NCBI GenBank assembly: GCA_040222015.1
Contig: JAVJWO010000052.1
Location: forward strand, 1 to 64,000
DNA from: Coleofasciculus chthonoplastes F2-STO-03
GTDB taxonomy: Bacteria; Cyanobacteriota; Cyanobacteriia; Cyanobacteriales; Coleofasciculaceae
Length of the DNA: 64,000 nt
Direction: 5' to 3'
In this document: piece after piece, positions 1 through 64,000 of the stretch
How positions within the stretch are numbered: the stretch's first letter is position 1
How the letters are laid out: each line of letters begins with the position of its first letter
Notes under the pieces: generated by a model
What the model was told of the DNA's origin: nothing
Database searches by the model: none
Seen by the model: only the letters and a program-made list of their open reading frames with translations
Program-made: the position numbers and the translations under genes

Positions 1-163
1 TTGAACAGACCCTAACTAATTGCAAGCAATCTAGTTAGGGATTCTCCCCTGCTGTTACCACGAAGAGCCGCTGTTCTCGGTGAATACCAGGAACTTCTGC
101 CTTGGCATTCCTCCTCGCCATTTCTGCTAAGGAGTTAAGACTAAAAAAGCCTTATGAACGCAC
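1..163 (-). mobile_element. Probable 5' end (domain I) of a group II intron, running off the left edge
   Basis: Minus strand begins GTGCGTTCATAAGGCTTTTTTAGTCTTAACT, the canonical GUGYG 5' end. It continues with paired stems (CTCTTCGTGGTAACAGCAGGGG; CCCTAACTA...TAGTTAGGG) resembling cyanobacterial group II intron domain I. No intron-encoded protein is visible in the window. Confidence 0.5.
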
Positions 164-369
164 TAAGATTTTTACCCAGTAGATGCGTTATTGTAACAAA
201 TAGTCTCTACTGGAACCCTATAATCTTAAGTTTTCTAGGTTCTACCTGTAGGTCGTGCCGAACAAATAAATGCCGCCGTACCCGTTAGTATTATAGCAAA
301 ATTATTAATGTTTTGCTAACCCCATCTAAATCTTGTGATTTTAGATGGGGACTGCGCTCAACCGTTGTT

Positions 370-459
370 CAATGGTGGAACTGGGATATTGAGAAGATTA
401 CCCGTAATCTGAACGCCATTTGTGGTTCAGATATACAGGCGTTACGGGAAGCTGTATAA
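370..459 (+). pseudogene. C-terminal fragment of a Vat/CatB-type hexapeptide acetyltransferase
   Basis: Translates QWWNWDIEKITRNLNAICGSDIQALREAV*; WWNWD.EKI is the typical family C-terminus. No upstream coding sequence. Confidence 0.55.
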
Positions 460-587
460 CTGGGTGCTAGTGAAGTGCGATCGCGTGTAATATTCCCGAA
501 GCGCAAGGGTTAGAGAATTGTTTGAGTGTACTGGAAGAGGGGTGGCATTATCGTCATGCCCAGATTGTGCGATCACGACTAACCCAG

Positions 588-1016
588 TCAAGGTATCTTT
601 TGAAACCCCATACCCACCTGAAGAAAATGAGCATCGCCCGTTAGCACCATGTCAATCCCCAATTCTTTCATCACAACCATTGAAGTCAAGTCGGTGAAAG
701 AAATCTGGGGTTTATCAAGAAACTTGAGCCGTAGGGCTTGTGCCGCCGTAAAGCGCTCTGCTGTAATTTGAACAAGATTAAATCTTTCGTTCAAGAAGAT
801 ATCTGTCAACACTTCCATCGAACGTTTCGCTTGAGTGGCAGGTAGACGCTTAAAAAACAGAGTAAAGGTTTCATCGAATACATAATCTGTGGTGTAAATA
901 ACACCATTTTTATTCTGAAAATTCATATAAAAATTCACAACCTCTTGATGTTGATTTTCTCCTTTATTATGGAGAGTCAACCAGCCCCAAGTATCGATGA
1001 ACAGCTTAGGTTTCAT
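588..1016 (-). CDS. vapC: PIN-domain (VapC-type) toxin
   Basis: FIDT, YVFDE, SFTDLTS and LTGDAHF PIN motifs; overlaps the upstream antitoxin. Confidence 0.85.
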   Translation of the reverse strand: MKPKLFIDTWGWLTLHNKGENQHQEVVNFYMNFQNKNGVIYTTDYVFDETFTLFFKRLPATQAKRSMEVLTDIFLNERFNLVQITAERFTAAQALRLKFLDKPQISFTDLTSMVVMKELGIDMVLTGDAHFLQVGMGFQKIP

Positions 1017-1269
1017 AAATTTCGATATCTATAGCTTTAGCTAAACCACTGTAAGAAACTGCTCCAATAAATTCTGACATCGGATCGGAAGTAGAAGCCG
1101 ATGTTTCTTTTTTATTATTAGGCTCTACGTCGCTTTGTTCGGGGGAAGTATACTGATTTTGACAGTAGAGTAAAAACCCAACAAATTGCAAGACATCTTG
1201 GAGTCGATCTTCGGGGAGTGATTCAATCTCCCTCAATAACTGTTGTTTTAGGCTAACAAGGGGTGTCAT
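1006..1269 (-). CDS. DUF2281-like antitoxin
   Basis: LLREIESLPEDRLQDVLQFVGFL motif; immediately upstream of the PIN gene. Confidence 0.7.
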   Translation of the reverse strand: MTPLVSLKQQLLREIESLPEDRLQDVLQFVGFLLYCQNQYTSPEQSDVEPNNKKETSASTSDPMSEFIGAVSYSGLAKAIDIEIYET

Positions 1270-1472
1270 AGTGTTTCCCGTATTTACTACAATTCACATC
1301 CTTCTCTACCCATTGTATATTCATCTTCTCCATTTGGCTCAAATCCCGATATTCGGTTGACAAAGTAGTGGTGAAGACAGCGCCGACTCCGCAGGGGGAG
1401 ACGATGTTAAAGCAGTATCTGCCAAAGACTACTACTATAGAAACAACGAGTTAAACACTAACAAGAAATGCC

Positions 1473-1778
1473 GTGATGCACCGCATTTATGAAGGAACAT
1501 ACGCGCCAGTTCGGATTACCTGGTTTAATGATCGGATCGAGATTCAAAATCCTGGTGGTCCTTTTGGTCAAGTAACTAAGCAAAACTTTGGTCAGCCCGG
1601 TGTAACCGATTACCGCAATCCTCATTTAGCCGAAGCGATGAAGAACTTAGGTTATGTGCAGCGATTTGGAGTCGGAATTCAATTAGCACGCAAAGAACTG
1701 CAAAAAAACGGCAATCCACCTTTAGAATTCGTTGTCGAAGACGCCCATCTGTTAGTCACACTTAAGAAAAAACCATGA
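1473..1778 (+). pseudogene. 5'-truncated HATPase_c_4 (RecG C-terminal-like) protein of the AlbA_2/HATPase family
   Basis: HR.YE...DRIEIQNPGG...YRNPHLAEAM..LGYVQRFGVGI motifs; only 101 aa, N-terminal part missing. Confidence 0.65.
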
Positions 1779-2839
1779 ACACAACTATTATTGCGTTTTT
1801 CAACAACAAAGGCGGTGTGGGTAAAACGTCATTAGTTTATCACTTAGCCTGGATGTATAAAGATATGGGGTTGCGAGTTGTTGCTGCCGATCTTGATCCT
1901 CAAGTGAATCTGACGGCTGCTTTTCTAGATGAGGAGCGATTAGAAGAACTTTGGTTAGGTAAGGATGCTCATACCGTTTTTGATTGTATACAGCCGCTTT
2001 TAAAAGGAACGGGTGATATTGATAATCCCTATCTTGAATTTATTGAAGAAGGCGAGTTATCACCTTCTGGAGGAAACTTAGCTCTTTTAGTGGGCGATTT
2101 AGATCTGTCTGGTTTTGAGGATGATCTTTCAGGACAGTGGTCAAATTGTTTAGGTGGAGGGGGTAAAGAACGAGCGTTTCGGGTTATGTCTGCCTTCTGG
2201 AGAATTATGCAAAAAGCCGCTTTAGCTCATAACGCTGATGTTATATTACTGGATCTTGGTCCTAATTTGGGAGCAATTAATCGGGCGGCGCTAATTTCAG
2301 CCGACTATGTAGTTGTTCCTCTTTCACCGGATTTATTTTCGTTGCAAGGGTTACGGAATCTGGGTCCAACCTTACGGACATGGCGCGAAGAATGGCACGA
2401 GAGACTAACTAAAACAAGTTCTCCAGGAAAGAAGGGTTTAGCCACAGATTTACAGCTTCCTCAAGGCAAAATGCAGCCGATTGGATACGTTGTTTTGCAA
2501 CATTCAGCCCGATTAGATCGTCCAGTGAAGGCGTACAACCGTTGGATTGCGAGTATTCCAACGGTTTATCATGAAGATGTATTAGATCAGCCGCTGACTG
2601 ATAATATTTCTGTAGCTGATGATCGGCATTGTTTAGCCTTACTGAAAAACTATCAGAGTTTGATGCCCATGGCTCAGGAAGCCCGTAAGCCTATCTTTCA
2701 CCTCAAACCGGCTGACGGGGCGATTGGCGCTCATACTTATGCGGTGAGGAATGTCTACCGAGAGTTTGAAAAATTGGCTCGCGCGATCGCACAACGAACA
2801 GGAGTAAAACAGTTGTCAACACCCACCGCGCCTTTATAG
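1775..2839 (+). CDS. ParA/Soj-family ATPase (AAA_31)
   Basis: NNKGGVGKT deviant Walker A, DLDPQ.NLT, ILLDLGPNLG; ATGA overlap with the upstream ORF. Confidence 0.85.
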   Translation: MNTTIIAFFNNKGGVGKTSLVYHLAWMYKDMGLRVVAADLDPQVNLTAAFLDEERLEELWLGKDAHTVFDCIQPLLKGTGDIDNPYLEFIEEGELSPSGGNLALLVGDLDLSGFEDDLSGQWSNCLGGGGKERAFRVMSAFWRIMQKAALAHNADVILLDLGPNLGAINRAALISADYVVVPLSPDLFSLQGLRNLGPTLRTWREEWHERLTKTSSPGKKGLATDLQLPQGKMQPIGYVVLQHSARLDRPVKAYNRWIASIPTVYHEDVLDQPLTDNISVADDRHCLALLKNYQSLMPMAQEARKPIFHLKPADGAIGAHTYAVRNVYREFEKLARAIAQRTGVKQLSTPTAPL

Positions 2840-2892
2840 TGGCATAGCGTACCGAATTGGATGGATTATATTGTCGGGGCGCAATTAAATCA

Positions 2893-2955
2893 GGGCGGGT
2901 TTTGTTGAGGAGTTATTAGTAACAAGCTAGTTTGAGTTCCTAAACCCGCCCCTAC
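2893..2955. repeat. GGGCGGGTTT...AAACCCGCCC palindromic dispersed repeat (also ~25204-25263, 40448-40510, 55031-55094, 58398-58457)
   Basis: Inverted termini; the copies at 25204 and 58398 are nearly identical. Confidence 0.75.
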
Positions 2956-3024
2956 AATTAAATCTCTTGTAGAGACAATTCATGAATTGCCCCTACAAAT
3001 AGCGCCTAAACCGCCAAGAAAACC

Positions 3025-6000
3025 TTACTCATAATCAAGTTTTGGATCAACCTTAAACGTCCCCACAGACGCCTGCAACTCTCGCGCCACTTCCACCGTT
3101 CTTCGCAGCGAATTTGACACTTTCGTCGAAGAATCCGAGGTTTGCGCTGAAACCATGGCAATCTCATACATCAAACTACTCACCGCTTGCGCTGTTTGAG
3201 TCTGAGACACCGTAGCCGTAGAAATTAACTGCACCAATTGGTCAATCTGATAAGATACCTCTAACATTTGACCCAAACTATTCTTAGCATCATCTACTAA
3301 CTGGGTTCCTTCAACCACCTGCTTGGTACTTTGTTCCATCGCCTCAACCACCATCGCCGTTTCCCGTTGAATACTCTCAACAATCTCTTCAATTTCTTGA
3401 GTCGCCGCTGCCGATTTTGCCGCCAATTCTCCCACTTCTTCGGCAACAACGGCAAAGCCTTGACCCTCTTCACCAGCCCGTGCTGCCTCAATCCCAGCAT
3501 TAATAGCAAGTAAGTTGGTTTGTAGGGCAATTTTCTCAATGATAGACACCACCTTAGCAATCTGTTGCGACGACTCACCCAAGCGCTTCACCTTTTTCGC
3601 CGTCTCCCCAATCGTACTCCGCAGATTTAAGATATTCTCTACCGTTAAATCCATCGCCGCTTGACCCATTTGGGCGGTATTGGATGCCGTACCCGCAACA
3701 ACCGCCGCTTGGCGAGCATTCTCTGCGACTTCTTCAATCGACTGGGTCATTTGTTCGACAGAATTTAAAATCTGAGTTGTTTCTTCTGCCTGTTTCAGTG
3801 CCGCTTCTGCCAGTTGCTGAATCGCTTTCTCGTCTTCCCCAACCGCCATATTCACCTGAAGCGCTGACTCTTGTACCCGCGTGACAATCTGCCGCAAGTT
3901 CTCCACAATTGAGTTAAAAAAGTCAGCAACGGTGCCAATTTCACCAATATTTACCTCTGCCCGTACTGTTAAGTCCCCTCTGGCTGCTCCTTCTACATCA
4001 TTGAGCAGTTCAACTAATTGCATTTGAATGGCTTCTTTTTGTTGACGTTGCTCCTCTGCCAGACTTTCGGCTTTTTGACGGGATTGTTCAATTTGGGCTA
4101 AGAAATCTAAACGGTCTAAGGCTGAACCGAGTTGAATCGCCACCTGTTTAAAGAAGGTCATTTCTGACTCTTGCCACACCCGGGTACTGGAACATTGATG
4201 GGTAACTAACAAGCCGTGAAGATCACCATACGCCAAAATCGGTGCGACTAAATTGGCTTTGACTTTAAAGGGTTCGAGTTGACCTAAGTAACACTGGCTC
4301 AAACCCGCCTTTTGAATGTCTTCAATCGCCTTGACCCGACCTTTCTTATATTTCTCCACATATTGATCGGCAAAACAGGGGTCAGCAATATTCGCGCCCA
4401 AGGCTTTGGGAAAGCCTTCCGCCACCGATTCAGCCAAGATCGTGCCTTTCCAGTTTTCGTCAAATAGATAAACGATCGCGCGATCGGTTTTCATGGTTTG
4501 GCGAACGCCTGTAATCGCGGCATGATAAATTTCGTCCACGGTCACGGATTCCCGAATACTGGATGTAATTTCATTCAGTTGTTGCGCCCGTTCGGTTTCC
4601 GCTTCTTTTTCGACTAAGAAGTTCACCCGGTCTAAGGACAAACCGACTTGAATGGCTAATTTCTTGAGAAATTCAATTTCTGACGGTTGCCAATTATGGG
4701 GCGCATTACAGTGATGGGCAATCAGTAAGCCAAATAACTGCTCATCTTTGAGAATGGGGGTGACCAAATTGGCTTTCACTTGTAACCGTTCCATTAACTG
4801 GAGGTGATCCGGGTGAAATCCCGCTTCAAAAACATTATTGGTGGGTACGACTCGTCCTTGTTTGTAAGCTTCGATCAGAGCATCCCCAATACAAGGGTCT
4901 TCAATTTTATCCCCCAAGGCACGAGTCCAAGCGGGAGCGACGGCTTCATTGGAGATGTATCCCCGCCAGTCGGGTTGGAACCGATAAATTACCACCCGAT
5001 CAACGTCCAGAATTTGTAACGCTCCTTGAACAGCCGTCTGGAAGACTTCCTCTAAGTCTTGTTCAGTCCGAGCGCGGGAAATAGCGATGTTGGCAAATAA
5101 TTCTGCCTGTTGAGTTTCTGCCGATTGCTGATAGAGTAATCCCTTAACACTGGTGACCAGATTATTAAACGCTTGTGACAAGAGGCGGGTTTCTGTCGGA
5201 CCGACGGGTTCAGCGTGAACATTGAGATCCCCTGCAATCATTTGTTCAGCCGTGCCCACCAATTGTTTTAAGGGCATTGCTAAGCGACGGGCTAAAAATA
5301 ACAGGATTGCTGCGATCGCACCGCCTAAGAGCAGAAACGCTAAGGAAAAGGTCAGCGCGGCTTGAGATCCAGTGCTGCGGAGGTCACTCAGTTCCATGGA
5401 AACCGCAATCACCCAGTTGGTTTTGGGAACGGTAACCAGAAGATAACGGCGACCCGCGTATTCAAAGTTAGCGCTTTTTTGAGGATCACCAACCTGAGAG
5501 GGGACTGACTCTAGGGTTAAATCCTTGAGTGGCAAATTACTCGCTACTGATTCCGCCTGAGGATTCTGAGACTGTAGGCTATCGAGCAACATTTTGGCAC
5601 CTTGCGCGATCGCATCACCCCCCACAACCGTCTGTTGACCTTCTCCATCCTGAATCCCGACGTTATGAATGACAGTGACATTACCCTCTTGGGTCAGGGC
5701 TAAAAGTTGTACGATTTGAGAATTAACTAAGTGTAAATCTGAGAGCAAATTATTCAGCACATTACCGAACGCTGTGGCGGGTAAGACCCCTTTGACCACA
5801 CCCAGAAATTCACCTGAGTTCGGATCAGTAATCGCTTGGCTCAGTTCAATTCCAAAGGTATTTGCCGATTGATCAAACGTCGGTTCGATTAACCGACCCT
5901 CACCTGTTTTCGTTGCTTGCCACCATTGTTCATCCCGTTGCACAAAGTCCGAGGTCGGGCGACTATATGCGACGTTAAACCCGTGTTTATCGGTAAAAAA

Positions 6001-6609
6001 TAACTCCGAAAATTCGCTAATTTCTGCTGTTTTTTGAAGATAACTATTCAGAGATGGATTGGGTTGGACAATTTTATTTGTGGCGAAGGTTTGTTCAAGC
6101 TGCTCAATCGGAATTATCGGCAGTCCTTCAGCTTGAGCCACTGTTGCCGTATTCTTAGCCGCATTAATGACTAACGGATTATGCGCCACAATTGCGGGGA
6201 TTTTTTCGGCTTCGGCTAACAACTCAGTGACCAGATCACTGGTTAATAATGCTTCATTTTGTAATAACTGCTCAGTTTGTTCTTGGCTGCGTCCCGAAAT
6301 AATTCCAGATGTCACCAATCCCGCTAATCCCAAGGGAACCAGTACAGCCGGCAAAATGGTTTGTAATAACTGAATCCGCAGGGGAGTACTGTTCTGGGAT
6401 AATAACCGATTGTAGCTCCCTGGAAGAGTACGCCCCAGGAAAGAATGCTGTTTATTGACCTCTGGAGGAGTCATTCCTGGGGGGGGAACGGATTCGAGAG
6501 GGAGTTGGCTGTTAGGATAATTCGTTGCACTATTTTGATACCCTCTATTCAAAGTGTCTTCATGGGATTGAGAGTTATAAGTGTTAAGTGGATCAAATTT
6601 AGTAGCCAT
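3025..6609 (-). CDS. pixJ: PixJ-like methyl-accepting phototaxis protein (TM-Cache-TM-HAMP-2xGAF-MCP signal)
   Basis: Two GAF repeats (DRVVIYRF...[13 protein letters not shown]...ADPCF...QCY) and MCP motif [33 protein letters not shown]. Confidence 0.85.
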
Positions 6610-6837
6610 GAAATGATGTCCTTGAAATGAGAGTCTTTTGAGAGAACTAAATCTAAATCTAAAATTTACAATTCAAAACGGTATCAGAGGACTTCTGGTG
6701 TTACAAAACACGACAGACACTTATCCTCCCAAGGCGTCCAAAAAGATAGCCACACTTGTTGGTGAATCCTAATTCACCAATGACATAAGACGTAGCTTAT
6801 TTCTCGCTTCCTTGAATATGAAAATGACGATATTGGA

Positions 6838-7152
6838 TTAAAGCACTCGTCTACACGCCACACTAGCCGCCTTGACACCCCCACCAGAGGCAATTAAAGC
6901 ACCTATGGGACCGCCAACTGCTTCCCCGGCGATCGCCATTTCAATCGCCACCGTCAACGTACAAACATCTAAATCCGCTTCTGATGCAGGTTGCGCTTCT
7001 GGATGGTTGTCTTTCCAGGCTTGGGCTAAAGGAACGGCAAGTTCTGCTAATTGATTTTCGAGGTCAAATTGCTGTACTTCTTCAGAAGATACAAGTTCAG
7101 AGGTTGAGGGATTGAGATTATGTAATTGCTTGTCGGATTTGAATGAACTCAT
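6838..7152 (-). CDS. Hypothetical protein
   Basis: ORF; start placed at MSSFK; glycine-rich C-terminal helix. Confidence 0.5.
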   Translation of the reverse strand: MSSFKSDKQLHNLNPSTSELVSSEEVQQFDLENQLAELAVPLAQAWKDNHPEAQPASEADLDVCTLTVAIEMAIAGEAVGGPIGALIASGGGVKAASVACRRVL

Positions 7153-7575
7153 AGTGCTAGTACCTAAAAAACACCACATTCAGGAATAGTGGGATTGAAG
7201 CGAAAACGATAGATTTACCCTGGTGGTGTCCAACCTTGAGGAGAACAGAAGCAACAAAGGCGAGCGATCGCAGACCCTAGGCTTTCATTCCCAGATACGG
7301 TTGAATTTGTAAGACAGTCGTATAACTTGTAATACACTTTTCTCATCATAGGGCAATGACACCAACATCAGCAACAAAGTCTTGGAGGTTTTATCGAGTC
7401 TTCATAAACTGGGGGGCGGAGATACTCCGGGTGTGAACCAACAGGGGATATAAGGGAAACAAGGTGGGGGAGTTAACTCAAAACTCTCTCACAAGCCCCT
7501 TCGGGGCGGGTGTGGGGTGTGGGGTGTGGGGTGTAGGGGAGGAGACTAGCCCCTACACCCTGGGCGAAGCGCACG

Positions 7576-7896
7576 TCACTCAAACAGAACCGTCACCTCA
7601 CTGGATTGGGTAAAGTAAGTCCAAATCGCGATCGCTAAATCATTCTCATATTCCAGCTTTTCAATACCCTGACAATTCTGGCAATCCCCTATACATGATG
7701 ACGCTTGACCATCTAATGCCCCCTCAGGAATTGCCAAACAAATGTTAACAACAGGGATCTCGTGTCCCTCACCCAATCCGTTATAGGTGCTGAACGTCAC
7801 TGCTGCAACATAGTCCATATTGATGATCAAATCGGCGAGTCGGATGAATGCCAAGATAAACTCCTCGCACAAATAATTCAATAACTGTTTTGTCAA
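7576..7896 (-). CDS. Hypothetical protein (start uncertain)
   Basis: 106-aa ORF with protein-like composition. Confidence 0.4.
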   Translation of the reverse strand: MTKQLLNYLCEEFILAFIRLADLIINMDYVAAVTFSTYNGLGEGHEIPVVNICLAIPEGALDGQASSCIGDCQNCQGIEKLEYENDLAIAIWTYFTQSSEVTVLFE

Positions 7897-8243
7897 AAAA
7901 ACCTACATAAAAAGGTTAAGTCATACACCCAATTGGTGTAGTCAAGGTTGAACTCTTCAATTTGGTGTCGTAGATGCACTTACCGACAACGGAATAGATC
8001 AGAGAGCTTTCCCTAGCTTGAGTTTTTCTCAAAGGTCGGGTTTCTTTTCTATGCCATTGCGATGACCCTGAAAACGTACTTAACCGTAAGATAGCGTAAA
8101 ACACGTAATACACCAATAGCATGATAGTCAATCTGCACACGGATCAGCAATAGGCTGATCACAAACATTGGGTGATTAGGGACTGGGGGACTGGAAAAAT
8201 TCTCCTCCGCACCTCTGGAACAGGCTTCCCCATCTTCCCTCAC

Positions 8244-9116
8244 TCATCCTTTAAAAAAATCTAGCAACGCCTTGGCTGTTTGTTGCGGCGCTTCCTCTGG
8301 GAGAAAATGACCGCAGTCTAACGCCTGACCCCGAACATCGATCGCGCGATCGCGCCAGGTTTGCAGGACATCATAGCGGCGTTGCATTAAGCCTTTTGCT
8401 CCCCATAACACCAACAGAGGACATTGAATCTTCTGGTCAATATCCGCCTCATCGTGGTCTAGATCAATGGAGGCGGCGGCGCGATAATCCTCACAGGTAG
8501 CGTGAATCACATCAGGTTGACTGAAGCAGCGAATATATTCCGCCATCGCCGCTTCGGTAAACCCCGCCTGTGTCGCACTCCATTGGTGCATCTTGGCTTT
8601 CAGGTAAAATTCTGGGTTTGCACCAATCAGTCGTTCGGGAAAATCATAGGGCTGGATCAGAAAAAACCAATGTTCGTAAGCCGTGGCTAACTCTTTATCC
8701 ACCGTTTGGAAAATCGTGCGGGTGGGTACAATGTCCAAAACCCCTGCCTTATCCACCCGGTTAGGATGGTCAAGCAGCAGGCGATGCAACACCCGTCCGC
8801 CGCGATCGTGTCCGGCGGCGAAAAAGTGCTTAAAACCCAGAATATCCATCATCTCCACTTGGTCTTGGGCAGTTACCCGTTTAGAATAGGTCAGATGGGC
8901 TGGATCAGAGTTGGGTTTATCGCTGTCACCATAGCCACGCAAATCTGCACAAATGACCGTGAAGTGCTGCGCCAGAACGGGCGCAACCTGATGCCACATT
9001 ACATAAGTTTGCGGATAACCATGAAGTAGTAACAGAGGATATCCTGCGCCACCCATCACCAGATTAATCGTGGCGTCTGAGGTGGTAATCCGATGCTGGG
9101 TAAATTGCTCAAACAT
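8244..9116 (-). CDS. Alpha/beta hydrolase, haloacetate dehalogenase-like
   Basis: LLLHGYPQT, DLRGYGDS, GHDRGGRV nucleophile elbow, CGHFLPEE; start set at MFEQF. Confidence 0.88.
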   Translation of the reverse strand: MFEQFTQHRITTSDATINLVMGGAGYPLLLLHGYPQTYVMWHQVAPVLAQHFTVICADLRGYGDSDKPNSDPAHLTYSKRVTAQDQVEMMDILGFKHFFAAGHDRGGRVLHRLLLDHPNRVDKAGVLDIVPTRTIFQTVDKELATAYEHWFFLIQPYDFPERLIGANPEFYLKAKMHQWSATQAGFTEAAMAEYIRCFSQPDVIHATCEDYRAAASIDLDHDEADIDQKIQCPLLVLWGAKGLMQRRYDVLQTWRDRAIDVRGQALDCGHFLPEEAPQQTAKALLDFFKG

Positions 9117-9585
9117 ACGTGCTAACAGGGAATAAGTACAGGACTTACGCAAAGCCTCTATTCGTAGGGTGTGTTAGCGTAGCGTAACGCACCTTTGCTA
9201 CTACATATGGGGTCGCTGCGTAAGTCCTAAAGTAGACAGATCTTAACCAAATACGTTAGTTTATACTCAGATAGAGTATCTTGCTGTTACTCAGATGGTG
9301 CATAGGGTGAAATTCCTTCCCAGCAGCAGATACAGGCATTTCCGATTATTTATCCGTTCTTTGATCGCGATCGCGCCGTTGAGTCAATTCAGAACATTTA
9401 CGTTTCAAGGCAAGCATCTACTCTTCTAGTGCATCGGTTCCATCTTTGAATCAGATGCTAATTCTTTTGACAAAGAAAAAGAATACTAGCCGTGACCTGA
9501 AACTCTCGTGTTATGACGTAGATCGGGAAGCCGCTTGTACCAGGTCACACATTTCTATTTATAAAAAATAATTTCATTATTACGA

Positions 9586-10731
9586 ATGAACTTAACCCGT
9601 CTAATTCAAGAGTTAAACGACTATAGTAAACATGGAAACGGAGAACTAATTCTAAAAAACTCTCAGGCATTTTGGACATTGTACTTGGTTCGGGGTCAAT
9701 TACTTTATCCGAAGAGTAAACATCATCCCGTGAGACGCTGGAACCGGGCAATCAATCAGCATCGGTCGAATTGGCACTGGAGGACTGATTACTCCCAGTT
9801 TTCCAACAATCCTAGTTGGGAATGTCAGCTCATCGATCGCGGATTGAGCCAAAAACAACTTAGCCTAATTCAAGCCAAGTTAATCATTCGCAGTTTAGTT
9901 CAAGAATGTTTATTTGAACTCACGCCTTACACGGATTTGAACAGAGACTGGAAACCCACCCAAACAGCGATATCGACATTTTGCAAAGTTGTTGCCTTAT
10001 CCAGCAACGAAATACAAACGATTCTGGGTACAGCCGAACAAATGCAGCAACAATGGCAAGCGGCTGGGTTGAGTCACCTTCACCCGACTCTAGCTCCTAT
10101 TTTACAAGAGGGAGCAGACATATCCGAATTGCCGATCGCAGACAAGCATCTCAATGGACAATTCACCTTGTGGGATATTGCAGTTGAGCGAAATCAATCC
10201 ATCATTGAAGTTACTCAGTCTTTGATGGATTGGACTAAACAAGGGATAGTCAAATTTAAAGACATTCCTGATTTGACCTTACCAATCAGCAACGATAATC
10301 TGGGGAATGCTCCGATAGTTGCTGAGAAAAAGCCACCTGAAATTAAGCAAAATCAACTCAAAACAAAAACGCCTTTAATTGCCTGCATTGATGACAGTCC
10401 GGTGTTAACGCTCACGTTACGAAAAATTCTAATTCCGAATGGCTATCAAGTATTGAGTATTCCCGAACCGATGCGAGGGTTCTCTCAACTGATTGAACAT
10501 AAGCCAGATGTAATTTTGCTTGACCTCCTTTTACCGAATGCTGATGGCTATAGCATTTGTAAGTTTCTGCGAGAAACTCCTGTGTTTAAAAAGACACCGA
10601 TTATTATATTGACGGCTAAAAATACGTCAATTGACCGGACTCGCGCTCAACTTGTGGGTGCAACCGGATTTTTAGCGAAACCGCCTCAAGCTCAAGAATT
10701 GCTGGATATGGTGCAGCAACATTTGGGATAA
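9586..10731 (+). CDS. PatA-family response regulator (PATAN + receiver)
   Basis: N-terminal GELIL...WTLYLVRGQLLY PATAN region; C-terminal receiver CIDDS...LLDLLLP...KP. Confidence 0.85.
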   Translation: MNLTRLIQELNDYSKHGNGELILKNSQAFWTLYLVRGQLLYPKSKHHPVRRWNRAINQHRSNWHWRTDYSQFSNNPSWECQLIDRGLSQKQLSLIQAKLIIRSLVQECLFELTPYTDLNRDWKPTQTAISTFCKVVALSSNEIQTILGTAEQMQQQWQAAGLSHLHPTLAPILQEGADISELPIADKHLNGQFTLWDIAVERNQSIIEVTQSLMDWTKQGIVKFKDIPDLTLPISNDNLGNAPIVAEKKPPEIKQNQLKTKTPLIACIDDSPVLTLTLRKILIPNGYQVLSIPEPMRGFSQLIEHKPDVILLDLLLPNADGYSICKFLRETPVFKKTPIIILTAKNTSIDRTRAQLVGATGFLAKPPQAQELLDMVQQHLG

Positions 10732-10782
10732 GGCAGCAAGAAAGCAGGAGGCAGATGCTAACTGTAGGGGCACGGCACTGCC

Positions 10783-11091
10783 CATTGGTGTCAACTTAAG
10801 CTCAACCCCTCTCCCCCAGCCCCTCTCCCACGCCGGGGAGAGGGGATGGGGGTGAGGGCAGTTCCCCTTCTCCCGTGCAACGAAAGCGAAGCACCCTCTG
10901 TCCTCCCCCCTGCAACAAACGCGAAGCATCCTCTGTCCTCCCCCCTCTTGTTGGGGGCAACGTGGGGGGCAGGGGGGAACGAGGGGGGTCCGGTGTTGGG
11001 GTTAGGGGATGAGGGGGAAATGTCGAGGAGTAAATAGACACAGCTTAAAACCTTGCCAGCATTGATTTTCTACCTTAAGTTGACACCAATG
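10783..11091. mobile_element. MITE with 18-bp TIR CATTGGTGTCAACTTAAG, inserted in a REP-like palindrome
   Basis: Perfect terminal inverted repeats; shorter inverted relative at 30624-30763. Confidence 0.75.
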
Positions 11092-11291
11092 GGCACAGAA
11101 GAGCCCCTACAATATGTGGCGTTTGTGCGTAAGCTCTGTAAAAGCGCGATCGCACACCCAAATTTTCTGGCATCCTAGAGATGATTAAGAGTCCCTTAGA
11201 ACAGCTTCATGTCCCTTTCCTACTTCACTAATCCAGAAATCCCGCCAGCATCTCAACCCAAAGACGTTGATTGGTGTAGAGGTTTTGCAGC

Positions 11292-11789
11292 ATGAAGCCA
11301 GATAGCAAGTATCAGCCACTCCTGGAATTTCTGCGTCAGAGCAATCAAGCGGAAGTCATTCTCACCTTTACAGAAATTGAGGAACTCATGAATGACACCT
11401 TACCCGACTCAGCACGCAAAAAACGGGCATGGTGGAGCAATCGCAGCAAAGGCGCACTGCAAGCTTCTGCTTGGATGGAAGCCGGATATCGGGTTGAGGA
11501 GGTTGATTTCGAGGAACAACGGGTGACATTTCGTCAACCTACCGCTAAACCCAAAGTTCAGCGAGTGGGTGACACTGTGCTGTGGAACGCTCAACTCATC
11601 AAAGCACTGCGCCGCCACATGGGTTTAACCCAGGCAGAGTTTGCCCAAAGGATGGGTGTGCGACAGAAAACCGTCAGTAATTGGGAAATTGCTCTATATG
11701 AGCCGCCTCTGTCTACTTCTAAACATCTAGAATTGGTTGCTCAACTAGCTGGATTCAGATACGAGGAAGGGTCAGAAAATTCGGAGTAG
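11292..11789 (+). CDS. XRE-family HTH protein with N-terminal SKY.PL/WWSN domain
   Basis: C-terminal IKALRRHMGLTQAEFAQRMGVRQKTVSNWE helix-turn-helix. Confidence 0.8.
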   Translation: MKPDSKYQPLLEFLRQSNQAEVILTFTEIEELMNDTLPDSARKKRAWWSNRSKGALQASAWMEAGYRVEEVDFEEQRVTFRQPTAKPKVQRVGDTVLWNAQLIKALRRHMGLTQAEFAQRMGVRQKTVSNWEIALYEPPLSTSKHLELVAQLAGFRYEEGSENSE

Positions 11790-11793
11790 GGTA

Positions 11794-11823
11794 TTGACAC
11801 AGAAGTAAATTGTTTACTATATT
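11794..11823 (+). promoter_or_regulatory. Candidate sigma70 promoter with a palindromic operator in the spacer
   Basis: TTGACA-18 bp-TATATT, with GTAAAttgTTTAC inside the spacer. Confidence 0.4.
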
Positions 11824-11988
11824 GTCAGCATGGTCGTTGGAGCTGACAATAGTTAAGCCTCAACAACCCAAAAATTTCCCAAACCACCGCTATCGCTGCG
11901 CTTATTGAAGTTTGAACCTGCTCCCGTCAGGTTTGGTTTGTATAGCTGTGGTTTCAACCGCCAAGCCATTCACGAGCAATAATCTACC

Positions 11989-12132
11989 ATGCAACCCATA
12001 CGCCATCGCATCAACCCCAAAACCTTCGTCATCACCCTTGGCCAAATCGCCAAACTCCTGAGAATCCCCCAAGAGCGTATCCTCAACTGGGAAAAAGTTT
12101 CCGACGCTTCCTGCTCCCCTTATGACTCCTGA
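11989..12132 (+). pseudogene. Short, probably truncated hypothetical ORF (MQPIRHRINPKTFVITLGQIAKLL...)
   Basis: 47-aa ORF downstream of the candidate promoter; protein-like N-terminus that ends abruptly. Confidence 0.35.
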
Positions 12133-12171
12133 GTTCAATCCGTAGGAACTCTCAAGAAACAGGTTCTGACG

Positions 12172-13989
12172 TTATTCTGTCGCCACTGTTGGCTGACTTG
12201 GCGGAATTTGCTCGATCGCGATTAAGGCTTCCATAACTGACTTGACAATCGGTGCAGCTACCGTAGAGCCAAAGGCATTTCCCTTCGGTTCATCCACCAC
12301 CGCCATCACCACATAACGGGGAGAATCCACACTGAGAATTCCCACAAAGCTGGTAATTTTTGCATTGGTAAAATACCCCCCCGTAGGACTAGCTTTCTGA
12401 GCCGTTCCCGTCTTCCCCGCCACTCGATACCCTGAAATTTGAGCCGTTTTTCCTGTTCCTTGGCTAACCACGGTTTCCATCATTTCCAGAACGTTCTGAC
12501 TGGTTTCTGGTGAGAAGATGGGGCGGGGCGTACTCAGGCGTGGTTGCCAATATAGCTGACCTTGACTATCAAAAAGTCCTTGTACCATATAAGGCGTAAC
12601 TAACTTACCCCCATTGGCTAACGTAGCATGGAGTTGAGCAAGCTGAAGCGGCGTTAGGGAAAAGCCTTGACCAAATGCTGTTGTTGCGGGTTCGATGGGG
12701 GAACTGGTAAACTTTCGCTGATTTTTGAGCTGTCCGGCACTTTCAAAGGGCAAATCTGTTTCCAGTTTCTGCCCCAATCCCAATCGTTCTAGCCAACCAT
12801 AGTAAACCTCGGGCTTCATTTGCTGCATCATCCGCACCATGCCCACGTTACTGGAATGTTGCAGGATTTGTGCTGGATTGAGCATGCCATGGGCTTTTTT
12901 GTCATAGTTGGCAATGGGCCACCGACCGATCTGAATCGAACCCGTATCATTGAATAAACTATCAGGACGAACGGCTCCAGATTCCAGCGCGATCGCAACA
13001 TTTAAAGGCTTAAATGTGGAACCCGGTTCATACAAATCTGCCAATGCCCAATTTTTAAACAAACTAATGTCAGAGGTCGAATATTGATTTGGGTTATAGG
13101 TTGGTTCTGAGACTAACACCAACAAGGAACCATCCAAGGCATCCATAACAATTACAGTACCTCGTTTGGCATTAAATTCCTTAATTTTTTGCTTAAGGGC
13201 AGAACGTGCCGCACGTTGTAACCGACTATCTAGAGTCAGTTGTAACCGCAGATCATCTGAGTGGAGAAACCCTTCTGGAATATGATCTGGCATCAATGTA
13301 CCATTACCTGCCCGACTCATTCGCAGCGTGCGAATTTCTCGTTCTAATAATTTTTCCTGAGAATACTCAATTCCTGCCTGACCTTGATGATCAACATTGA
13401 CGTACCCAACCACATCGGCGGCTAACTCTTGCTGAGGATAAAGGCGAGAATATTTGGGAATCAGTTCGAGTCCATCCAAACTTAATTGAGCAATTTTGTT
13501 CGCTGTATCTTCCGTTAATGACCCGCTAACTTGAATCCCCGTATTTCTTTTATTAAATAGCGTTTCCAAGTCAGTAGAAGACTTGTCCAGAATTGGCGCT
13601 AGCTGAGTCGCTATATTGGCTTTGGATAGCTTAAACAGTTTGGGATGAACGTAAAGGGTATAGACGCGCCGATCCACCGCCAAAACATTACCATTACGGT
13701 CAACTATTGGACGACGCGGAATAAACGGGCGCATATAAATCATCTGCTGTTGCCTTGCTTTTTCTTCCAAGCTAGGTGAGATGACGACTTGCAGCCGATA
13801 TAAATTGAATAACAGCCCAAAACTCCCTGCCATCATGATGACCCAAATTAGCAGCAATCTAAACCCAGGGCGCTGAAAAAGTTTTGAATGTTGAGCCATG
13901 GCGCGTCTTGAGTTTTGACCCTTCGCTTCGCTCATAGGGAACCTAGTTTTGAGTTTTGAATTTTGCATTCGATCACTCATCTTGCCCAA
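12172..13989 (-). CDS. ftsI: Cell-division penicillin-binding protein (FtsI/PBP3-like); true start probably downstream of the ORF start
   Basis: RRPIVDRNG, YEPGSTFK (SxxK), SSN, GKTGTAQ; adjacent to an ftsL-like gene. Confidence 0.85.
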   Translation of the reverse strand: MGKMSDRMQNSKLKTRFPMSEAKGQNSRRAMAQHSKLFQRPGFRLLLIWVIMMAGSFGLLFNLYRLQVVISPSLEEKARQQQMIYMRPFIPRRPIVDRNGNVLAVDRRVYTLYVHPKLFKLSKANIATQLAPILDKSSTDLETLFNKRNTGIQVSGSLTEDTANKIAQLSLDGLELIPKYSRLYPQQELAADVVGYVNVDHQGQAGIEYSQEKLLEREIRTLRMSRAGNGTLMPDHIPEGFLHSDDLRLQLTLDSRLQRAARSALKQKIKEFNAKRGTVIVMDALDGSLLVLVSEPTYNPNQYSTSDISLFKNWALADLYEPGSTFKPLNVAIALESGAVRPDSLFNDTGSIQIGRWPIANYDKKAHGMLNPAQILQHSSNVGMVRMMQQMKPEVYYGWLERLGLGQKLETDLPFESAGQLKNQRKFTSSPIEPATTAFGQGFSLTPLQLAQLHATLANGGKLVTPYMVQGLFDSQGQLYWQPRLSTPRPIFSPETSQNVLEMMETVVSQGTGKTAQISGYRVAGKTGTAQKASPTGGYFTNAKITSFVGILSVDSPRYVVMAVVDEPKGNAFGSTVAAPIVKSVMEALIAIEQIPPSQPTVATE

Positions 13990-14064
13990 CAGAAGTTTAG
14001 AGATTCGCTAGGCGCAATATATTGTTTCCCCTTCGCCCCTCTGCCCCTCTGCACCCCTGCTTCC

Positions 14065-14580
14065 TCAATATCCCAAAGGAGTCTTTGCCAAGGTTTCTTG
14101 CTCAAATGTCTGATTCGGAGATTCCTGGAATTGGCGCTGAGGTGCCGGAGAGAGCAAAAGGGTATTGGCAGTAGTAGGTGTTACTAAACCTGTGGCTGGG
14201 CGTTCCGCTTGTTGAGCGAGTTGATCTTTGATGATTTCATTCGTTGTTGTCAGATCACGCTCATTCCGCTGGAGCGTTCCCAATTTTCGGTATTCTTGCG
14301 TCCACTGCTGCTGGGTATATACAGTCCAGGAATAAATGGTTAGTGTCACAATACCCAGGATCAGCGTGATCACATCCGAACCGCGTTGCAGGATCATCAG
14401 CGATCGCAACCAACCAGGAGTCCGTTCTCGTGAGGTGTCAAGCCTTTCTACCTTTTGGCGACTGGTTCTAGACGCCAAGGGGGACACAGGGCTTGATCGA
14501 GATGACCGCATCCTCGAGTGAACCGGAACTTGGCGAGAAGGATGACGTTGAATTGGAACAGAACGAGAGACAGCATTCAT
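14065..14580 (-). CDS. FtsL-like cell division protein
   Basis: Basic N-terminus, one TM helix, coiled coil; directly upstream of ftsI. Confidence 0.6.
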   Translation of the reverse strand: MNAVSRSVPIQRHPSRQVPVHSRMRSSRSSPVSPLASRTSRQKVERLDTSRERTPGWLRSLMILQRGSDVITLILGIVTLTIYSWTVYTQQQWTQEYRKLGTLQRNERDLTTTNEIIKDQLAQQAERPATGLVTPTTANTLLLSPAPQRQFQESPNQTFEQETLAKTPLGY

Positions 14581-14720
14581 AAGCGTTTTGCAGATATTTA
14601 AATTTTGAGTTTTGACCCAACGCGCTTGTTCTAGGGAACCTGGTTTTGACTTTTCACAACCTTCGAGGGCATGGCGCGTGAGTTAACTCCTCCATCTTCG
14701 CCATCTCCCCTGTCATTCCG

Positions 14721-16892
14721 CTATCCCCTACCCCTTACTTCGTTGAAGGGGTAGCCCCTCGCGATTCGGGTGGGGGATTGAGAGGACGAGGGACTTGATT
14801 TTAGGGCATGATGATGGCGCACTGGGATTTGCAAAATAAACTCAGTCCCTTGACCCGGTTGCGATCGCACGTCTAGTTGCCCCTGATGTTGATTAACAAT
14901 GGTTTGATAGCTCACGGTTAAACCCAAACCTCGACCTTCTCCAACGGCTTTGGTTGTGAAAAATGGCTCAAAGATACTTGAGATAATGTCTGGATTAATG
15001 CCTACACCATTGTCAGCGATACTAATTTGTACCCGATCCTCATCCGAGGAATGGATGCTCGGTTTCCATTGCGTTCGCAGGGTAATCATCTTATCAGAAT
15101 TGGGCGAACGATTGAGTGATTCAATGGCATTCGTCAGCAGATTGAGAAATACCTGATTGATCGGCTTAGGGTAACATTCGACATGAGGGAGGTTATCATA
15201 ATGCCGTTCTATGGTAATCGTATTGATGCATTGGTTGTGCAGGATTAACAACGTATTTTCCAATGCCGCGTTGATATCAATCAGTTTCAAGGAGGCTTCG
15301 TTGTGCCGCGAAAATCTCTGCAATAACTGTACGATTTCCTGAATTCGCTGGGTGCCTGATTGCATAGATTGCAAAATTTTCGGTAAATCCTTGCTTAAAA
15401 AGTCAATTTCCACTTCCTCCAAGATGTTTGCCAGTGTCGGTGAGGGGTTCGCATATTCACGTTGGTAGGCTTGCACTAAACGCAGCAAGTCATTGACATA
15501 ATTTTCTAAGTAAGGAATATTGCCATAGATGAAACTAATGGGATTATTGATTTCATGAGCCACCCCAGCCACCATTCTGCCTAAACTGGACATTTTTTCA
15601 CTTTGAATCAGTTGGACTTGGGTCAGCCGCAGTTCTTCAATCATTTCTGCCAGTTTTTGGGCTTGCATGGCATTATGTGCCGCTTGTTGCTGGGTGCGGG
15701 TATATAAATACGCCTGTTGCAGAGAAATCGCTAGCTGATCGGCGACGGCTTGTGCCAGTTCTTGATCGTGTTTTGACCAATAGCGAATGTAAGCACATTG
15801 ATTGATGTACAAAATGGCATAGAGTTTGCCATGGGCTTGCACCGGAACCACTAATGAGGATTTGATTTGGGCATGTTGGTATTCTTCGTTGTGGGCATCA
15901 ATTCGCTCATCTTGGGTCACATCAGGAATCACTACCGCCCGTCGGTGCTGAATAATCCACTGCGTAATTGGACCGTGGGGATTGAATGTATCCTTGCAAG
16001 GGGCAAAGGGTTGGCGATACACCTCATAGAGATGATCTTGGTGTAATGACTCACCGTTACTGATTGCGATCGCGGTTTCTGGGTTGGCGGCTGGCAGATC
16101 TGAAGTTTGGTAATCCTCGACTAAATGCACCAAACATCGATCCACTTCCAACGCTGAACACAGATGGCTAATCGCTTCCGTTAATATGGTCTGGGGATCA
16201 AAACTCTGGCGAGTTTGGCTGGTAATATGATTAACGATTTGCTCACGAATGGCTTGTTTCTGGGTTTGTTCATAGAGTTGAGCTTGACGGATACCAATTT
16301 CTAAGGATTCCGCGATCGACTCTAAAAATTGAATTTCTGGAGTTGCCCAAAACCGAGGTTGCTCACAAAGACAAGCAATAAACCCAATTCCGTTTTCTTT
16401 ACCTGTGACGGGAATCAACAAGCTTGCTTTATATTCCCAGAGGGAGGAATTGGGAATGAGTGATGGGGGATTGGCAGAGGATTTCTGTAAAAGCTGTTGC
16501 ATTCTCCACCGTAGTCCTGTGGGTGTCAAGTGCGCTGTGCCACGATTAACGATCCGTTTCCCTTCGGCGATCGCCCAAGCCATAGTACCAAAACATTCTA
16601 GGGAATACTCTCCCAAATACGAGGGCTGATCCTCATCCTGACGGCGTTCGCAGACAATCTCAACTTGCCCCCGTTCTTCCCAATACCAGAAAAAACTACA
16701 ACAATCAAGTCGAAGCAACGCCGCAATTTCGTCTACGGCTGTTTGCACAACAACTTGCAATTCCAGGGAATTACGGATGCGATCAACGATTTTTTGGGTT
16801 AGTGCTGCTTGCCTTGGGGGATACTTGATCCAAGCTTGGATCAATTGAAAAGCGTGATAAAAATTAGAAAACACAATGCATTCCTTAAACAA
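14721..16892 (-). CDS. GAF-GAF sensor histidine kinase
   Basis: Two GAF domains; H-box GVAHEINNP, N-box NLLTNAI, DNGVG, FFTTK..GEGRGLGL. Confidence 0.9.
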   Translation of the reverse strand: MFKECIVFSNFYHAFQLIQAWIKYPPRQAALTQKIVDRIRNSLELQVVVQTAVDEIAALLRLDCCSFFWYWEERGQVEIVCERRQDEDQPSYLGEYSLECFGTMAWAIAEGKRIVNRGTAHLTPTGLRWRMQQLLQKSSANPPSLIPNSSLWEYKASLLIPVTGKENGIGFIACLCEQPRFWATPEIQFLESIAESLEIGIRQAQLYEQTQKQAIREQIVNHITSQTRQSFDPQTILTEAISHLCSALEVDRCLVHLVEDYQTSDLPAANPETAIAISNGESLHQDHLYEVYRQPFAPCKDTFNPHGPITQWIIQHRRAVVIPDVTQDERIDAHNEEYQHAQIKSSLVVPVQAHGKLYAILYINQCAYIRYWSKHDQELAQAVADQLAISLQQAYLYTRTQQQAAHNAMQAQKLAEMIEELRLTQVQLIQSEKMSSLGRMVAGVAHEINNPISFIYGNIPYLENYVNDLLRLVQAYQREYANPSPTLANILEEVEIDFLSKDLPKILQSMQSGTQRIQEIVQLLQRFSRHNEASLKLIDINAALENTLLILHNQCINTITIERHYDNLPHVECYPKPINQVFLNLLTNAIESLNRSPNSDKMITLRTQWKPSIHSSDEDRVQISIADNGVGINPDIISSIFEPFFTTKAVGEGRGLGLTVSYQTIVNQHQGQLDVRSQPGQGTEFILQIPVRHHHALKSSPSSSQSPTRIARGYPFNEVRGRG

Positions 16893-17091
16893 TCCTCCGC
16901 ACCCACCTTGACGGCTTGTCCTGATTTTATAGGCTAAACCGCCAAAAAAACCCTATATTAACAATTATGTACCCGTTGGGAGAGTCTAGCTGGATTAAGG
17001 GAAAAAACAAGTAGTCGTGTTAAAAGTATAAAGTTATAGTAAGCTAGCGTAACGTCTGATTTGACGCAGTCTTTAACACAAAGGGGAGTGT

Positions 17092-17268
17092 ATGACTAAG
17101 AAATTACTGAGTTTGCTGCTGGTATTGGCTTTGGGAGCTAGTTTGGGCGCTTGCCAAAATGACGCAGGCATAGATGAACCTCCAGCAGACGGTGGAGACG
17201 GCATAGAGTCTCCCACTGAGTCTCCGGCTGAGTCTCCCACTGAGTCTCCCACTGAGTCTCCCGAGTAG
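17092..17268 (+). CDS. Small acidic lipoprotein with ESPT repeats (58 aa)
   Basis: RBS AAGGGGAG; MTKKLLSLLLVLALGASLGA-C lipobox; tail ESPTESPAESPTESPTESPE. Too short for the ORF track. Confidence 0.75.
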   Translation: MTKKLLSLLLVLALGASLGACQNDAGIDEPPADGGDGIESPTESPAESPTESPTESPE

Positions 17269-17418
17269 AACAGCCACAAAAAAATGCGATCGCCTATTGA
17301 TTGCCTTATCCCGGAAGCTTGAAACTATTTCCTAAGCTAAAACGCGATATCTGGACTTCATCGTCAGGTATCGCTTTTTGCTTGGCTTCAAGCCTTGGTG
17401 TATTAATTGCCATGAACA

Positions 17419-19158
17419 ATGAACCCTAAACAACAACGACATTGGTTGCACTTTGGGCTACTCGTGTTATGGATAGCCCTTGGTGCAATTCTGCGCTTGA
17501 GTCGTTTGGTGTCTCTACCCCCATGGACTGATGAGTTCGCCACGATGGTCTTTAGTTTAGGCAACAGTTTTCAAACTGTGCCACTGAATCAGTGGATGGG
17601 TGCGGATCTCTTGCTCTATCCCTTATCTCCTGTATCTGATTCAGATATTGGTTCAGTTGTCAACCATTTAAGGCAAGAAAGTACACATCCACCGATTTAT
17701 TTTGTCTTAACCCATTTGTGGATAAAGGTCTTTCCCACCGATGACGGATTGGTATCCTTATGGGGGGCGCGATCGCTCTCGGCATTATTAGGAATTGCGG
17801 CTATTCCTAGCCTATTCGGTTTGGGGTATTTGGCGTTTGATTCCCGATTAGTCGGTCAAATCGCCGCTGCGATGATGGCGGTTTCACCTTACGGGATTTT
17901 CCTCGCCCAAGATGCACGTCATTACACCCTGGCAATTTTATTGGTGGTTGCGTCTCTATCGTGTTTAGTCGTGGCGATTCAAGCCATCCACCGCGATCAA
18001 CCCTTATCTAGGGGGATCGGATTAGTATGGGTGGGTGTCAATAGTTTGGGAATCGCCACACATTATTTTTTCAGCTTAACCCTCTGTGCGGAAGGGGTGG
18101 TGCTGTTGACGCAGGCTTGGCAACAGGGAAGGAAAGATCCTCAGAGTTTGGTGCGATCGCATTGGCGGCGTATTTATGCCGTTGCTGGAGGAACGCTGAT
18201 CGGATGTGTTGTCTGGCTACCGACTTTATACAGTATTTACGGTAGCGAACCCACAGCCTGGATCGCTGATGGGGATCTGACTCGTGAATGGTTAGCACCC
18301 ATCGGGCGACTGTTTATTTGGGGGCTGAGTATGATCCTGTTGCTTCCCACCGCCACAACTATTCTGCCGATTTGGATCGTGGTAATCTCCGGTATCGTAA
18401 CGGTGTTATTTGTAGTTAGCCTGATACCGAGACTCGGTAATGGCTGGAAACTCCAACAGCACTTTCCTGATCGCCGTTTAGCCTTGCAGATTTTGTGGGT
18501 ATATTTAGGGAGTGCGATCGCGTTAATCTTGGGCATCACCTACGGTTTAGGTATGGACTTAACTCTAGGGGCGCGGTTTCAGTTTGTTTACTTTCCGGCT
18601 GTGATCCTGTTATTAGCGGGGATGCTGGCTGGAGTTTGGCAGCAGGTGACATTTGATTCAGCTTCTAGGCTAAAGCATGGCAAAGCAATTGTGGCAATGA
18701 TTTGGCTGATGGGATTAATGGGAGGATTCACCGCCATTGGGAATTTAGGGTACTTACAAAATCACCGTCCCGATTTACTTGCCCCTGTAATCCAAGAGGC
18801 GTCTCAATCTGCCGTATTCATCGCCACCACTCACAAGCATCATGGACAAACCGGACGACTGATGGGGTTAGCTTGGGAATTTAAACGGTTATCGGATAGG
18901 AAGGGTTCTGAAACGGATAGAACTGCATCTGCCCAATTTTTCCTAGCGGATCGCGATCCCCAAACCAGAACCTATACAGACGCGATCGCACGCTTGCAGA
19001 ACACGTTAACTGAACTACCACGCCCCTTCGATTTATGGTTAGTGGATTTTCGGACTACGGTTGATTTAGAGGCGCAGCATTGTTTTCGCGATCGGTCTTA
19101 TGGATCGTGGGCAGGGGAATATAAATATAAACTGTATCGTTGTCTGCCAGAAAAATAA
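17419..19158 (+). CDS. GT-C fold membrane glycosyltransferase (GT39/PMT-like)
   Basis: PWTDE motif after TM1, HPPIYF, AQDARHY; many TM helices. Confidence 0.8.
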   Translation: MNPKQQRHWLHFGLLVLWIALGAILRLSRLVSLPPWTDEFATMVFSLGNSFQTVPLNQWMGADLLLYPLSPVSDSDIGSVVNHLRQESTHPPIYFVLTHLWIKVFPTDDGLVSLWGARSLSALLGIAAIPSLFGLGYLAFDSRLVGQIAAAMMAVSPYGIFLAQDARHYTLAILLVVASLSCLVVAIQAIHRDQPLSRGIGLVWVGVNSLGIATHYFFSLTLCAEGVVLLTQAWQQGRKDPQSLVRSHWRRIYAVAGGTLIGCVVWLPTLYSIYGSEPTAWIADGDLTREWLAPIGRLFIWGLSMILLLPTATTILPIWIVVISGIVTVLFVVSLIPRLGNGWKLQQHFPDRRLALQILWVYLGSAIALILGITYGLGMDLTLGARFQFVYFPAVILLLAGMLAGVWQQVTFDSASRLKHGKAIVAMIWLMGLMGGFTAIGNLGYLQNHRPDLLAPVIQEASQSAVFIATTHKHHGQTGRLMGLAWEFKRLSDRKGSETDRTASAQFFLADRDPQTRTYTDAIARLQNTLTELPRPFDLWLVDFRTTVDLEAQHCFRDRSYGSWAGEYKYKLYRCLPEK

Positions 19159-19184
19159 ATAAAAATTAGACTAAACCTTTCGAT

Positions 19185-19604
19185 TTAAATTCGCCAATTA
19201 TCTAATCTCAAAGGATAACCTAAGGCTTGAACTCGCTTCAAGTGAGATAAATTACCAGTTACCAAAGTGAGATCATGTTGTAGAGCGATCGCAGCAATCA
19301 TTGAGTCAGGATAACCAATGGGTTGTCCTATTCGTTCTAAATCCGCATAGATACGCCCTGCTAATGCGGCATCTGACAGTTCTAGTCCCAAAACCTCTTC
19401 AGAGGTAAGAGTAGCTAAAAACTCTTGGACACGATCTTCTCGTTGACGTTTATGCCAACCTTGGACAACCTCCATAACGGTAATAACCGAAATTGTGTAG
19501 CAACCGAAAACAGCACGATAAGCAGTAGCTTTAGCTATAACCCTTTGATTAATTCTCCTAAAAATTTCAGACAAAATGTCTGTGTCAAGCAGTGCCTTTT
19601 CCAA
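19185..19604 (-). CDS. vapC: PIN-domain (VapC-type) toxin
   Basis: LLDTDILS, ISVITVME, D.MIAAIAL...LVTGN. Confidence 0.88.
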   Translation of the reverse strand: MEKALLDTDILSEIFRRINQRVIAKATAYRAVFGCYTISVITVMEVVQGWHKRQREDRVQEFLATLTSEEVLGLELSDAALAGRIYADLERIGQPIGYPDSMIAAIALQHDLTLVTGNLSHLKRVQALGYPLRLDNWRI

Positions 19605-19839
19605 TTTTTTCGTTGAATAACTGTACTCTCCGATTTTTTAGGGCTTCTTCAAGTATCTCACCAACAAGTTCCGGTTCATCAGCAACTAGTCCTAACCAAG
19701 GATCTTTTGTTCTTTTTTGCCGGATCAGTAGTTTGATAACGTCTGCAATCAGTTCCGGTAATGTACTTTGCCGATACTCTGCCAAAAGCTTGGCACTTTC
19801 AAGGGTTTGTTGGTCGAGTTCTACTTCGATCTTTGTCAT
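19585..19839 (-). CDS. Antitoxin partner of the PIN toxin
   Basis: Small ORF overlapping the toxin start. Confidence 0.7.
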   Translation of the reverse strand: MTKIEVELDQQTLESAKLLAEYRQSTLPELIADVIKLLIRQKRTKDPWLGLVADEPELVGEILEEALKNRRVQLFNEKIGKGTA

Positions 19840-20063
19840 TCTGCCTAGCCTCTTGCATCAGGAGCTTGCTGAAATTCTAACATTTTTATGACTTAGGCAA
19901 AGGCTCGATATGTAGGGTGTGTTAGCGTAGCGTAATGAACCTTAACCAATATATATGGTGTGGTTGCGTCAGTCCTGATTTTATAACCTCAGACATCGAT
20001 TAGCACGAATCATTTAGTAGAGACGTTCCGGCGGAACGTCTCTACCACAGTTGGTTATTCCCA

Positions 20064-21047
20064 TTAAACCGAAAACGGCAAAAACGGGATCGCACTCACC
20101 AAGGTTTGCAAATTGTCAGCTAAAGCCGTCGAGAGTTGCTGGGTAATCGGTAAACTATCCACCACGATGCCAGTACATAAGAGCATCATGTACAGAATCG
20201 AATACTTAAACAACCCTCGCGCCAGTTGGTTATTGGTGGGACTTTGTAATAACTGCCATGCTTTTTGTAGAAAAACACTACCCAACACCAGCGCGATCGC
20301 ACCATACACCACACCCGATACTCCTAACGGATAAATGAATAACAGCGACGCGGGAACAACTAACAACGTGTAAGCCCAGATTTGACGGGTTGTAGACTCT
20401 TCACCTGCTACCACTGGCAACATGGGAATCCCGACTTTGGCGTAATCCTCGCGAATCATCAAAGCCAGCGCCCAGAAATGGGGAGGAGTCCACAAAAAGA
20501 CGACGGCAAACAGTAACCAGGCGGGTAAACTCAACTCTCCCGTCACCGCCGCCCAACCCACCAGTGCTGGAATTGCCCCAGCTGCACCGCCAATCACGAT
20601 GTTTTGGGGTGTATGGCGTTTGAGTAAGTGGGTGTAAATCCCCATGTAGAAGATAATGCCCGACATTGCCAATAATGCAGCTAGAAGATTGGCAAAGACG
20701 GCTAATAGGGTAAACGATGCTGATCCTAGAGCGATCGCGAATAACAGGGCATCACGAGTCTGTATCCGCCCTGAAGGAATTGGACGGTTACGGGTGCGTA
20801 GCATCTCATAATCGATATCGCGATCATAAATGCAGTTGAGGACTTGAGCCGAAGCAGCGGCTAAGGTTCCTCCAACCAGGGTAATGAGTAGCAAAAATGG
20901 ATCAACTTGCCCCTCAGATGCCATCCACATCCCGGCGGATGTCGTAATCAACAGCAGGGGTATGATACGCGGTTTTGTGAGTTGGTAGTAGCTCTGAATC
21001 ACTTGCCGGAAGTTTTCATGTTGACGGGATATAGTTGTCCCAATCAT
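20064..21047 (-). CDS. ctaB: Heme O synthase (protoheme IX farnesyltransferase)
   Basis: [36 protein letters not shown]; start set at MIGTT. Confidence 0.93.
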
Positions 21048-21142
21048 TAAATTCACCAATTCCTTATTTATTGAAACACTATATACAATCATTAACACTT
21101 TGACACAATCGCCGTTTTTATGCTGTAGGTGCGGGGGTCTAA

Positions 21143-21180
21143 CAAATGACGAATGACGAATGACAAATGACAAATGACAA
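21143..21180. repeat. STRR heptamer tract (AAATGAC)n; further tracts at 50838-50905, 55857-55905 (TCATTGG) and 59468-59521 (AATAGGC)
   Basis: Direct tandem 7-mers. Confidence 0.85.
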
Positions 21181-21188
21181 TCTTCACT

Positions 21189-22139
21189 TTAATTGTCCCC
21201 ACCTACTTTTTCTACCGCTAACCCAGTGGTGCGATCGCGTAATGCCAAAACGGTAAAGACAATCAAATCTCCCAGTAATGCAGCACCTACAGCTTGATGA
21301 GACACGGTTAGGGGTTCCACCTGTAGGTGTAACCAGAACGTTGCCACTCCCAGAATAATCTGTAAAATTACTAATCCACCTGCCAGATTTGCCAACTGTC
21401 GCAACAGGGGATGGAGGGCAGGTGTGCGCCATGCCAAAATAACCAGGGTTAAAGTGACTAACGTAGCTGGGACTACACCCGCAATATGACTATTCATCAC
21501 GGTGCAAAGTTGAGAAGCGCCCAAGCATTGATGTAACGCCCAACGGGACGCCACCAACCCTCCCAACAAGCTTTGTAAGTAAACCAGAATAGCTGCCATC
21601 AAACCCAGCCAGGGTAAGCGTCCAACTGATCCCGTACCCTTGTAAGGCATCAGGGCAGTACCAATAATCAGTAAGGTGGAGAAAAACAACAAAGCTGTAC
21701 CCAAGTGAGCCGTCACAATATCAAACCGTAACAGTTCGGTAACGGTTAAGCCACCCAAGACGCCTTGAAACACAATTAAACCCAAGGCAAATGTTGCCGC
21801 CCAAGGCAGCCACTTGGGTAAAAAACGGCGATCCCACCACGACAAACCCATTAGGGCGATTGTACTGACGCCAATTAATGCCGCATCGAGGCGATGGAAC
21901 CATTCCAAAAATACTTGAAAATTCATCTGCTGACTTGGCACCCACTGTCCATAGCACAGGGGCCAATCCGGACAAGCGAGTCCAGCATTCATCACCCGCG
22001 TCGCACTCCCTACTGCCATCAACAGCAACGTAGCGATCGCGATTTTCCAAACAAGGCGGCGGGTACGATCCCTGGCTTGGTTGCGATCGGGGGACTCAAT
22101 CGTATGTTGATGAAGGACGGATTCAGTCATAGCACTCAT
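21189..22139 (-). CDS. ctaA: Heme A synthase (COX15/CtaA)
   Basis: GLACPDWPLC, EWFHR; adjacent to ctaB. Confidence 0.92.
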   Translation of the reverse strand: MSAMTESVLHQHTIESPDRNQARDRTRRLVWKIAIATLLLMAVGSATRVMNAGLACPDWPLCYGQWVPSQQMNFQVFLEWFHRLDAALIGVSTIALMGLSWWDRRFLPKWLPWAATFALGLIVFQGVLGGLTVTELLRFDIVTAHLGTALLFFSTLLIIGTALMPYKGTGSVGRLPWLGLMAAILVYLQSLLGGLVASRWALHQCLGASQLCTVMNSHIAGVVPATLVTLTLVILAWRTPALHPLLRQLANLAGGLVILQIILGVATFWLHLQVEPLTVSHQAVGAALLGDLIVFTVLALRDRTTGLAVEKVGGDN

Positions 22140-22296
22140 TGCTAATTCACTCTATCAAACCCTGAGTACCAACTTATGAGTTCGTCAAACTCAGGGTTAG
22201 TTCATTTACTCACACGATAACGCGACTGTTGATTTCTCACCGTAGGTTTTCATCGCAAGTCGCTAGGCGTGTATTTACAACTCCCGTACCTGCAAC

Positions 22297-23688
22297 TTAT
22301 CTAGCTGCTGAAACTTCGGCAGGTAGGTACTTCTCAATCATCTGACGGTATTCGCTTTTTTGTTTTAAACCCTTAAGTTGATCCACGATTTCTTTGTCTT
22401 TGAAAAATTGTACCGTGGGTGTTCCAGTAACCATGGCATTTTCAGCGATTTCGGGTTCCGCTTCAATATCGACCTCGACAAAGTGGATTTTGCCCTCATA
22501 TTCATCCACCACTTTATTTAGAATTGGCTTCAGGGTATGGCACGGACCACAGTTGGGTGAAACATACTTAACCATAATCAGGCGATCGCTCTCGTGGAAG
22601 AGTTTGCGTAGGGCATAACCGCCAACATGCCGTGTCTTGTTACTATCAAAGGTTGCTTCTGTGTCTGCTGTCGGTTTCTCGTCAGCCGTCTGGGTTGGTT
22701 GTTCAGATTCGGGTTTCTGGTGATATTCCTGAATCAGGTTATTGGCAGACAACCAGCGTTCCGCTAACATGGCAGCCATACAGCCCGTTCCCGCCGCCGT
22801 AACCGCTTGGCGAAATTCATGGTCTTGCACATCACCCGCCGCATAAACCCCTTCTACACTGGTTTCAACTGAACCCGGTTTGGTAATAACATAGCCCACG
22901 TCATCTAGGTCGAGTTGTCCTTGGAACAGGGAGGTGTTGGGACTATGACCGATCGCGTAAAATAATCCCTTAACCTGTAAGTCGCTCTCCTCGCCCGTTT
23001 GGGTGTTGCGGAGTTTGACTCCACTCATCCGACCATTTTCGCCAAACACATCCACCGCCTGCGTATTCCAGTAAACGGTAATATTGGAGTTATTTAATAC
23101 TCTATCTTGCATGGTTTTCGATGCCCGCAGTTGGTCGCGGCGCACTAATAAATGCACATGATCCCCATATTTGGTTAAGTACACCGCTTCTTCAGCGGCT
23201 GAGTCACCCCCACCCACCACGGCTAGGGATTGACCATGAAAAATGGGAGTCGCACCATCGCAAATCGCACAGGCGGAGATCCCATGACTCCAGAATTGGT
23301 TTTCACTGGGGAGTCCTAAACGTTTGGCGGTGGCGCCGGTGGCAATTACAATACTGTGGGCTTGGACTTCTCGTTCATCAGAACGGATAATAAAAGGACG
23401 CCGACTCAAATCCACAGACGTGACATCCTCGGTATAACACTCCGTTCCCCAGCGTTCGGCTTGGGCTTTCATCCGCTCCATCAGTTGCGGACCTGTGATC
23501 CCTTCAGGGAAACCGGGAAAGTTCTCTACATCCGTTGTCGTCATTAGCTGACCCCCAGGAAGTCCCCCGGCTTGGAAGCCTTCAAACATCAAGGGTTTAA
23601 GGTTAGCACGGGCGGCATAAATGGCAGCGGTGTAACCTGCAGGACCCGAACCGATAATCACCAAGTTTTCTACAGTAGAGTTGGACAT
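22297..23688 (-). CDS. trxB: NADPH-thioredoxin reductase C (TrxB fused to thioredoxin, NTRC)
   Basis: GSGPAG, CAIC redox pair, GGGDSA, C-terminal CGPC thioredoxin domain; start set at MSNST. Confidence 0.93.
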
Positions 23689-23955
23689 ATAAATAAACTC
23701 ATAACGACTACGTTTAAAGTTTAGTATAGCGGAATGTGGGCAGAGAAGTTTTGACCCTTCCCTTCGCTCAAGGGAACCTGATTTCCTATTACCGTTATCT
23801 TGACAAATTGACCTATTTACCATTCGAGTAGGGTGAGGAGAGCGAAGCGTAACACACCACCTTAGTTTTTCGGGCGTAAGCCTGGATCTCCTACGACCTG
23901 CTTCCTCCGTTCAATCCTGATAAAATCAGATAAAACACCATTTCCCAGGTCAGAA

Positions 23956-24303
23956 TTGAAACAACTTGTTGAATTTTCCTTAGACGACGACACCACGTTC
24001 TTCGTTGAGGTAGATGAACCTGAAACGGCGGCGGTGCAACGAGTCGCGTTACCCTCGGGGCGGTTAGCGTTGAAAGCTCAACAGTCCTTTGATCAGGCAC
24101 TTGATACTATTAAACCTGTCGCCTCTAAGATAATTTCCAAACTCAATGACCTCAATACACCCGCCGATGAAGTAGAAGTAAGATTTGGGCTGAAGTTAAC
24201 CGCTGACGCAGGCGCAGTCTTTACCTCAGTCGGTGGCGAAGTCAGCTATGAAATTACCTTGAAATGGAATCAGAGTCAATCTAAAAAACGTGATGGCAGA
24301 TAA
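23956..24303 (+). CDS. Trypco1 (trypsin co-occurring; CU044_2847 family) protein
   Basis: F..ALDTIKPVA...DEVEVRFGLKLTA.AG....ITLKW pattern; overlaps the trypsin gene. Confidence 0.8.
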   Translation: MKQLVEFSLDDDTTFFVEVDEPETAAVQRVALPSGRLALKAQQSFDQALDTIKPVASKIISKLNDLNTPADEVEVRFGLKLTADAGAVFTSVGGEVSYEITLKWNQSQSKKRDGR

Positions 24304-25168
24304 CTCAGCTTACCTAAATGCCTTTAAAACGGGGATTATTCGCATATCCCACGCCAATGGATTCGTGGTTGGGGCAGGATTTCTGGTATCTCCTAATTAT
24401 GTGTTGACCTGCGCTCATTTGGTAGCTCAAGCGCTGACGATTTCCCCAAATACCCCCGATGTGCCGACAGGTTTGATTGACCTAGATTTTCCTTTAATTG
24501 CACCGGGACAGAAAATTAAGGCAAGGGTAGAGTTTTGGCAACCCGTGAATCCTTCAGTAGCCGGAGAAGATATTGCCGGATTGAAAATAGAAGGTGAATG
24601 TCCGCCTGGAGTGCAACCTGTGCGGTTGGTTACAGCCGACGACGTTTGGCAACATCCAGTACGGGTGTTTGGCTTTCCCAGTGGACATAATGATGGCGTT
24701 TGGGCTACGGGGGTAATGCGCGGGGAACTAGGCAATGGGTGGATACAGATGGAAGCGGTTACTGTTACCGGTTATCGGGTAGAACCGGGGTTTAGTGGTG
24801 CGCCAGTGTGGGATGAAACCTTGTCGGGAGTTGTCGGGATGGCGGTAGCGGCGGAACGACAACGGGAGGGGGTTAAGGCGGCGTTTATGATTCCCACAAA
24901 GGTGTTGAGTCAAACTTGGTCGGTTCTTGGTCAATGGGTTCAAACAGGAATGAACACTAAACCCACATTGAGTCGAGTTCAGCAAGTCAAAGCTAGAGCT
25001 TTACAGAACCGTCTGGAAAGTTTAGTCGCTGATTATGAAAATACTTATAACCAATTAAATTATACGCCAAGTGCTGCTGATCGCAACATGATTAAACGAC
25101 GGTGTGATGACATTGAGCAGGAAATGACCGACGCTGAAAACGAACTTGATAGAATTATGAATCATTAA
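24290..25168 (+). CDS. Trypsin-like serine protease effector with C-terminal EAD-like helical adaptor
   Basis: Intact triad LTCAH / EDIA / GFSGAPV; C-terminal ~62 aa homologous to the N-termini of 25289 and 31804. Confidence 0.85.
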   Translation: MMADNSAYLNAFKTGIIRISHANGFVVGAGFLVSPNYVLTCAHLVAQALTISPNTPDVPTGLIDLDFPLIAPGQKIKARVEFWQPVNPSVAGEDIAGLKIEGECPPGVQPVRLVTADDVWQHPVRVFGFPSGHNDGVWATGVMRGELGNGWIQMEAVTVTGYRVEPGFSGAPVWDETLSGVVGMAVAAERQREGVKAAFMIPTKVLSQTWSVLGQWVQTGMNTKPTLSRVQQVKARALQNRLESLVADYENTYNQLNYTPSAADRNMIKRRCDDIEQEMTDAENELDRIMNH

Positions 25169-25288
25169 GTTTAACCATACTCTGACTCCTTTGTTGCCAA
25201 ATCGGGGCGGGTTTAGTTAAGTTAGGGATTTTCCAAAACGTTATCGGTAAAACCCGCCCCTACAGCCCTGCTTCTTATGCCTTAACCA

Positions 25289-26287
25289 ATGCCCAATGCC
25301 CTCAGCACAAAAAAAAAGATGCTTCAGGCTCAGCTTGATGCATTAATCGTAGATTACGAAAGTGTGTATCAGCAATTAAGCCACACAAGGGATAAAGCTG
25401 ATCGCAATCAGTTACAACGGAAAGCGGATGATTTATTTGAGCAGATGGAAAGGGTGGAAGCCCAACTGAATCAATGTCAGTCATCTCATACAACCTACAA
25501 CGATTATTATAAAAACTGGGAAGAACACCTGCCTCAGATTAATTATTCTCAAGCCAGTAAACTGTTTAATCGCATTTTTGACCACTTTGGCGAAAAAGGG
25601 GGCGCTGTCTTTTTCTTACTCCAGAATTGTCATCCCATGGGTGGGAAGTGGTGCATGGAAAAGATTAAGGCTTCTCTCAAGGATAAAGGGGTGTGGAGTC
25701 CTCGTGCGGTCGGCTTTGCCGCCTGGGAAAAGCCGAATCCCACAGATTTTATCCAGCGCTTAGGGACTAGCTTTAATCTGGAAGATAATACCAGTTCTGT
25801 AGAAGTAGCGACTCAACGCCTAATCGATAAAATTTATAACTATTTGCAAATTGACAGCACCGTATTTCTGGAGATTCGACTCTTCTCCCTGGATAGCAAA
25901 TCTGACTTTTTAGCCTGGTTAATTCATCAATTCTGGGTTCCTTTAATCAGCCGCTTGCGATTAATTCGCCAGGAACTTCCCTTAGTTAAATTTGTTGCCG
26001 TTATGGTGGTGGAGACGGAAATGCCTCAAACTTGTCGGTCTCCTGATCTATTTTGTCAAGGGGGTAAGTTGAGTCCTCAGAAGATTATTGAACTAAAACT
26101 AGGCAACTGGACGGAAAAAGAAATCAGAACTTGGTTATATCGATACTCCGGTTTGGCGACGCCTCATGTCGGACGAACGCCAAGGGAAATTGAGCAGATG
26201 TCTCGTATGGTTTACCAAGTGAGTCAAGGTAGACCGATTGATGTTTATAGTTACCTGATGAACGAGTTGACTCGAATTTTCGGTTAA
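25289..26287 (+). CDS. EAD-like adaptor + inactive STAND (iSTAND) protein
   Basis: Shared N-terminal helical domain; P-loop-like strand FFLLQNCHPMGGKW without Walker A GKT; directly upstream of MoxR. Confidence 0.7.
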   Translation: MPNALSTKKKMLQAQLDALIVDYESVYQQLSHTRDKADRNQLQRKADDLFEQMERVEAQLNQCQSSHTTYNDYYKNWEEHLPQINYSQASKLFNRIFDHFGEKGGAVFFLLQNCHPMGGKWCMEKIKASLKDKGVWSPRAVGFAAWEKPNPTDFIQRLGTSFNLEDNTSSVEVATQRLIDKIYNYLQIDSTVFLEIRLFSLDSKSDFLAWLIHQFWVPLISRLRLIRQELPLVKFVAVMVVETEMPQTCRSPDLFCQGGKLSPQKIIELKLGNWTEKEIRTWLYRYSGLATPHVGRTPREIEQMSRMVYQVSQGRPIDVYSYLMNELTRIFG

Positions 26288-26306
26288 GTTTGAGGGAATT
26301 GATGTC

Positions 26307-27239
26307 ATGAATTCGACCACTGAATACAAGTTTCAAGGTAATCCTAAGGCTCGACCAAAATCAGCTCATCCGGATTCTCCCCAAACCCCTGAACCCTATA
26401 TTGCCCCGGATGAATTGATTCAGGCAGTAAATTTGGCAATTTATCTGCGGCGACCGTTATTATTAGAAGGAGAAGCCGGGTGTGGTAAAACGCGATTGGC
26501 TCGTGCGGTGGCGTATGAATTAGGATTACCGTTTTATCGTTGGGATATACGCTCGACGAGTAAAGCTCAAGAGGGTCTTTATCACTATGATGCTATCTTA
26601 CGTTTGCATGATGTGCAGATTCAGCAGTTAGAGACGCTGGACAAGAGTGACCAAAGTCGCAATCCCAGTAATCCCAAATACTATCGCAAATTGGGCGCAT
26701 TGGGGAAAGCGTTTGTGCTGAAATCCTGTCCGGCGGTGGTGTTGATTGATGAAATTGATAAGGCAGATATTGATTTTCCCAATGATTTGCTTGCAGTTTT
26801 AGATGAGCCGTGGGAATTTACGATTCCGGAGACAAGGGAAATTTTTCAGGCTAATTATCCGCCCATTGTGATGATTACCAGTAATAAGGAAAAGGGGAAT
26901 TTACCAGCACCGTTTTTACGCCGTTGTTTATATTATTTTGTTGAATTTCCCAGTCAAGAGCGCTTAAAGGAAATTGTCGCGATTCACTATCAGATGCAGC
27001 AAATGACAGCTCCGGCGAGTGAGTTAGTGGAGACAGCAACAGAACGGTTTATTCAAGTGCGTCAGGAGGGAGGGTTATTTAAGCTTCCCGGAACGAGTGA
27101 ATTTTTAGATTGGTTGAAAGCACTGCAAACCTTTGAAAAGACACCCTATCAGGCAGAAAAATTAGCGGAGGAGAAGCGGCTTCCTTATCGGGAATTATTA
27201 TTTAAGCTGCGGGCGGATTGGCAAAACTATGCTGTATAG
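26307..27239 (+). CDS. MoxR-family AAA+ ATPase (module 1)
   Basis: RPLLLEGEAGCGKT, VVLIDEIDKADIDFPNDLL, LPAPFLRRC. Confidence 0.92.
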   Translation: MNSTTEYKFQGNPKARPKSAHPDSPQTPEPYIAPDELIQAVNLAIYLRRPLLLEGEAGCGKTRLARAVAYELGLPFYRWDIRSTSKAQEGLYHYDAILRLHDVQIQQLETLDKSDQSRNPSNPKYYRKLGALGKAFVLKSCPAVVLIDEIDKADIDFPNDLLAVLDEPWEFTIPETREIFQANYPPIVMITSNKEKGNLPAPFLRRCLYYFVEFPSQERLKEIVAIHYQMQQMTAPASELVETATERFIQVRQEGGLFKLPGTSEFLDWLKALQTFEKTPYQAEKLAEEKRLPYRELLFKLRADWQNYAV

Positions 27240-27379
27240 GTTTATTCGTCATGTATACGCAAAATCGTAGGGTGCGTTAGCAAAGCGTAACGCACCATGT
27301 CTATGACTGTTACTTTAAAAACGGGTAAACCCACTCCGACAATTGCTGACAGACGTGCCATGGCACGTCTCTACATGAT

Positions 27380-28444
27380 GTGAAAAACGATATCATTCAG
27401 CCCATCCTATCTCGCCTATTTAACCGCTTACGTCAAAGTGGATTCAATTTGGGTGTGGGTGAATATCGGGCAGCGCTACAGGCAATTGAAGGGGGCTATG
27501 GGTCAAGTAGCCGGAACGAACTCAAACGGGTGTTAACGTTACTCTGGTGTCATTCCCGCGCCGAACAAAGCCAGTTTCAGTTCATTTGGGAATCGGTAAT
27601 CGCAGACACCTCAACGGTGGAACCGAAACCACCACGCCGCACCTCTAAACCGGAACCCTCACCAGAACCCCAAGATAAACCGCTACCCGCTCCCTCACCT
27701 CAACCTGTAGAATCGGTGCAACCCCAACCCGCTCTAGAATTAGCGCCTTTGCCGGTTCGCGCTCCCTTTACCCCGGTTGAAGCGGAAGATACCCCCCAAC
27801 TACAAACCGATAGACCCATTTCCCGCCGTGCGATGGTTTATAGTTGGCGTTATCTGCGCCGTCCGATTCTGGATGGTCCAGAGGATGTTTTGGATGAGCA
27901 GGCGACGGTGGAAACCGTGGCACGTCAGGGATTTTTTCTCACCCCCGTTTATCGACGCCGGGAACGGAATGCGGCTCATTTGCTGTTGTTAATCGACCAA
28001 GATGGGTCAATGACACCCTTCCATCGTTTTACCCGTGACTTGGTGGAAACGGCGCAATATGAAAGTTCGATTGGGCAAGTGGATGTTAGCTATTTTCACA
28101 ATATTCCGGCAAAAAGCGTTTATCGTGACCCCTATTTGACCCAACCTGTCGTTTTGGAGCGGGTGTTAGCCACCTGTGATAATAACACCAGTATTTTCAT
28201 CGTCAGTGATGCGGGGGCGGCGCGGGGGTATCGGCGGTTAGAGCGAATTCGAGCCACGACGGAGGTATTATTTCAAATTAAGCAACAGACCAATTTGATT
28301 GCTTGGTTAAATCCCATGCCCCAGGAGCGTTGGGGGAGTACCTCAGCTCAACTCATTGCCCATCTGGTGCCAATGTATCCCATGGATAATGATGGATTAA
28401 GTCATGCGATCGATATTGTACGCGGACAGCCGTTGTCACCGTAG
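27380..28444 (+). CDS. vWA (CoxE-like) domain protein (module 1)
   Basis: MIDAS-like LLIDQDGSM, IVSDAGAARG, AWLNPMP..RW. Confidence 0.85.
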   Translation: MKNDIIQPILSRLFNRLRQSGFNLGVGEYRAALQAIEGGYGSSSRNELKRVLTLLWCHSRAEQSQFQFIWESVIADTSTVEPKPPRRTSKPEPSPEPQDKPLPAPSPQPVESVQPQPALELAPLPVRAPFTPVEAEDTPQLQTDRPISRRAMVYSWRYLRRPILDGPEDVLDEQATVETVARQGFFLTPVYRRRERNAAHLLLLIDQDGSMTPFHRFTRDLVETAQYESSIGQVDVSYFHNIPAKSVYRDPYLTQPVVLERVLATCDNNTSIFIVSDAGAARGYRRLERIRATTEVLFQIKQQTNLIAWLNPMPQERWGSTSAQLIAHLVPMYPMDNDGLSHAIDIVRGQPLSP

Positions 28445-28494
28445 GGGCGCACCGACGTGCGCCCTTTCCCGACGTGCGCTCTTTCCCAACGTGC
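28441..28494. repeat. GGGCGCACGTCGG tandem/palindromic repeat family (also 28640-28663, 33445-33505, 35617-35630, 36390-36413)
   Basis: Related copies in both orientations, all inside the conflict locus. Confidence 0.7.
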
Positions 28495-28692
28495 TAAAGA
28501 GTTTTAGGTTGGGTTGACGCCTGTTACCCAACAAAATCATCACTGATGGGATACGACTCTATACCTTATTTGCGGTGGGTTACGCTTCGCTAACCCACCC
28601 TACAAATCTAAAATTGGGGATAGATTTTGCCATTGAATTGGGCGCACTGACGTGCGCCCCTACAAATTTTCCATAAGAACAACCATGAATTC

Positions 28693-30291
28693 ATGAATAC
28701 CGCCACTGTACCTAACCGAGATAAGGAAATTGCCAGACAACGGGTGAACCAATTTGTCCGGCGATTTGAGGAATCTTATCGGCTTTTGGCGTATCATGCG
28801 GCACTTCCTTTGGTGTTAACCCCGGAACTGCTCAATTATCTGCGGAATCAATTTCTGCGGGGACAAGTGCCTTGGCTGGCGGAAGTGGATTTGTTGCTCT
28901 CGGAGTTGTGTACTCCGGTGGGGTATGAACTCTATGCCATGGATACCGCCGTTCGTGCCTATTTGCTGGAGGAAATGCATAATGATGCCGCACTCTCCAG
29001 CCAACGGATGCAGGAGGTGGCTCGATTATTGTTAGGGTATGTCCGTCATCTGGCACAGACGAATCCGTTTATTAGTAAACAGGAATTAGAGGCGCAACAG
29101 TGGGCGGCAATGGTGTACCTTGATAACCAGCGAGAGAATGCTGTGCGTCAGATTGTGCAGGCGTTTCAAGAGAGTCGGGCAATCGGGGGAAGTCGCTGGC
29201 AAACCGAAATGGCGCGTTTATCCCGGATTACGCAGGAACTTGCCCCTCAATTAAGGGCTTACCCAAATCTGTTAGAGTATGCCGAGTTAATTACTCGGTT
29301 TGTGGCTGAACCTGAATCAGTGAATCCCGAACCTGGGAAGGATTCCTATCAAGTTCTAGGGGAAACCCTGGAAGTCCCTGGACAATCGGTTACCTACAAG
29401 CTGGAGATTGCCCATGGTAAGAGTTCATTTCCCCCCTTGCAGGTGTTTGAGTTTGGGGTGGTGAGGGTTGATAGAAAGGGGACTATCATTGACAAAACTC
29501 AGAAGCAAACGCAATATTTTCGGGAAGATTTGGGCAATGGTGTCACCTTGGATATGGTGGCGATTCCTGGAGGGTCATTCATGATGGGTTCTCCAGAAAC
29601 GGAAGAAAAACACAGAGATAGTGAAAGTCCTCAGCATTCGGTAACGGTTCAACCCTTTTTCATGGGGAAATACCCGGTGACTCAGGCGCAATGGCAGGCG
29701 GTTGCTAATCTGCCTCAAGTGGATAAAAAACTTGACCCTGACCCGTCCGGATTTAAAGGATCAGATCGACCCGTTGAGCAAGTATCGTGGTATGATTGCG
29801 TGGAGTTTTGTGCGCGGTTGTCGCAGTACACAGGACGAGACTACCGACTTCCTAGTGAAGCCGAGTGGGAATATGCTTGTCGTGCGGGAACAACAATGCC
29901 GTTTCATTTTGGCGAAACAATTACCACAGATTTAGCCAATTACAACGGCAACTATACTTATGCTGAAGGTCATAAGGGTGAGTATCGTGAACAGACTATC
30001 CCAGTCAGGAGTTTTCAGGTTGCGAACGCCTTTGGCTTATTTGACATGCATGGAAATGTGTGGGAATGGTGTGCTGACCATTGGCATGATAGTTATGAAG
30101 GTGCGCCGTCGGATGGTCAAGCTTGGTTAATTAATAATGATAATAAGAATCATTCTCGGCTGTTGCGCGGTGGTTCGTGGGTCAACTATCCCTGGTACTG
30201 TCGTTGTGCCTATCGCATCGGGGTTACCCCAGACAGCAGGGGCAACGGCAGCGGGTTTCGGGTTGTCTGTGGTGCGGCGTGGACTCTTTAG
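28693..30291 (+). CDS. Receptor 1: vWA-partner helical domain + FGE-sulfatase (CLec-fold) domain; DGR target gene
   Basis: F.MGS, RLPSEAEWEYACRAG, NAFGLFDMHGNVWEW, RGGSW...GFRVV; 3' variable region; avd fragment immediately downstream. Confidence 0.88.
   Translation: MNTATVPNRDKEIARQRVNQFVRRFEESYRLLAYHAALPLVLTPELLNYLRNQFLRGQVPWLAEVDLLLSELCTPVGYELYAMDTAVRAYLLEEMHNDAALSSQRMQEVARLLLGYVRHLAQTNPFISKQELEAQQWAAMVYLDNQRENAVRQIVQAFQESRAIGGSRWQTEMARLSRITQELAPQLRAYPNLLEYAELITRFVAEPESVNPEPGKDSYQVLGETLEVPGQSVTYKLEIAHGKSSFPPLQVFEFGVVRVDRKGTIIDKTQKQTQYFREDLGNGVTLDMVAIPGGSFMMGSPETEEKHRDSESPQHSVTVQPFFMGKYPVTQAQWQAVANLPQVDKKLDPDPSGFKGSDRPVEQVSWYDCVEFCARLSQYTGRDYRLPSEAEWEYACRAGTTMPFHFGETITTDLANYNGNYTYAEGHKGEYREQTIPVRSFQVANAFGLFDMHGNVWEWCADHWHDSYEGAPSDGQAWLINNDNKNHSRLLRGGSWVNYPWYCRCAYRIGVTPDSRGNGSGFRVVCGAAWTL
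30157..30291 (+). repeat. DGR variable region VR1
   Basis: Against 40293-40436, 20 of 21 mismatches in the 24-codon core fall at codon positions 1-2. Confidence 0.8.
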
Positions 30292-30357
30292 CCCTTGACA
30301 CTTTTGCCCTTTTACCCTCTACCCTGTTTTCTTTTCCCTCTTCCCGCCGCAGGCGGG
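30292..30357 (+). promoter_or_regulatory. Putative DGR cis-element: pyrimidine-rich IMH-like tract + hairpin CCCGCC-GCA-GGCGGG (30343-30357)
   Basis: Perfect 6-bp GC stem with a 3-nt G-N-A loop, ~50 nt after the VR; could also act as a terminator (T-tract follows). Confidence 0.6.
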
Positions 30358-30438
30358 TCGATTTTTTTTGAGATTTATACCCAATGGCAATCGTCTGCCG
30401 GAATATCTCCTGTAACTTTTTAATGTACGATTGAGTCT

Positions 30439-30585
30439 GTGAGCGATTTACCGATTATCCAGAAAACCTACGATTTGATTCGCTGGTACATCCCGATTCT
30501 TAACCGCCTGCCGCGAAATCATAAGTTTCTCTTAGGGGATCGGATCATTAGTAGATTGTATGATCTTTTAGACGGATTGATTATA
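30439..30585 (+). pseudogene. avd: 5' fragment of DGR accessory protein Avd
   Basis: MSDLPIIQKTYDLIRWYIPILNRLPRNHKFLLGDRI...LYDLLDGLII is the typical cyanobacterial Avd N-terminus; the frame runs into repeat DNA after codon 49. Confidence 0.82.
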
Positions 30586-30623
30586 AATTATAGCACGGCA
30601 ATTTGTAAGGGCACGGCAATGCC

Positions 30624-30763
30624 CATGGGTGTCAACTTAAGGTGCAAACTAATACTGACAAGGTTTTAAGCTGTGTCTGTCTACTCCTCGACATTTCCCC
30701 CTCATCCCCTAACCCCTTCTCCCACCGTGGGGAGAAGGGGTTGAGCTTAAGTTGACACGGATG
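30624..30763. mobile_element. MITE (GTGTCAACTTAAG TIR) flanked by the 9-bp duplication GGCAATGCC
   Basis: GGCAATGCC at 30615-30623 and 30764-30772; an uninterrupted copy of the host palindrome lies at 56899-56927. Confidence 0.75.
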
Positions 30764-30924
30764 GGCAATGCCGTGCCCCTACCATTGGTAATACCAAACC
30801 GCCTTTGAAACCCCTTTTTTGCCTTGGCGAGGAGTAAGTCGCAGCTACACAAGCAAAGTCCGCCTGCGCGGACTAGATTATAAAGAGGGTGGCTAACCCG
30901 GATTTGGTATAACTCGGTATTAGG

Positions 30925-31027
30925 TAAGCTGTAATGCATTTAAATTGGGTATTAGTAGCGAGCAAGATGCTCGCACTACAAGGATTGTGCAATTATTGAT
31001 ATTAAGGTTTAAATGCCGAACAGCTTA
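30925..31027. mobile_element. 103-bp MITE-like repeat (TAAGCTGT...ACAGCTTA), copy 1
   Basis: Near-identical inverted copy at 31645-31747; third copy at 44753-44863. Confidence 0.8.
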
Positions 31028-31153
31028 TCGGGATATTTTCTCTGCTTGTATTTTCACAACAGTACTGGTTGCAGCATCTGGGTTGTCTTCGCAAATGTAG
31101 GCATGAAGCTGCTCAAGGTTGCGTAGTGCTTTACGTAACCATCTAACGTCCAT
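31025..31153 (-). pseudogene. Truncated RelE/ParE toxin
   Basis: MDVRWLRKALRNLEQLHAYICEDNPDAA... (42 aa); the stop codon is supplied by the MITE end. Confidence 0.7.
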
Positions 31154-31385
31154 GGGTCAACCGAGTAAAGACGGCGGTTACCTCGTCTTCACTGGCGAAA
31201 TCCCCAGCATCGGCTTCAGCGATACCCTGCTGAATCTCTTGCAGTTGCCACTGATGCATTTCCAGGTAAGCATTGATTGCCTGATTCAATACATAGGTTA
31301 AATTACGATCCATACCAGCAGCAATAGCATCCAGTGCAGCTCTCTTATTTGGATCAAGTCGAAAGGTTACATTTTCCTTGCTCAT
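31143..31385 (-). CDS. CopG/RHH antitoxin (80 aa)
   Basis: MSKENVTFRLD...LDAIA...DR...LNQAI...WQ..EI..GIAEADAGDFAS. Confidence 0.8.
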   Translation of the reverse strand: MSKENVTFRLDPNKRAALDAIAAGMDRNLTYVLNQAINAYLEMHQWQLQEIQQGIAEADAGDFASEDEVTAVFTRLTHGR

Positions 31386-31471
31386 CAGACACGTCCTTCG
31401 TTGAGGGTTGGTTGAAATGCAGCAGCACTCTTTTATCATGCACTGTATTGCATTGCATTGCAAAAAGAACG

Positions 31472-31597
31472 TTACCTGACTGGATTCGGGTACGAACCGA
31501 AAACCTGCACCGCGCCAGACGCCGCATCCGCCGCCTACAAACGGACTACAATCAGGGTAAAACCGGTCAAGCGGTTGACCAATCCCTACAAAGCTAG
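31472..31597 (+). pseudogene. C-terminal fragment of DGR reverse transcriptase
   Basis: LPDWIRVRTENLHRARRRIRRLQTDYNQGK...QSLQS* resembles the segment after FLGFR in cyanobacterial DGR RTs; strand and order relative to avd fit. Confidence 0.65.
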
Positions 31598-31644
31598 GCA
31601 GTCGGTGACGATATGCGAAAATCAAACTAGGTTGGGTCGCCTGG

Positions 31645-31747
31645 TAAGCTGTTCGGCATTTCAACCTTAATATCAATAATGGCACAATCCTTGTAGTGCG
31701 AGCATCTTGCTCGCTACTAATACCCAATTTAAATGCATGACAGCTTA
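31645..31747. mobile_element. 103-bp MITE-like repeat, copy 2 (inverted)
   Basis: Reverse complement of 30925-31027 with a few mismatches. Confidence 0.8.
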
Positions 31748-31803
31748 AGCTCATGCTGAACGGTTATCCAACGCCTAAAATAACTTAGGAATTTGTTTCG
31801 AGA

Positions 31804-33165
31804 ATGGTATTCAATCGGTCTGTGCAAGTTAGGATCAGGTGTTTACAGCGTCGCTTTGATTTACTCGAACAGAACTATACTGATATATCGGAGCAATTGA
31901 ACTATGAAAGCAATGCTCAGAATCGGAATAATTTAAAACGACAGCTTGCTCACCTGGAAAAAGAGATGACAATCGTTGAGGACGAACTCAACACTCTTGA
32001 ACGGGGAAACGTAGGAGATAAAACTCAGCGCCTTATGGCTATTTTAGCCTCTGTTGATCCGCCAACAACCCAACGGATCAAGGCAGCTTACCTAGCATCT
32101 CGCCCTTCCAGCTGGAGTGATTTTCGTCCCGCCATTCCCCCCACAATCGAACAACTGTTGGCAGATTTAGCTGATATGCCTTCTGGGGATAGTGGGTACA
32201 AGCGAATGGATCAGTTTGTGGCACATTTAATTGCCGATGATCAAATTCCTCAGTCCTTGCGTCAACAGTTACACGATTGGCTGAAGCAAAACGTTGATGA
32301 TATTGCTCCATTACTAACTCAAATTAAACCTGAAACCGACCCAGAACAATTTTATCTCATGGTATGGATTCAGCCCAGCCAGCAAAAAAAGAATTGTTAT
32401 TTTATCAAAGCCTGGTTAGCGATTCCTCGCCCATCGAATCAGGGAGAAAGCAACTATGACTACGAACCCATTTCTCTAGCCAATACTGAAGCCGAACCCG
32501 TTTCCTTGACTCAGATTCCCCAGTTACTCAAAGAAATTCTGATTCAAAGTAGCCAAAAATGTGCGATGAGTGACTTAACCCTGGAATTTTTCTTACCTCG
32601 TCAGTTACTTAATCATGATGTTGATCGGTGGGAAATTGAGATCAGTGAGGATTTGTTAATTCCCCTTGGCGTGGAATGTAGCGTTGTCGTGCGTTCTGAG
32701 GAGCGACTTTCACCAAATTATTGTCTCAAAAAGAAAGATTGGCAGAAAAAATGGCAGCGACTCAAGCGACTTAACCATTACCCTTCCTCTAAACTTGTTG
32801 CTTCAGGGGATTGTGCTTGGAATCAACTCTATGTTGAGTTAAGAAAAGAGGATATTCTTGGCTGTACTCTAGCCAAGGTTCCCCAACCGATGGGAAAAGA
32901 AAGCGTTTTTAATGTGATTTTAGGGACAGCGATACCTTTAGCGATATGGGTACGGTGTAATTTAGCGCATTTAAATTGTTCCCAAGAATTAAATCAATTA
33001 TTAACGTGTTGTATTTCTGAACTTCCAACTACGATAAAAGGAAAACGGGAAGCGGCTTTTGCGTCTCATCCCCACCTGCGCGGACTGCATATTGGCTCTC
33101 ATCTTTCCCTGATGTGGGAAGATCCCGATCGCGTCCCACCTACGATTCACTATTCTACACCTTAA
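31804..33165 (+). CDS. VMAP (vWA-MoxR associated protein) with N-terminal EAD-like adaptor
   Basis: VMAP-C motifs LEFFLPRQLLNHDVDRW, VVVRS.ERL, WQKKW, PLAIW.R, LMWEDPDR.PP; upstream of MoxR. Confidence 0.8.
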   Translation: MVFNRSVQVRIRCLQRRFDLLEQNYTDISEQLNYESNAQNRNNLKRQLAHLEKEMTIVEDELNTLERGNVGDKTQRLMAILASVDPPTTQRIKAAYLASRPSSWSDFRPAIPPTIEQLLADLADMPSGDSGYKRMDQFVAHLIADDQIPQSLRQQLHDWLKQNVDDIAPLLTQIKPETDPEQFYLMVWIQPSQQKKNCYFIKAWLAIPRPSNQGESNYDYEPISLANTEAEPVSLTQIPQLLKEILIQSSQKCAMSDLTLEFFLPRQLLNHDVDRWEIEISEDLLIPLGVECSVVVRSEERLSPNYCLKKKDWQKKWQRLKRLNHYPSSKLVASGDCAWNQLYVELRKEDILGCTLAKVPQPMGKESVFNVILGTAIPLAIWVRCNLAHLNCSQELNQLLTCCISELPTTIKGKREAAFASHPHLRGLHIGSHLSLMWEDPDRVPPTIHYSTP

Positions 33166-33559
33166 AAACAATGGCACTAAGAATTTGCATTTTTGGATCA
33201 CCGACATTCTTGATATATCGTAGGGTGGGCATTGCCCACCAACCTTAATTCATACCAAGTTGTAGTCTAAAGTAGAATCTGTCATGCTGAGCAGAATGCA
33301 GTGAAACGGAATGACGCGAAGCATCTGTCCAGATTCTCGTATCTCGTTCCTCGCTTCACGCTTCGCTTCACGCTTCGCTCAGAATGACATGATAGAACGC
33401 AACTTGGTATCAGTACCATTCAGCTTAAAAACCTTGGCGGGGCGTAGGGCGCACGTCGGGAAAAGGGCGCACGTCGGTCATCGGGCGCACGTCGGTGCGC
33501 CCCTACAATTGTAATCGATAAATTTAATGGCATAATGCTTTTAATCATCACAATAAACA

Positions 33560-34567
33560 ATGAATAATGAGCAATCAAAAAATTGGCAGATTTTTCAGGG
33601 AACCGGAACTCCCCACAGCGAAATAAATCGCCTTCCGCCCCCTCCAAGCTGGCGTCAATTTGATGGACTAGCAGATGGTGCTACCGCCGCCAAAAAGCAG
33701 CAACGGGGGGCTACGTTTCAGGCGCGTCCAGAGGAAATTGAACTCGTTAATGCAGCACTGTATTTACGACGCCCTCTATTAGTCACTGGAAAACCGGGAA
33801 CGGGAAAAACCTCACTGGCTTATGCGATCGCGTATGAATTACAATTAGGAGAAGTGTTAAGGTGGTCAATTACTACGCGCACCAATCTCAACGATGGACT
33901 TTACCGCTATGATGCCATTGGTCGCTTACAAGATGCCCAAGGTAAGGGTGAAGATAACTTAGAGGAGATTGGTCAGTATATCCGGTTAGGTCCTCTGGGA
34001 ACCGCTTTGCTTCCCTCTGATAAACCCAGGGTATTACTAATTGATGAAATTGACAAAAGCGATATTGATTTACCCAATGATTTGCTGCATATTTTTGAGG
34101 AAGGAGAGTTTGAGATTCCGGAGTTGGTTCGGATTGCTGGCAGATTAGAACAAGTGGAAGTTCGTACCGCTTATGGCGATGAGACGGAGATAACGGCGAA
34201 CGATTTCAAGACAGTTATTAGCAAAGGACGAGTCCGCTGTCAAGCTTTTCCGTTTGTGATTTTAACGAATAATGGAGAGCGAGATTTTCCGCCACCGTTT
34301 TTACGTCGCTGTCTGCGGCTGAATATGAGGGAACCCAATCAGGATGAACTCACCCGAATTGTTAAAGCGCATTTGGGTGAAAAAGTGGCGGATAAAGCCA
34401 AGGGTTTGATTGCTCATTTTTTAAAGAAGCGAGAACAGGGAGATTTAGCTACGGATCAGTTACTTAATGCGATTTATTTACTTACTCGTGAACGGATACC
34501 ATCAGGTCAAGAAAAAGCGAAGTTAGTTGAGCAATTGCTCAAGTATTTGAGTAGTACAGAAGATTGA
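33560..34567 (+). CDS. MoxR-family AAA+ ATPase (module 2)
   Basis: PPPPSWR, GKPGTGKT, LLIDEIDKSDIDLPNDLL, FPPPFLRRC. Confidence 0.92.
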   Translation: MNNEQSKNWQIFQGTGTPHSEINRLPPPPSWRQFDGLADGATAAKKQQRGATFQARPEEIELVNAALYLRRPLLVTGKPGTGKTSLAYAIAYELQLGEVLRWSITTRTNLNDGLYRYDAIGRLQDAQGKGEDNLEEIGQYIRLGPLGTALLPSDKPRVLLIDEIDKSDIDLPNDLLHIFEEGEFEIPELVRIAGRLEQVEVRTAYGDETEITANDFKTVISKGRVRCQAFPFVILTNNGERDFPPPFLRRCLRLNMREPNQDELTRIVKAHLGEKVADKAKGLIAHFLKKREQGDLATDQLLNAIYLLTRERIPSGQEKAKLVEQLLKYLSSTED

Positions 34568-34801
34568 TTCCTGTCCTTAGATAGCCCTCACCCCCAACCC
34601 CTCTCCCAAGGGTGGGAGAGGGGAGCAAGAGTATGTAGCAAGAGTATGTAGGGTGGGCAAGAATGATAAATCTGGAAATGCTTATAGTATCGTTAATTGC
34701 TCTTGCCCACCTCACGGTAACTGGCTTTGACTATAGGGTTCTTTATGGAATATAAATGGTGCGTTACGCTTCTCTAACGCACCCTACGATTCTGAGTTTA
34801 T

Positions 34802-35449
34802 TTATCTCATATTGTCAGAAGTTGATAGATGAATAAGTTTTTTTAAGATTCTCAAGACATCACCTAAACCATTTTTGCGATTGCCAATTCCAAACAAATC
34901 AGACATGGCATACAGAGGGGTAGCGGCTTTGACTAATTTGAGAAACAGAAAACTTCCTCCATTCGTAATCATACCGAAGCTAGGTTGCTCTGAATTAAGG
35001 TTTCCTAGCATATAGGCAAGAATTTGGGCTAATCCAGCTTCGACAGAGAAATGAGCTTGTTTTGATTCAATTACCATCACCCAAAGTTTGTCTTTCAAAA
35101 CTAAGGTGTCGAGGTTCCCTTTGACGAGAATTCCTAGTTCTTCATCTTGGGCGGAGATTTGGACACTGCTCTCGGCTCTTAAATTCAAAGGCGCTAAATA
35201 AAATTGTCCGATAAATAATAAGGGGGAGACAACTGCCAAATTAATGGGTTTTTCTAGCAGGGGTGGTTGTTTGAGTAAATTGAAATAGCCAGCGCGGACT
35301 TGTTCGAGAAGTTGTTTTTGCCAGTCGGTGAGTTCGGGTAAGTCGGATTGCCACTCCGGGAAAAACTGTTCATCGTCAACTCGCTGAAGCTGAAAGTAGG
35401 TTTCTAATTGTTCTAGAGTGACATCTCTGGCTTGAATGGTTTGAACCAT
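34802..35449 (-). CDS. HsdR-N-like PD-(D/E)XK restriction-endonuclease-fold protein
   Basis: GNLD...VIESK...QILAYM...GMITNG pattern. Confidence 0.7.
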   Translation of the reverse strand: MVQTIQARDVTLEQLETYFQLQRVDDEQFFPEWQSDLPELTDWQKQLLEQVRAGYFNLLKQPPLLEKPINLAVVSPLLFIGQFYLAPLNLRAESSVQISAQDEELGILVKGNLDTLVLKDKLWVMVIESKQAHFSVEAGLAQILAYMLGNLNSEQPSFGMITNGGSFLFLKLVKAATPLYAMSDLFGIGNRKNGLGDVLRILKKLIHLSTSDNMR

Positions 35450-35576
35450 ACTATAAAAGAATAGGGGATAAAGTTTTGTACTAGGTTGTTGATTGGCTTT
35501 AGAGGAATTGTAGCTTAAGTGGGATAAGGCAGAAGGAAAGAAAGAAGTTTAGAGAAAATCTGCTGTACAATGTGCC

Positions 35577-35599
35577 TATGATTCAACAGGCGATCGCAC
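35577..35599 (+). repeat. 23-bp direct repeat TATGATTCAACAGGCGATCGCAC (also 36321-36343 and 36438-36460, the start of the vWA gene)
   Basis: Three exact copies, each containing HIP1. Confidence 0.85.
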
Positions 35600-35824
35600 G
35601 ACTCAATCGGCTTCTGTGGGCGCACGTCGGTTATTGGTGTCAAGTTAAGCTACAGCCGTCACGCCTATGCCTGTCTCCCAAGCGTGACAGAGGAGAGCAA
35701 TAGGGCAGACGTAGCCTCATTCTCAGGTTTTAGAAGGGAATGAATCGCCGCCAAATCATTGCATTTGTTTGCCTGGTAATTTTCAGCCTACAATAGACCC
35801 AGAAAGCCGTTCTATGAGCAGAAT

Positions 35825-36013
35825 ATGGAAGCCATCAATATAAAAGAAGAGGCACGACGATTGATTGATAGATTGCCAGAGAATGCGACATGGGATGACT
35901 TAATGTATGAAATTTATGTCAGGGTAGCGATAGAAGCGGGACTTGCGGATAGTCAGGCGGGTAGAATAACCTCTGTGGAAACAGTGCGTCAGCAATTCGG
36001 ATTACCAACGTGA
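35825..36013 (+). CDS. Antitoxin
   Basis: KEEARRLIDRLPENATWDDLMYEIYVR..IEAGLAD; overlaps the toxin start. Confidence 0.75.
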   Translation: MEAINIKEEARRLIDRLPENATWDDLMYEIYVRVAIEAGLADSQAGRITSVETVRQQFGLPT

Positions 36014-36312
36014 AGGTTTTTTGGACAGATACAGCCGTCAAGCATCTTTCCGGGATTTATGCCTACATCGCCCAAAATTCACCTCAATATGGGCGTCGAA
36101 TGGTTGATCGTCTGACGAGACGTTCGGAACAGATTGCTGCGTTTCCGGCTTCAGGTCGAATGGTGCCAGAGTTTGAGAGGGAACAAATTCGTGAAGTGAT
36201 TGAGGGTTCTTATCGGATTATTTACTACATTAAACCCGAGCAAATCGATGTACTTGCTGTGATCCATGGTTCGCAACAAATCACTGAAGATTATTCCCCA
36301 TCATCGGAGTAA
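36010..36312 (+). CDS. RelE/ParE-family toxin
   Basis: VFWT..A...L..I..YIA..SP...GR.VPE...IRE....YRIIY...VIHG. Confidence 0.85.
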   Translation: MKVFWTDTAVKHLSGIYAYIAQNSPQYGRRMVDRLTRRSEQIAAFPASGRMVPEFEREQIREVIEGSYRIIYYIKPEQIDVLAVIHGSQQITEDYSPSSE

Positions 36313-36438
36313 AATGTCCGTATGATTCAACAGGCGATCGCACGTTTCAATCTAGTTTTCTGGGTGCAGGTTGGGGTTGGGGTTGGGATTGGGCGCACGT
36401 CAGTGCGCCCCTACGAGGCTCATTGATTTCTATTCTCT

Positions 36439-39400
36439 ATGATTCAACAGGCGATCGCACTCCTTAATCAGGTTGGCTTAGAACTTACGGCAGAAGAGAT
36501 TGCCGATATCTTTTGGTTGGCGCTGCAAATGGGGGAAACGGAATCCGTCTCCGAGTCTCCATCTATCCCGAAAACGCCCTTATCTGAACGCCCCATAACT
36601 GAAGACTTCTCCCCAGAAACGCCGCCGATAAATTTAAATCCACCAACTACTACGGCTAGCGAACCCTACGCTGAACTCTATCCCTCTCCTCCACCTGCTT
36701 CTATCCCCCAGTCTGATTCTCATTCTCCGCCATCTGCTTCTTCTCCATCCCCTCAGCTAGATTCTCCCCCACCGTCTCAACTCCTTCCCTTTGAAACGCC
36801 AGCCGCCCCCGCCCTGCGGAATCCTTTAGCCATCGCCCGGGCAATTCGTCCCCTGATGCGGAAAGTCCCATCTCGTACTGAAACCATTCTGGATGAAGAA
36901 GCCACAGCCCGACAAATTGCCGAAAAAAATATCTGGATTCCGGTGCTAGAACCTGCACCCGAACGCTGGTTAGAATTAGCGCTGGTTATTGAGGAATCGA
37001 GTTCTCTCCCAATTTGGCAAGAAACGATTACAGAATTGCAAACGCTGTTGGAACGCCAAGGTGCGTTTCGCGATGTCCGCACCTGGCGCTTAAATGCTGA
37101 TGCCGATGAGTCATTGTACCTCTTGCCGGGACAGGGTTCAGCCACACTCAAACAACGCCCCCGCAATCCCAAGGAATTGATTGATCCCTCAGGGCGGCGG
37201 TTAATTCTCCTGGTTAGCGACTGTGTATCTGATATCTGGCGTTCAGGCAAAATCCAGACTCTGTTGCGGCGGTGGGCAAATCAGAATCCCGTGTCAGTGC
37301 TTCAGTTATTACCCGAATCCTATTGGAGACGCAGTGGTTTAGGTGCAGGGATTTCCGTGCAACTGGGGGCGTTTGCACCAGGAGTTCCCAATTCCCAACT
37401 GGTAATTGAAGAGATACCCCCCTGGCTGGAGGTGAATTTAGCCACAGCATTACCATTACCTGTGGTAACACTGGAGCCTGAACCTTTGGCACAGTGGGCG
37501 CGGCTGGTGGCGGGTACAGGGGGAACGCGGATGCCGGGAGTGTTATTTGATCCGGCGTTAATGGAGGCGATGGCTGAGGAGATGGAACAGATAATCGCCT
37601 CATGTTCAGCATCAGAGTTAGTCCAGCACTTTCGGGCAACGGCGTCTCCCACCGCCCGACGCTTGGCAGGGTTAATGGCGGCGATTCCGGTAACGTTGCC
37701 TGTGGTGCGTCTGATTCAGGAAACCATGCTGCCAGAATCGGGGCAGATTCATATTGCTGAAGTGTTTATGAGTGGGTTATTGCGTCCCATTTTAGAAGGG
37801 AATGGTAATTCACCAGATGGGAAAAACCTCTCTCCAAACCTCTCTCCTGCAAGGAGAGAGGCTTTGAATGATCCCCCTTCCTACCCCTTCGTGGAAGCAA
37901 GCTACGCAGGAAAGGGGGCTGGGGGGTTAAGTTTTTCCCATCAATCTGAACCTATTTACTATGATTTTCAACCCGGAGTGCGGGAATTGTTGCTGGATTC
38001 TATTCCCATTTCCGATACCGATGAAGTGTTGGAACAAGTGTCTCAGTTTATCGCCCGTAAAGCCGGGGTTTCGATTAAGAGCTTTACCGCGTTCCTCTCG
38101 CCTTATGCCAAATGGGATGAAACGGTGCAGCAGCAGATTGCGCCCTTCGCTCAGGTTACCCGTCAGGTTCTGCGGCGGTTGGGAGGAGAGTATGCGGCGT
38201 TAGCGGAGCAGTTGGAACGACGTTCTCCGGTTATTCCTGATATCTCAGATAATGAGGCTTCTGGGTTTCCTCCCTTACAAACCTTTACGTTTGAAGAGGT
38301 AACTATCTCCCTTAAAGCTGAGACAGAAACCGCCCTTGATCTGCAAGCATTTGATTTTAAAGTGGCAAAGATACAGATACGGAATGCTGTTAAAACTGCT
38401 GAGGAAGCCGTTTTTGCTATGACAGGACGATCATTTAACGATATTCAAAAAGGTATCCTAGGAGGAGCATTAAAAAATAAAACCTACGAAGAAATAGCGG
38501 TTTCAGGATTATACAGCTCAGAGTATGTGAAATCTATAGGCGCTAAGTTATGGAAATTACTGACAGAAGCGTTGAATCAAAAAGTTAGTAAAACTAATCT
38601 GAATGCTGTGTTAGGCAAGGGATTAACGATTCACCATTTTCAGCAACAAGCTTGGAGTTTTACCGAGGATTTAGGTAAAGGAATTCAACTAGAGATGGTA
38701 GCCATTCCCGAAGGTAGCTTTGTCAGGGGGGCACCAGAGGACGAAACTGGACGGGAAAACTCTGAATCTCCTCAGCATACGGTCACAGTTAATTCCTTTT
38801 TTATGGGTAAATACACCATAACCCAGGCACAATGGCAAATCGTAGCTGATCTACCGCGAGTTAATCGTGAACTTGAACCTGATCCATCTGAGTTTAAAAG
38901 TGCAAACCGCCCTGTAGAGAATGTGTCCTGGTATGATGCTATGGAATTTTGCGATCGCCTTTCTCAGAAAACTGGACGACTCTATCGCCTACCCAGTGAA
39001 GCCGAGTGGGAGTATGCCTGTCGTGCGGGAACAACCACCCCATTTCATTTTGGAGAAACAATTACAATCGACTTGGCGAATTACCGAGGTACGGATGACA
39101 AAAGAAGGGGTTGGTCAGGTTCCTATGGTCAAAGTCCCAAAGGGATTGATCGTCAAGAAACAACTCCTGTAGGTAGCTTTAAGGTGGCTAATGATTTTGG
39201 ACTCTACGATATGCATGGGAATGTATGGGAATGGTGTGCTGACCCTTGGCACGAAAACTATGAAGGTGCGCCAACAGATGGCAGGGTGTGGAAGGATGAT
39301 AATGATCATGATAATGAGCATCGGGTATTGCGGGGCGGTTCCTGGTTTGACTTTCCTGTAAACTGCCGTTGCGCGTGTCGCTTCCATTATTCTTCAAATG

Positions 39401-39450
39401 ACAGGAACGTCCCCGTTATGGGTTTTCGAGTTGTATGCGCCGCCGAGTAG
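36439..39450 (+). CDS. Receptor 2: SAV_2336-type vWA protein fused to an HTH and an FGE-sulfatase/CLec domain
   Basis: EEIADIFWLA, LDEEATA, LALVIEESSS, LILLVSDCVS..W; C-terminal FGE motifs. Confidence 0.85.
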   Translation: MIQQAIALLNQVGLELTAEEIADIFWLALQMGETESVSESPSIPKTPLSERPITEDFSPETPPINLNPPTTTASEPYAELYPSPPPASIPQSDSHSPPSASSPSPQLDSPPPSQLLPFETPAAPALRNPLAIARAIRPLMRKVPSRTETILDEEATARQIAEKNIWIPVLEPAPERWLELALVIEESSSLPIWQETITELQTLLERQGAFRDVRTWRLNADADESLYLLPGQGSATLKQRPRNPKELIDPSGRRLILLVSDCVSDIWRSGKIQTLLRRWANQNPVSVLQLLPESYWRRSGLGAGISVQLGAFAPGVPNSQLVIEEIPPWLEVNLATALPLPVVTLEPEPLAQWARLVAGTGGTRMPGVLFDPALMEAMAEEMEQIIASCSASELVQHFRATASPTARRLAGLMAAIPVTLPVVRLIQETMLPESGQIHIAEVFMSGLLRPILEGNGNSPDGKNLSPNLSPARREALNDPPSYPFVEASYAGKGAGGLSFSHQSEPIYYDFQPGVRELLLDSIPISDTDEVLEQVSQFIARKAGVSIKSFTAFLSPYAKWDETVQQQIAPFAQVTRQVLRRLGGEYAALAEQLERRSPVIPDISDNEASGFPPLQTFTFEEVTISLKAETETALDLQAFDFKVAKIQIRNAVKTAEEAVFAMTGRSFNDIQKGILGGALKNKTYEEIAVSGLYSSEYVKSIGAKLWKLLTEALNQKVSKTNLNAVLGKGLTIHHFQQQAWSFTEDLGKGIQLEMVAIPEGSFVRGAPEDETGRENSESPQHTVTVNSFFMGKYTITQAQWQIVADLPRVNRELEPDPSEFKSANRPVENVSWYDAMEFCDRLSQKTGRLYRLPSEAEWEYACRAGTTTPFHFGETITIDLANYRGTDDKRRGWSGSYGQSPKGIDRQETTPVGSFKVANDFGLYDMHGNVWEWCADPWHENYEGAPTDGRVWKDDNDHDNEHRVLRGGSWFDFPVNCRCACRFHYSSNDRNVPVMGFRVVCAAE

Positions 39451-39563
39451 AGTTTGTAATCTTTGCCCTTTTATTGTCCTTCTTACTTATACGTAGCGTT
39501 AGCTAAATTTTCTTGCCTCTGTTGTTCAACTATTAAGCATATTGAATCTAAGGTGACAAAACT

Positions 39564-40436
39564 ATGGCAACACCGCAAATCAGTAATCAAGGACAGCAGA
39601 CTAGGTTTATTGTTAAGCGTCGGCAGCGACAGGCTCAATATTTCAGCGAAGACTTGGGCAATGGTATCTTCCTGGATATGGTGGCGATTCCTGGAGGGTC
39701 ATTCCTGATGGGTTCTCCGGAAACGGAAGAAGGACACAGAGATAGTGAAAGTCCCCAGCATCCAATAACGGTTCCACCCTTTTTCATGGGGAAATACCCG
39801 GTGACTCAAGCGCAATGGCGGGCGGTTGCTCATCTGCCTCAAGTTGATAAAGAACTTGACCCTGATCCATCTAGATTTAAAGGAGCCGATCAACCAGTTG
39901 AGGGAGTATCGTGGTATGACTGTGTAGAGTTTTGTGCGCGGTTATCGCAGTACACAGGACGAGACTACCGACTTCCTAGTGAAGCCGAGTGGGAATATGC
40001 CTGTCGTGCGGGAACAACAACGCCGTTTCATTTTGGCGAAACAATTAATACGGATTTAGCCAATTACAACGGCAAACGTATTTATGCTGAAGGTCATAAA
40101 GGTCATAAGGGTGAGTATCGTAAAAAGACTACCCCAGTCGGGAGTTTTCAGGTAGCGAATGCCTTTGGCTTATTCGATATGCATGGAAATGTGTGGGAAT
40201 GGTGTGCTGATCATTGGCATGATAGTTATGAAGGTGCGCCGTCGGATGGTCAAGCTTGGCTATTAGATAACAATAAAAATGAGAATCATTATCGGCTGAT
40301 GCGCGGTGGTTCGTGGTACGCCTTTCCCAGGAACTGTCGTTGTGCGTATCGCCTCAGGAATACCCCAGACTACGGGAACAACACCGTCGGGTGTCGGGTC
40401 GTCTGTGGTGCGGTGTGGACTCCTTTGCCCCCTTGA
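39564..40436 (+). CDS. Receptor 3: stand-alone FGE-sulfatase/CLec protein; DGR target-like
   Basis: Near-duplicate of the C-terminal domain of 28693..30291 with a different VR. Confidence 0.85.
   Translation: MATPQISNQGQQTRFIVKRRQRQAQYFSEDLGNGIFLDMVAIPGGSFLMGSPETEEGHRDSESPQHPITVPPFFMGKYPVTQAQWRAVAHLPQVDKELDPDPSRFKGADQPVEGVSWYDCVEFCARLSQYTGRDYRLPSEAEWEYACRAGTTTPFHFGETINTDLANYNGKRIYAEGHKGHKGEYRKKTTPVGSFQVANAFGLFDMHGNVWEWCADHWHDSYEGAPSDGQAWLLDNNKNENHYRLMRGGSWYAFPRNCRCAYRLRNTPDYGNNTVGCRVVCGAVWTPLPP
40293..40436 (+). repeat. DGR variable region VR3
   Basis: Colinear with VR1; differences concentrated at NNC/NNT/NGG codons. Confidence 0.75.
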
Positions 40437-40933
40437 CACTAGGGAAAGGGCGGGTTTTGTTGAAAAGTTATCGGTGATATCGTTTATTGAATCCCTAAAC
40501 CCGCCCCTACAGAATTTCTAAACTAAACCCTGGCAATACTTCCTCCCCTGACAATACAACAGGCATCGCCACAACTTCCACATTTTGATGATAATTAACT
40601 ATCCCTGGGGCGAACGTTCTAATGGTACATCAGGGTTTGCTATACACAGTTGATAAAACTGCGATCGCGTTAATGTCGTCGTCAGTGGCTTTAAGTTTAA
40701 TACTGTTAGAATTAAATCCTAACTGAGATCTGGCAACATTTGTAATCAATCCCAAGTTACCGTGTGGTGGGCAATAGCAACAAATGATAATATAAAGATT
40801 TAAGGTTTATAGATATTGCCCACCCTACATAAAATCTAAAGTTAACGCAGAAATCGAGAAAAATTAAGAGTTTTGGAACCCGCGAAGGCGGGTTTTGTTT
40901 GTGTAGCTGCGGTTTCAACCGCCCTATTAAAAT

Positions 40934-42631
40934 TTATTGTAAAATACACTCTGCCTCTAAAACCATCAATCCCGGCGTTTCCCAAACGGCACAATCAGTT
41001 CTCAACAAATCCAAAACAGGTTGTTTTCCCGCTTCAAGTTTAGCGATGGCTTGATTTGCCGCAGGTTGGTACTGCATCAACCAAGAATCATTCGTAATCG
41101 ATTCGGCTGTTAAGAGTGTAGTCGGTAGCAGCCAAAAATCAATCCCGTATTTTTTGATAAACTCCTGGACAATTGCCAAATCTGGACTATATTGTGCTTC
41201 AATTAAATCCGACATTCGCTGGCGAAATTGGCGATAATAACCCCAATGATAGGGAATTGCATATTCGCGACCCACTAAAATTGACCGTTGAGCAAACGTG
41301 GGTAAATTATTCGCTTCTTCCACTAACGAGGCAATTTTACTGTCCTTGGGTTGCTGTTGAAAAAATTCATATAACGTCGGCACATTGCCACTAATATAAG
41401 CCGTCCAGGGAAAGGTATTCAGAACCAAGTGAGGATATCCCACAAGAGTAATTCCGATTAAACTGGTTAAAGCTAATGCCAAAACTGATCCCAATTTGAC
41501 CGTAGAGACCAAACATGGACGGTCTCTACACGCGAAAACAGCGTCTAGGAGTAGGGTAATAACGATTGCCGCCGCCAGCGCGATCGCAATCCGCAGGCTA
41601 TGCTGAGTATAACGGCTGGGTAGGTGCAGTTTGAACAGCAGAACATGGGCGGCTAAAAATAAAATAGCTGATGCCAATAAGAACTTGCCTAAGACTTCCA
41701 TCTTCCCAGTTACCTGCTTGGCGAGGGGAAAGCGAGAGGGAAAGCATAACACAACAGGTAATAGCAAACCCAAATAACTCAGAGGCGGCGCTAAGGCTGT
41801 ATCAATGCGGATACCACTGCGTCCATTAAACCAGAATGACCAAGCGTCGTTGATAAAAAAGCGGGTTCGCCCTTGAGATAAGAAATCCGGTAAACCTTTG
41901 GCTTGTACAGCCGTGATCACTGGGGCAAATTCTGACAGACTTATCGTGTAGGGTAATAACACCGCCAACGCCACCGCCAAACCCGTGAAACAGAATACAT
42001 AATCGCGGCGACTTTGAGACACAGAGGGGAATTTCAGGTTAAACCGCCACAACTGCAAAATCAGAAACGCCGCGCAGACTAGCACTAATGAGGGATAGAA
42101 TAATCCTAACAGCGCGATCGCACTTCCCATTCCAATCAGTGACTGGCGCATCCCATAATACAAAAACGCCAACAGAATCGGATAAATAAACGCCTTGGGT
42201 GTTCCCGATATCAACCCATCCTGCATCCACAGATTTTGGTTGAGGAGTACAGAGGCGATAAATCCAGTCAAAGGTATCGGTAACAATTGCACCGCCACAC
42301 CAAAACAGTAACCCGTGGTAACTAATCCCAAAACTAGAGGTAAAACTTTACTTAAAACAATCGGATCAATCCCAATCCCTGCCATGAAATGATACAGGGC
42401 GCGATATCCTAACGGTGCAACCGATTGGAAATAATCGGCAATTATATCATTCGGAAATAACGCTGGATCTAAAAATCGCCGCATCCAGAAAACATGCTGT
42501 CGCGCATCATCCTGCACCACGTACTCGCTGCTGAAGGCGGGTTGAAAGGCTAACGTGCCGTAAAGTGTGGCAACGAGAAGGCTTAGAGTCAACCAAAATC
42601 GGATAGTATTGCTTGACTTATAAGTTATCAT
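40934..42631 (-). CDS. Multi-pass membrane protein, GT-C-like (start uncertain)
   Basis: VVQDDARQH motif after TM1; paralog of the upstream gene. Confidence 0.7.
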   Translation of the reverse strand: MITYKSSNTIRFWLTLSLLVATLYGTLAFQPAFSSEYVVQDDARQHVFWMRRFLDPALFPNDIIADYFQSVAPLGYRALYHFMAGIGIDPIVLSKVLPLVLGLVTTGYCFGVAVQLLPIPLTGFIASVLLNQNLWMQDGLISGTPKAFIYPILLAFLYYGMRQSLIGMGSAIALLGLFYPSLVLVCAAFLILQLWRFNLKFPSVSQSRRDYVFCFTGLAVALAVLLPYTISLSEFAPVITAVQAKGLPDFLSQGRTRFFINDAWSFWFNGRSGIRIDTALAPPLSYLGLLLPVVLCFPSRFPLAKQVTGKMEVLGKFLLASAILFLAAHVLLFKLHLPSRYTQHSLRIAIALAAAIVITLLLDAVFACRDRPCLVSTVKLGSVLALALTSLIGITLVGYPHLVLNTFPWTAYISGNVPTLYEFFQQQPKDSKIASLVEEANNLPTFAQRSILVGREYAIPYHWGYYRQFRQRMSDLIEAQYSPDLAIVQEFIKKYGIDFWLLPTTLLTAESITNDSWLMQYQPAANQAIAKLEAGKQPVLDLLRTDCAVWETPGLMVLEAECILQ

Positions 42632-42663
42632 ATCAGCAAGAAATTGCTCAAAACGCATCGTTT

Positions 42664-44388
42664 CTAATTGGGTGGCGTTTTCAAAATACAATCTGCCTGT
42701 AGCACAGTGAACCTTCCTGTCTCATAAACTGAACACTTGTCAATTACCTTTGACAAAGCGGGAGTGATTCCCTGCTTTAGATTTGCTAATGCGTCTTGGG
42801 TTGGCGCAAATTCTTTGAACCAGCGCAGATCAGCAATATACTGGGGCGTAAATGTTCCTTGCTCTAACACCCAGAAATCAATATCATACTTTTGAATAAA
42901 ATTCGATACGTCTGCCAAGTCTTGACTGTATTGAGCTTGAATCAGCTCAAACACTCTTCGGCGGAATGGGCGATAGTAACCTATATGATAGGGAATAGCA
43001 TATTCGCTACCGACTAAGATGGATCGTTGAGAAAAAACAGGTAGATTATTGACTTCTTCGGCTAGAGAAGCAATCAAAATATCTTTAGGCTGCTGCTGAA
43101 AAAACTCATACAAAGGTGATACTGTACCAATTCTGTAACCGGGGTTAGGAAAGTATTTTTGCCAAAACAAACTGGGGTAAAAAACGGTTACAGTGCTGAT
43201 TATCGCTACGATTACTACAGCTAACAACGAACGCTTTTTATTTAAGCCAGCGTAGAGAAGCCCATCTAGTATTAAAGTCAGCGCTAGTGCAGCTGCGAGG
43301 GGAAGTACAATTCTCAAGCTGTGCATTGTATAACGACTGGGAAGATGAAGCTTGAATAGAAGCGCGTGGGCAATAAAAAACATGATCAGGGAACACACCA
43401 GGATTTGAAGCAATAATCTAACTTCACGGTTTACTTGTTTAACTAAGGGGAACTGGCGCGGATATAGCGGTATCATAAACAACAAAAAACTAGCTCCTAA
43501 ACTAGCTGGATTTAATGATAACCGAATGCCACTATTGCGAGCACTGAACCAAAACCGCCAAAATTTATCGTCGTGAAAAAAGCTGGCACGTCCTCCAGCT
43601 TCAAACTCTGGTAATGTCCTGGCTTCAGCTACGGTAATCACCGGACCAAATTCTGAAGAACTGAGGGCATAAGGTAATAACACTAGCAAAGCAACACCAA
43701 TGCCTGTGGCACATAACAGGTAATCGTGGCGATTAGAACTAAGGCGAGGCTGCCAACTCTCCCAATCCCACAACCGCAATACTAATATTCCCACAGCAAT
43801 GAATATAAATGATGGATAAAACAATCCTATTAGAGCCAAGCTTAGATTGACTAAAGCTGATGATTTTTTCAACAAATAGTATAAAAACATAAAAAACAGT
43901 GGATACAAAAAAGCTCTTGGTGTTGCTGAGCCTAGATCGTCTTGCATCCATAAGCTTTGATTGAGCAATAATGAGGCGATAAAACCTGCCATTGGCACAG
44001 GCAATAATTGTAAACAAACACCGAAACAGTAACCTGTGGTAATCAATCCTAATATCACGGGCAGCAATTTACTAAACCAAATTGGATCAATACCCACCCC
44101 TGCCATTAGCTTGTAAACAGTGGTATAGCCTAGAGGGGAAACGGATTGGAAGTAATCGGCAATTAAATCCTGGGGAAACAACTCTGGGTCTAAAAACCGC
44201 CGCATCCAGAAAACATGCTGTCGCGCATCGTCCTGCACAACATACTCACCCCTGAAGACTTGTTGCAGTGCCAAAATACTGTAAAGTGCCGCAAAGGTTA
44301 GGCTAAGGGTAAACCAAAAGATCACCTTAGGACTAGATTTTTTGTCAGTCGAGGCAGAGAGAAACTGCCACAGGTAGTATATCCACAT
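42664..44388 (-). CDS. Multi-pass membrane protein, GT-C-like
   Basis: Same QDDARQHVFWM and LFKLHLPSRYT motifs. Confidence 0.7.
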   Translation of the reverse strand: MWIYYLWQFLSASTDKKSSPKVIFWFTLSLTFAALYSILALQQVFRGEYVVQDDARQHVFWMRRFLDPELFPQDLIADYFQSVSPLGYTTVYKLMAGVGIDPIWFSKLLPVILGLITTGYCFGVCLQLLPVPMAGFIASLLLNQSLWMQDDLGSATPRAFLYPLFFMFLYYLLKKSSALVNLSLALIGLFYPSFIFIAVGILVLRLWDWESWQPRLSSNRHDYLLCATGIGVALLVLLPYALSSSEFGPVITVAEARTLPEFEAGGRASFFHDDKFWRFWFSARNSGIRLSLNPASLGASFLLFMIPLYPRQFPLVKQVNREVRLLLQILVCSLIMFFIAHALLFKLHLPSRYTMHSLRIVLPLAAALALTLILDGLLYAGLNKKRSLLAVVIVAIISTVTVFYPSLFWQKYFPNPGYRIGTVSPLYEFFQQQPKDILIASLAEEVNNLPVFSQRSILVGSEYAIPYHIGYYRPFRRRVFELIQAQYSQDLADVSNFIQKYDIDFWVLEQGTFTPQYIADLRWFKEFAPTQDALANLKQGITPALSKVIDKCSVYETGRFTVLQADCILKTPPN

Positions 44389-44752
44389 ATTTATTTGGAC
44401 TAGGATTTCTGCTTTCTGCCTTTATAAGCTACAGGGAAGCCAGTGCAGATGCAACATCTGGCATCTAGACGGACAAGAGTTCACGGTTACTGTATTACAA
44501 GTCATATAAATGTATGACATAAAAAAATAAAATTAAGCTTGATTTAAGCATCTAATAAGTTTTCATAGAGTATAATTACATAAAACTGTCTTAAATAAAG
44601 GTAAGCCACGCTAACGCTTCATTGTCGGGTGTCATTTACCGTTACCTTTGCCAGGTGGGTTTCGCGATCGCTCTCTATAGCCAACGTTAGTCCTATTTGC
44701 TCTGCCAAATAGAATACTTCATTTTCGGGTGTCATTTACCAGAGTTGGTGAA

Positions 44753-44863
44753 TAAGCTGTTCGGCATTCAAACCTTAATGTCAACAATGACGAAATCCTT
44801 GTAGTGCGAAGTGCGAGCCAGAAAGCTCGCTACTAATACGAAATTTAAATGCATGACAGCTTA
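44753..44863. mobile_element. TAAGCTGT...ACAGCTTA MITE-like repeat, copy 3
   Basis: Aligns to 31645-31747. Confidence 0.7.
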
Positions 44864-45022
44864 GGAGGGGCGTTCGCCTACTCCCCAGGAAAACTCATAG
44901 AATCCCATTCGCGCCCAGATTTTTCGGTTCGACGGCTAAATGTCTGAGGCGATGACTCAATTATTACCACATTATCTTGTTTTTGTAAACGCTCTTATCT
45001 GAATTTCCTAGTCCGACAACGT

Positions 45023-48000
45023 ATGACGAATAACACCATCTTAAAAATAGCTAACTACCGCATTCTGTCCCAACTCTACGAAAGTGCCAATACCTTAGTT
45101 TATCGCGGTATTCAGGAAGGGGAACACAAACCCGTGATTCTCAAAGTGCTTAAACAAGACTATCCCACTCCACAAGAGTTAACTCAATATCGACAAGAGT
45201 ATGAAATTACGCACAATCTGGCGATTGATAGCGTAGTTAAGGCGTATAATATTCAACCCTATCAGCGAACCTTAGTGATCATCTTAGAGGATTTTGGCGG
45301 TGAATCCTTAAAGCAGTGGATGAGTCAGCCAACAAAACTCTCCTCACCTCTACCTCTATGGGACTTTCTCAACATTGCCATCAAGATAGCCGAAATTCTC
45401 GCCCAGATTCACGCCGTTGATGTCATTCACAAAGATATTAACCCCAGCAATATTGTCTTCAACCCCGAAACTGGACAACTCAAAATCATTGACTTTGGCA
45501 TCTCCACCCAGCTTACCCGCGAAAATCCGGCACTCAAAAATCCTCATGTCTTAGAAGGAACATTAGCCTATATTTCCCCTGAACAAACGGGGCGGATGAA
45601 TCGTTCTCTCGACTATCGCACCGACTTTTATTCCCTAGGTGTCACCTTATATGAACTGCTAACGGGAAAGCTGCCCTTTGAGACAAAAGATGCCATAGAA
45701 TTAGTCCATTGTCATATTGCCAAAGTCCCGACACCTCCCCATCTTCTGGGTGAGGAAGCTTGTAGAGACGTTCCGGTGGAACATCTGGAGAAGGGTATGC
45801 CGACACCTTCCCCAGAAATTGCCGGGGCGCAGCGCGGAAAAACCATTCCGCCAACCGTTTCCAATATTGTCATGAAACTGATGGCAAAAACGGCTGAAGA
45901 ACGGTATCAAAGTGCTTGGGGACTGGTAGCTGATTTGCAAAACTGTCAGAGACAATTAGCCGAAACGGGAACAATTAAAGACTTTCCGCTGGGTTCTCAA
46001 GATATCTCCGAACACTTCCACATTCCCCAAAAACTTTATGGGCGAGAGGCGGAAGTGAACACCTTACTCGCTGCCTTTGATCGCGTGGCGAATCGAGAGG
46101 ATCAGGACATTCAGAAATCGGCAGATTCTTCCGTCGATGGTTCACTCCCCACGTCTCATCCCCCCATCGAGATGATGCTGGTGGCGGGGTATTCTGGGAT
46201 TGGTAAATCCTGCTTAGTCGCCGAAATTCATAAACCGAATACACGACTACGCGGCTATTTTATCTCCGGCAAATTTGACCAGTTTCAACGAAACGTTCCC
46301 TACTCAGCGATTGTCAACGCCTTTAAGGAATTAGTGCAGCAAATTTTAACTGAAAGCGAAGCCCAACTTAATCAGTGGCGAGGAAAATTATTAGCCGCTT
46401 TGGGAACAAATGGTCAAGTGATTATTGATGTTATTCCGGAAGTGGAACGAATTGTCGGTCAACAGCCTGCGGTGCCAGAATTAGGGTCACAAGAATCCCA
46501 AAATCGGTTTAATATCGTCTTCAAAAAATTTATGCGGGCATTTTGCTCACCCGAACATCCCTTAGTGATGTTTCTCGATGATTTGCAGTGGGTAGATTTG
46601 GCGACGCTGAAGTTGATTCAACTGATTATGACCGATAGTGAGATCCATTATCTATTTTTAATCGGTGCCTATCGGGATAATGAAGTCAACCCTACTCATC
46701 CATTAATGATGACAGTAGATGGATTACAAAAACAAGGCGCGACGGTTAACTGTATTACCTTATCCCCTTTAAAATTAGACCATATTCGCCAAATTATTTG
46801 TGACACCTTAAAATCCTCACCAGAATCTGCCCAGCATTTAGCTGAACTGGTGATGAGCAAAACGGGGGGCAATCCATTTTTCGTGAATCAGTTTTTAAGG
46901 AATCTCTATGCGGAAAAGTTAATCACTTTCAATCTGCAAAATCATCAATGGCAGTGGGATATTAATAAAATCAAGGAGAAAAACATTACCGATAACGTCG
47001 TCGAGTTGATGACAAATCGGTTAAAAAAGCTGCCGGATTCAACCCAGCATGTCTTACAGTTAGCTGCTTGTATCGGTGCTAATTTCAACTTATCCACGCT
47101 GGCAATTGTCTGTGAACAACCAGAGGATGTGATTTTCGCGAACTTAGTCACAGCGGTTCAATCGGAATTAATCGTACCCCTTTCGGAACTCAATCCAGAC
47201 TTGCTGGTTCACGAGTATAAATTCCTGCATGACCGAGTACAACAAGCAGCGTATGCTTTAATTGATGAGTGCCAAAAGAAAGCGGTTCACTTACAAATTG
47301 GTCGCCTACTTTGGCAAAGTACGGATTCGGAAATCTTATTAGATAAAATATTTGCAATCGTTGATCATCTGAATCAAGGAATTAGTGATAATTGGGATTA
47401 CACATCAGGAGAAATTAGTCAAGCTGAACGCCATCAAATCGCCCAGTTGAATTTAATCGCGGGTCAAAAAGCCAAAGGATCAGCCGCTTATGGTGCGGCG
47501 CTAAACTATTTAACTGTGGGACAAGAACTTCTGGGTTTAGACAGTTGGCAATGGGACTATGACTTAACCTTATCCTTGTATGAAGAAGCCGCCCAAGCTG
47601 CCTATTTAGGTGGCAAGTTTACGGTGATGGAGGAATTGACTGAGGTTCTCTTCGCCCATGCCAAAACAGTGCTGGAAAAAGTTAATGTATATGAAGTCAA
47701 GATTCAAGCGATCGCGTCGCAAAATAATCTCAAAGAAGCGATTCATCTTGGACTGCAAGTGCTGAATCTATTGGGAATCAGTTTACCTGAAGAACCCAGT
47801 GCTGCGGATTTGCAAAATGGACTCGAAGAAACGGCAGCGATAGTGGCAGGACATGAGATTGAAGACTTAATTAACTTACCAGAAATGACCGCCGCTGAAC
47901 CCCTAGCCGCTGTGCTAATTCTCTCTAATTTAATTGCTGCTGCTTATATCGCCGCACCTGATCTTTTTGTTCTGATTGCCTCATCCATGGTTCAATTATC

Positions 48001-50701
48001 AGTCAAGTATGGGAACGCGCCATTGTCAGCATTTGGGTATGCCTGTTATGGATGTATTTTATTGGATCGTCAGCAAAATTTTGAGGCGGGATATCAATTT
48101 GGTAAATTAGCGCTTAGTTTAGTGAATCGATTTAATGCTCAGCAAGTCAAATGTAAAGTTTTAGAGGTGCTGGGCGGTCATGATTTGCATTGGAAAGAGC
48201 ATGTTAGTCAAACTGTACCTATCCTGATTGAGGGCTATCACAGTGGTGTAGAAACGGGGGATTTTGAATTTGCCGGGTATTGCGCCTTTTACGTCTGCGA
48301 TCATCTCTATTTTAGTGGGGTTGAACTGACTCAATTGGAACAAGAAATTACCACTTATAATCAGGCGGTGCGGCAAATTCGCCGGGAAAGTCCATTTAAT
48401 TGGACGGCGATTTTTTTACAGGCGGTGCATAATTTACGGGGTCAAGGGGAAAATCCCACCCAGTTAATGGGTAAGGCATATAATGAAGCGACATCATTAC
48501 CCCGGGCGCTGGCGGCGAATGACCGTACAGAACTGCATTTATTCTATTTAAATAAGCTGATTCTCTGTTATCTCTTTGGTGAGGTTGAGCAGGCGGTAGA
48601 AAATGCAGTTTTAGCGGAACAGTATTTAAATGGAGTTACGGCGATGATCGTGATTCCAATCTTCTATTTTTATGATTCTCTTGCCCATCTGGCTATTGTT
48701 TCTGAGGCGACACCAACTGATAAACAGGCGTTGATTAACCGGGTTAATGCTAATCAAGAAAAAATGCAGATCTGGGCAAACCACGGTGCAATGAATCAGC
48801 AGCATAAACTGGATTTAGTCGCCGCCGAAAAAGCGCGAGTTTTGGGTGAAGTGGTGACAGCGATGGAGTTGTATGAACAAGCGATTAACGGGGCGAGGGA
48901 TAATGGTTATATTCAAGAGGAAGCATTAGCCTATAATTTAGCTGCCATGTTTTATCAGCATCGGGGGATGGACAAGTTTGCTGATATGTATATTAAAGAG
49001 GCACATTATACTTACACCCGCTGGGGGGCGACGGCGAAAGTTAGAGATTTAGAAGCCCAATATTCCCAGCTTTTTGCGCCATCATCTCCTGTCAGTTTTC
49101 TCTCAGATAACCGCACGACGGTGAGTAGTGTGTCTCAGAGAAATCAGTCGGCTTCGGCGTTAGATTTTGCCACCCTGATGAAAGCCTCTCAAGCCATTGG
49201 TAGTGAAATTGAACTGAGTAAGTTACTGGCGGCGTTGATGGAAATTTTAATCGAAAATACGGGAGCGCAAACGGGAGTTTTGATTTTAAATCAATCGGGA
49301 GAATGGGTGATTGAGGCGTCGCTGAATGGGGAGACGAATCACGTCACTGTGTTACAATCTCTACCCTTAGAAAATTACCTCCCTCTCTCGATTATTAACT
49401 ATGTTACCCATACAAAAAAAACCGTGGTTACAACCAATGCGGCTAAAATTGGCAAGTTTACCAACGATCCGTATATTCAAGCCCATCAAACCCAATCCGT
49501 TTTGTGTGCGCCGCTACTGAATCAAGGTCAACTCAGTGGTATCGTTTATCTGGAAAATAACCTGGCTACAGACGCCTTTACGCCAGACAGGCTGGAAGTG
49601 TTACAAATCCTATCCGGACAAGCCGCGATCGCGATCGACAATGCCCGACTTTATAACACTCTAGAACAAAATGTTGCCGCCCGCACCCAAGAGTTAAAAA
49701 ATACCCTCGACTCTCTCAAAGCCACCCAAGATGAACTGATTCAATCGGAAAAAATGGCAGCCTTGGGACAATTAATTGCCGGGATTGCCCATGAAATTAA
49801 TACACCCTTGGGGGCGATTCGTTCCTCCGCCGGAAATATTTCTAAGTTTTTAATTCAAATCCTGGAACAATTACCCACCCTGTTTCAATCATTATCTCCA
49901 GAGGAAGGGCAAGATTTTCTGAAAATGTTACAACGTTCACTGCAAAACGAATCGGATTTAACGGCGAAAGAAGAACGCAAACGGCGGCGAGTCTTAGTTC
50001 GCCAATTAGAGGCGGAAGACATTCAGAATGCGGATACCCTAGCCGATACTTTGGTCGATATGGGGATTTATGAAAATATTGAAGAGTTTTTCCCTCTACT
50101 GAAACGCCCCGATAGTTCGCACCTCTTAGAAACAGCGTACAAACTATCGGGATTACAACGGGGAACTCAAACGATAAATACGGCAACTGAACGAGCCTCT
50201 AAAGTAGTGTTTGCCTTAAAAACATACTCCCGTTATGACGAATCGGGGGTAATGATTCCGGCAAATTTAACGGCAGGCATTGAAACCGTGCTAACTTTGT
50301 ATCAGAATCAACTCAAACATGGAATTAATGTCATCCGCAACTATGACGAGTTACCACCGATATTATGTTATGCAGATGAACTGAATCAAGTCTGGACGAA
50401 TCTGATTCACAATGCATTACAGGCAATCGATAATAAAGGAACATTAATCCTTAATGTCAAGCAGCAAGACCAACAGATAAACGTTAGCATTACCGATAGT
50501 GGTAAGGGAATCCCTCCAGAAATTCAAGCGAAGATATTTCAGCCATTTTTTACAACCAAGTCAGCCGGAGAAGGAAGTGGATTAGGACTCGATATTGTGA
50601 AAAAGATCATTGAAAAGCATCAGGGTAAAATTGACGTTGAATCTATTCCAGGTAAAACTACTTTTACTGTTTCATTACCTTTTCGGACGGCGGAAGACTA
50701 G
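45023..50701 (+). CDS. Trifunctional Ser/Thr kinase-AAA ATPase-GAF-histidine kinase (HstK-like)
   Basis: HKDINPSN, DFG, GYSGIGKS, FLDDLQW, GAF, AHEINTP, GEGSGLGL. Confidence 0.92.
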   Translation: MTNNTILKIANYRILSQLYESANTLVYRGIQEGEHKPVILKVLKQDYPTPQELTQYRQEYEITHNLAIDSVVKAYNIQPYQRTLVIILEDFGGESLKQWMSQPTKLSSPLPLWDFLNIAIKIAEILAQIHAVDVIHKDINPSNIVFNPETGQLKIIDFGISTQLTRENPALKNPHVLEGTLAYISPEQTGRMNRSLDYRTDFYSLGVTLYELLTGKLPFETKDAIELVHCHIAKVPTPPHLLGEEACRDVPVEHLEKGMPTPSPEIAGAQRGKTIPPTVSNIVMKLMAKTAEERYQSAWGLVADLQNCQRQLAETGTIKDFPLGSQDISEHFHIPQKLYGREAEVNTLLAAFDRVANREDQDIQKSADSSVDGSLPTSHPPIEMMLVAGYSGIGKSCLVAEIHKPNTRLRGYFISGKFDQFQRNVPYSAIVNAFKELVQQILTESEAQLNQWRGKLLAALGTNGQVIIDVIPEVERIVGQQPAVPELGSQESQNRFNIVFKKFMRAFCSPEHPLVMFLDDLQWVDLATLKLIQLIMTDSEIHYLFLIGAYRDNEVNPTHPLMMTVDGLQKQGATVNCITLSPLKLDHIRQIICDTLKSSPESAQHLAELVMSKTGGNPFFVNQFLRNLYAEKLITFNLQNHQWQWDINKIKEKNITDNVVELMTNRLKKLPDSTQHVLQLAACIGANFNLSTLAIVCEQPEDVIFANLVTAVQSELIVPLSELNPDLLVHEYKFLHDRVQQAAYALIDECQKKAVHLQIGRLLWQSTDSEILLDKIFAIVDHLNQGISDNWDYTSGEISQAERHQIAQLNLIAGQKAKGSAAYGAALNYLTVGQELLGLDSWQWDYDLTLSLYEEAAQAAYLGGKFTVMEELTEVLFAHAKTVLEKVNVYEVKIQAIASQNNLKEAIHLGLQVLNLLGISLPEEPSAADLQNGLEETAAIVAGHEIEDLINLPEMTAAEPLAAVLILSNLIAAAYIAAPDLFVLIASSMVQLSVKYGNAPLSAFGYACYGCILLDRQQNFEAGYQFGKLALSLVNRFNAQQVKCKVLEVLGGHDLHWKEHVSQTVPILIEGYHSGVETGDFEFAGYCAFYVCDHLYFSGVELTQLEQEITTYNQAVRQIRRESPFNWTAIFLQAVHNLRGQGENPTQLMGKAYNEATSLPRALAANDRTELHLFYLNKLILCYLFGEVEQAVENAVLAEQYLNGVTAMIVIPIFYFYDSLAHLAIVSEATPTDKQALINRVNANQEKMQIWANHGAMNQQHKLDLVAAEKARVLGEVVTAMELYEQAINGARDNGYIQEEALAYNLAAMFYQHRGMDKFADMYIKEAHYTYTRWGATAKVRDLEAQYSQLFAPSSPVSFLSDNRTTVSSVSQRNQSASALDFATLMKASQAIGSEIELSKLLAALMEILIENTGAQTGVLILNQSGEWVIEASLNGETNHVTVLQSLPLENYLPLSIINYVTHTKKTVVTTNAAKIGKFTNDPYIQAHQTQSVLCAPLLNQGQLSGIVYLENNLATDAFTPDRLEVLQILSGQAAIAIDNARLYNTLEQNVAARTQELKNTLDSLKATQDELIQSEKMAALGQLIAGIAHEINTPLGAIRSSAGNISKFLIQILEQLPTLFQSLSPEEGQDFLKMLQRSLQNESDLTAKEERKRRRVLVRQLEAEDIQNADTLADTLVDMGIYENIEEFFPLLKRPDSSHLLETAYKLSGLQRGTQTINTATERASKVVFALKTYSRYDESGVMIPANLTAGIETVLTLYQNQLKHGINVIRNYDELPPILCYADELNQVWTNLIHNALQAIDNKGTLILNVKQQDQQINVSITDSGKGIPPEIQAKIFQPFFTTKSAGEGSGLGLDIVKKIIEKHQGKIDVESIPGKTTFTVSLPFRTAED

Positions 50702-50901
50702 AGACGGCAGTTCAAGTAGGTTGGGTTGAGCAACAGCGAAACCCAACTAGCTCTCTGAGTTGAGTTACTAAAAAATGTTAAACGGACTTTATCGGACAAA
50801 TGACGTAGCTTGCTTTTCAAGGGTAGCAAGTATAACGAATGACAAATGACAAATGACAAATGACAAATGACAAATGACAAATGACAAATGACAAATGACA
50901 A

Positions 50902-51297
50902 ATGACTAAACCCGTTATTTTGTGTGTTGATGATGAAAAATCTGTTCTTAAAAGTCTCAAGACTCAACTCAAAGAAGCCTTTGGCGATGCTTATACTTAT
51001 GAACTGGCAGAAGCGGCTGATGAAGCGTTAGAATTAATAGATGAACTTGTGGAAGAAAATGTTAGTATTATTCTGATTGTGTCGGATTGGTTAATGCCGG
51101 GAATGAAAGGGGATGAGTTTCTGGTTCAGGTGCATCATAAATTCCCCCATATCATTAAAATTCTGCTGACAGGTCAAGCGGATGAGGAGGCGATTGAACG
51201 CGCAAAACAGGAAGCCAAGCTGCATTACTGCTTATACAAACCCTGGTCAGAAGCAGAATTAGTGGAAGCCATTAAATTAGGATTATCTCAACTATAA
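50902..51297 (+). CDS. Single-domain response regulator
   Basis: CVDDE, VSDWLMP, LTG, KP. Confidence 0.9.
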   Translation: MTKPVILCVDDEKSVLKSLKTQLKEAFGDAYTYELAEAADEALELIDELVEENVSIILIVSDWLMPGMKGDEFLVQVHHKFPHIIKILLTGQADEEAIERAKQEAKLHYCLYKPWSEAELVEAIKLGLSQL

Positions 51298-51389
51298 CGT
51301 ACTAATTGGAAAATTACCCACTCAATCCGATGATTTCAACCCCATCCAAAATCCTTGTGACTTCGGCGTAACCCTACGGGCAATCTACT

Positions 51390-53540
51390 ATGACTAAACC
51401 GGTAATTATTTGTGTCGATGATGAGAAAACAGTACTCAGAAGTCTAAAAGTCGAGCTTAAGGAAGCGATTGGCAAGAATTACCTGATCGAAATTGCCGAA
51501 GCGGGAGAAGAGGCATTAGAGTTAGTTGAAGAACTCTTAGGCGATGACTATGAGATTCTTTTGGTTATCTCTGACCATATCATGCCAGGGATGAAAGGGG
51601 ATGAACTCTTAAAGCGTGTTCATGAGTTGTCACCGAAAACGCTAAAAATTATGCTCACCGGGCAAGCGGATATTGAAGCCGTAGGCAATGCGATTAAGTA
51701 TGCCAAACTCTATCGTTATATCGCTAAGCCATGGCAGGCGTCAGACTTGAGTTTGACGGTAAAAGAAGCCGTTAATAGTTATCTGCAAGAAAAAAAGTTG
51801 GATGAACAAAACGCCCAACTTAAATGTTTAAATCAAGATCTAAAACAATCTGTTCAATTACTCAGTGCTAGTGAGTTAAAATTTCGGGCGATTTTCAATC
51901 AGACTTTTCAGTTTACGGGAATGCTGAGTGTTGACGGAATTGTCCTAGAAGTCAACCAAACTGCCCTGAATTTTGGTGAATTGCATTTAGAGGATGTGGC
52001 AGGAAAACCGTTTTGGGACTGTTACTGGTGGACTATTTCCAGGGAAACCCAAGCTCAGTTACAATCCGCCATTGCTCAAGCGGCTAGCGGTAAGTTTATC
52101 CGTTATGAAGTGGATATCTTAGGCGCACAACAACGCATTGCAACAATTGATTTTTCGATTAAACCAATTATTAATGACAATGGCAGTATTGAGTTTTTGA
52201 TTATCGAAGGTCGAGATATTAGCGATGTCTACAATGAGTTGCGTTTACGGAAAGAAGCTGAAGCTGCACTGGTGAAAGCAGAACAAAAGTATCGCTCTAT
52301 CTTTGAAAACGCCCAAGAAGGAATCTTTCAGATTGCGCTGGATGGCAGTTATCTCAGTGCTAACCCCGCTTTAGCGCACATCTACGGCTACGATTCCCCG
52401 GAAGAATTGCTGACAATCATTAACAGTATTCACTATCAACTCTACGTTGACCCCCGTCGGCGTCCGGAATTCATGACACGGATGCAGCAGCATGGTGTTG
52501 TGTGCGAGTTTGAGTCGATGATCTGTCGCAAAGATGGCACAATTATCTGGATTAGTGAGAACGCCCGTACTGTATATGATGCGTCGGGAACTCCACTTTA
52601 TTATCAGGGGTTTGTAGAAGATATTACGTCTCGCAAACAAGCGGAGGCGGAGCGAATCAAGTTCACGAATGAACTGTTCCAACTGAATAAATCCTTCTCC
52701 CGTTTTGTTCCCAGTCAATTCTTACAGATTTTAAATAAACAAAGTGTGGTTGATGTCAAATTAGGCGATCAAGTTCAGCAGGAAATGTCTGTTCTTTTTT
52801 CTGATATTCGGGATTTCACCACTCTCTCGGAAAGAATGACTCCCCAGGAGAATTTCAAATTTATTAACGCCTTTTTAAAGCGGATGGAACCAGCGATTAT
52901 CGAACATCAAGGCTTTATCGATAAATATATGGGCGATGCGATTATGGCACTCTTTAGCGGGATTGCTGATGATGCGCTTCAAGCCGGAATTGCCATGGTT
53001 CAGCAATTGTATGAGTATAATCTATGTCGTCTGCAATCAGGGTATACTCCCATCAGAATTGGCATTGGCATTAATACTGGCTCATTGATGCTGGGTACAG
53101 TTGGGGGAAAACACCGAATAGATAGTACGGTGATTAGTGATGATGTGAATTTAGCGGCTCGTTTGGAGGGACTAACGAAACAGTATAAGGTGTCGTTATT
53201 AATTTCGGGACAGACGTTAACTCGTTTACATAATCCAACCGAGTATAGTCTCCGGTTTGTGGAGCAGGTTAAAGTTAAGGGGAAGTCAAAAGCGGTAGCG
53301 GTGTTTGAAGTGTTTGATGGAGATCCCCTAAAGATTAAGGAGGGCAAGTTAGCTACGATCTCCATATTTGAGGAAGGGTTGTTTCTCTACGCCAAGCAAG
53401 CCTTTGGTCAAGCAAAACAGCGGTTTGAAGAGGTGTTGAGGATTAATCCCCAAGATACGATCGCCCAAATTTATCTTAACCGTTCCCTGGCGCAACTCCA
53501 GCACGACGAATTTTTTTTGACGATGAGGGATGAGGGATGA
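51390..53540 (+). CDS. REC-PAS-PAS class III adenylate/guanylate cyclase
   Basis: LFSDIRDFT, DKYMGDAIMA, GIGINTG, VNLAARLE. Confidence 0.9.
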   Translation: MTKPVIICVDDEKTVLRSLKVELKEAIGKNYLIEIAEAGEEALELVEELLGDDYEILLVISDHIMPGMKGDELLKRVHELSPKTLKIMLTGQADIEAVGNAIKYAKLYRYIAKPWQASDLSLTVKEAVNSYLQEKKLDEQNAQLKCLNQDLKQSVQLLSASELKFRAIFNQTFQFTGMLSVDGIVLEVNQTALNFGELHLEDVAGKPFWDCYWWTISRETQAQLQSAIAQAASGKFIRYEVDILGAQQRIATIDFSIKPIINDNGSIEFLIIEGRDISDVYNELRLRKEAEAALVKAEQKYRSIFENAQEGIFQIALDGSYLSANPALAHIYGYDSPEELLTIINSIHYQLYVDPRRRPEFMTRMQQHGVVCEFESMICRKDGTIIWISENARTVYDASGTPLYYQGFVEDITSRKQAEAERIKFTNELFQLNKSFSRFVPSQFLQILNKQSVVDVKLGDQVQQEMSVLFSDIRDFTTLSERMTPQENFKFINAFLKRMEPAIIEHQGFIDKYMGDAIMALFSGIADDALQAGIAMVQQLYEYNLCRLQSGYTPIRIGIGINTGSLMLGTVGGKHRIDSTVISDDVNLAARLEGLTKQYKVSLLISGQTLTRLHNPTEYSLRFVEQVKVKGKSKAVAVFEVFDGDPLKIKEGKLATISIFEEGLFLYAKQAFGQAKQRFEEVLRINPQDTIAQIYLNRSLAQLQHDEFFLTMRDEG

Positions 53541-53737
53541 AGTTGGGGAGCTTGTAGAGACGCGCCATGGCGCGTCTGGGAAGCTGGGGAAGAAAGATGG
53601 GGGAGATGGGAGAAAAATTAAATTAGAGTTTATCCTTTGCCGTTTGGAGTTGTAAAGGAAGTTGAATTTTGTTTGATTACTTATAATAGAGAGTAGAGAG
53701 CAAAATTAATTTGAACTCAGTCAACTGAGAGAAATAA

Positions 53738-54016
53738 ATGCGGAAACCCGTACTTGTCGTTTTATTGATTTTAGGGTTAGTATTATCAACCACAATCCAA
53801 CTAGCTCCAGCGCAAGCGACAACCCCTGATTCCCAAGTGTATACCTGGGGGTTTGTGCGTCCAGGAAGTCAGCAATTAGTTTGTAAGCAAATTACGATTC
53901 ATCCGGAGAAAGAGGTTGTTTCCCCAGCCTCGCACCATAAATCAGTCAAGATGTCCTCTCGATCTACAATTGTTGAGGAGCGCTATTGTTCTCATTTAAC
54001 CCAACCATCTCTATAG
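53738..54016 (+). CDS. Small secreted hypothetical protein
   Basis: Signal peptide ending AQA; two Cys. Confidence 0.6.
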   Translation: MRKPVLVVLLILGLVLSTTIQLAPAQATTPDSQVYTWGFVRPGSQQLVCKQITIHPEKEVVSPASHHKSVKMSSRSTIVEERYCSHLTQPSL

Positions 54017-54380
54017 CGTTGGTTGGGTAATAGCAAGCGATGTAGAGACGAATCAGTCTACGTCTCGACTAGCGGTTCAAAACACAAGCAGAGGATAACC
54101 TGACCCTATAGAAAGGGCGACCCGATCCCATTAAGTGGATTGGTATTGTTCATTGATGCAAGCGGGTCGCCCCTACAGGTTGTTCGGTCGCCCCTACAGG
54201 TCTGATTAATTTGTATGACAGGCTACATTATCTTTCAGAGGCAAAATGCGCGATCGCAAGCCGTTTCGGTCTACTGCATGTAAGAATAGTCTGATAAGCT
54301 ATCTAGGAAGCTGACCTAGAGTCAGTCCTAAGTCCTAAAGTTTTCACGGCTCAAAAATCGGTTTGGCATTGAGAGACACC

Positions 54381-55010
54381 ATGGAATGGCACGGAACAGA
54401 TGCTCAAAGTTTGGCAATTATCGATCGCGAAATTGGCGCTCATACCTTTTCACCCGCCGAATACGAAATTGTGCGTCGGGTGATTTATGCAACAGCCGAC
54501 TTTGAGTATCAAAAGCTGATTCGCTTTTCCGAACGTGCGTTACAAGCAGGCGCTGCGGCGCTAGCGGCTCGGACTACGATTGTGGTAGATGTGCCAATGG
54601 TACAGGTGGGAATTACGCCTCACATTCAAGAAACCTTTGCCAATCCCGTCTATTGCAGCATGGAAGCCATCACCCGCCCCCAAAAAGAAAAGACGAAAGC
54701 AGCTTGGGGAATTCAAACCCTAGCCAGACGCTACCCAGAGGGTATTTTTGTGGTGGGTCAAGCGCAAACAGCGCTAACGGCGTTGGTAGAACTGATTGAA
54801 GCCGAAGAAATCCGCCCCGCCTTAGTCATTGGTACACCTTCGGGATTTGTTGAGGTGGATGTTGCCAAATCCCGACTTGAAGATTCCTTGGTGCCTCATA
54901 TTCGTATCGAAGGGCGCAAAGGTTCATCGGTTGTAGGGGCGGCTATTGTGAATGGACTGGTAGACTTAGCATGGCAGGCATACGGGCAGGATAGTACCAG
55001 TGTAAATTGA
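54381..55010 (+). CDS. cobH: Precorrin-8X methylmutase
   Basis: IVRRVIYATADF, VDVPMVQVG, GRKGSS...AAIVN. Confidence 0.88.
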   Translation: MEWHGTDAQSLAIIDREIGAHTFSPAEYEIVRRVIYATADFEYQKLIRFSERALQAGAAALAARTTIVVDVPMVQVGITPHIQETFANPVYCSMEAITRPQKEKTKAAWGIQTLARRYPEGIFVVGQAQTALTALVELIEAEEIRPALVIGTPSGFVEVDVAKSRLEDSLVPHIRIEGRKGSSVVGAAIVNGLVDLAWQAYGQDSTSVN

Positions 55011-55150
55011 ATCCTTCGAGGGTATGGGTTGTAGGGGCGGGTTTAGGGAATAACGTTTCACTATTGATGATAACGTTTGTACAAAACCCGCCCTGACTAA
55101 TACTTCCCCTGCTTCCCCTGCTTCCCCTGCTTCCCCATCTCCCCATTCCC

Positions 55151-55849
55151 TCAACGCCGACGACGCCGAGTCTTGACCACACGATTCACGGGATAATCGT
55201 CCTCTTCGGCTTGAGTTAACTGACGACTAACCTGATTAAACACAGTCCTCTGTACGTAAGGATAGTCACTTACCCAGATATTCAAGCGAGGAATATAAAT
55301 ATCACTGTTGCTGGCAATACGGGATAAATCCGGCTGATTCGACATCACCACCATCTGGGCAATTTGACCGGGAACAATGCCTTTGTAAGTGCGGCGCAGA
55401 GGGACTTGTAGCAGTGTGCTAAATCCGCTCTTGTCACCGACTTCTAAATTCAGGCGTCGCTCCCGATTTTCCACAATCACCAACTCGCCCCGATTGTTGA
55501 CATTTTCTTCAGTACCAATCAATTCTTCGGTGACAAAGACATCCAAGACTCGACCTTGCCAGAAGCCACTATACTTATAGCGACGTACCTCAAGATTACG
55601 CCGACTTGCCCAGTAGACAGGACTCCAAAACCAGTACAACCCGGTGATAATACCTAAAAGAAAGCGTAAGGGATCAAACCCTTCACCAAAAAAGAGTCCT
55701 AAGAGCAATACGACGACAACAGCGACAACCGAAATCAGCAGTCGCTTTAAAAAGTCTGGGAATTTTCCCCAGTAGTAAGCATACTGGGAACTTGTAGCAA
55801 TCACAGGAATGAGTTGCTCAAAGGTCTGGCGGGTAAGTGGTACTAGCAT
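55151..55849 (-). CDS. Conserved cyanobacterial membrane protein of unknown function
   Basis: Two TM helices; MLVPLTRQTFEQLIP N-terminus. Confidence 0.7.
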   Translation of the reverse strand: MLVPLTRQTFEQLIPVIATSSQYAYYWGKFPDFLKRLLISVVAVVVVLLLGLFFGEGFDPLRFLLGIITGLYWFWSPVYWASRRNLEVRRYKYSGFWQGRVLDVFVTEELIGTEENVNNRGELVIVENRERRLNLEVGDKSGFSTLLQVPLRRTYKGIVPGQIAQMVVMSNQPDLSRIASNSDIYIPRLNIWVSDYPYVQRTVFNQVSRQLTQAEEDDYPVNRVVKTRRRRR

Positions 55850-55993
55850 GGGTTTTAGTCATTGGTCATTGGTCATTAGTCATTGGTCATTGGTCATTGG
55901 TCATTGAGTCACATTGAAGACTAGGAAAAAACAAAAGACGTAGCGTGCTTCTTTTCGAGAGCAAATATGACAAAGGACGAATGACGAATAACA

Positions 55994-56821
55994 TTACAAT
56001 ATTTTATCTAATCCGTAGATGAGAGATTTGAGCTGAGTTACCTTGCGAATGGCAAGCAAGACTCCTGGCATATAACAAGAGCGATCGCTGGTATCATGAC
56101 GTAGGGTGTAGATTTGACCAGTAGCACCAAAGATGACTTCTTGGTGAGCGATTAAACCGGGTAAGCGAACACTGTGAATGCGAATGTTATCATTGGCGAC
56201 ACTCCCCCTAGCCCCCGCCAGTTTTTCGGTTTCTTCTACCTTAGCGGGATTATAGGTTTTGCCCAATCCGGCTAATTGTTGAGCGGTTTGAATCGCTGTA
56301 CCGCTTGGGGCGTCGGCTTTTTGATTGTGGTGGAGTTCGATAATTTCAACGTGGTCAAAATATTGGGAGGCTTGGATGGCAGCTTGTTGCAATAAGACCA
56401 TGCCAATAGAAAAATTGGGAATAATTAAGGCACCTGTGCTGGCTTTTTCGGCAAATTCGCCTAAGTCTTTGATTTGATCACTGGTGAGTCCCGTTGTACC
56501 GACAACCGGACGAACTCCATAGGCAATAGCGGTGCGAACATTCTCATAAACGCTGTCAGGGTGGGTAAAATCCACCATCACCCCTTGCACTTTTTCCTGA
56601 GTCGCCATGACTAGCGTGGCTTGCAGGTCATTCAGAATCGGAATTTCCAATGCACCACAACCTGCGACTTCCCCAACATCTTGACCCATATAGTTCGGGT
56701 TATGATCAACGACACCAATCAAGGTCATATCGTCGGCTTGACTGACCGCCTTAATCACTTCACGACCCATTTTACCCGCCGCACCGTTGACGACAACGGG
56801 GATGGGAGATGCATTTGTCAT
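55994..56821 (-). CDS. dapB: 4-hydroxy-tetrahydrodipicolinate reductase
   Basis: [26 protein letters not shown]. Confidence 0.95.
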
Positions 56822-56944
56822 GGTTTTGCTTTATCCTTGAGACTCGTCAAGGGAATTTTAGCTTCTTTTGGCAATAGGCGGCGTTGTAGAACACAATGGT
56901 AGGGGCACGGCAATGCCGTGCCCCTACAGGTATTGCCGTGCTTT

Positions 56945-57406
56945 ATGTCCAAATCTTTATCCATTATCGGCTGGCGGGAACGAGTTGCCTTGCCGAATCT
57001 AGGAATTTCCCAGATTAAAGCTAAAATTGACACCGGGGCGCGTTCCTCCGCCTTACACGCCTTTGATGTGGAAACTTTCTCACGGGATGACAAAACCATG
57101 GTTCGGTTTAAAGTCCATCCCTACCAACGGGATACCCATCGCACAGTTTCCACCGAAGCTGAACTAATTGACCAGCGACAGGTTCGCAATTCTGGGGGTC
57201 ACGCCCAGTTACGACCTGTTATCCAAACTATGGTAGAACTAAACGGGGAGCGCTGGTTGATTGAACTTACCCTGACTAACCGGGATGTCATGGGATTCCG
57301 GATGCTGTTAGGGCGTCAAGCCGTCCGCAAACGCTTTTTAGTTGATGCGGGTCGGTCTTTTGTCCAAAGTTCAACCAGGAAGGGCAAAATTAAGAAAACG
57401 ATTTAA
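56945..57406 (+). CDS. RimK-associated aspartic-protease-fold protein (RimB-like)
   Basis: [24 protein letters not shown]. Confidence 0.85.
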
Positions 57407-57423
57407 TAGTTTTTAGTTTGTAT

Positions 57424-58329
57424 ATGAAAATAGCTATCTTGTCCCAGGATGCTTCGTTGTATTCCACGCGACGCCTCAAGGAAGCGGGGGAAGCGCGGGG
57501 TCATGACATGCGGGTGATAAATTACCTGCGCTGTTATATGAATATTACGTCTCATAAGCCAAAGGTGGTGTATCAGGGGAAAGTTTTGGAAGAGTTGGAT
57601 GCGATTATTCCTCGCATCGGTGCGTCTAAGACGTTTTATGGGACGGCTGTGGTGCGGCAATTTGAAGTGATGGGGGTGTTCGCGGCGAATGAATCCCAAG
57701 CCATTTCTCGTTCCCGCGATAAGTTACGCTGTCTTCAGATTCTCTCCCGTGAAGGTGTGGGACTTCCGGTGACTGGGTTTGCTAATTCCACTCAAGATAT
57801 TGATGGGTTAATTGAAATTGTGGGCGGTGCGCCGCTGGTGATTAAATTGCTGGAAGGGACTCAAGGGATTGGTGTGGTTCTCGCGGAAACTCATCAAGCG
57901 GCGAAGTCGGTGATTGAAGCGTTTCGCGGTTTAGATGCCAATATATTGGTGCAGGAGTTTATTAAAGAAGCGGGGGGTATGGATATTCGCTGCTTTGTGA
58001 TTGATAACAAAGTGGTGGCGTCGATGAAGCGACAAGGCGCACCGGGGGAATTTCGTTCCAATCTGCATCGGGGCGGTAATGCTGAACAAATTAAGTTAAC
58101 TCCAGAGGAACGCAGTACGGCGGTACGGGCGGCGAAAGCGATGGGATTGAGGGTTGCGGGTGTGGATTTGTTGCGATCTAATCATGGTCCGGTGGTGATG
58201 GAAGTTAACTCGTCTCCTGGTTTAGAAGGGATTGAAAATGCTACAGGTGTGGATGTGGCGGGGAAAATTATTGAGTTTTTGCAGAAAAATGCAGCATCTG
58301 GAAAAACGCGCGATCGCATTCAGTATTAA
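57424..58329 (+). CDS. rimK: Alpha-L-glutamate ligase RimK
   Basis: [36 protein letters not shown]. Confidence 0.95.
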
Positions 58330-58477
58330 TCTTAGGGAACTCTTAACAGGGAACAGGGAACAGGCAATAGTGAATTCTAGAACTCAAACCTTAGTCAGGG
58401 CGGGTTTAGTTAAGTTAGGGGTTTTCTCCTAAACGTTATCGGTAAAACCCGCCCCTACACACTCAAAAAGACGCGCC

Positions 58478-59452
58478 ATGGCGCGTCTCTACACTGTGAA
58501 TCATGAAACTATAACAATTGGTGGAATTAGTGTTGCGCCCGGAGAACGGAAACGCACAGAAATTCCGGTCGCCCGTCTACCCACGCAAACGCTGCTCTCA
58601 TTACCGATTACTGTGATTAATGGCGCGAATACTGGTCCACGACTGTGGATGAGTGCGGCGATTCATGGCGATGAAATTAATGGGGTGGAAATTATTCGCC
58701 AAGTTCTAGAACGGATTAATCCGTCTCAGCTTCATGGTGTCCTGATTGCGGTGCCAATTGTTAATGTTTTTGGTTTTATTGAACAATCCCGTTATTTGCC
58801 CGATCGCAGAGATTTAAATCGTTCGTTTCCCGGTTCTTCGCGTGGTTCTTTAGCCTCTCGTTTGGCGAATTTGTTTATGACAGAAATAGTGAGTCGCTGT
58901 ACTCATGGAATTGATTTGCACACGGCAGCTCAACATCGCACAAATTTACCGCAAATCCGGGCGAATTTGGATGACCCAGAAACCTATTACTGTGCGAAAG
59001 CGTTTGCTGCACCCCTGCTGATGCATTCAACCATGCGGGATGGTTCGTTGCGCCAAGCAGCGACGAAGCGAGGTATCCCAATCCTCTTGTATGAGGGGGG
59101 TGAGGCGTTGCGATTTGACCCGGATGCGATCGCAATCGGTGTCGAAGGCATCCTACGAATGATGGTGGGGTTAAATATGATTGAGTTGGCGTTCCCTGAG
59201 TCTTTGCACCCATCATTAGAAGTTAAGCAAAGTAAGTGGGTACGAGCGCCCCGCAGCGGGATTTTGCGTCTTACTGTTAAATTGGGTCAGCGCGTTGACA
59301 AAAAGCAAGTTTTGTGTATTATTTCCGATGCCTTTGGTGAGAATAGGATTAAAGCCTATGCACCCTTTGATGGCTTGGTTATTGGTCACACGCAGAATCC
59401 GTTGGTGAATCAGGGCGATGGGATTTTGCATTTAGCGGATTTGAGTGATTAG
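58478..59452 (+). CDS. Succinylglutamate desuccinylase/aspartoacylase (M14-like) protein; start may be the GTG at 58496
   Basis: AAIHGDEING, DLNRSFPG, IDLHT. Confidence 0.88.
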   Translation: MARLYTVNHETITIGGISVAPGERKRTEIPVARLPTQTLLSLPITVINGANTGPRLWMSAAIHGDEINGVEIIRQVLERINPSQLHGVLIAVPIVNVFGFIEQSRYLPDRRDLNRSFPGSSRGSLASRLANLFMTEIVSRCTHGIDLHTAAQHRTNLPQIRANLDDPETYYCAKAFAAPLLMHSTMRDGSLRQAATKRGIPILLYEGGEALRFDPDAIAIGVEGILRMMVGLNMIELAFPESLHPSLEVKQSKWVRAPRSGILRLTVKLGQRVDKKQVLCIISDAFGENRIKAYAPFDGLVIGHTQNPLVNQGDGILHLADLSD

Positions 59453-59655
59453 GGAACAGGGAATAGACAATAGGCAATAGGCAATAGGCAATAGGCAATA
59501 GGCAATAGGCAATAGGCAATAAAAGATTACACAACTCATTTAAAACCGTTACATTATAAATTGTTTTAGCGTTTTTTAGAGTTTTGTTGCTGAAGGAAAA
59601 ATAAAAAAGAACACTGGGATAAAATACAGTCTGTTTGTAACAAACAATTAACCTG

Positions 59656-62600
59656 ATGAAATCTGCTCAGTGGTGCAAAATCTGCCTGTTGACTCTCTGC
59701 GCTGGAACAGTAAGACTGGTAACGGCGGCTCCAGTGTTGGCTCAATCGATTACCCCAGCCGATGACGGTACGGGTACAACTGTTACTCCAAATGGCGACA
59801 ACTTTGATATTCAAGGTGGCAGTTTGTCGAATGATGGGGCGAATTTATTCCACAGTTTCCAAGAGTTGGGCATTAATTCAGAGCAAATTGCTAATTTTAT
59901 GGCAACTCCGGATCTGAGAAATATTCTGGGACGAGTGATTGGCGAAAATCCCTCCATTATTGACGGATTGATTCAGGTAACCGGGGGAACGGCAAATTTA
60001 TATTTAATGAATCCAGCGGGAATTATTTTTGGGGCTAATGCTCAACTCAATGTCCCGGCTAATTTTACGGCAACAACGGCGACAGGAATTGGATTTGGCA
60101 ATGACTGGTTTAATGCATTGGGTGATAATAACTATCAGAACTTGGTCGGAGATCCCAGTCAATTTGCCTTTGACTTATCCCAACGGGGCATAATTATTAA
60201 TGCGGGTGAATTGGCGGTTGCACCTGGACGGGATTTAGCCCTACTGGGTGGACAAGTGGTTAATACAGGAACGTTGACGGCATCCGGGGGAACAATTACC
60301 ATCGCGGCTGTGCCGAATTCTCGTTTGGTGAAAATCTCCCAATCGGGACAAGTGTTAAGTTTCGAGGTGGAGTTACCGAGGAATAATGAGGGGTTAGCGT
60401 TACCGACAAACCCTCTGGATTTAGCCGCATTGTTAACGGGTTCGGGGAATACGGTGGAAACTGGGGTGGAGGTAACCCCATCGGCAGAGATACAGACGGA
60501 TTCTGGGGGAATTATACCGAATCAGGTTGGGGTTGCGATCGCGTCAGGAACTGTTGAGTCAGGTACAGGTCATATTTCGATTATCGGTAGAGGGGGAACT
60601 CAAGAGAATAATACTTCGGGTATTTTTGGTATCCACATTATTGATGATAGTCGAGTAGAAACGATTGGAGAAGGAACGATTACCTTAAACGGTACAGGGG
60701 GAAGCGGCGGGAAATTCATCCTAGGTCAAGCTTATCCAGGAAATCGAGGAATCTGGATTAATAACGCTACGGTGTCTTCAGAAAATGGCACAATTCATCT
60801 GATCGGCACTGGGGGTTCTGGGGAAAATGGTTTAAATTCTGGTGTTGACATTGGGAATCAGGGGGGAATTGTTCAGTCTACGGGAACAGGAACGATTATT
60901 GTTGAGGGGACTGGAGGTAAGGCAGAAGAAGACGCATTCGAGGGTAGTCAAGGGATAAGAATTGACCAGGCTAGTTCAATCAGTACCAAAGATGGAGATA
61001 TTCAGCTAATTGGTGAGGGGGGAACTGGTTCAAATCGATTTAACCATGGGGTTGAAGTTTATCGCAGTTCTACTGTTGAGGTAACCGGAACGGGAAATAT
61101 TACGATTGAGGGAATAGCTGGCGCGGGAGTAACAGAAAATCACGGGATTAGGGTTCAGGAATTCAGTGAAGATAATCCTTCTCGAATTACGGCGAGGGAT
61201 GGTGCGATTACTCTAATCGGAGTCGGTAAAGGAACAGGAGACAGTAACTATGGCATTGATTTAAGAGGCGGTGGTGTGGAAACAACCGCCGGAGGAACTC
61301 TCACCCTTGAGGGAATCGGTGCTAATGGTGCAGCAGGAATTAATGTGCAAGATGGTTTTATTCAAGCTAGCGGAACAGGAGAGAGTACAACAACCTTGAT
61401 TGCTGATGACATTCGGGTAGTTGATACTCCAAATATCCCACAAACGCCACAAATCCAAGGGACAGGAACAGTCGCGTTATCTCCCCTTGACCCGACGGTT
61501 GATATAACCCTTGGAGATACAAGCGATAGTAATAGTAATACCTGGAATCTGGATATCGATAAACTCAATCTCTTCCAAGAGGGATTTGAGCAACTTGTAA
61601 TTGGTGGGGAAGAGAATCAGGGTACAATTACGTTGGCAGATGACATAACCTTTAAGATTCCGGTAATTTTGCGATCGCTAGTTGGTTCAGGGGCAATTGA
61701 TACCACAGGTTTTACCCTGACTGGCGCTCAAGATGCCACGATTACGTTGGAAGCGAATCAAAGCATTAAGACAGGTACAATTATAAATCCAGGTCGGGCG
61801 ATTACTCTAACCAGCAACGGGTCAATTGATACTCGTAGCGGCATCCTCGATAGTCATGATCAAACTAACAATGGGGGAGCGATTAGTTTAAGCGCTGTTC
61901 AAGATATTACTACGGGTGATATTGATGCTAGTTCCGGTGGAAATGGTCAAGGCGCAACTATTACGTTAACCAGTCGTGATGGAGAAATTATCACCAATGA
62001 TCTCAACAGTTCTGGCTTTAGTGGCGGTGATATTTTAATTGATGCGGCGACGGCAATTACAACCGGAAAAATTAATAGTAGCGGAACTATCAGCGATGGC
62101 GGTAATGTTACTTTAGATCCCATTGGTGATATTCAAGTGACATTTATTAACGCCCAAGGAGGAAATAGTGGTCAAGGCGGTCAAGTTGATAGTACTGCTG
62201 GTCAATTTTTCCGCGCTACGGGAACATTTATTGACCAGAATGGGATTAACGCCAGCATCTCTACGGCTGGGGGATTGGGTGGAGATTCTATTACGCTCAG
62301 ACATGGTGGAGATGGTGTTATTCCCTTTATCGTGGGTGATGGGATAACCAATGGAACTAGGGGAACAATTACCAGTGGCGATTTCACGATTGCCCCCACT
62401 CAATCCTTTCTGTTTACTCAGAAGGTGGGCAATATTCAAATTATCAGCGTTGATTCTCCACCGATTCCGGTAACACCCCCGACTCCGGTTACAGAGTCTC
62501 CAATTCCGGTAACTCCACCAATTTTGCCTCCGGAGTTCATCACTTCCGAAACGAATCCTCCTATCAATCTCGTTAATTTAATCAAACCTGTCACTGAAGC

Positions 62601-63909
62601 CCCTTTCTATACCGACGAAGACGAACTCGAGGAACTCCCCCTAATTGAAATTGATGCCCAGGTTGCCCAATGGGAGGAATCATTAACTCGTGACTATGAA
62701 ACCTATCTGGAACTCAAGGATATTTCCATTCTGACTTTAGCAGATGCCAGGGAAACTCTACATCGTATCGAACAAGCTACAGGGGCTAAACCTGCGCTTA
62801 TTTATGCTGTATTTGTACCCACCACAATTGCCAGTCAAGACAGTAAATCTTCAGCCCAGGAGTCTCCCTCACGAAATAGTGATCAACTGGAAATTATCCT
62901 TGTCACCGCCAAGGGGCAACTCATACGCCACCCGATACCCGGTGCAACCCGCGAAAAGGTAATGGATACCGCTGACAAATTGCGTCGCACCGTTACTGAT
63001 ACTCACATCCCTCGTCCCTATCAACGTTATGCCCAACAGTTTTATCAATGGCTAATTGCACCCTTAGAGACAGAATTAAAGACGCAAGAGATTAATAATC
63101 TAGCCTTCATTATGGATCAGGGATTGCGTTCCCTACCCCTGGCAGTTTTGCATGATGGGGAACAGTTTATGATTGAACGGTATAGTATTGGTGTCATGCC
63201 CAGTCTTTCCCTCACTGATACCCGCTATCGAGATGTGAGAAATTTGCAGGTTTTAGCTATGGGTGCGTCCAAATTTACTGACCAAAACCCCTTACCGGCT
63301 GTCCCCACTGAATTATCCGCGATCGCGACTCAATTATGGCAGGGGAAATTGTTCCTCAATGAAACCTTTACTGCCGCTAATTTGAAAAGAGCGAGGGCAT
63401 CTCAACCCTTTGGAATTATCCATTTAGCCACCCATGGTGAATTTAAATCTGGTAAACCCAGTTCGTCTTATATTCAGTTTTGGGATCGTAAACTCAGACT
63501 GAGTGACATCCGCCAATTAGGATTACATGACCCTAGTGCTGAACTGATGGTATTAAGTGCTTGTCGGACGGCTTTAGGGGATGAAGAAGCGGAGTTAGGA
63601 TTTACCGGGTTAGCGGTACAAGCTGGGGTGAAATCTGCCCTAGGTAGTTTATGGTATGTGAGTGATGAAGGCACCTTAGGATTAATGACAGGTTTTTATG
63701 AACAATTACAGCAATCGCCACTCAAAGCAGAAGCATTACGACAGGCACAATTAGCCATGATTCGCGGACAAGTGCGATTAGAAGAGGGTTATTTGATCAC
63801 GCCAAATCATCGGATTGCCTTACCGCCAGAATTAGCTAATTTGCCAAACAAGGAACTCACTCATCCCTATTATTGGAGTGCGTTTACTTTAGTCGGAAGT
63901 CCGTGGTAA
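59656..63909 (+). CDS. Filamentous haemagglutinin N-terminal (TpsA-like) protein with C-terminal CHAT (caspase-like) domain
   Basis: Signal peptide, NLFHSF, NPAGIIFG, beta-helix Gly/Thr repeats, Pro-rich linker, HLATHG and LSAC, HPYYWSAF. Confidence 0.88.
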   Translation: MKSAQWCKICLLTLCAGTVRLVTAAPVLAQSITPADDGTGTTVTPNGDNFDIQGGSLSNDGANLFHSFQELGINSEQIANFMATPDLRNILGRVIGENPSIIDGLIQVTGGTANLYLMNPAGIIFGANAQLNVPANFTATTATGIGFGNDWFNALGDNNYQNLVGDPSQFAFDLSQRGIIINAGELAVAPGRDLALLGGQVVNTGTLTASGGTITIAAVPNSRLVKISQSGQVLSFEVELPRNNEGLALPTNPLDLAALLTGSGNTVETGVEVTPSAEIQTDSGGIIPNQVGVAIASGTVESGTGHISIIGRGGTQENNTSGIFGIHIIDDSRVETIGEGTITLNGTGGSGGKFILGQAYPGNRGIWINNATVSSENGTIHLIGTGGSGENGLNSGVDIGNQGGIVQSTGTGTIIVEGTGGKAEEDAFEGSQGIRIDQASSISTKDGDIQLIGEGGTGSNRFNHGVEVYRSSTVEVTGTGNITIEGIAGAGVTENHGIRVQEFSEDNPSRITARDGAITLIGVGKGTGDSNYGIDLRGGGVETTAGGTLTLEGIGANGAAGINVQDGFIQASGTGESTTTLIADDIRVVDTPNIPQTPQIQGTGTVALSPLDPTVDITLGDTSDSNSNTWNLDIDKLNLFQEGFEQLVIGGEENQGTITLADDITFKIPVILRSLVGSGAIDTTGFTLTGAQDATITLEANQSIKTGTIINPGRAITLTSNGSIDTRSGILDSHDQTNNGGAISLSAVQDITTGDIDASSGGNGQGATITLTSRDGEIITNDLNSSGFSGGDILIDAATAITTGKINSSGTISDGGNVTLDPIGDIQVTFINAQGGNSGQGGQVDSTAGQFFRATGTFIDQNGINASISTAGGLGGDSITLRHGGDGVIPFIVGDGITNGTRGTITSGDFTIAPTQSFLFTQKVGNIQIISVDSPPIPVTPPTPVTESPIPVTPPILPPEFITSETNPPINLVNLIKPVTEAPFYTDEDELEELPLIEIDAQVAQWEESLTRDYETYLELKDISILTLADARETLHRIEQATGAKPALIYAVFVPTTIASQDSKSSAQESPSRNSDQLEIILVTAKGQLIRHPIPGATREKVMDTADKLRRTVTDTHIPRPYQRYAQQFYQWLIAPLETELKTQEINNLAFIMDQGLRSLPLAVLHDGEQFMIERYSIGVMPSLSLTDTRYRDVRNLQVLAMGASKFTDQNPLPAVPTELSAIATQLWQGKLFLNETFTAANLKRARASQPFGIIHLATHGEFKSGKPSSSYIQFWDRKLRLSDIRQLGLHDPSAELMVLSACRTALGDEEAELGFTGLAVQAGVKSALGSLWYVSDEGTLGLMTGFYEQLQQSPLKAEALRQAQLAMIRGQVRLEEGYLITPNHRIALPPELANLPNKELTHPYYWSAFTLVGSPW

Positions 63910-64000
63910 GTGAATATAGCAATAGACACATCGATTAGGACGTTCGGCACCATTGTAGAGACCGTCCATGTTTGGTCTCTACATAAATGATGTGTCCTAA

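Follow-up and report, generated by a model that had tools for sequence, protein, structure and literature searches.

A composite MoxR-vWA locus of Coleofasciculus chthonoplastes with two ternary modules stacked behind one protease gene

MoxR-vWA ternary systems built around a VMAP component, among them a cyanobacterial type linked to diversity-generating retroelements (DGRs), were described by Kaur, Burroughs, Iyer and Aravind (2020, PMC7159879). In the portion of that paper compared here, these systems share with the present locus the VMAP-MoxR-vWA gene order, an EAD9-VMAP-M1-VMAP-C protein, the VMAP-type MoxR N-terminus defined by WxhapG and PsWRxa motifs, a vWA fused to FGS/CLec, and an EAD copy on a trypsin accompanied by Trypco1. 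The iSTAND ternary systems of the same source likewise combine EAD-iSTAND, a MoxR without VMAP extensions, a CoxE-like vWA and an adjacent EAD-trypsin, and their split vWA/vWA-L-effector form, as outlined in PMC8195603, has its counterpart here in a separate linker-FGS gene. In the literature searched, the one tested MoxR-vWA pathway found is a kinase-signalling one of the beta-propeller type (bioRxiv 10.64898/2026.09.08.750141), and no experiment was found for iSTAND and VMAP systems.

Gene order and domain assignments

The window, a stretch of 64,000 nucleotides from C. chthonoplastes F2-STO-03 (contig JAVJWO010000052.1), carries on its plus strand, in order, Trypco1, trypsin-EAD9, EAD9-iSTAND, MoxR, vWA and CLec genes, followed by DGR debris and then by EAD9-VMAP, MoxR, vWA-HTH-CLec and a lone CLec (profile search; Table 1). 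The first-pass annotation had read this order and these domains from the letters alone, and every gene it named was recovered in place and above its Pfam cut-off; the gene at 25289 passes the iSTAND profile and that at 31804 the VMAP-M1 and VMAP-C profiles, with AAA matches at 26307 and 33560 and FGE-sulfatase/CLec matches in 28693, 36439 and 39564. Its description of everything as plus-strand holds for the ten core genes, but two gaps, one of 1512 and one of 1871 nt, interrupt their run; in these lie multi-copy repeats, a ParE pair and, on the minus strand, two genes or relics (a RelB-like/ParE relic and an HSDR_N-like gene).

Table 1. Features of the locus, in window coordinates
Feature	Position	Strand	Basis or remark
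Trypco1 protein, 115 aa	23956..24303	+	PF19493 E 1.9e-25; 14-nt overlap with protease gene
Trypsin-like protease (Trypsin_2) with C-terminal EAD9 (24971-25153)	24290..25168	+	PF13365, PF19962
EAD9-iSTAND, module 1 third component	25289..26287	+	PF19962 E 1.8e-21; PF19995 E 4.8e-13
MoxR AAA+ 1	26307..27239	+	Walker A GEAGCGKT, Walker B LIDE
vWA 1, CoxE-like, stand-alone gene	27380..28444	+	PF05762 (VWA_CoxE) E 1.4e-9
Helical linker + CLec1 fusion; VR1 ~30166-30279	28693..30291	+	PF03781 E 6e-60
GC hairpin + T run 3' of CLec1	30343..30370	+	also ahead of avd in intact DGR cassette (L025)
DGR accessory gene avd, cut down to residues 1-49 of 116	30439..30585	+	76% to intact Avd
108-nt multi-copy repeat, two inverted copies around debris	30925-31032, 31640-31747		139 genome copies
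RelB-like antitoxin (31143-31385) + truncated ParE-like toxin	31033..31385	-	NF048017 E 4e-6
DGR reverse transcriptase fragment (44 aa), residues 283-326 of 352	31466..31594	+	70% identity
Remnant of post-template DGR RNA spacer	31601..31649	+	88% over 49 nt to L025; sole genome match
EAD9-VMAP-M1-VMAP-C, module 2 third component	31804..33165	+	PF19962, PF19963, PF20028 above cut-off
MoxR AAA+ 2, Walker A/B intact	33560..34567	+	VMAP-type motifs WQIFQG, PSWRQF
Inserted HSDR_N / PD-(D/E)xK-like gene	34802..35449	-	PF13588 E 4e-4, below cut-off
Three copies of first ~25-38 nt of vWA2 gene	35578, 36322, 36439 (35578..36474)	+	each with GCGATCGC octamer
Inserted toxin-antitoxin pair: 65-aa partner + ParE toxin	35816..36312	+	PF05016 E 2e-18
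vWA2-linker-HTH-CLec2, 1003 aa; VR2 ~39331-39447	36439..39450	+	NF041121, PF03781
Stand-alone CLec3, 290 aa; VR3 ~40302-40415	39564..40436	+	PF03781 E 3e-60

By their sequences, both halves can be placed among the published MoxR-vWA ternary systems. The iSTAND protein scores 50 bits against PF19995 (cut-off 24) and carries GGKW in place of a GK[ST] P-loop, as an inactive STAND should, and MoxR1 is free of the VMAP-type N-terminal motifs, in keeping with the iSTAND definition given in the relevant part of PMC7159879. In the second half, the third component matches VMAP-C (PF20028, E 6e-38) and VMAP-M1 (PF19963, E 1e-28), and MoxR2 has WQIFQG at residue 9 and PSWRQF at 29. VMAP, MoxR and vWA follow one another on one strand (31804, 33560, 36439), with 1.9 kb of inserted genes before vWA2. 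The latter reaches 502 bits for SAV_2336_NTERM (NCBIfam NF041121, cut-off 200) and ends in FGS/CLec (PF03781), matching the C-terminal variable domains of cyanobacterial VMAP systems; the vWA and CLec of the annotated vWA/HTH/CLec receptor stand, but its HTH is no more than a lead (HTH_VMAP-M9, Atlas score 0.79). The N-terminal helical linker of CLec1 is probably vWA-L: its gene position agrees with the vWA-L next-gene arrangement, and a weak profile match links it to the post-vWA region of vWA2-type (VMAP-type) proteins (E 6.5e-4, probability 28%). Single-sequence comparison with the vWA2 linker gave no significant similarity. In the protease, the triad motifs H43, D94 and S169 are intact by motif inspection, hydropathy detected no hydrophobic leader, and the EAD9 matches PF19962 at E 7e-20.

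The two modules probably do not belong to one transcript. A terminator-like hairpin and debris spanning 1.5 kb come between them, and 1.9 kb separate MoxR2 from vWA2; hairpin and T-run sites of this kind occur in the region at chance number, as do promoter and terminator predictions overall (23 vs 25.8; 18 vs 18.6). Contigs from four DNA sequencing runs cover parts of both modules, none reaching across both, and in run X1 neither VMAP nor vWA2 was covered, an absence that has no value as proof.

Composite origin and decay of the retroelement

Comparison with relatives indicates that the twin layout came about when an iSTAND-DGR operon was inserted into a trypsin-VMAP operon. In G016, a genome of another genus, EAD9-VMAP comes immediately after trypsin-EAD9, and the flanks of this joint map to 24958-25088 and 31803-31950 of the window. 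The VMAP half occurs alone in G016 and also in G003, G007 has the iSTAND half but a deletion in place of the VMAP half, and both occur together in G002, so that the synteny check proposed at first pass found the twin with its protease in a relative. Altogether, the twin layout was present in 3 of 47 EAD9-bearing genomes; it was absent from 80 loci near iSTAND-type MoxR genes (the best 80 of at least 466 confirmed, many ending at contig ends and about half not ternary) and from 14 other ternary loci of the genus, and a metagenome scan with the iSTAND protein returned 46 pattern matches, none confirmed. Intact iSTAND-CLec-avd-RT-template cassettes exist in G017, G047 and G357. The EAD9 island itself is found in four of nine genus genomes, at two chromosomal sites that are empty in relatives. 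In G679, three EAD9 matches fall inside 0.7 kb.

Both ternary modules appear to remain maintained, with pN/pS of 0.05-0.22 between the window and G002 for the core domains, outside EAD9/CLec, of all eight compared genes. Smaller insertions have accumulated around them. The left 108-nt repeat copy truncates the ParE relic, whereas the RelB-like/ParE pair is whole in G002 (ParE copy, PF05016 E 2e-20). The HSDR_N-like gene is missing at the corresponding place in G002, and the downstream toxin-antitoxin pair is missing from G003; its 65-aa partner has no family match and is assigned as antitoxin by position. Two of the three vWA2 start copies are dead ends marking the insertion joints.

The annotated dead DGR was substantiated by the mapped avd and RT fragments and spacer remnant, and by the absence of a template. 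The avd fragment aligns to positions 1-45 of 104 of NF033474, below cut-off, and the RT fragment was detected at E 3.3e-10 against the whole genome. No intact DGR RT is present in the genome, whose four RTs comprise two of group II introns, one RT-Cas1 and one Drt4-like; neither a DGR RT nor a template pattern was detected in any of nine genus genomes, the window assembly consisting of 219 contigs. The window VRs used as queries matched other CLec genes and no template. A DGR acting in trans was sought by family, protein, pattern and blastn, and none was found; the L136 template candidate, one of five family pattern matches, is a variable region, and 3 of 52 genomes keep a template. Hypermutation of the receptors is therefore supported for the past but not for the present, as RT and template were not found. 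Set against a homologous template, the CLec tips vary at 26 of its 28 adenines, and 26 of 42 variable sites fall on A (p 3e-13), while VR1 differs from its orthologs by 19-20 changes at codon positions 1-2 and 2-6 at position 3. Service of all three receptors by one DGR was not borne out, CLec2 belonging to a different template class. Because the DGR is dead (fragments, no template, no DGR RT in 9/9 genus genomes), the variants carried by the CLec tips are fossils, and they derive from two template classes. VR2 and VR3 are identical in G000 and G003.

EAD9 pairing and the proposed sharing of the protease

The locus holds three EAD9 copies, on the separate peptidase and on both ternary third components (PF19962). 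A shared adaptor had been proposed; the domain family is indeed the same, but the sequence is not, the iSTAND and VMAP EAD9s being 25% identical. The trypsin EAD9 shows 33% and 37% identity to the two adaptor EAD9s, below the 51% median of 31 neighbour pairs, and these rank 5 and 4 for it among 31 adaptors; the neighbouring copy ranks first for 17 of 28 effectors. Nor is the trypsin the genome's single effector, since a second EAD9 protease, of CHAT type, heads another VMAP system on contig C158, with an EAD9 32% identical to that of the window VMAP. With trypsin-adaptor identities of 33%/37% and a CHAT-VMAP value of 32%, sequence cannot assign the partners. A predicted complex of trypsin EAD9 (12-row alignment) and VMAP EAD9 (3 rows) scored 0.07 against a mark of 0.32 and counts neither for nor against binding.

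It is about an even call that the locus is a composite island, with an inserted iSTAND operon, a decayed DGR and two maintained modules that would both activate one trypsin. The original unit would be the trypsin-EAD9/VMAP/MoxR/vWA-CLec operon, into which a 6.6-kb iSTAND/MoxR/vWA/CLec/DGR operon would have been inserted between protease and VMAP gene, the DGR decaying afterwards. Beyond this anatomy, every step is extrapolated from models put forward in Kaur 2020 and Dore 2024. In the cytoplasm, the third component of each module would assemble with the MoxR and vWA(-CLec) of that module. Once the CLec tip (or iSTAND / VMAP-M) had bound a molecule of an invader, ATP-dependent remodelling of the complex by MoxR would follow, upon which the N-terminal EAD9 of iSTAND or VMAP would cluster the one trypsin by way of the C-terminal EAD9 on the protease and activate it. 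The result would be an OR gate over a cell-arrest or death response, and the CLec tips, as fixed remnants of past DGR mutagenesis, would gain new alleles through recombination or transfer only.

Recruitment of the one trypsin by both adaptors is plausible. G002 has only three EAD9 copies in all (85/85 candidates scored), and the trypsin is therefore its sole EAD9 effector; the orthologous trypsin EAD9 is partnered by a VMAP-type EAD9 alone in G016 and by an iSTAND-type EAD9 alone in G007. The placing of both window adaptors in the top 5 of 31 for the trypsin EAD9 also speaks for sharing, as does an independent case, G053, where a second sensor module carries the EAD9 address of the resident effector (described below). 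Against sharing stands the pattern of EAD9 turnover: between relatives, the trypsin/iSTAND EAD9 block is 63-79% identical in amino acids (pS 0.31-0.47) and the VMAP EAD9 97%, as if only the trypsin/iSTAND pair co-evolved. Loss of either half in close relatives (G003, G007) and the separations noted above, between the modules and between MoxR2 and vWA2, also weigh against it. This joint variation would suit an accretion without sharing, possible if rather doubtful, in which the iSTAND operon captured the protease and VMAP was orphaned, being protease-free or using the C158 CHAT-EAD9 in trans; the displaced module would be headed for loss, as in G007, where the VMAP half is deleted. The low identity between the adaptor EAD9s, the splitting of MoxR2 from vWA2 and the CHAT-VMAP resemblance fit as well. 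However, G000 and G002 both have intact VMAP, MoxR2 and vWA2 genes under purifying selection (pN/pS 0.05-0.21), G002 has no other EAD9 effector, and relative to G016 the VMAP EAD9 (66%) and VMAP body (67%) are equally conserved.

Sharing would be kept under a reversed polarity (Kaur 2020), in which iSTAND and VMAP sense, the trypsin cuts the vWA/linker proteins as an activating step common to both, and freed CLec domains bind or sequester the invader as effectors; its wiring overlaps with that of the preferred explanation. The sections concerned in PMC7159879 assign EAD9-linked peptidases to the signalling parts and FGS to the effectors, PMC8195603 in the passage compared terms iSTAND an invader sensor, and long Pro-rich or low-complexity linkers occur in vWA1, vWA2 and CLec1. 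This arrangement is nonetheless improbable, as adenine-directed variation is confined to the CLec tip, which fits a receptor in the portion of Dore 2024 concerned, and CLec3 stands alone and needs no release. Least probable is a role outside defence, in which the locus would act as a switch in the signalling or development of a filamentous cyanobacterium, with an endogenous or environmental CLec ligand. Cyanobacterial DGR targets are interpreted as regulatory in the relevant part of Vallota-Eastman 2020 (PMC7517822), PADLOC gave weak domain matches and no system-level one, and fixed CLec alleles were retained after DGR loss; but the patchy island with its two sites, the module and domain swaps and the embedded toxin-antitoxin pairs fit conflict loci.

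Beyond the shared-trypsin model, EAD9 pairs may constitute an exchangeable address code, with the trypsin EAD9 as a hub reading two addresses and the genus reshuffling a frozen CLec library, a tentative and somewhat unlikely reading. Compared with the window, G003 has a protease 94% and a VMAP body 95% identical, and EAD9s 29-32% identical to those of the window and 69% to each other; on the DNA, the C-terminal EAD9 of the effector and the N-terminal one of the adaptor are arranged head to tail, so one recombination would swap the pair. The unrelated genome G053 combines a single PNPase-EAD9 effector with two iSTAND modules. Its second module bears a copy of the effector-end/EAD9 joint (398 nt, 79%), whereas the body that carries this copy is only 22-31% identical; the effector's EAD9 address was thus grafted onto a second sensor module. 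Copying the joint would thus connect a foreign sensor module to a resident effector. No such DNA-level duplication was found in the window. A trypsin EAD9 serving addresses 25% alike would be a bacterial OR gate resembling animal Death-domain hubs, and after DGR loss the pre-mutated CLec tips would persist as a frozen library reshuffled by recombination.

Comparison with described systems

Unlike the VMAP systems as presented in the part of PMC7159879 compared, the window has its EAD9 protease 6.6 kb upstream, on the far side of a second ternary system; two insertions separate MoxR from vWA, and no template or RT was detected in the genome. Unlike the iSTAND systems, it is followed by a VMAP system with the same EAD family, a tandem not found in the portions of PMC7159879 and PMC8195603 concerned. 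The DGR-diversified antigen sensors of Dore et al. (2024, PMC10907252, relevant sections) likewise have vWA proteins with CLec VRs, next to MoxR, Trypco1 and trypsin, and their DGR 6 joins two EAD8 STAND sensors to one EAD8 trypsin, much like the two-sensor, one-protease set described here; those DGRs are intact and active and the DGR 6 sensors are paralogous STANDs, whereas here the DGR is dead and the ternary types differ. Stand-alone and kinase-fused CLec paralogs, and loss of DGR parts with the target kept, are reported in the portion of Vallota-Eastman et al. (2020, PMC7517822) concerned; unlike the remote targets described there, the window CLecs do not act as remote targets for any resident element, because no DGR was found in the genus sample. 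As the mutator is gone, the locus is no evidence of ongoing adaptive immunity, and the adaptive-immunity idea raised at first pass is already in print (Kaur 2020/2021, Dore 2024; PMC8195603 and PMC10907252, sections compared).

Should the protease be driven by both modules, the locus would offer a ready-made test of the putative EAD coupling principle: it sets a single effector beside two natural adaptors, while C158 of the same genome supplies a non-cognate pair and relatives supply swapped ones. Furthermore, the natural series of VMAP only, iSTAND only and both shows how such systems acquire sensors. Both kinds of putative immune sensor machine, like the adaptive-immunity idea, were thus known; here the two are stacked behind a single protease gene, and either one probably acts as its switch.

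Anatomy of the locus and its DGR remnants

The window corresponds to C52:1-64000 in a genome (G000) of 7.72 Mb in 219 contigs. The octamer GCGATCGC, which we take to be HIP1, the mark of a cyanobacterium, has a density of 0.78 per kb. Every gene named in the first-pass annotation was found in the window over its Pfam cut-off, namely Trypco1, a trypsin with C-terminal EAD9, a first module of EAD9-iSTAND, MoxR1, CoxE-like vWA and CLec1 fused to a helical region, a second module of EAD9-VMAP-M1-VMAP-C, MoxR2 and a 1003-aa vWA protein (vWA2) ending in CLec2, and the lone CLec3. The genes at 25289 and 31804 matched the iSTAND and VMAP families, respectively, as had been proposed. The trypsin motifs (TCAH, EDIA, GFSGAP) and the Walker A and Walker B motifs of both MoxR proteins are intact, the iSTAND is without the P-loop lysine-threonine, and MoxR2 carries both N-terminal motifs by which PMC7159879 defines VMAP-type MoxR. 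Hydropathy does not exceed 1.7 in any 19-residue stretch of the locus proteins.

The gene run is not a clean operon. The gaps of 1512 nt (CLec1 to VMAP) and 1871 nt (MoxR2 to vWA2) are taken up by remains of the DGR, multi-copy repeats, two toxin-antitoxin pairs, one broken and the other whole, and an HSDR_N-like gene on the minus strand. In comparison with relatives, the extra copies of the vWA2 start each mark the joint of an inserted block (the HSDR_N-like gene and the ParE pair), suggesting that both were inserted by recombination at the GCGATCGC octamer. The window also holds an intergenic tandem repeat, and two membrane protein genes that flank the island and lie directly 3' of trxB in relatives without it.

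The DGR had been called dead, and it is represented only by three remnants, mapped with the intact CLec-avd-RT-template cassettes of relatives; the template is deleted. The same-genus relatives G002 and G007 have this set of remnants in common with the window. The four whole RTs of G000 are two group II intron enzymes, one RT-Cas1 fusion and one Drt4-like enzyme. Across the nine genus genomes, neither a match above 32% identity to the DGR RT query nor the template pattern was detected; these assemblies being drafts, both are reported as not found rather than absent. DGR RTs of other cyanobacteria are 70–74% identical to the query. The template pattern matched in four of 52 family genomes, one match (L136) being a mis-called variable region.

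Remnants and repeats mapped in the window
Feature	Position or extent	Remarks
avd fragment	residues 1-49 of 116	comparison with intact cassettes
DGR RT fragment	residues 283-326 of 352	70% identity; genome-wide E 3e-10
Post-template spacer remnant	49 nt	comparison with intact cassettes
vWA2 gene start, three copies	35578, 36322, 36439	first 25-38 nt, with GCGATCGC octamer
Tandem repeat	17206-17265	12 nt, five units
Paralogous membrane proteins (two, in tandem)	40934-44388	~70% alike in DNA

Variable tips of the CLec domains

Five CLec1-type variable regions were compared over 120 sites. Of the 42 sites that vary, 26 coincide with adenines of a homologous template, which has 28 (p 3e-13). Eight further template rows gave p between 4e-9 and 3e-13, the mis-called L136 excepted. 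Judging from this pattern, the CLec tips were hypermutated in the past. The earlier statement that the receptors "are or were hypermutated" is supported for the past but not for the present, the DGR being dead. Of the differences between the tips of CLec1 and CLec3 (VR1 and VR3) in 99 nt, 19 lie on template adenines and 4 elsewhere, which places the two in one template class; the CLec2 tip (VR2), with one extra codon and 57–64% identity to VR1/VR3, belongs to another. VR2 and VR3 are the same in G000 and the same-genus G003, but lie inside a block of pS 0–0.07 that looks recently exchanged. A contig from sequencing run X2 spans VR2 and differs by a single letter in 550 nt, at depth 4.7.

VR1 varies among G000, G002 and G007 (58% aa identity, 19–20 changes at codon positions 1-2) despite the dead DGR in all three. 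This divergence could reflect tip import by recombination or a since-lost element acting in trans. The vWA2 of G002 is 94% identical to that of the window, lacks the HTH and ends in a CLec1-type domain, a visible case of CLec swapping; about six further lone CLec genes follow it, some broken. In this array (contig C51, L009:1-3221 and L010:8878-14082) some copies are broken by an insertion element, and no two of the whole copies compared have the same variable tip. In addition, a kinase-CLec gene of G000 (C218, L007:5015-6844) is a former remote DGR target; its tip and downstream bases fall into the template class of CLec1, with 85% identity to VR1.

Origin and spread of the twin layout

In G016, from another genus, Trypco1, trypsin-EAD9, EAD9-VMAP, MoxR and vWA-CLec form a single run with 67–86% identity to the window. 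Its protease/VMAP joint corresponds to window 24958-25088 and 31803-31950. By this alignment the window reads as a G016-type operon with a 6.6-kb insert, whose composition is that of iSTAND-DGR operons found whole in three genomes (G017, G047, G357). Within the genus, both modules occur in G002, the VMAP half only in G003 and the iSTAND half only in G007, where the VMAP half is deleted; EAD9 had no match in five genus genomes. The expected co-occurrence of modules with the protease in relatives was therefore borne out for both modules (G002), the VMAP type (G016) and the iSTAND type (G007). The island adjoins trxB in G000 and G002 and a gene we take to be glgB-like in G003 and G007, the alternate site being empty in each.

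Two sensor modules preceded by a single effector were found in 3 of 47 EAD9-bearing genomes (G000, G002, G053) among 401 of the order, with 15 candidates scored per genome, and in G000 alone among 32 of 401 phylum genomes. The twin layout was seen at none of 80 loci around iSTAND-type MoxR (the best 80 of 466) and at none of 14 other ternary loci of the genus. On these surveys, the iSTAND and VMAP mix is the event of one lineage. The tandem, whose parts are all established representatives of described families, ranks as an uncommon variant at the level of a lineage.

Related systems were also observed. Contig C158 of G000 (L006:4283-14221) holds a second whole VMAP system of Trypco2, CHAT-EAD9, EAD9-VMAP, MoxR and vWA-CLec; it also includes a pair of lone CLec genes, of which one carries three C-terminal repeats. 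The Trypco2 companion is here a CHAT protease, not a trypsin. At three loci (L033, L035, L036 of G401, G185, G397) the Trypco1/trypsin-EAD9 module of the window recurs ahead of another sensor pair, an EAD9-ATPase (~550 aa) and a STAND-TPR protein (~930 aa), and in G679 (C344:600-1333) a stretch of 0.7 kb contains three EAD9 matches, two of which share a reading frame.

Probable coupling of both modules to the protease, and comparison with known systems

EAD9 is described as a peptidase recruiter, adjacent EADs being more alike, with several systems per genome (PMC7159879). The trypsin is rather likely to be shared by both modules, in either polarity, a matter on which PMC7159879 and PMC10907252 disagree. 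Neither module is broken, and comparison with G002 shows purifying selection on both (core-domain pN/pS 0.05–0.22). G002 has only three EAD9 copies (85 of 85 candidates scored), and its VMAP is therefore without any other EAD9 effector. The partner EAD9 of trypsin orthologues is VMAP-type alone in G016 and iSTAND-type alone in G007. G053 offers an independent precedent: a single PNPase-EAD9 effector occurs there with two iSTAND modules, and their EAD9s share 56% and 59% identity with that of the effector. In the second module, the effector-end/EAD9 joint is present as a copy of 398 nt with 79% identity, on a body 22–31% identical to the first, and the module seems to have been re-addressed to the resident effector. 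At L023:7364-7759 (contig C8), a decayed copy of the effector C-terminal EAD9 with its iSTAND joint lies ahead of this distantly related module.

These observations argue against the less probable reading that the VMAP module is orphaned and the protease unshared, a doubtful reading to which the EAD9 comparisons nevertheless lend weight. When 28 effectors were compared with 31 adaptors (sensor third components), loci without a clear neighbour being left out, the best-matching adaptor was the effector's own neighbour for 17 and within the top three for 24, with a median pair identity of 51%. The window trypsin EAD9, in contrast, is 33% and 37% identical to the two window adaptors (ranks 5 and 4 of 31), which are 25% alike, and the C158 CHAT protease EAD9 is 32% identical to the window VMAP EAD9. 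Furthermore, in the trypsin/iSTAND EAD9 block both pN and pS are raised against G002 and G007 (pS 0.31–0.47, flanks 0.13–0.23), the mark of replacement as a unit, while the VMAP EAD9 stayed 97% identical. In G003, both EAD9s were replaced together within bodies 94–95% identical; the new pair is 69% identical to one another and 29–32% to the window EAD9s, and the joint with this different pair lies at L015:14607-16881 (contig C84).

With anatomy, motifs, history, selection and DGR death established here, the working of the system can be proposed by analogy with PMC7159879 and PMC10907252. The response would start when a ligand is bound by CLec or by the third component, MoxR, via vWA, would remodel the complex with ATP, and trypsin would be recruited and activated through EAD9-EAD9 contact, so that the infected cell in the filament might be arrested or killed.

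The iSTAND and VMAP systems and Trypco1 were defined in PMC7159879, which reports that ~80% of the VMAP systems of cyanobacteria and gammaproteobacteria are linked to DGRs; retention of targets after DGR loss is also described (PMC7517822). The split vWA/linker form, and the comparison of DGR-linked FGS domains to adaptive-immunity receptors, appear in PMC8195603, and the adaptive-immunity reading is the thesis of PMC10907252, which also shows one EAD8 trypsin accompanied by two EAD8 sensors. The same reading in the first-pass annotation was thus already in print, and it does not hold for the locus as it now stands. A MoxR-vWA pathway of beta-propeller type was tested in a 2026 preprint (10.64898/2026.09.08.750141). 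Neither two ternary types in tandem downstream of a single EAD protease nor EAD-joint grafting was found in the accessible parts of the literature searched; the neighbourhood list of Kaur 2020 (Figure 1-source data 1) may contain the tandem. For EAD coupling, the tandem locus provides a useful natural set of test cases.

Follow-up and report, generated by a model that had tools for sequence, protein, structure and literature searches.

What wrote the divergent tips of two otherwise similar lectin-fold genes that sit within a putative cyanobacterial defence locus, and does anything still rewrite them? Both genes lie in the window, the whole 64,000-nt stretch of Coleofasciculus chthonoplastes F2-STO-03 that was analysed (contig JAVJWO010000052.1; Table 1). 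The locus is of the twin MoxR–vWA ternary type, in which a MoxR AAA+ gene, a vWA gene and an adaptor (iSTAND or VMAP-C) share an operon with effector domains; the neighbours of target gene 1 match PF19962, PF19995, PF00004 and PF05762. The variable tips, VR1 and VR2, each form the 3' end of an FGE-sulfatase/CLec gene, a fold assigned from sequence similarity to Pfam and PDB entries (for target gene 2, TvpA, PDB 2y3c, E 4e-18). The CLec domain is predicted to be the sensor of the conflict system, with the VR at its predicted ligand-binding face, where 24 codons can yield about 10^16.7 protein variants without a stop codon.

Table 1. Features of the locus in the window
Feature	Position	Strand	Size or extent	Remarks
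Operon ending in target gene 1	23956-28444			trypsin-EAD9 / EAD9-iSTAND / MoxR / vWA
Target gene 1	28693..30291	+	532 aa	C-terminal FGE-sulfatase/CLec domain; PF03781, E 6e-60
VR1	30181..30252	+	24 codons	homology to TR covers 30157-30281
IMH-like GC-rich constant segment and stop	30253..30291	+		departs from the IMH*-like copy of the TR at 30282
GC-only hairpin	30343..30357	+	6-bp stem, 3-nt loop	followed by T run
avd 5' stub	30439..30582	+	48 of ~119 codons	followed by unrelated repeats
DGR RT stub	31457..31598	+	C-terminal part	frame broken
Remnant of spacer 3' of TR	31601..31650	+		43/48 nt match L104:3936-3983
vWA(SAV_2336)-FGE gene	36439..39450	+		second operon (VMAP-C / MoxR)
Target gene 2	39564..40436	+	290 aa	stand-alone FGE-sulfatase/CLec; PF03781, E 3e-60
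VR2	40317..40388	+	24 codons	

A sequence-only reading of the window had proposed that the two tips differ as adenine-specific DGR mutagenesis predicts, and our comparisons bear this out. Aligned without gaps, VR1 and VR2 differ in 14 of 24 codons through 21 mismatches, as that reading had counted, with 12, 8 and 1 at codon positions 1, 2 and 3. The rest of the domains is highly similar, again as claimed (91% identity over the 600 nt upstream of the VRs), and differs in the ordinary pattern (17, 11 and 26 over 196 codons; VR versus body, p = 3.4e-4). Against a real TR found in relatives (L104:3735-3860; 30 A in the 72 nt), 20 of the 21 differences fall on adenines (hypergeometric p = 1.7e-9), although seven of these 20 lie within 32 nt fixed by the TR search pattern and are hence not independent; outside the pattern (43 nt, 21 adenines), the count is 13 of 14 (p = 5.9e-5). 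Both VRs depart from this TR almost solely at its adenines: VR1 at 16/30 adenines and 2/96 other sites (p 2.4e-10), one of the latter being the TR/VR boundary, which leaves a single internal non-A change, and VR2 at 13/30 and 6/96. The 87-nt template that had been rebuilt from the two VRs agrees with the printed TR, compared by eye, at 85 positions. It was wrong at those equivalent to window 30210 and 30211, at the second of which VR1 and VR2 share one identical non-A base, and its remaining ambiguity is a C in the real TR.

The predicted template is missing from this genome, and relatives carry it next to avd and RT, as had been foreseen. Two metagenome contigs (L104 and L105) carry an intact cassette in the order target–avd–RT–TR within one locus, where the L104 TR adjoins a 352-aa RT with YVDD and an avd that scores over the NF033474 cut-off, and where the cis VR is adenine-specific (18/30 A changed, 1/96 other). 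This cassette stands behind a kinase–CLec gene that neighbours a beta-glucosidase gene and belongs to an accessory region that carries siderophore-uptake genes; this genome (G000) lacks the region, and its matching site (C136) is without donor region in mid-contig. Synteny places the L104 target at the beta-glucosidase site (C136, G003 L038), and we rejected it as an orthologue of the kinase gene on contig C218, treating it as a paralogue. Cassette-linked targets P0011–P0014 differ by 0–0.5% outside the VR and in 13–19 of the 24 VR codons in five of six pairs, with P0012 appearing partly frameshifted. At position 30210 the L104 TR has T and the VRs have C, G, T or A, so L104 carries a close allele, not necessarily the TR that wrote VR1 and VR2.

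Beyond the sequence-only reading, we observed an avd–RT–spacer remnant behind VR1, a third VR on contig C218 and a lack of equivalence between VR1 and VR2. The avd stub matches NF033474 (E 2e-15, below cut-off) and PF22296 and is 86% identical in nucleotides to the live avd, while the RT stub shows 65–70% amino acid identity to a DGR RT, 82–84% nucleotide identity to the L104 RT and 27/29 residues in common with P0033. At 31598/31601 the join omits 296 nt of the live cassette: the end of the RT, the entire TR and part of the spacer. The same dead cassette occurs in G002 and G007 (divergence 8–10% in the avd stub, 5% in the filler, 5–7% in the RT stub), and despite this VR1 differs from theirs at 19–20 of 30 A sites; the nine non-A differences of the G002 VR1 fit a different TR or decay. 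VR1 is followed by an IMH-like segment that differs from the IMH*-like copy and by a GC hairpin. Of the 10 VR1/kinase loci compared, seven have a perfect form of this hairpin, and in L104 and G002 it is weakened by mismatch or wobble.

Searches for a live element gave little in this genome or its genus. With both VRs, two foreign TRs and the live cassette as queries, blastn (word 7) matched only coding VRs in this assembly, tblastn found no TR either, and avd and RT are present as stubs only. The four RVT_1 matches comprise two group II-like RTs, an RT–Cas1 fusion and one unrelated RT, rejected as donors at 27–30% identity. Intact RT or TR was found in 0 of 9 genus genomes, and of 52 genomes in this family just 3 have an Avd over the curated cut-off; for partial avd matches, contig ends were inspected in G000, G002 and G007. 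A 7.78-Mb contig that encodes a VR1 relative (P0017) is listed for none of 10 RTs at 94–100% identity. No close cassette was detected in viral contigs (best RT 40%) or plasmids, where this RT clade occurs on six cyanobacterial plasmids at 67–73% identity, and the best match among the genome contigs searched, a set that may leave out near records, was 79%. Templates from other DGRs of cyanobacteria (G017, G042) fitted poorly, G017 with 18–19 non-A differences.

Comparisons among strains suggest that VR1 went on changing after its cassette was broken. P0017, from a sister strain, matches the VR1 protein at all but 1 of the 496 residues upstream yet differs in 16 of the 24 VR codons, and a contig from run X1 has the same VR1 allele as P0017 together with the avd truncation of this genome. 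On that allele, 24 of 26 listed VR differences fall on TR adenines; the X1 coverage leaves out the VR2 gene and 31500-31583, and these holes carry no evidence. Because the upstream sequence is near-identical and the broken avd is shared while two-thirds of the VR codons have changed, VR1 was likely rewritten in trans. The third VR, a kinase–CLec tip paralogous to VR1, agrees with it at all 41 non-A third positions, whereas position 3 differs in 45 of 155 identical-residue codons of the two gene bodies, a homogenisation not expected from selection alone. Five genomes share one downstream junction at the cassette-less kinase locus, and in G000, G003 and G005 this locus is 97–98.5% identical downstream, yet 20–23 of 30 A sites differ.

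By the process established for DGRs, the avd–RT–TR cassette would supply a TR RNA that the RT copies with adenine errors, and the mutagenised cDNA would replace the VR, anchored by IMH and hairpin; the constant segment behind VR1 would act as this IMH by analogy with the element described in the relevant passages of Wu et al. (PMC5758913). A cassette would formerly have stood behind VR1, losing most of avd and RT and the entire TR before G000, G002 and G007 split, and a second copy, comparable to that at the L104/L105 kinase–CLec site, likely remained a trans donor for VR1 and for the kinase tip on C218. We give a probability of about 0.6 to this reading as a whole, in which one DGR TR family, intact in relatives, templated VR1 and VR2, this genome keeps the targets and a wrecked cassette, VR1 was likely rewritten in trans afterwards, and VR2 was likely disabled earlier. 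Against it stands that no genome was found to combine a live cassette with a dead-cassette VR1, neither among the nine of the genus nor through the 10 close RTs, so the trans donor is one that we infer. The non-A differences of the G002 VR1, the mixed bases at 30210 and the mobility of CLec domains at this locus count against it too. All tips in this assembly are predicted to be static now, unless a cassette is unassembled or re-acquired.

VR2 is a frozen fossil that was likely disabled earlier than VR1, as suggested by its IMH changes, its missing hairpin and its lack of variation. Three of its six non-A changes fall in the IMH-like segment, one of them turning Phe into Cys, and no hairpin was seen 3' of target gene 2. 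VR2 is identical in G003 and P0018–P0020, and a VR2-region piece from run X4 has 3 differences in 232 nt. The vWA(SAV_2336)–FGE gene carries a VR-like tip of another length class near 39322-39448, identical in P0021–P0023 and A-biased against two TRs, yet with 18–25 non-A differences; this tip is older and frozen.

Ordinary positive selection on the ligand-binding residues of the paralogues, with no retroelement involved, would also favour changes at codon positions 1 and 2. It can hardly be credited, being refuted by differences that sit on the adenines of a real TR with its avd and RT and by the homogenised third positions (0/41), and avd and RT stubs adjoin VR1. An unlikely but more serious alternative is that every allele arose in cis, in lineages with a cassette, and that cassette-less strains acquired it when the CLec tip underwent homologous recombination or gene conversion, with no need for trans retrohoming in the G000 lineage. 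Recombination demonstrably moves CLec domains at the VR1 locus: P0016 equals the VR1 protein through residue 270 and then differs at 28 positions in 271–489. CLec bodies (7–10%) and the avd stub are more divergent than the flanks (2–5%), and another lineage appears to retain an intact avd and RT at the VR1 locus, where P0033, the best match of the RT stub, P0006 and orthologues of three operon genes all list a longest contig of 39,676 bp, a shared length from which alone their co-location is inferred. However, for P0017 and X1 a recombined tract would have to start no more than a few codons from the VR and stop before the dead avd stub some 190–330 nt downstream, the limits that retrohoming would give, and among the 10 VR1/kinase alleles compared none is common to two genomes or loci.

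A live cassette might instead still reside in the strain, or come and go on an unlinked replicon or island, so that a draft assembly of 219 contigs missed it and VR1 is still diversifying. The pristine state of VR1 (one internal non-A change, intact hairpin), the plasmid-borne RTs of this clade and the accessory setting of the L104/L105 cassette speak for this explanation. We nevertheless regard it as improbable, for the assembly is 99.99% complete by markers and has no N, all nine genus genomes are without an intact cassette, neither viral contigs nor plasmids hold a close RT, and the C136 site lacks the donor region in mid-contig.

Earlier work already documents cyanobacterial ternary systems diversified by DGRs, as well as remote targets and the loss of cassettes. 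Kaur et al. 2020 (PMC7159879) describe about 80% of the VMAP systems of cyanobacteria and gammaproteobacteria as DGR-associated, the TR being either close by or in another part of the genome, and our locus resembles theirs in its MoxR, vWA, VMAP-C or iSTAND adaptor and trypsin and EAD9 domains and in an FGS/CLec effector with variable C-terminus. It departs from them in that no TR was found in the assembly, only a deletion remnant of the cassette is left and the CLec of the iSTAND operon is a separate gene behind the vWA gene. An anti-invader function of MoxR–vWA ternary systems is put forward as a proposal in PMC7159879 and PMC10907252. Vallota-Eastman et al. 2020 (PMC7517822) report 76 remote targets in cyanobacterial DGRs, with kinase–CLec and stand-alone CLec targets and remote paralogues as here, and describe one orphan paralogue, in Nostoc PCC 7120, suggesting that diversification components are lost after a variant has been selected. 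Their survey covers genomes with complete cassettes, whereas ours is wrecked; its main text does not mention Coleofasciculus, and its passages hold no strain-level timing of rewriting versus cassette loss such as we describe. In Thiohalocapsa PB-PSB1 (Dore et al. 2024, PMC10907252), incomplete DGR loci likewise lie beside ternary systems, trans activity was inferred from non-A identity to the TR of another locus, and intact and disrupted variants segregate while one matching target does not vary; there the genome that harbours the targets also has the donor TR, and reads served to measure diversity, whereas here the donor occurs only in other lineages. With the Bordetella BPP-1 DGR (Wu et al. 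2018, PMC5758913) and Treponema denticola TvpA our case shares its parts (VR, IMH, GC hairpin, avd, RT, TR with IMH*), the FGE-type CLec fold and remote targets. It differs from them in its order, target–avd–RT–TR, and in that the diversified proteins belong to a cellular conflict locus instead of being phage fibres or surface lipoproteins. Our literature searches returned no paper on a DGR with Coleofasciculus or on an orphan or lost template; supplements of the cited papers may nonetheless list the genus.

Cases of this kind escape surveys that demand an RT adjacent to the target, in line with the statement in PMC8144416 that they miss remote targets. The result is a clean validation that two orphan VRs suffice to rebuild a lost TR with which the living element can then be found, and the locus offers a rare, probable time order of cassette death, continued rewriting of VR1 and freezing of VR2. 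It makes testable whether diversity of the predicted sensors in cassette-less multicellular cyanobacteria arises via trans retrohoming, visiting cassettes or recombination. We suggest, tentatively and with considerable doubt, that avd–RT–TR may be a rare, repeatedly lost mutator module of minority lineages whose visits re-randomise the landing pads that most strains preserve in pristine form, hairpin included. If so, many cassette-less Coleofasciculus genomes would share one mutator, much like contingency mutators that hitch-hike in and out.

Each of the two FGE-sulfatase/CLec target genes, which resemble the DGR target TvpA in sequence (E 4e-18), ends in a 72-nt variable repeat (VR). As the sequence-only reading had counted, 21 bases separate VR1 from VR2, spread over 14 of the 24 codons, with 20 of the bases at the first two codon positions (12, 8 and 1 at positions 1, 2 and 3); upstream, the domain bodies show 91% identity, with differences chiefly at third positions. 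The same assembly has a third VR, at the end of a kinase-CLec gene on contig C218. Scanning a metagenome collection for an exact match to a 32-base part of the predicted template repeat (TR) yielded two contigs, L104 and L105, on each of which a kinase-CLec target is accompanied by avd, a 352-aa RT and a TR that is non-coding and identical between the contigs; the two may represent one population. A TR beside avd and RT in relatives is what had been predicted, and the 87-nt TR reconstructed beforehand agrees with the real one at 85 positions in a comparison by eye. Relative to the L104 TR, changes fall on 16 of 30 adenines and 2 of 96 other sites in VR1, on 13 and 6 in VR2, and on 15 and 3 in the C218 tip, each other-site count including the TR/VR boundary base. 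The proposed adenine-specific mutagenesis held up, with TR adenines accounting for 20 of the 21 VR1/VR2 differences, and for 13 of 14 outside the stretch fixed by the search pattern (p 5.9e-5). The sole exception, position 30210, is C, G or T among the VRs and A in sequencing run X1, so other TR alleles may carry adenine there. None of 41 non-adenine third positions differ between VR1 and its C218 paralogue, against 45 of 155 comparable third positions in the gene bodies, the signature left when one shared template overwrites both tips. Both tips are of DGR origin, and their TR family is identified.

Target genes, variable repeats and cassette remnants in the window
Feature	Position	Length	Remark
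Target gene 1, FGE-sulfatase/CLec	28693-30291	532 aa	VR1 at 3' end
VR1	30181-30252	72 nt	
GC-only hairpin	30343-30357		after target 1 stop
avd, first 48 codons	30439-30582		then repeats and unrelated DNA
RT stub	31457-31598		
Spacer remnant	31601-31650		spacer follows TR in intact cassettes
Target gene 2, FGE-sulfatase/CLec	39564-40436	290 aa	VR2 at 3' end
VR2	40317-40388	72 nt	

The cis cassette behind VR1 is dead. Compared with the live cassette, 296 nt including the whole TR are missing at the 31598/31601 join, and no TR or DGR-type RT was found in the assembly. The congener G002 has an identical remnant arrangement with identical joins, and G007 has avd stub, filler and RT stub. About 415 nt of this unrelated filler (31042-31456) are 95% conserved in both; this stretch occurs once in the genome and matches no Pfam family (minus-strand ORF 31143-31754). 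Here and at the kinase loci the hairpin stem is conserved, whereas its loop holds a triplet or the reverse complement of that triplet depending on the locus; a cruciform that had flipped, or one functional on either strand, would be expected to show this. Two other RTs were seen, an RT-Cas1 fusion adjoining a CRISPR array (G000:C215:4025-6301) and a 452-aa RT with a helicase neighbour that looks neither group-II nor DGR (G000:C151:8049-8678).

VR1 turnover has continued among strains with this common dead cassette, and each strain seen has a distinct allele. VR1 differs from the G002 and G007 alleles at 19-20 of 30 A sites, from database protein P0016 at 13 of 24 codons, and from its relative P0017 at 16 of 24 VR codons but only 1 of 496 upstream residues. 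An X1 contig combines the VR allele of P0017 with the avd truncation of our genome; of its 49 differences from the window, 26 lie in the VR (24 at TR adenines), and most of the remaining 23 are unplaced. The kinase locus that lacks a cassette likewise has a single downstream junction in five genomes (G000, G003, G005, G006 and G007), every allele being distinct. Directly after the VR (window 30253-30290), P0017 and the X1 contig have a 6-residue insertion whose protein sequence resembles the IMH-like segment duplicated out of frame, possibly a footprint of imprecise cDNA integration. In the C218 kinase tip (G000:C218:6728), Ser to Pro in the constant GGSW motif directly before the VR is a possible sign of decay. 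The VR of P0012, a cassette-linked target, starts as a frame-shifted template reading and later returns to frame, reflecting either a retrohoming indel pair or an assembly error.

VR2 is frozen. It is identical in G003, although the body is 3.3% divergent, and in P0018-P0020, with 5-6% amino-acid divergence outside; a piece from run X4 that spans it differs at 3 of 232 nt. Its IMH-like segment is changed, and no hairpin was seen behind it. In G002 about six CLec genes in tandem, some of them broken, take the place of the single VR2 gene (G002:C51:348850-359000); the tips of this array are all different and drifted (15-21 non-A differences from the L104 TR in the five scored), and we read it as an archive of frozen tips.

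Neither an intact RT nor a TR was found in the nine genus genomes, and Avd exceeded the cut-off in 3 of 52 family genomes. Public assemblies hold ten RT proteins with 94-100% identity to the L104 RT, one named Coleofasciculus. A hidden or visiting cassette seems an improbable source of VR1 turnover. A beta-glucosidase gene adjoins the start of the L104 cassette; at this site G003 retains the kinase target but no cassette, and our genome (C136) lacks both and has a truncated beta-glucosidase gene. Another lineage probably carries a second live cassette at the locus seen in the window: P0033 agrees with the RT stub at 27 of 29 residues, and the longest contig listed for it, 39,676 bp, is also the one listed for an Avd and for orthologues of three operon genes, their co-location being read from that length only. 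Recombination from cassette-bearing lineages could also exchange tips, and P0016 shows that CLec domain swaps do happen; we consider it a doubtful explanation, if a better one than a hidden or visiting cassette. We favour, at a probability of about 0.62, that VR1 would have turned over by trans retrohoming from a second cassette that was later lost.

Both target genes lie in a twin ternary locus; database proteins that cluster with those of the locus carry Coleofasciculus as source name. Its first half comprises, in order, a CU044_2847-family gene, trypsin-EAD9, EAD9-iSTAND, a MoxR-type AAA, vWA and target 1, and its second half EAD9-VMAP-M1-VMAP-C, MoxR, a small insert with a ParE gene, SAV_2336/vWA-FGE and target 2. 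The insert, between MoxR and vWA-FGE (34802-36312), holds an HSDR_N restriction-enzyme-like gene and the ParE toxin gene. The three CLec genes of a third ternary locus (G000:C158:16282-21670) end in tips with an A bias relative to two TRs but also 20-25 non-A differences; compared with the strain of the 7.78-Mb contig encoding P0017, one tip is identical (P0192) and another different (P0183). A sensor role of the tips in a conflict system is predicted.

Cyanobacterial ternary systems with FGS effectors and DGRs have been described (Kaur et al., PMC7159879), as have remote CLec targets, with machinery removal suggested (Vallota-Eastman et al., PMC7517822). Work on Thiohalocapsa has shown loci that are incomplete, activity in trans and targets that are frozen (Dore et al., PMC10907252), and the IMH, hairpin and remote targets have been defined (Wu et al., PMC5758913). 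Our literature search, which covered main texts, turned up no publication describing a DGR in Coleofasciculus. The orphaned DGR tips are well supported as real, and the part deserving follow-up is a less likely, hit-and-run reading, in which a rare, repeatedly lost mutator cassette would re-randomise the landing pads of cassette-less strains on its visits.
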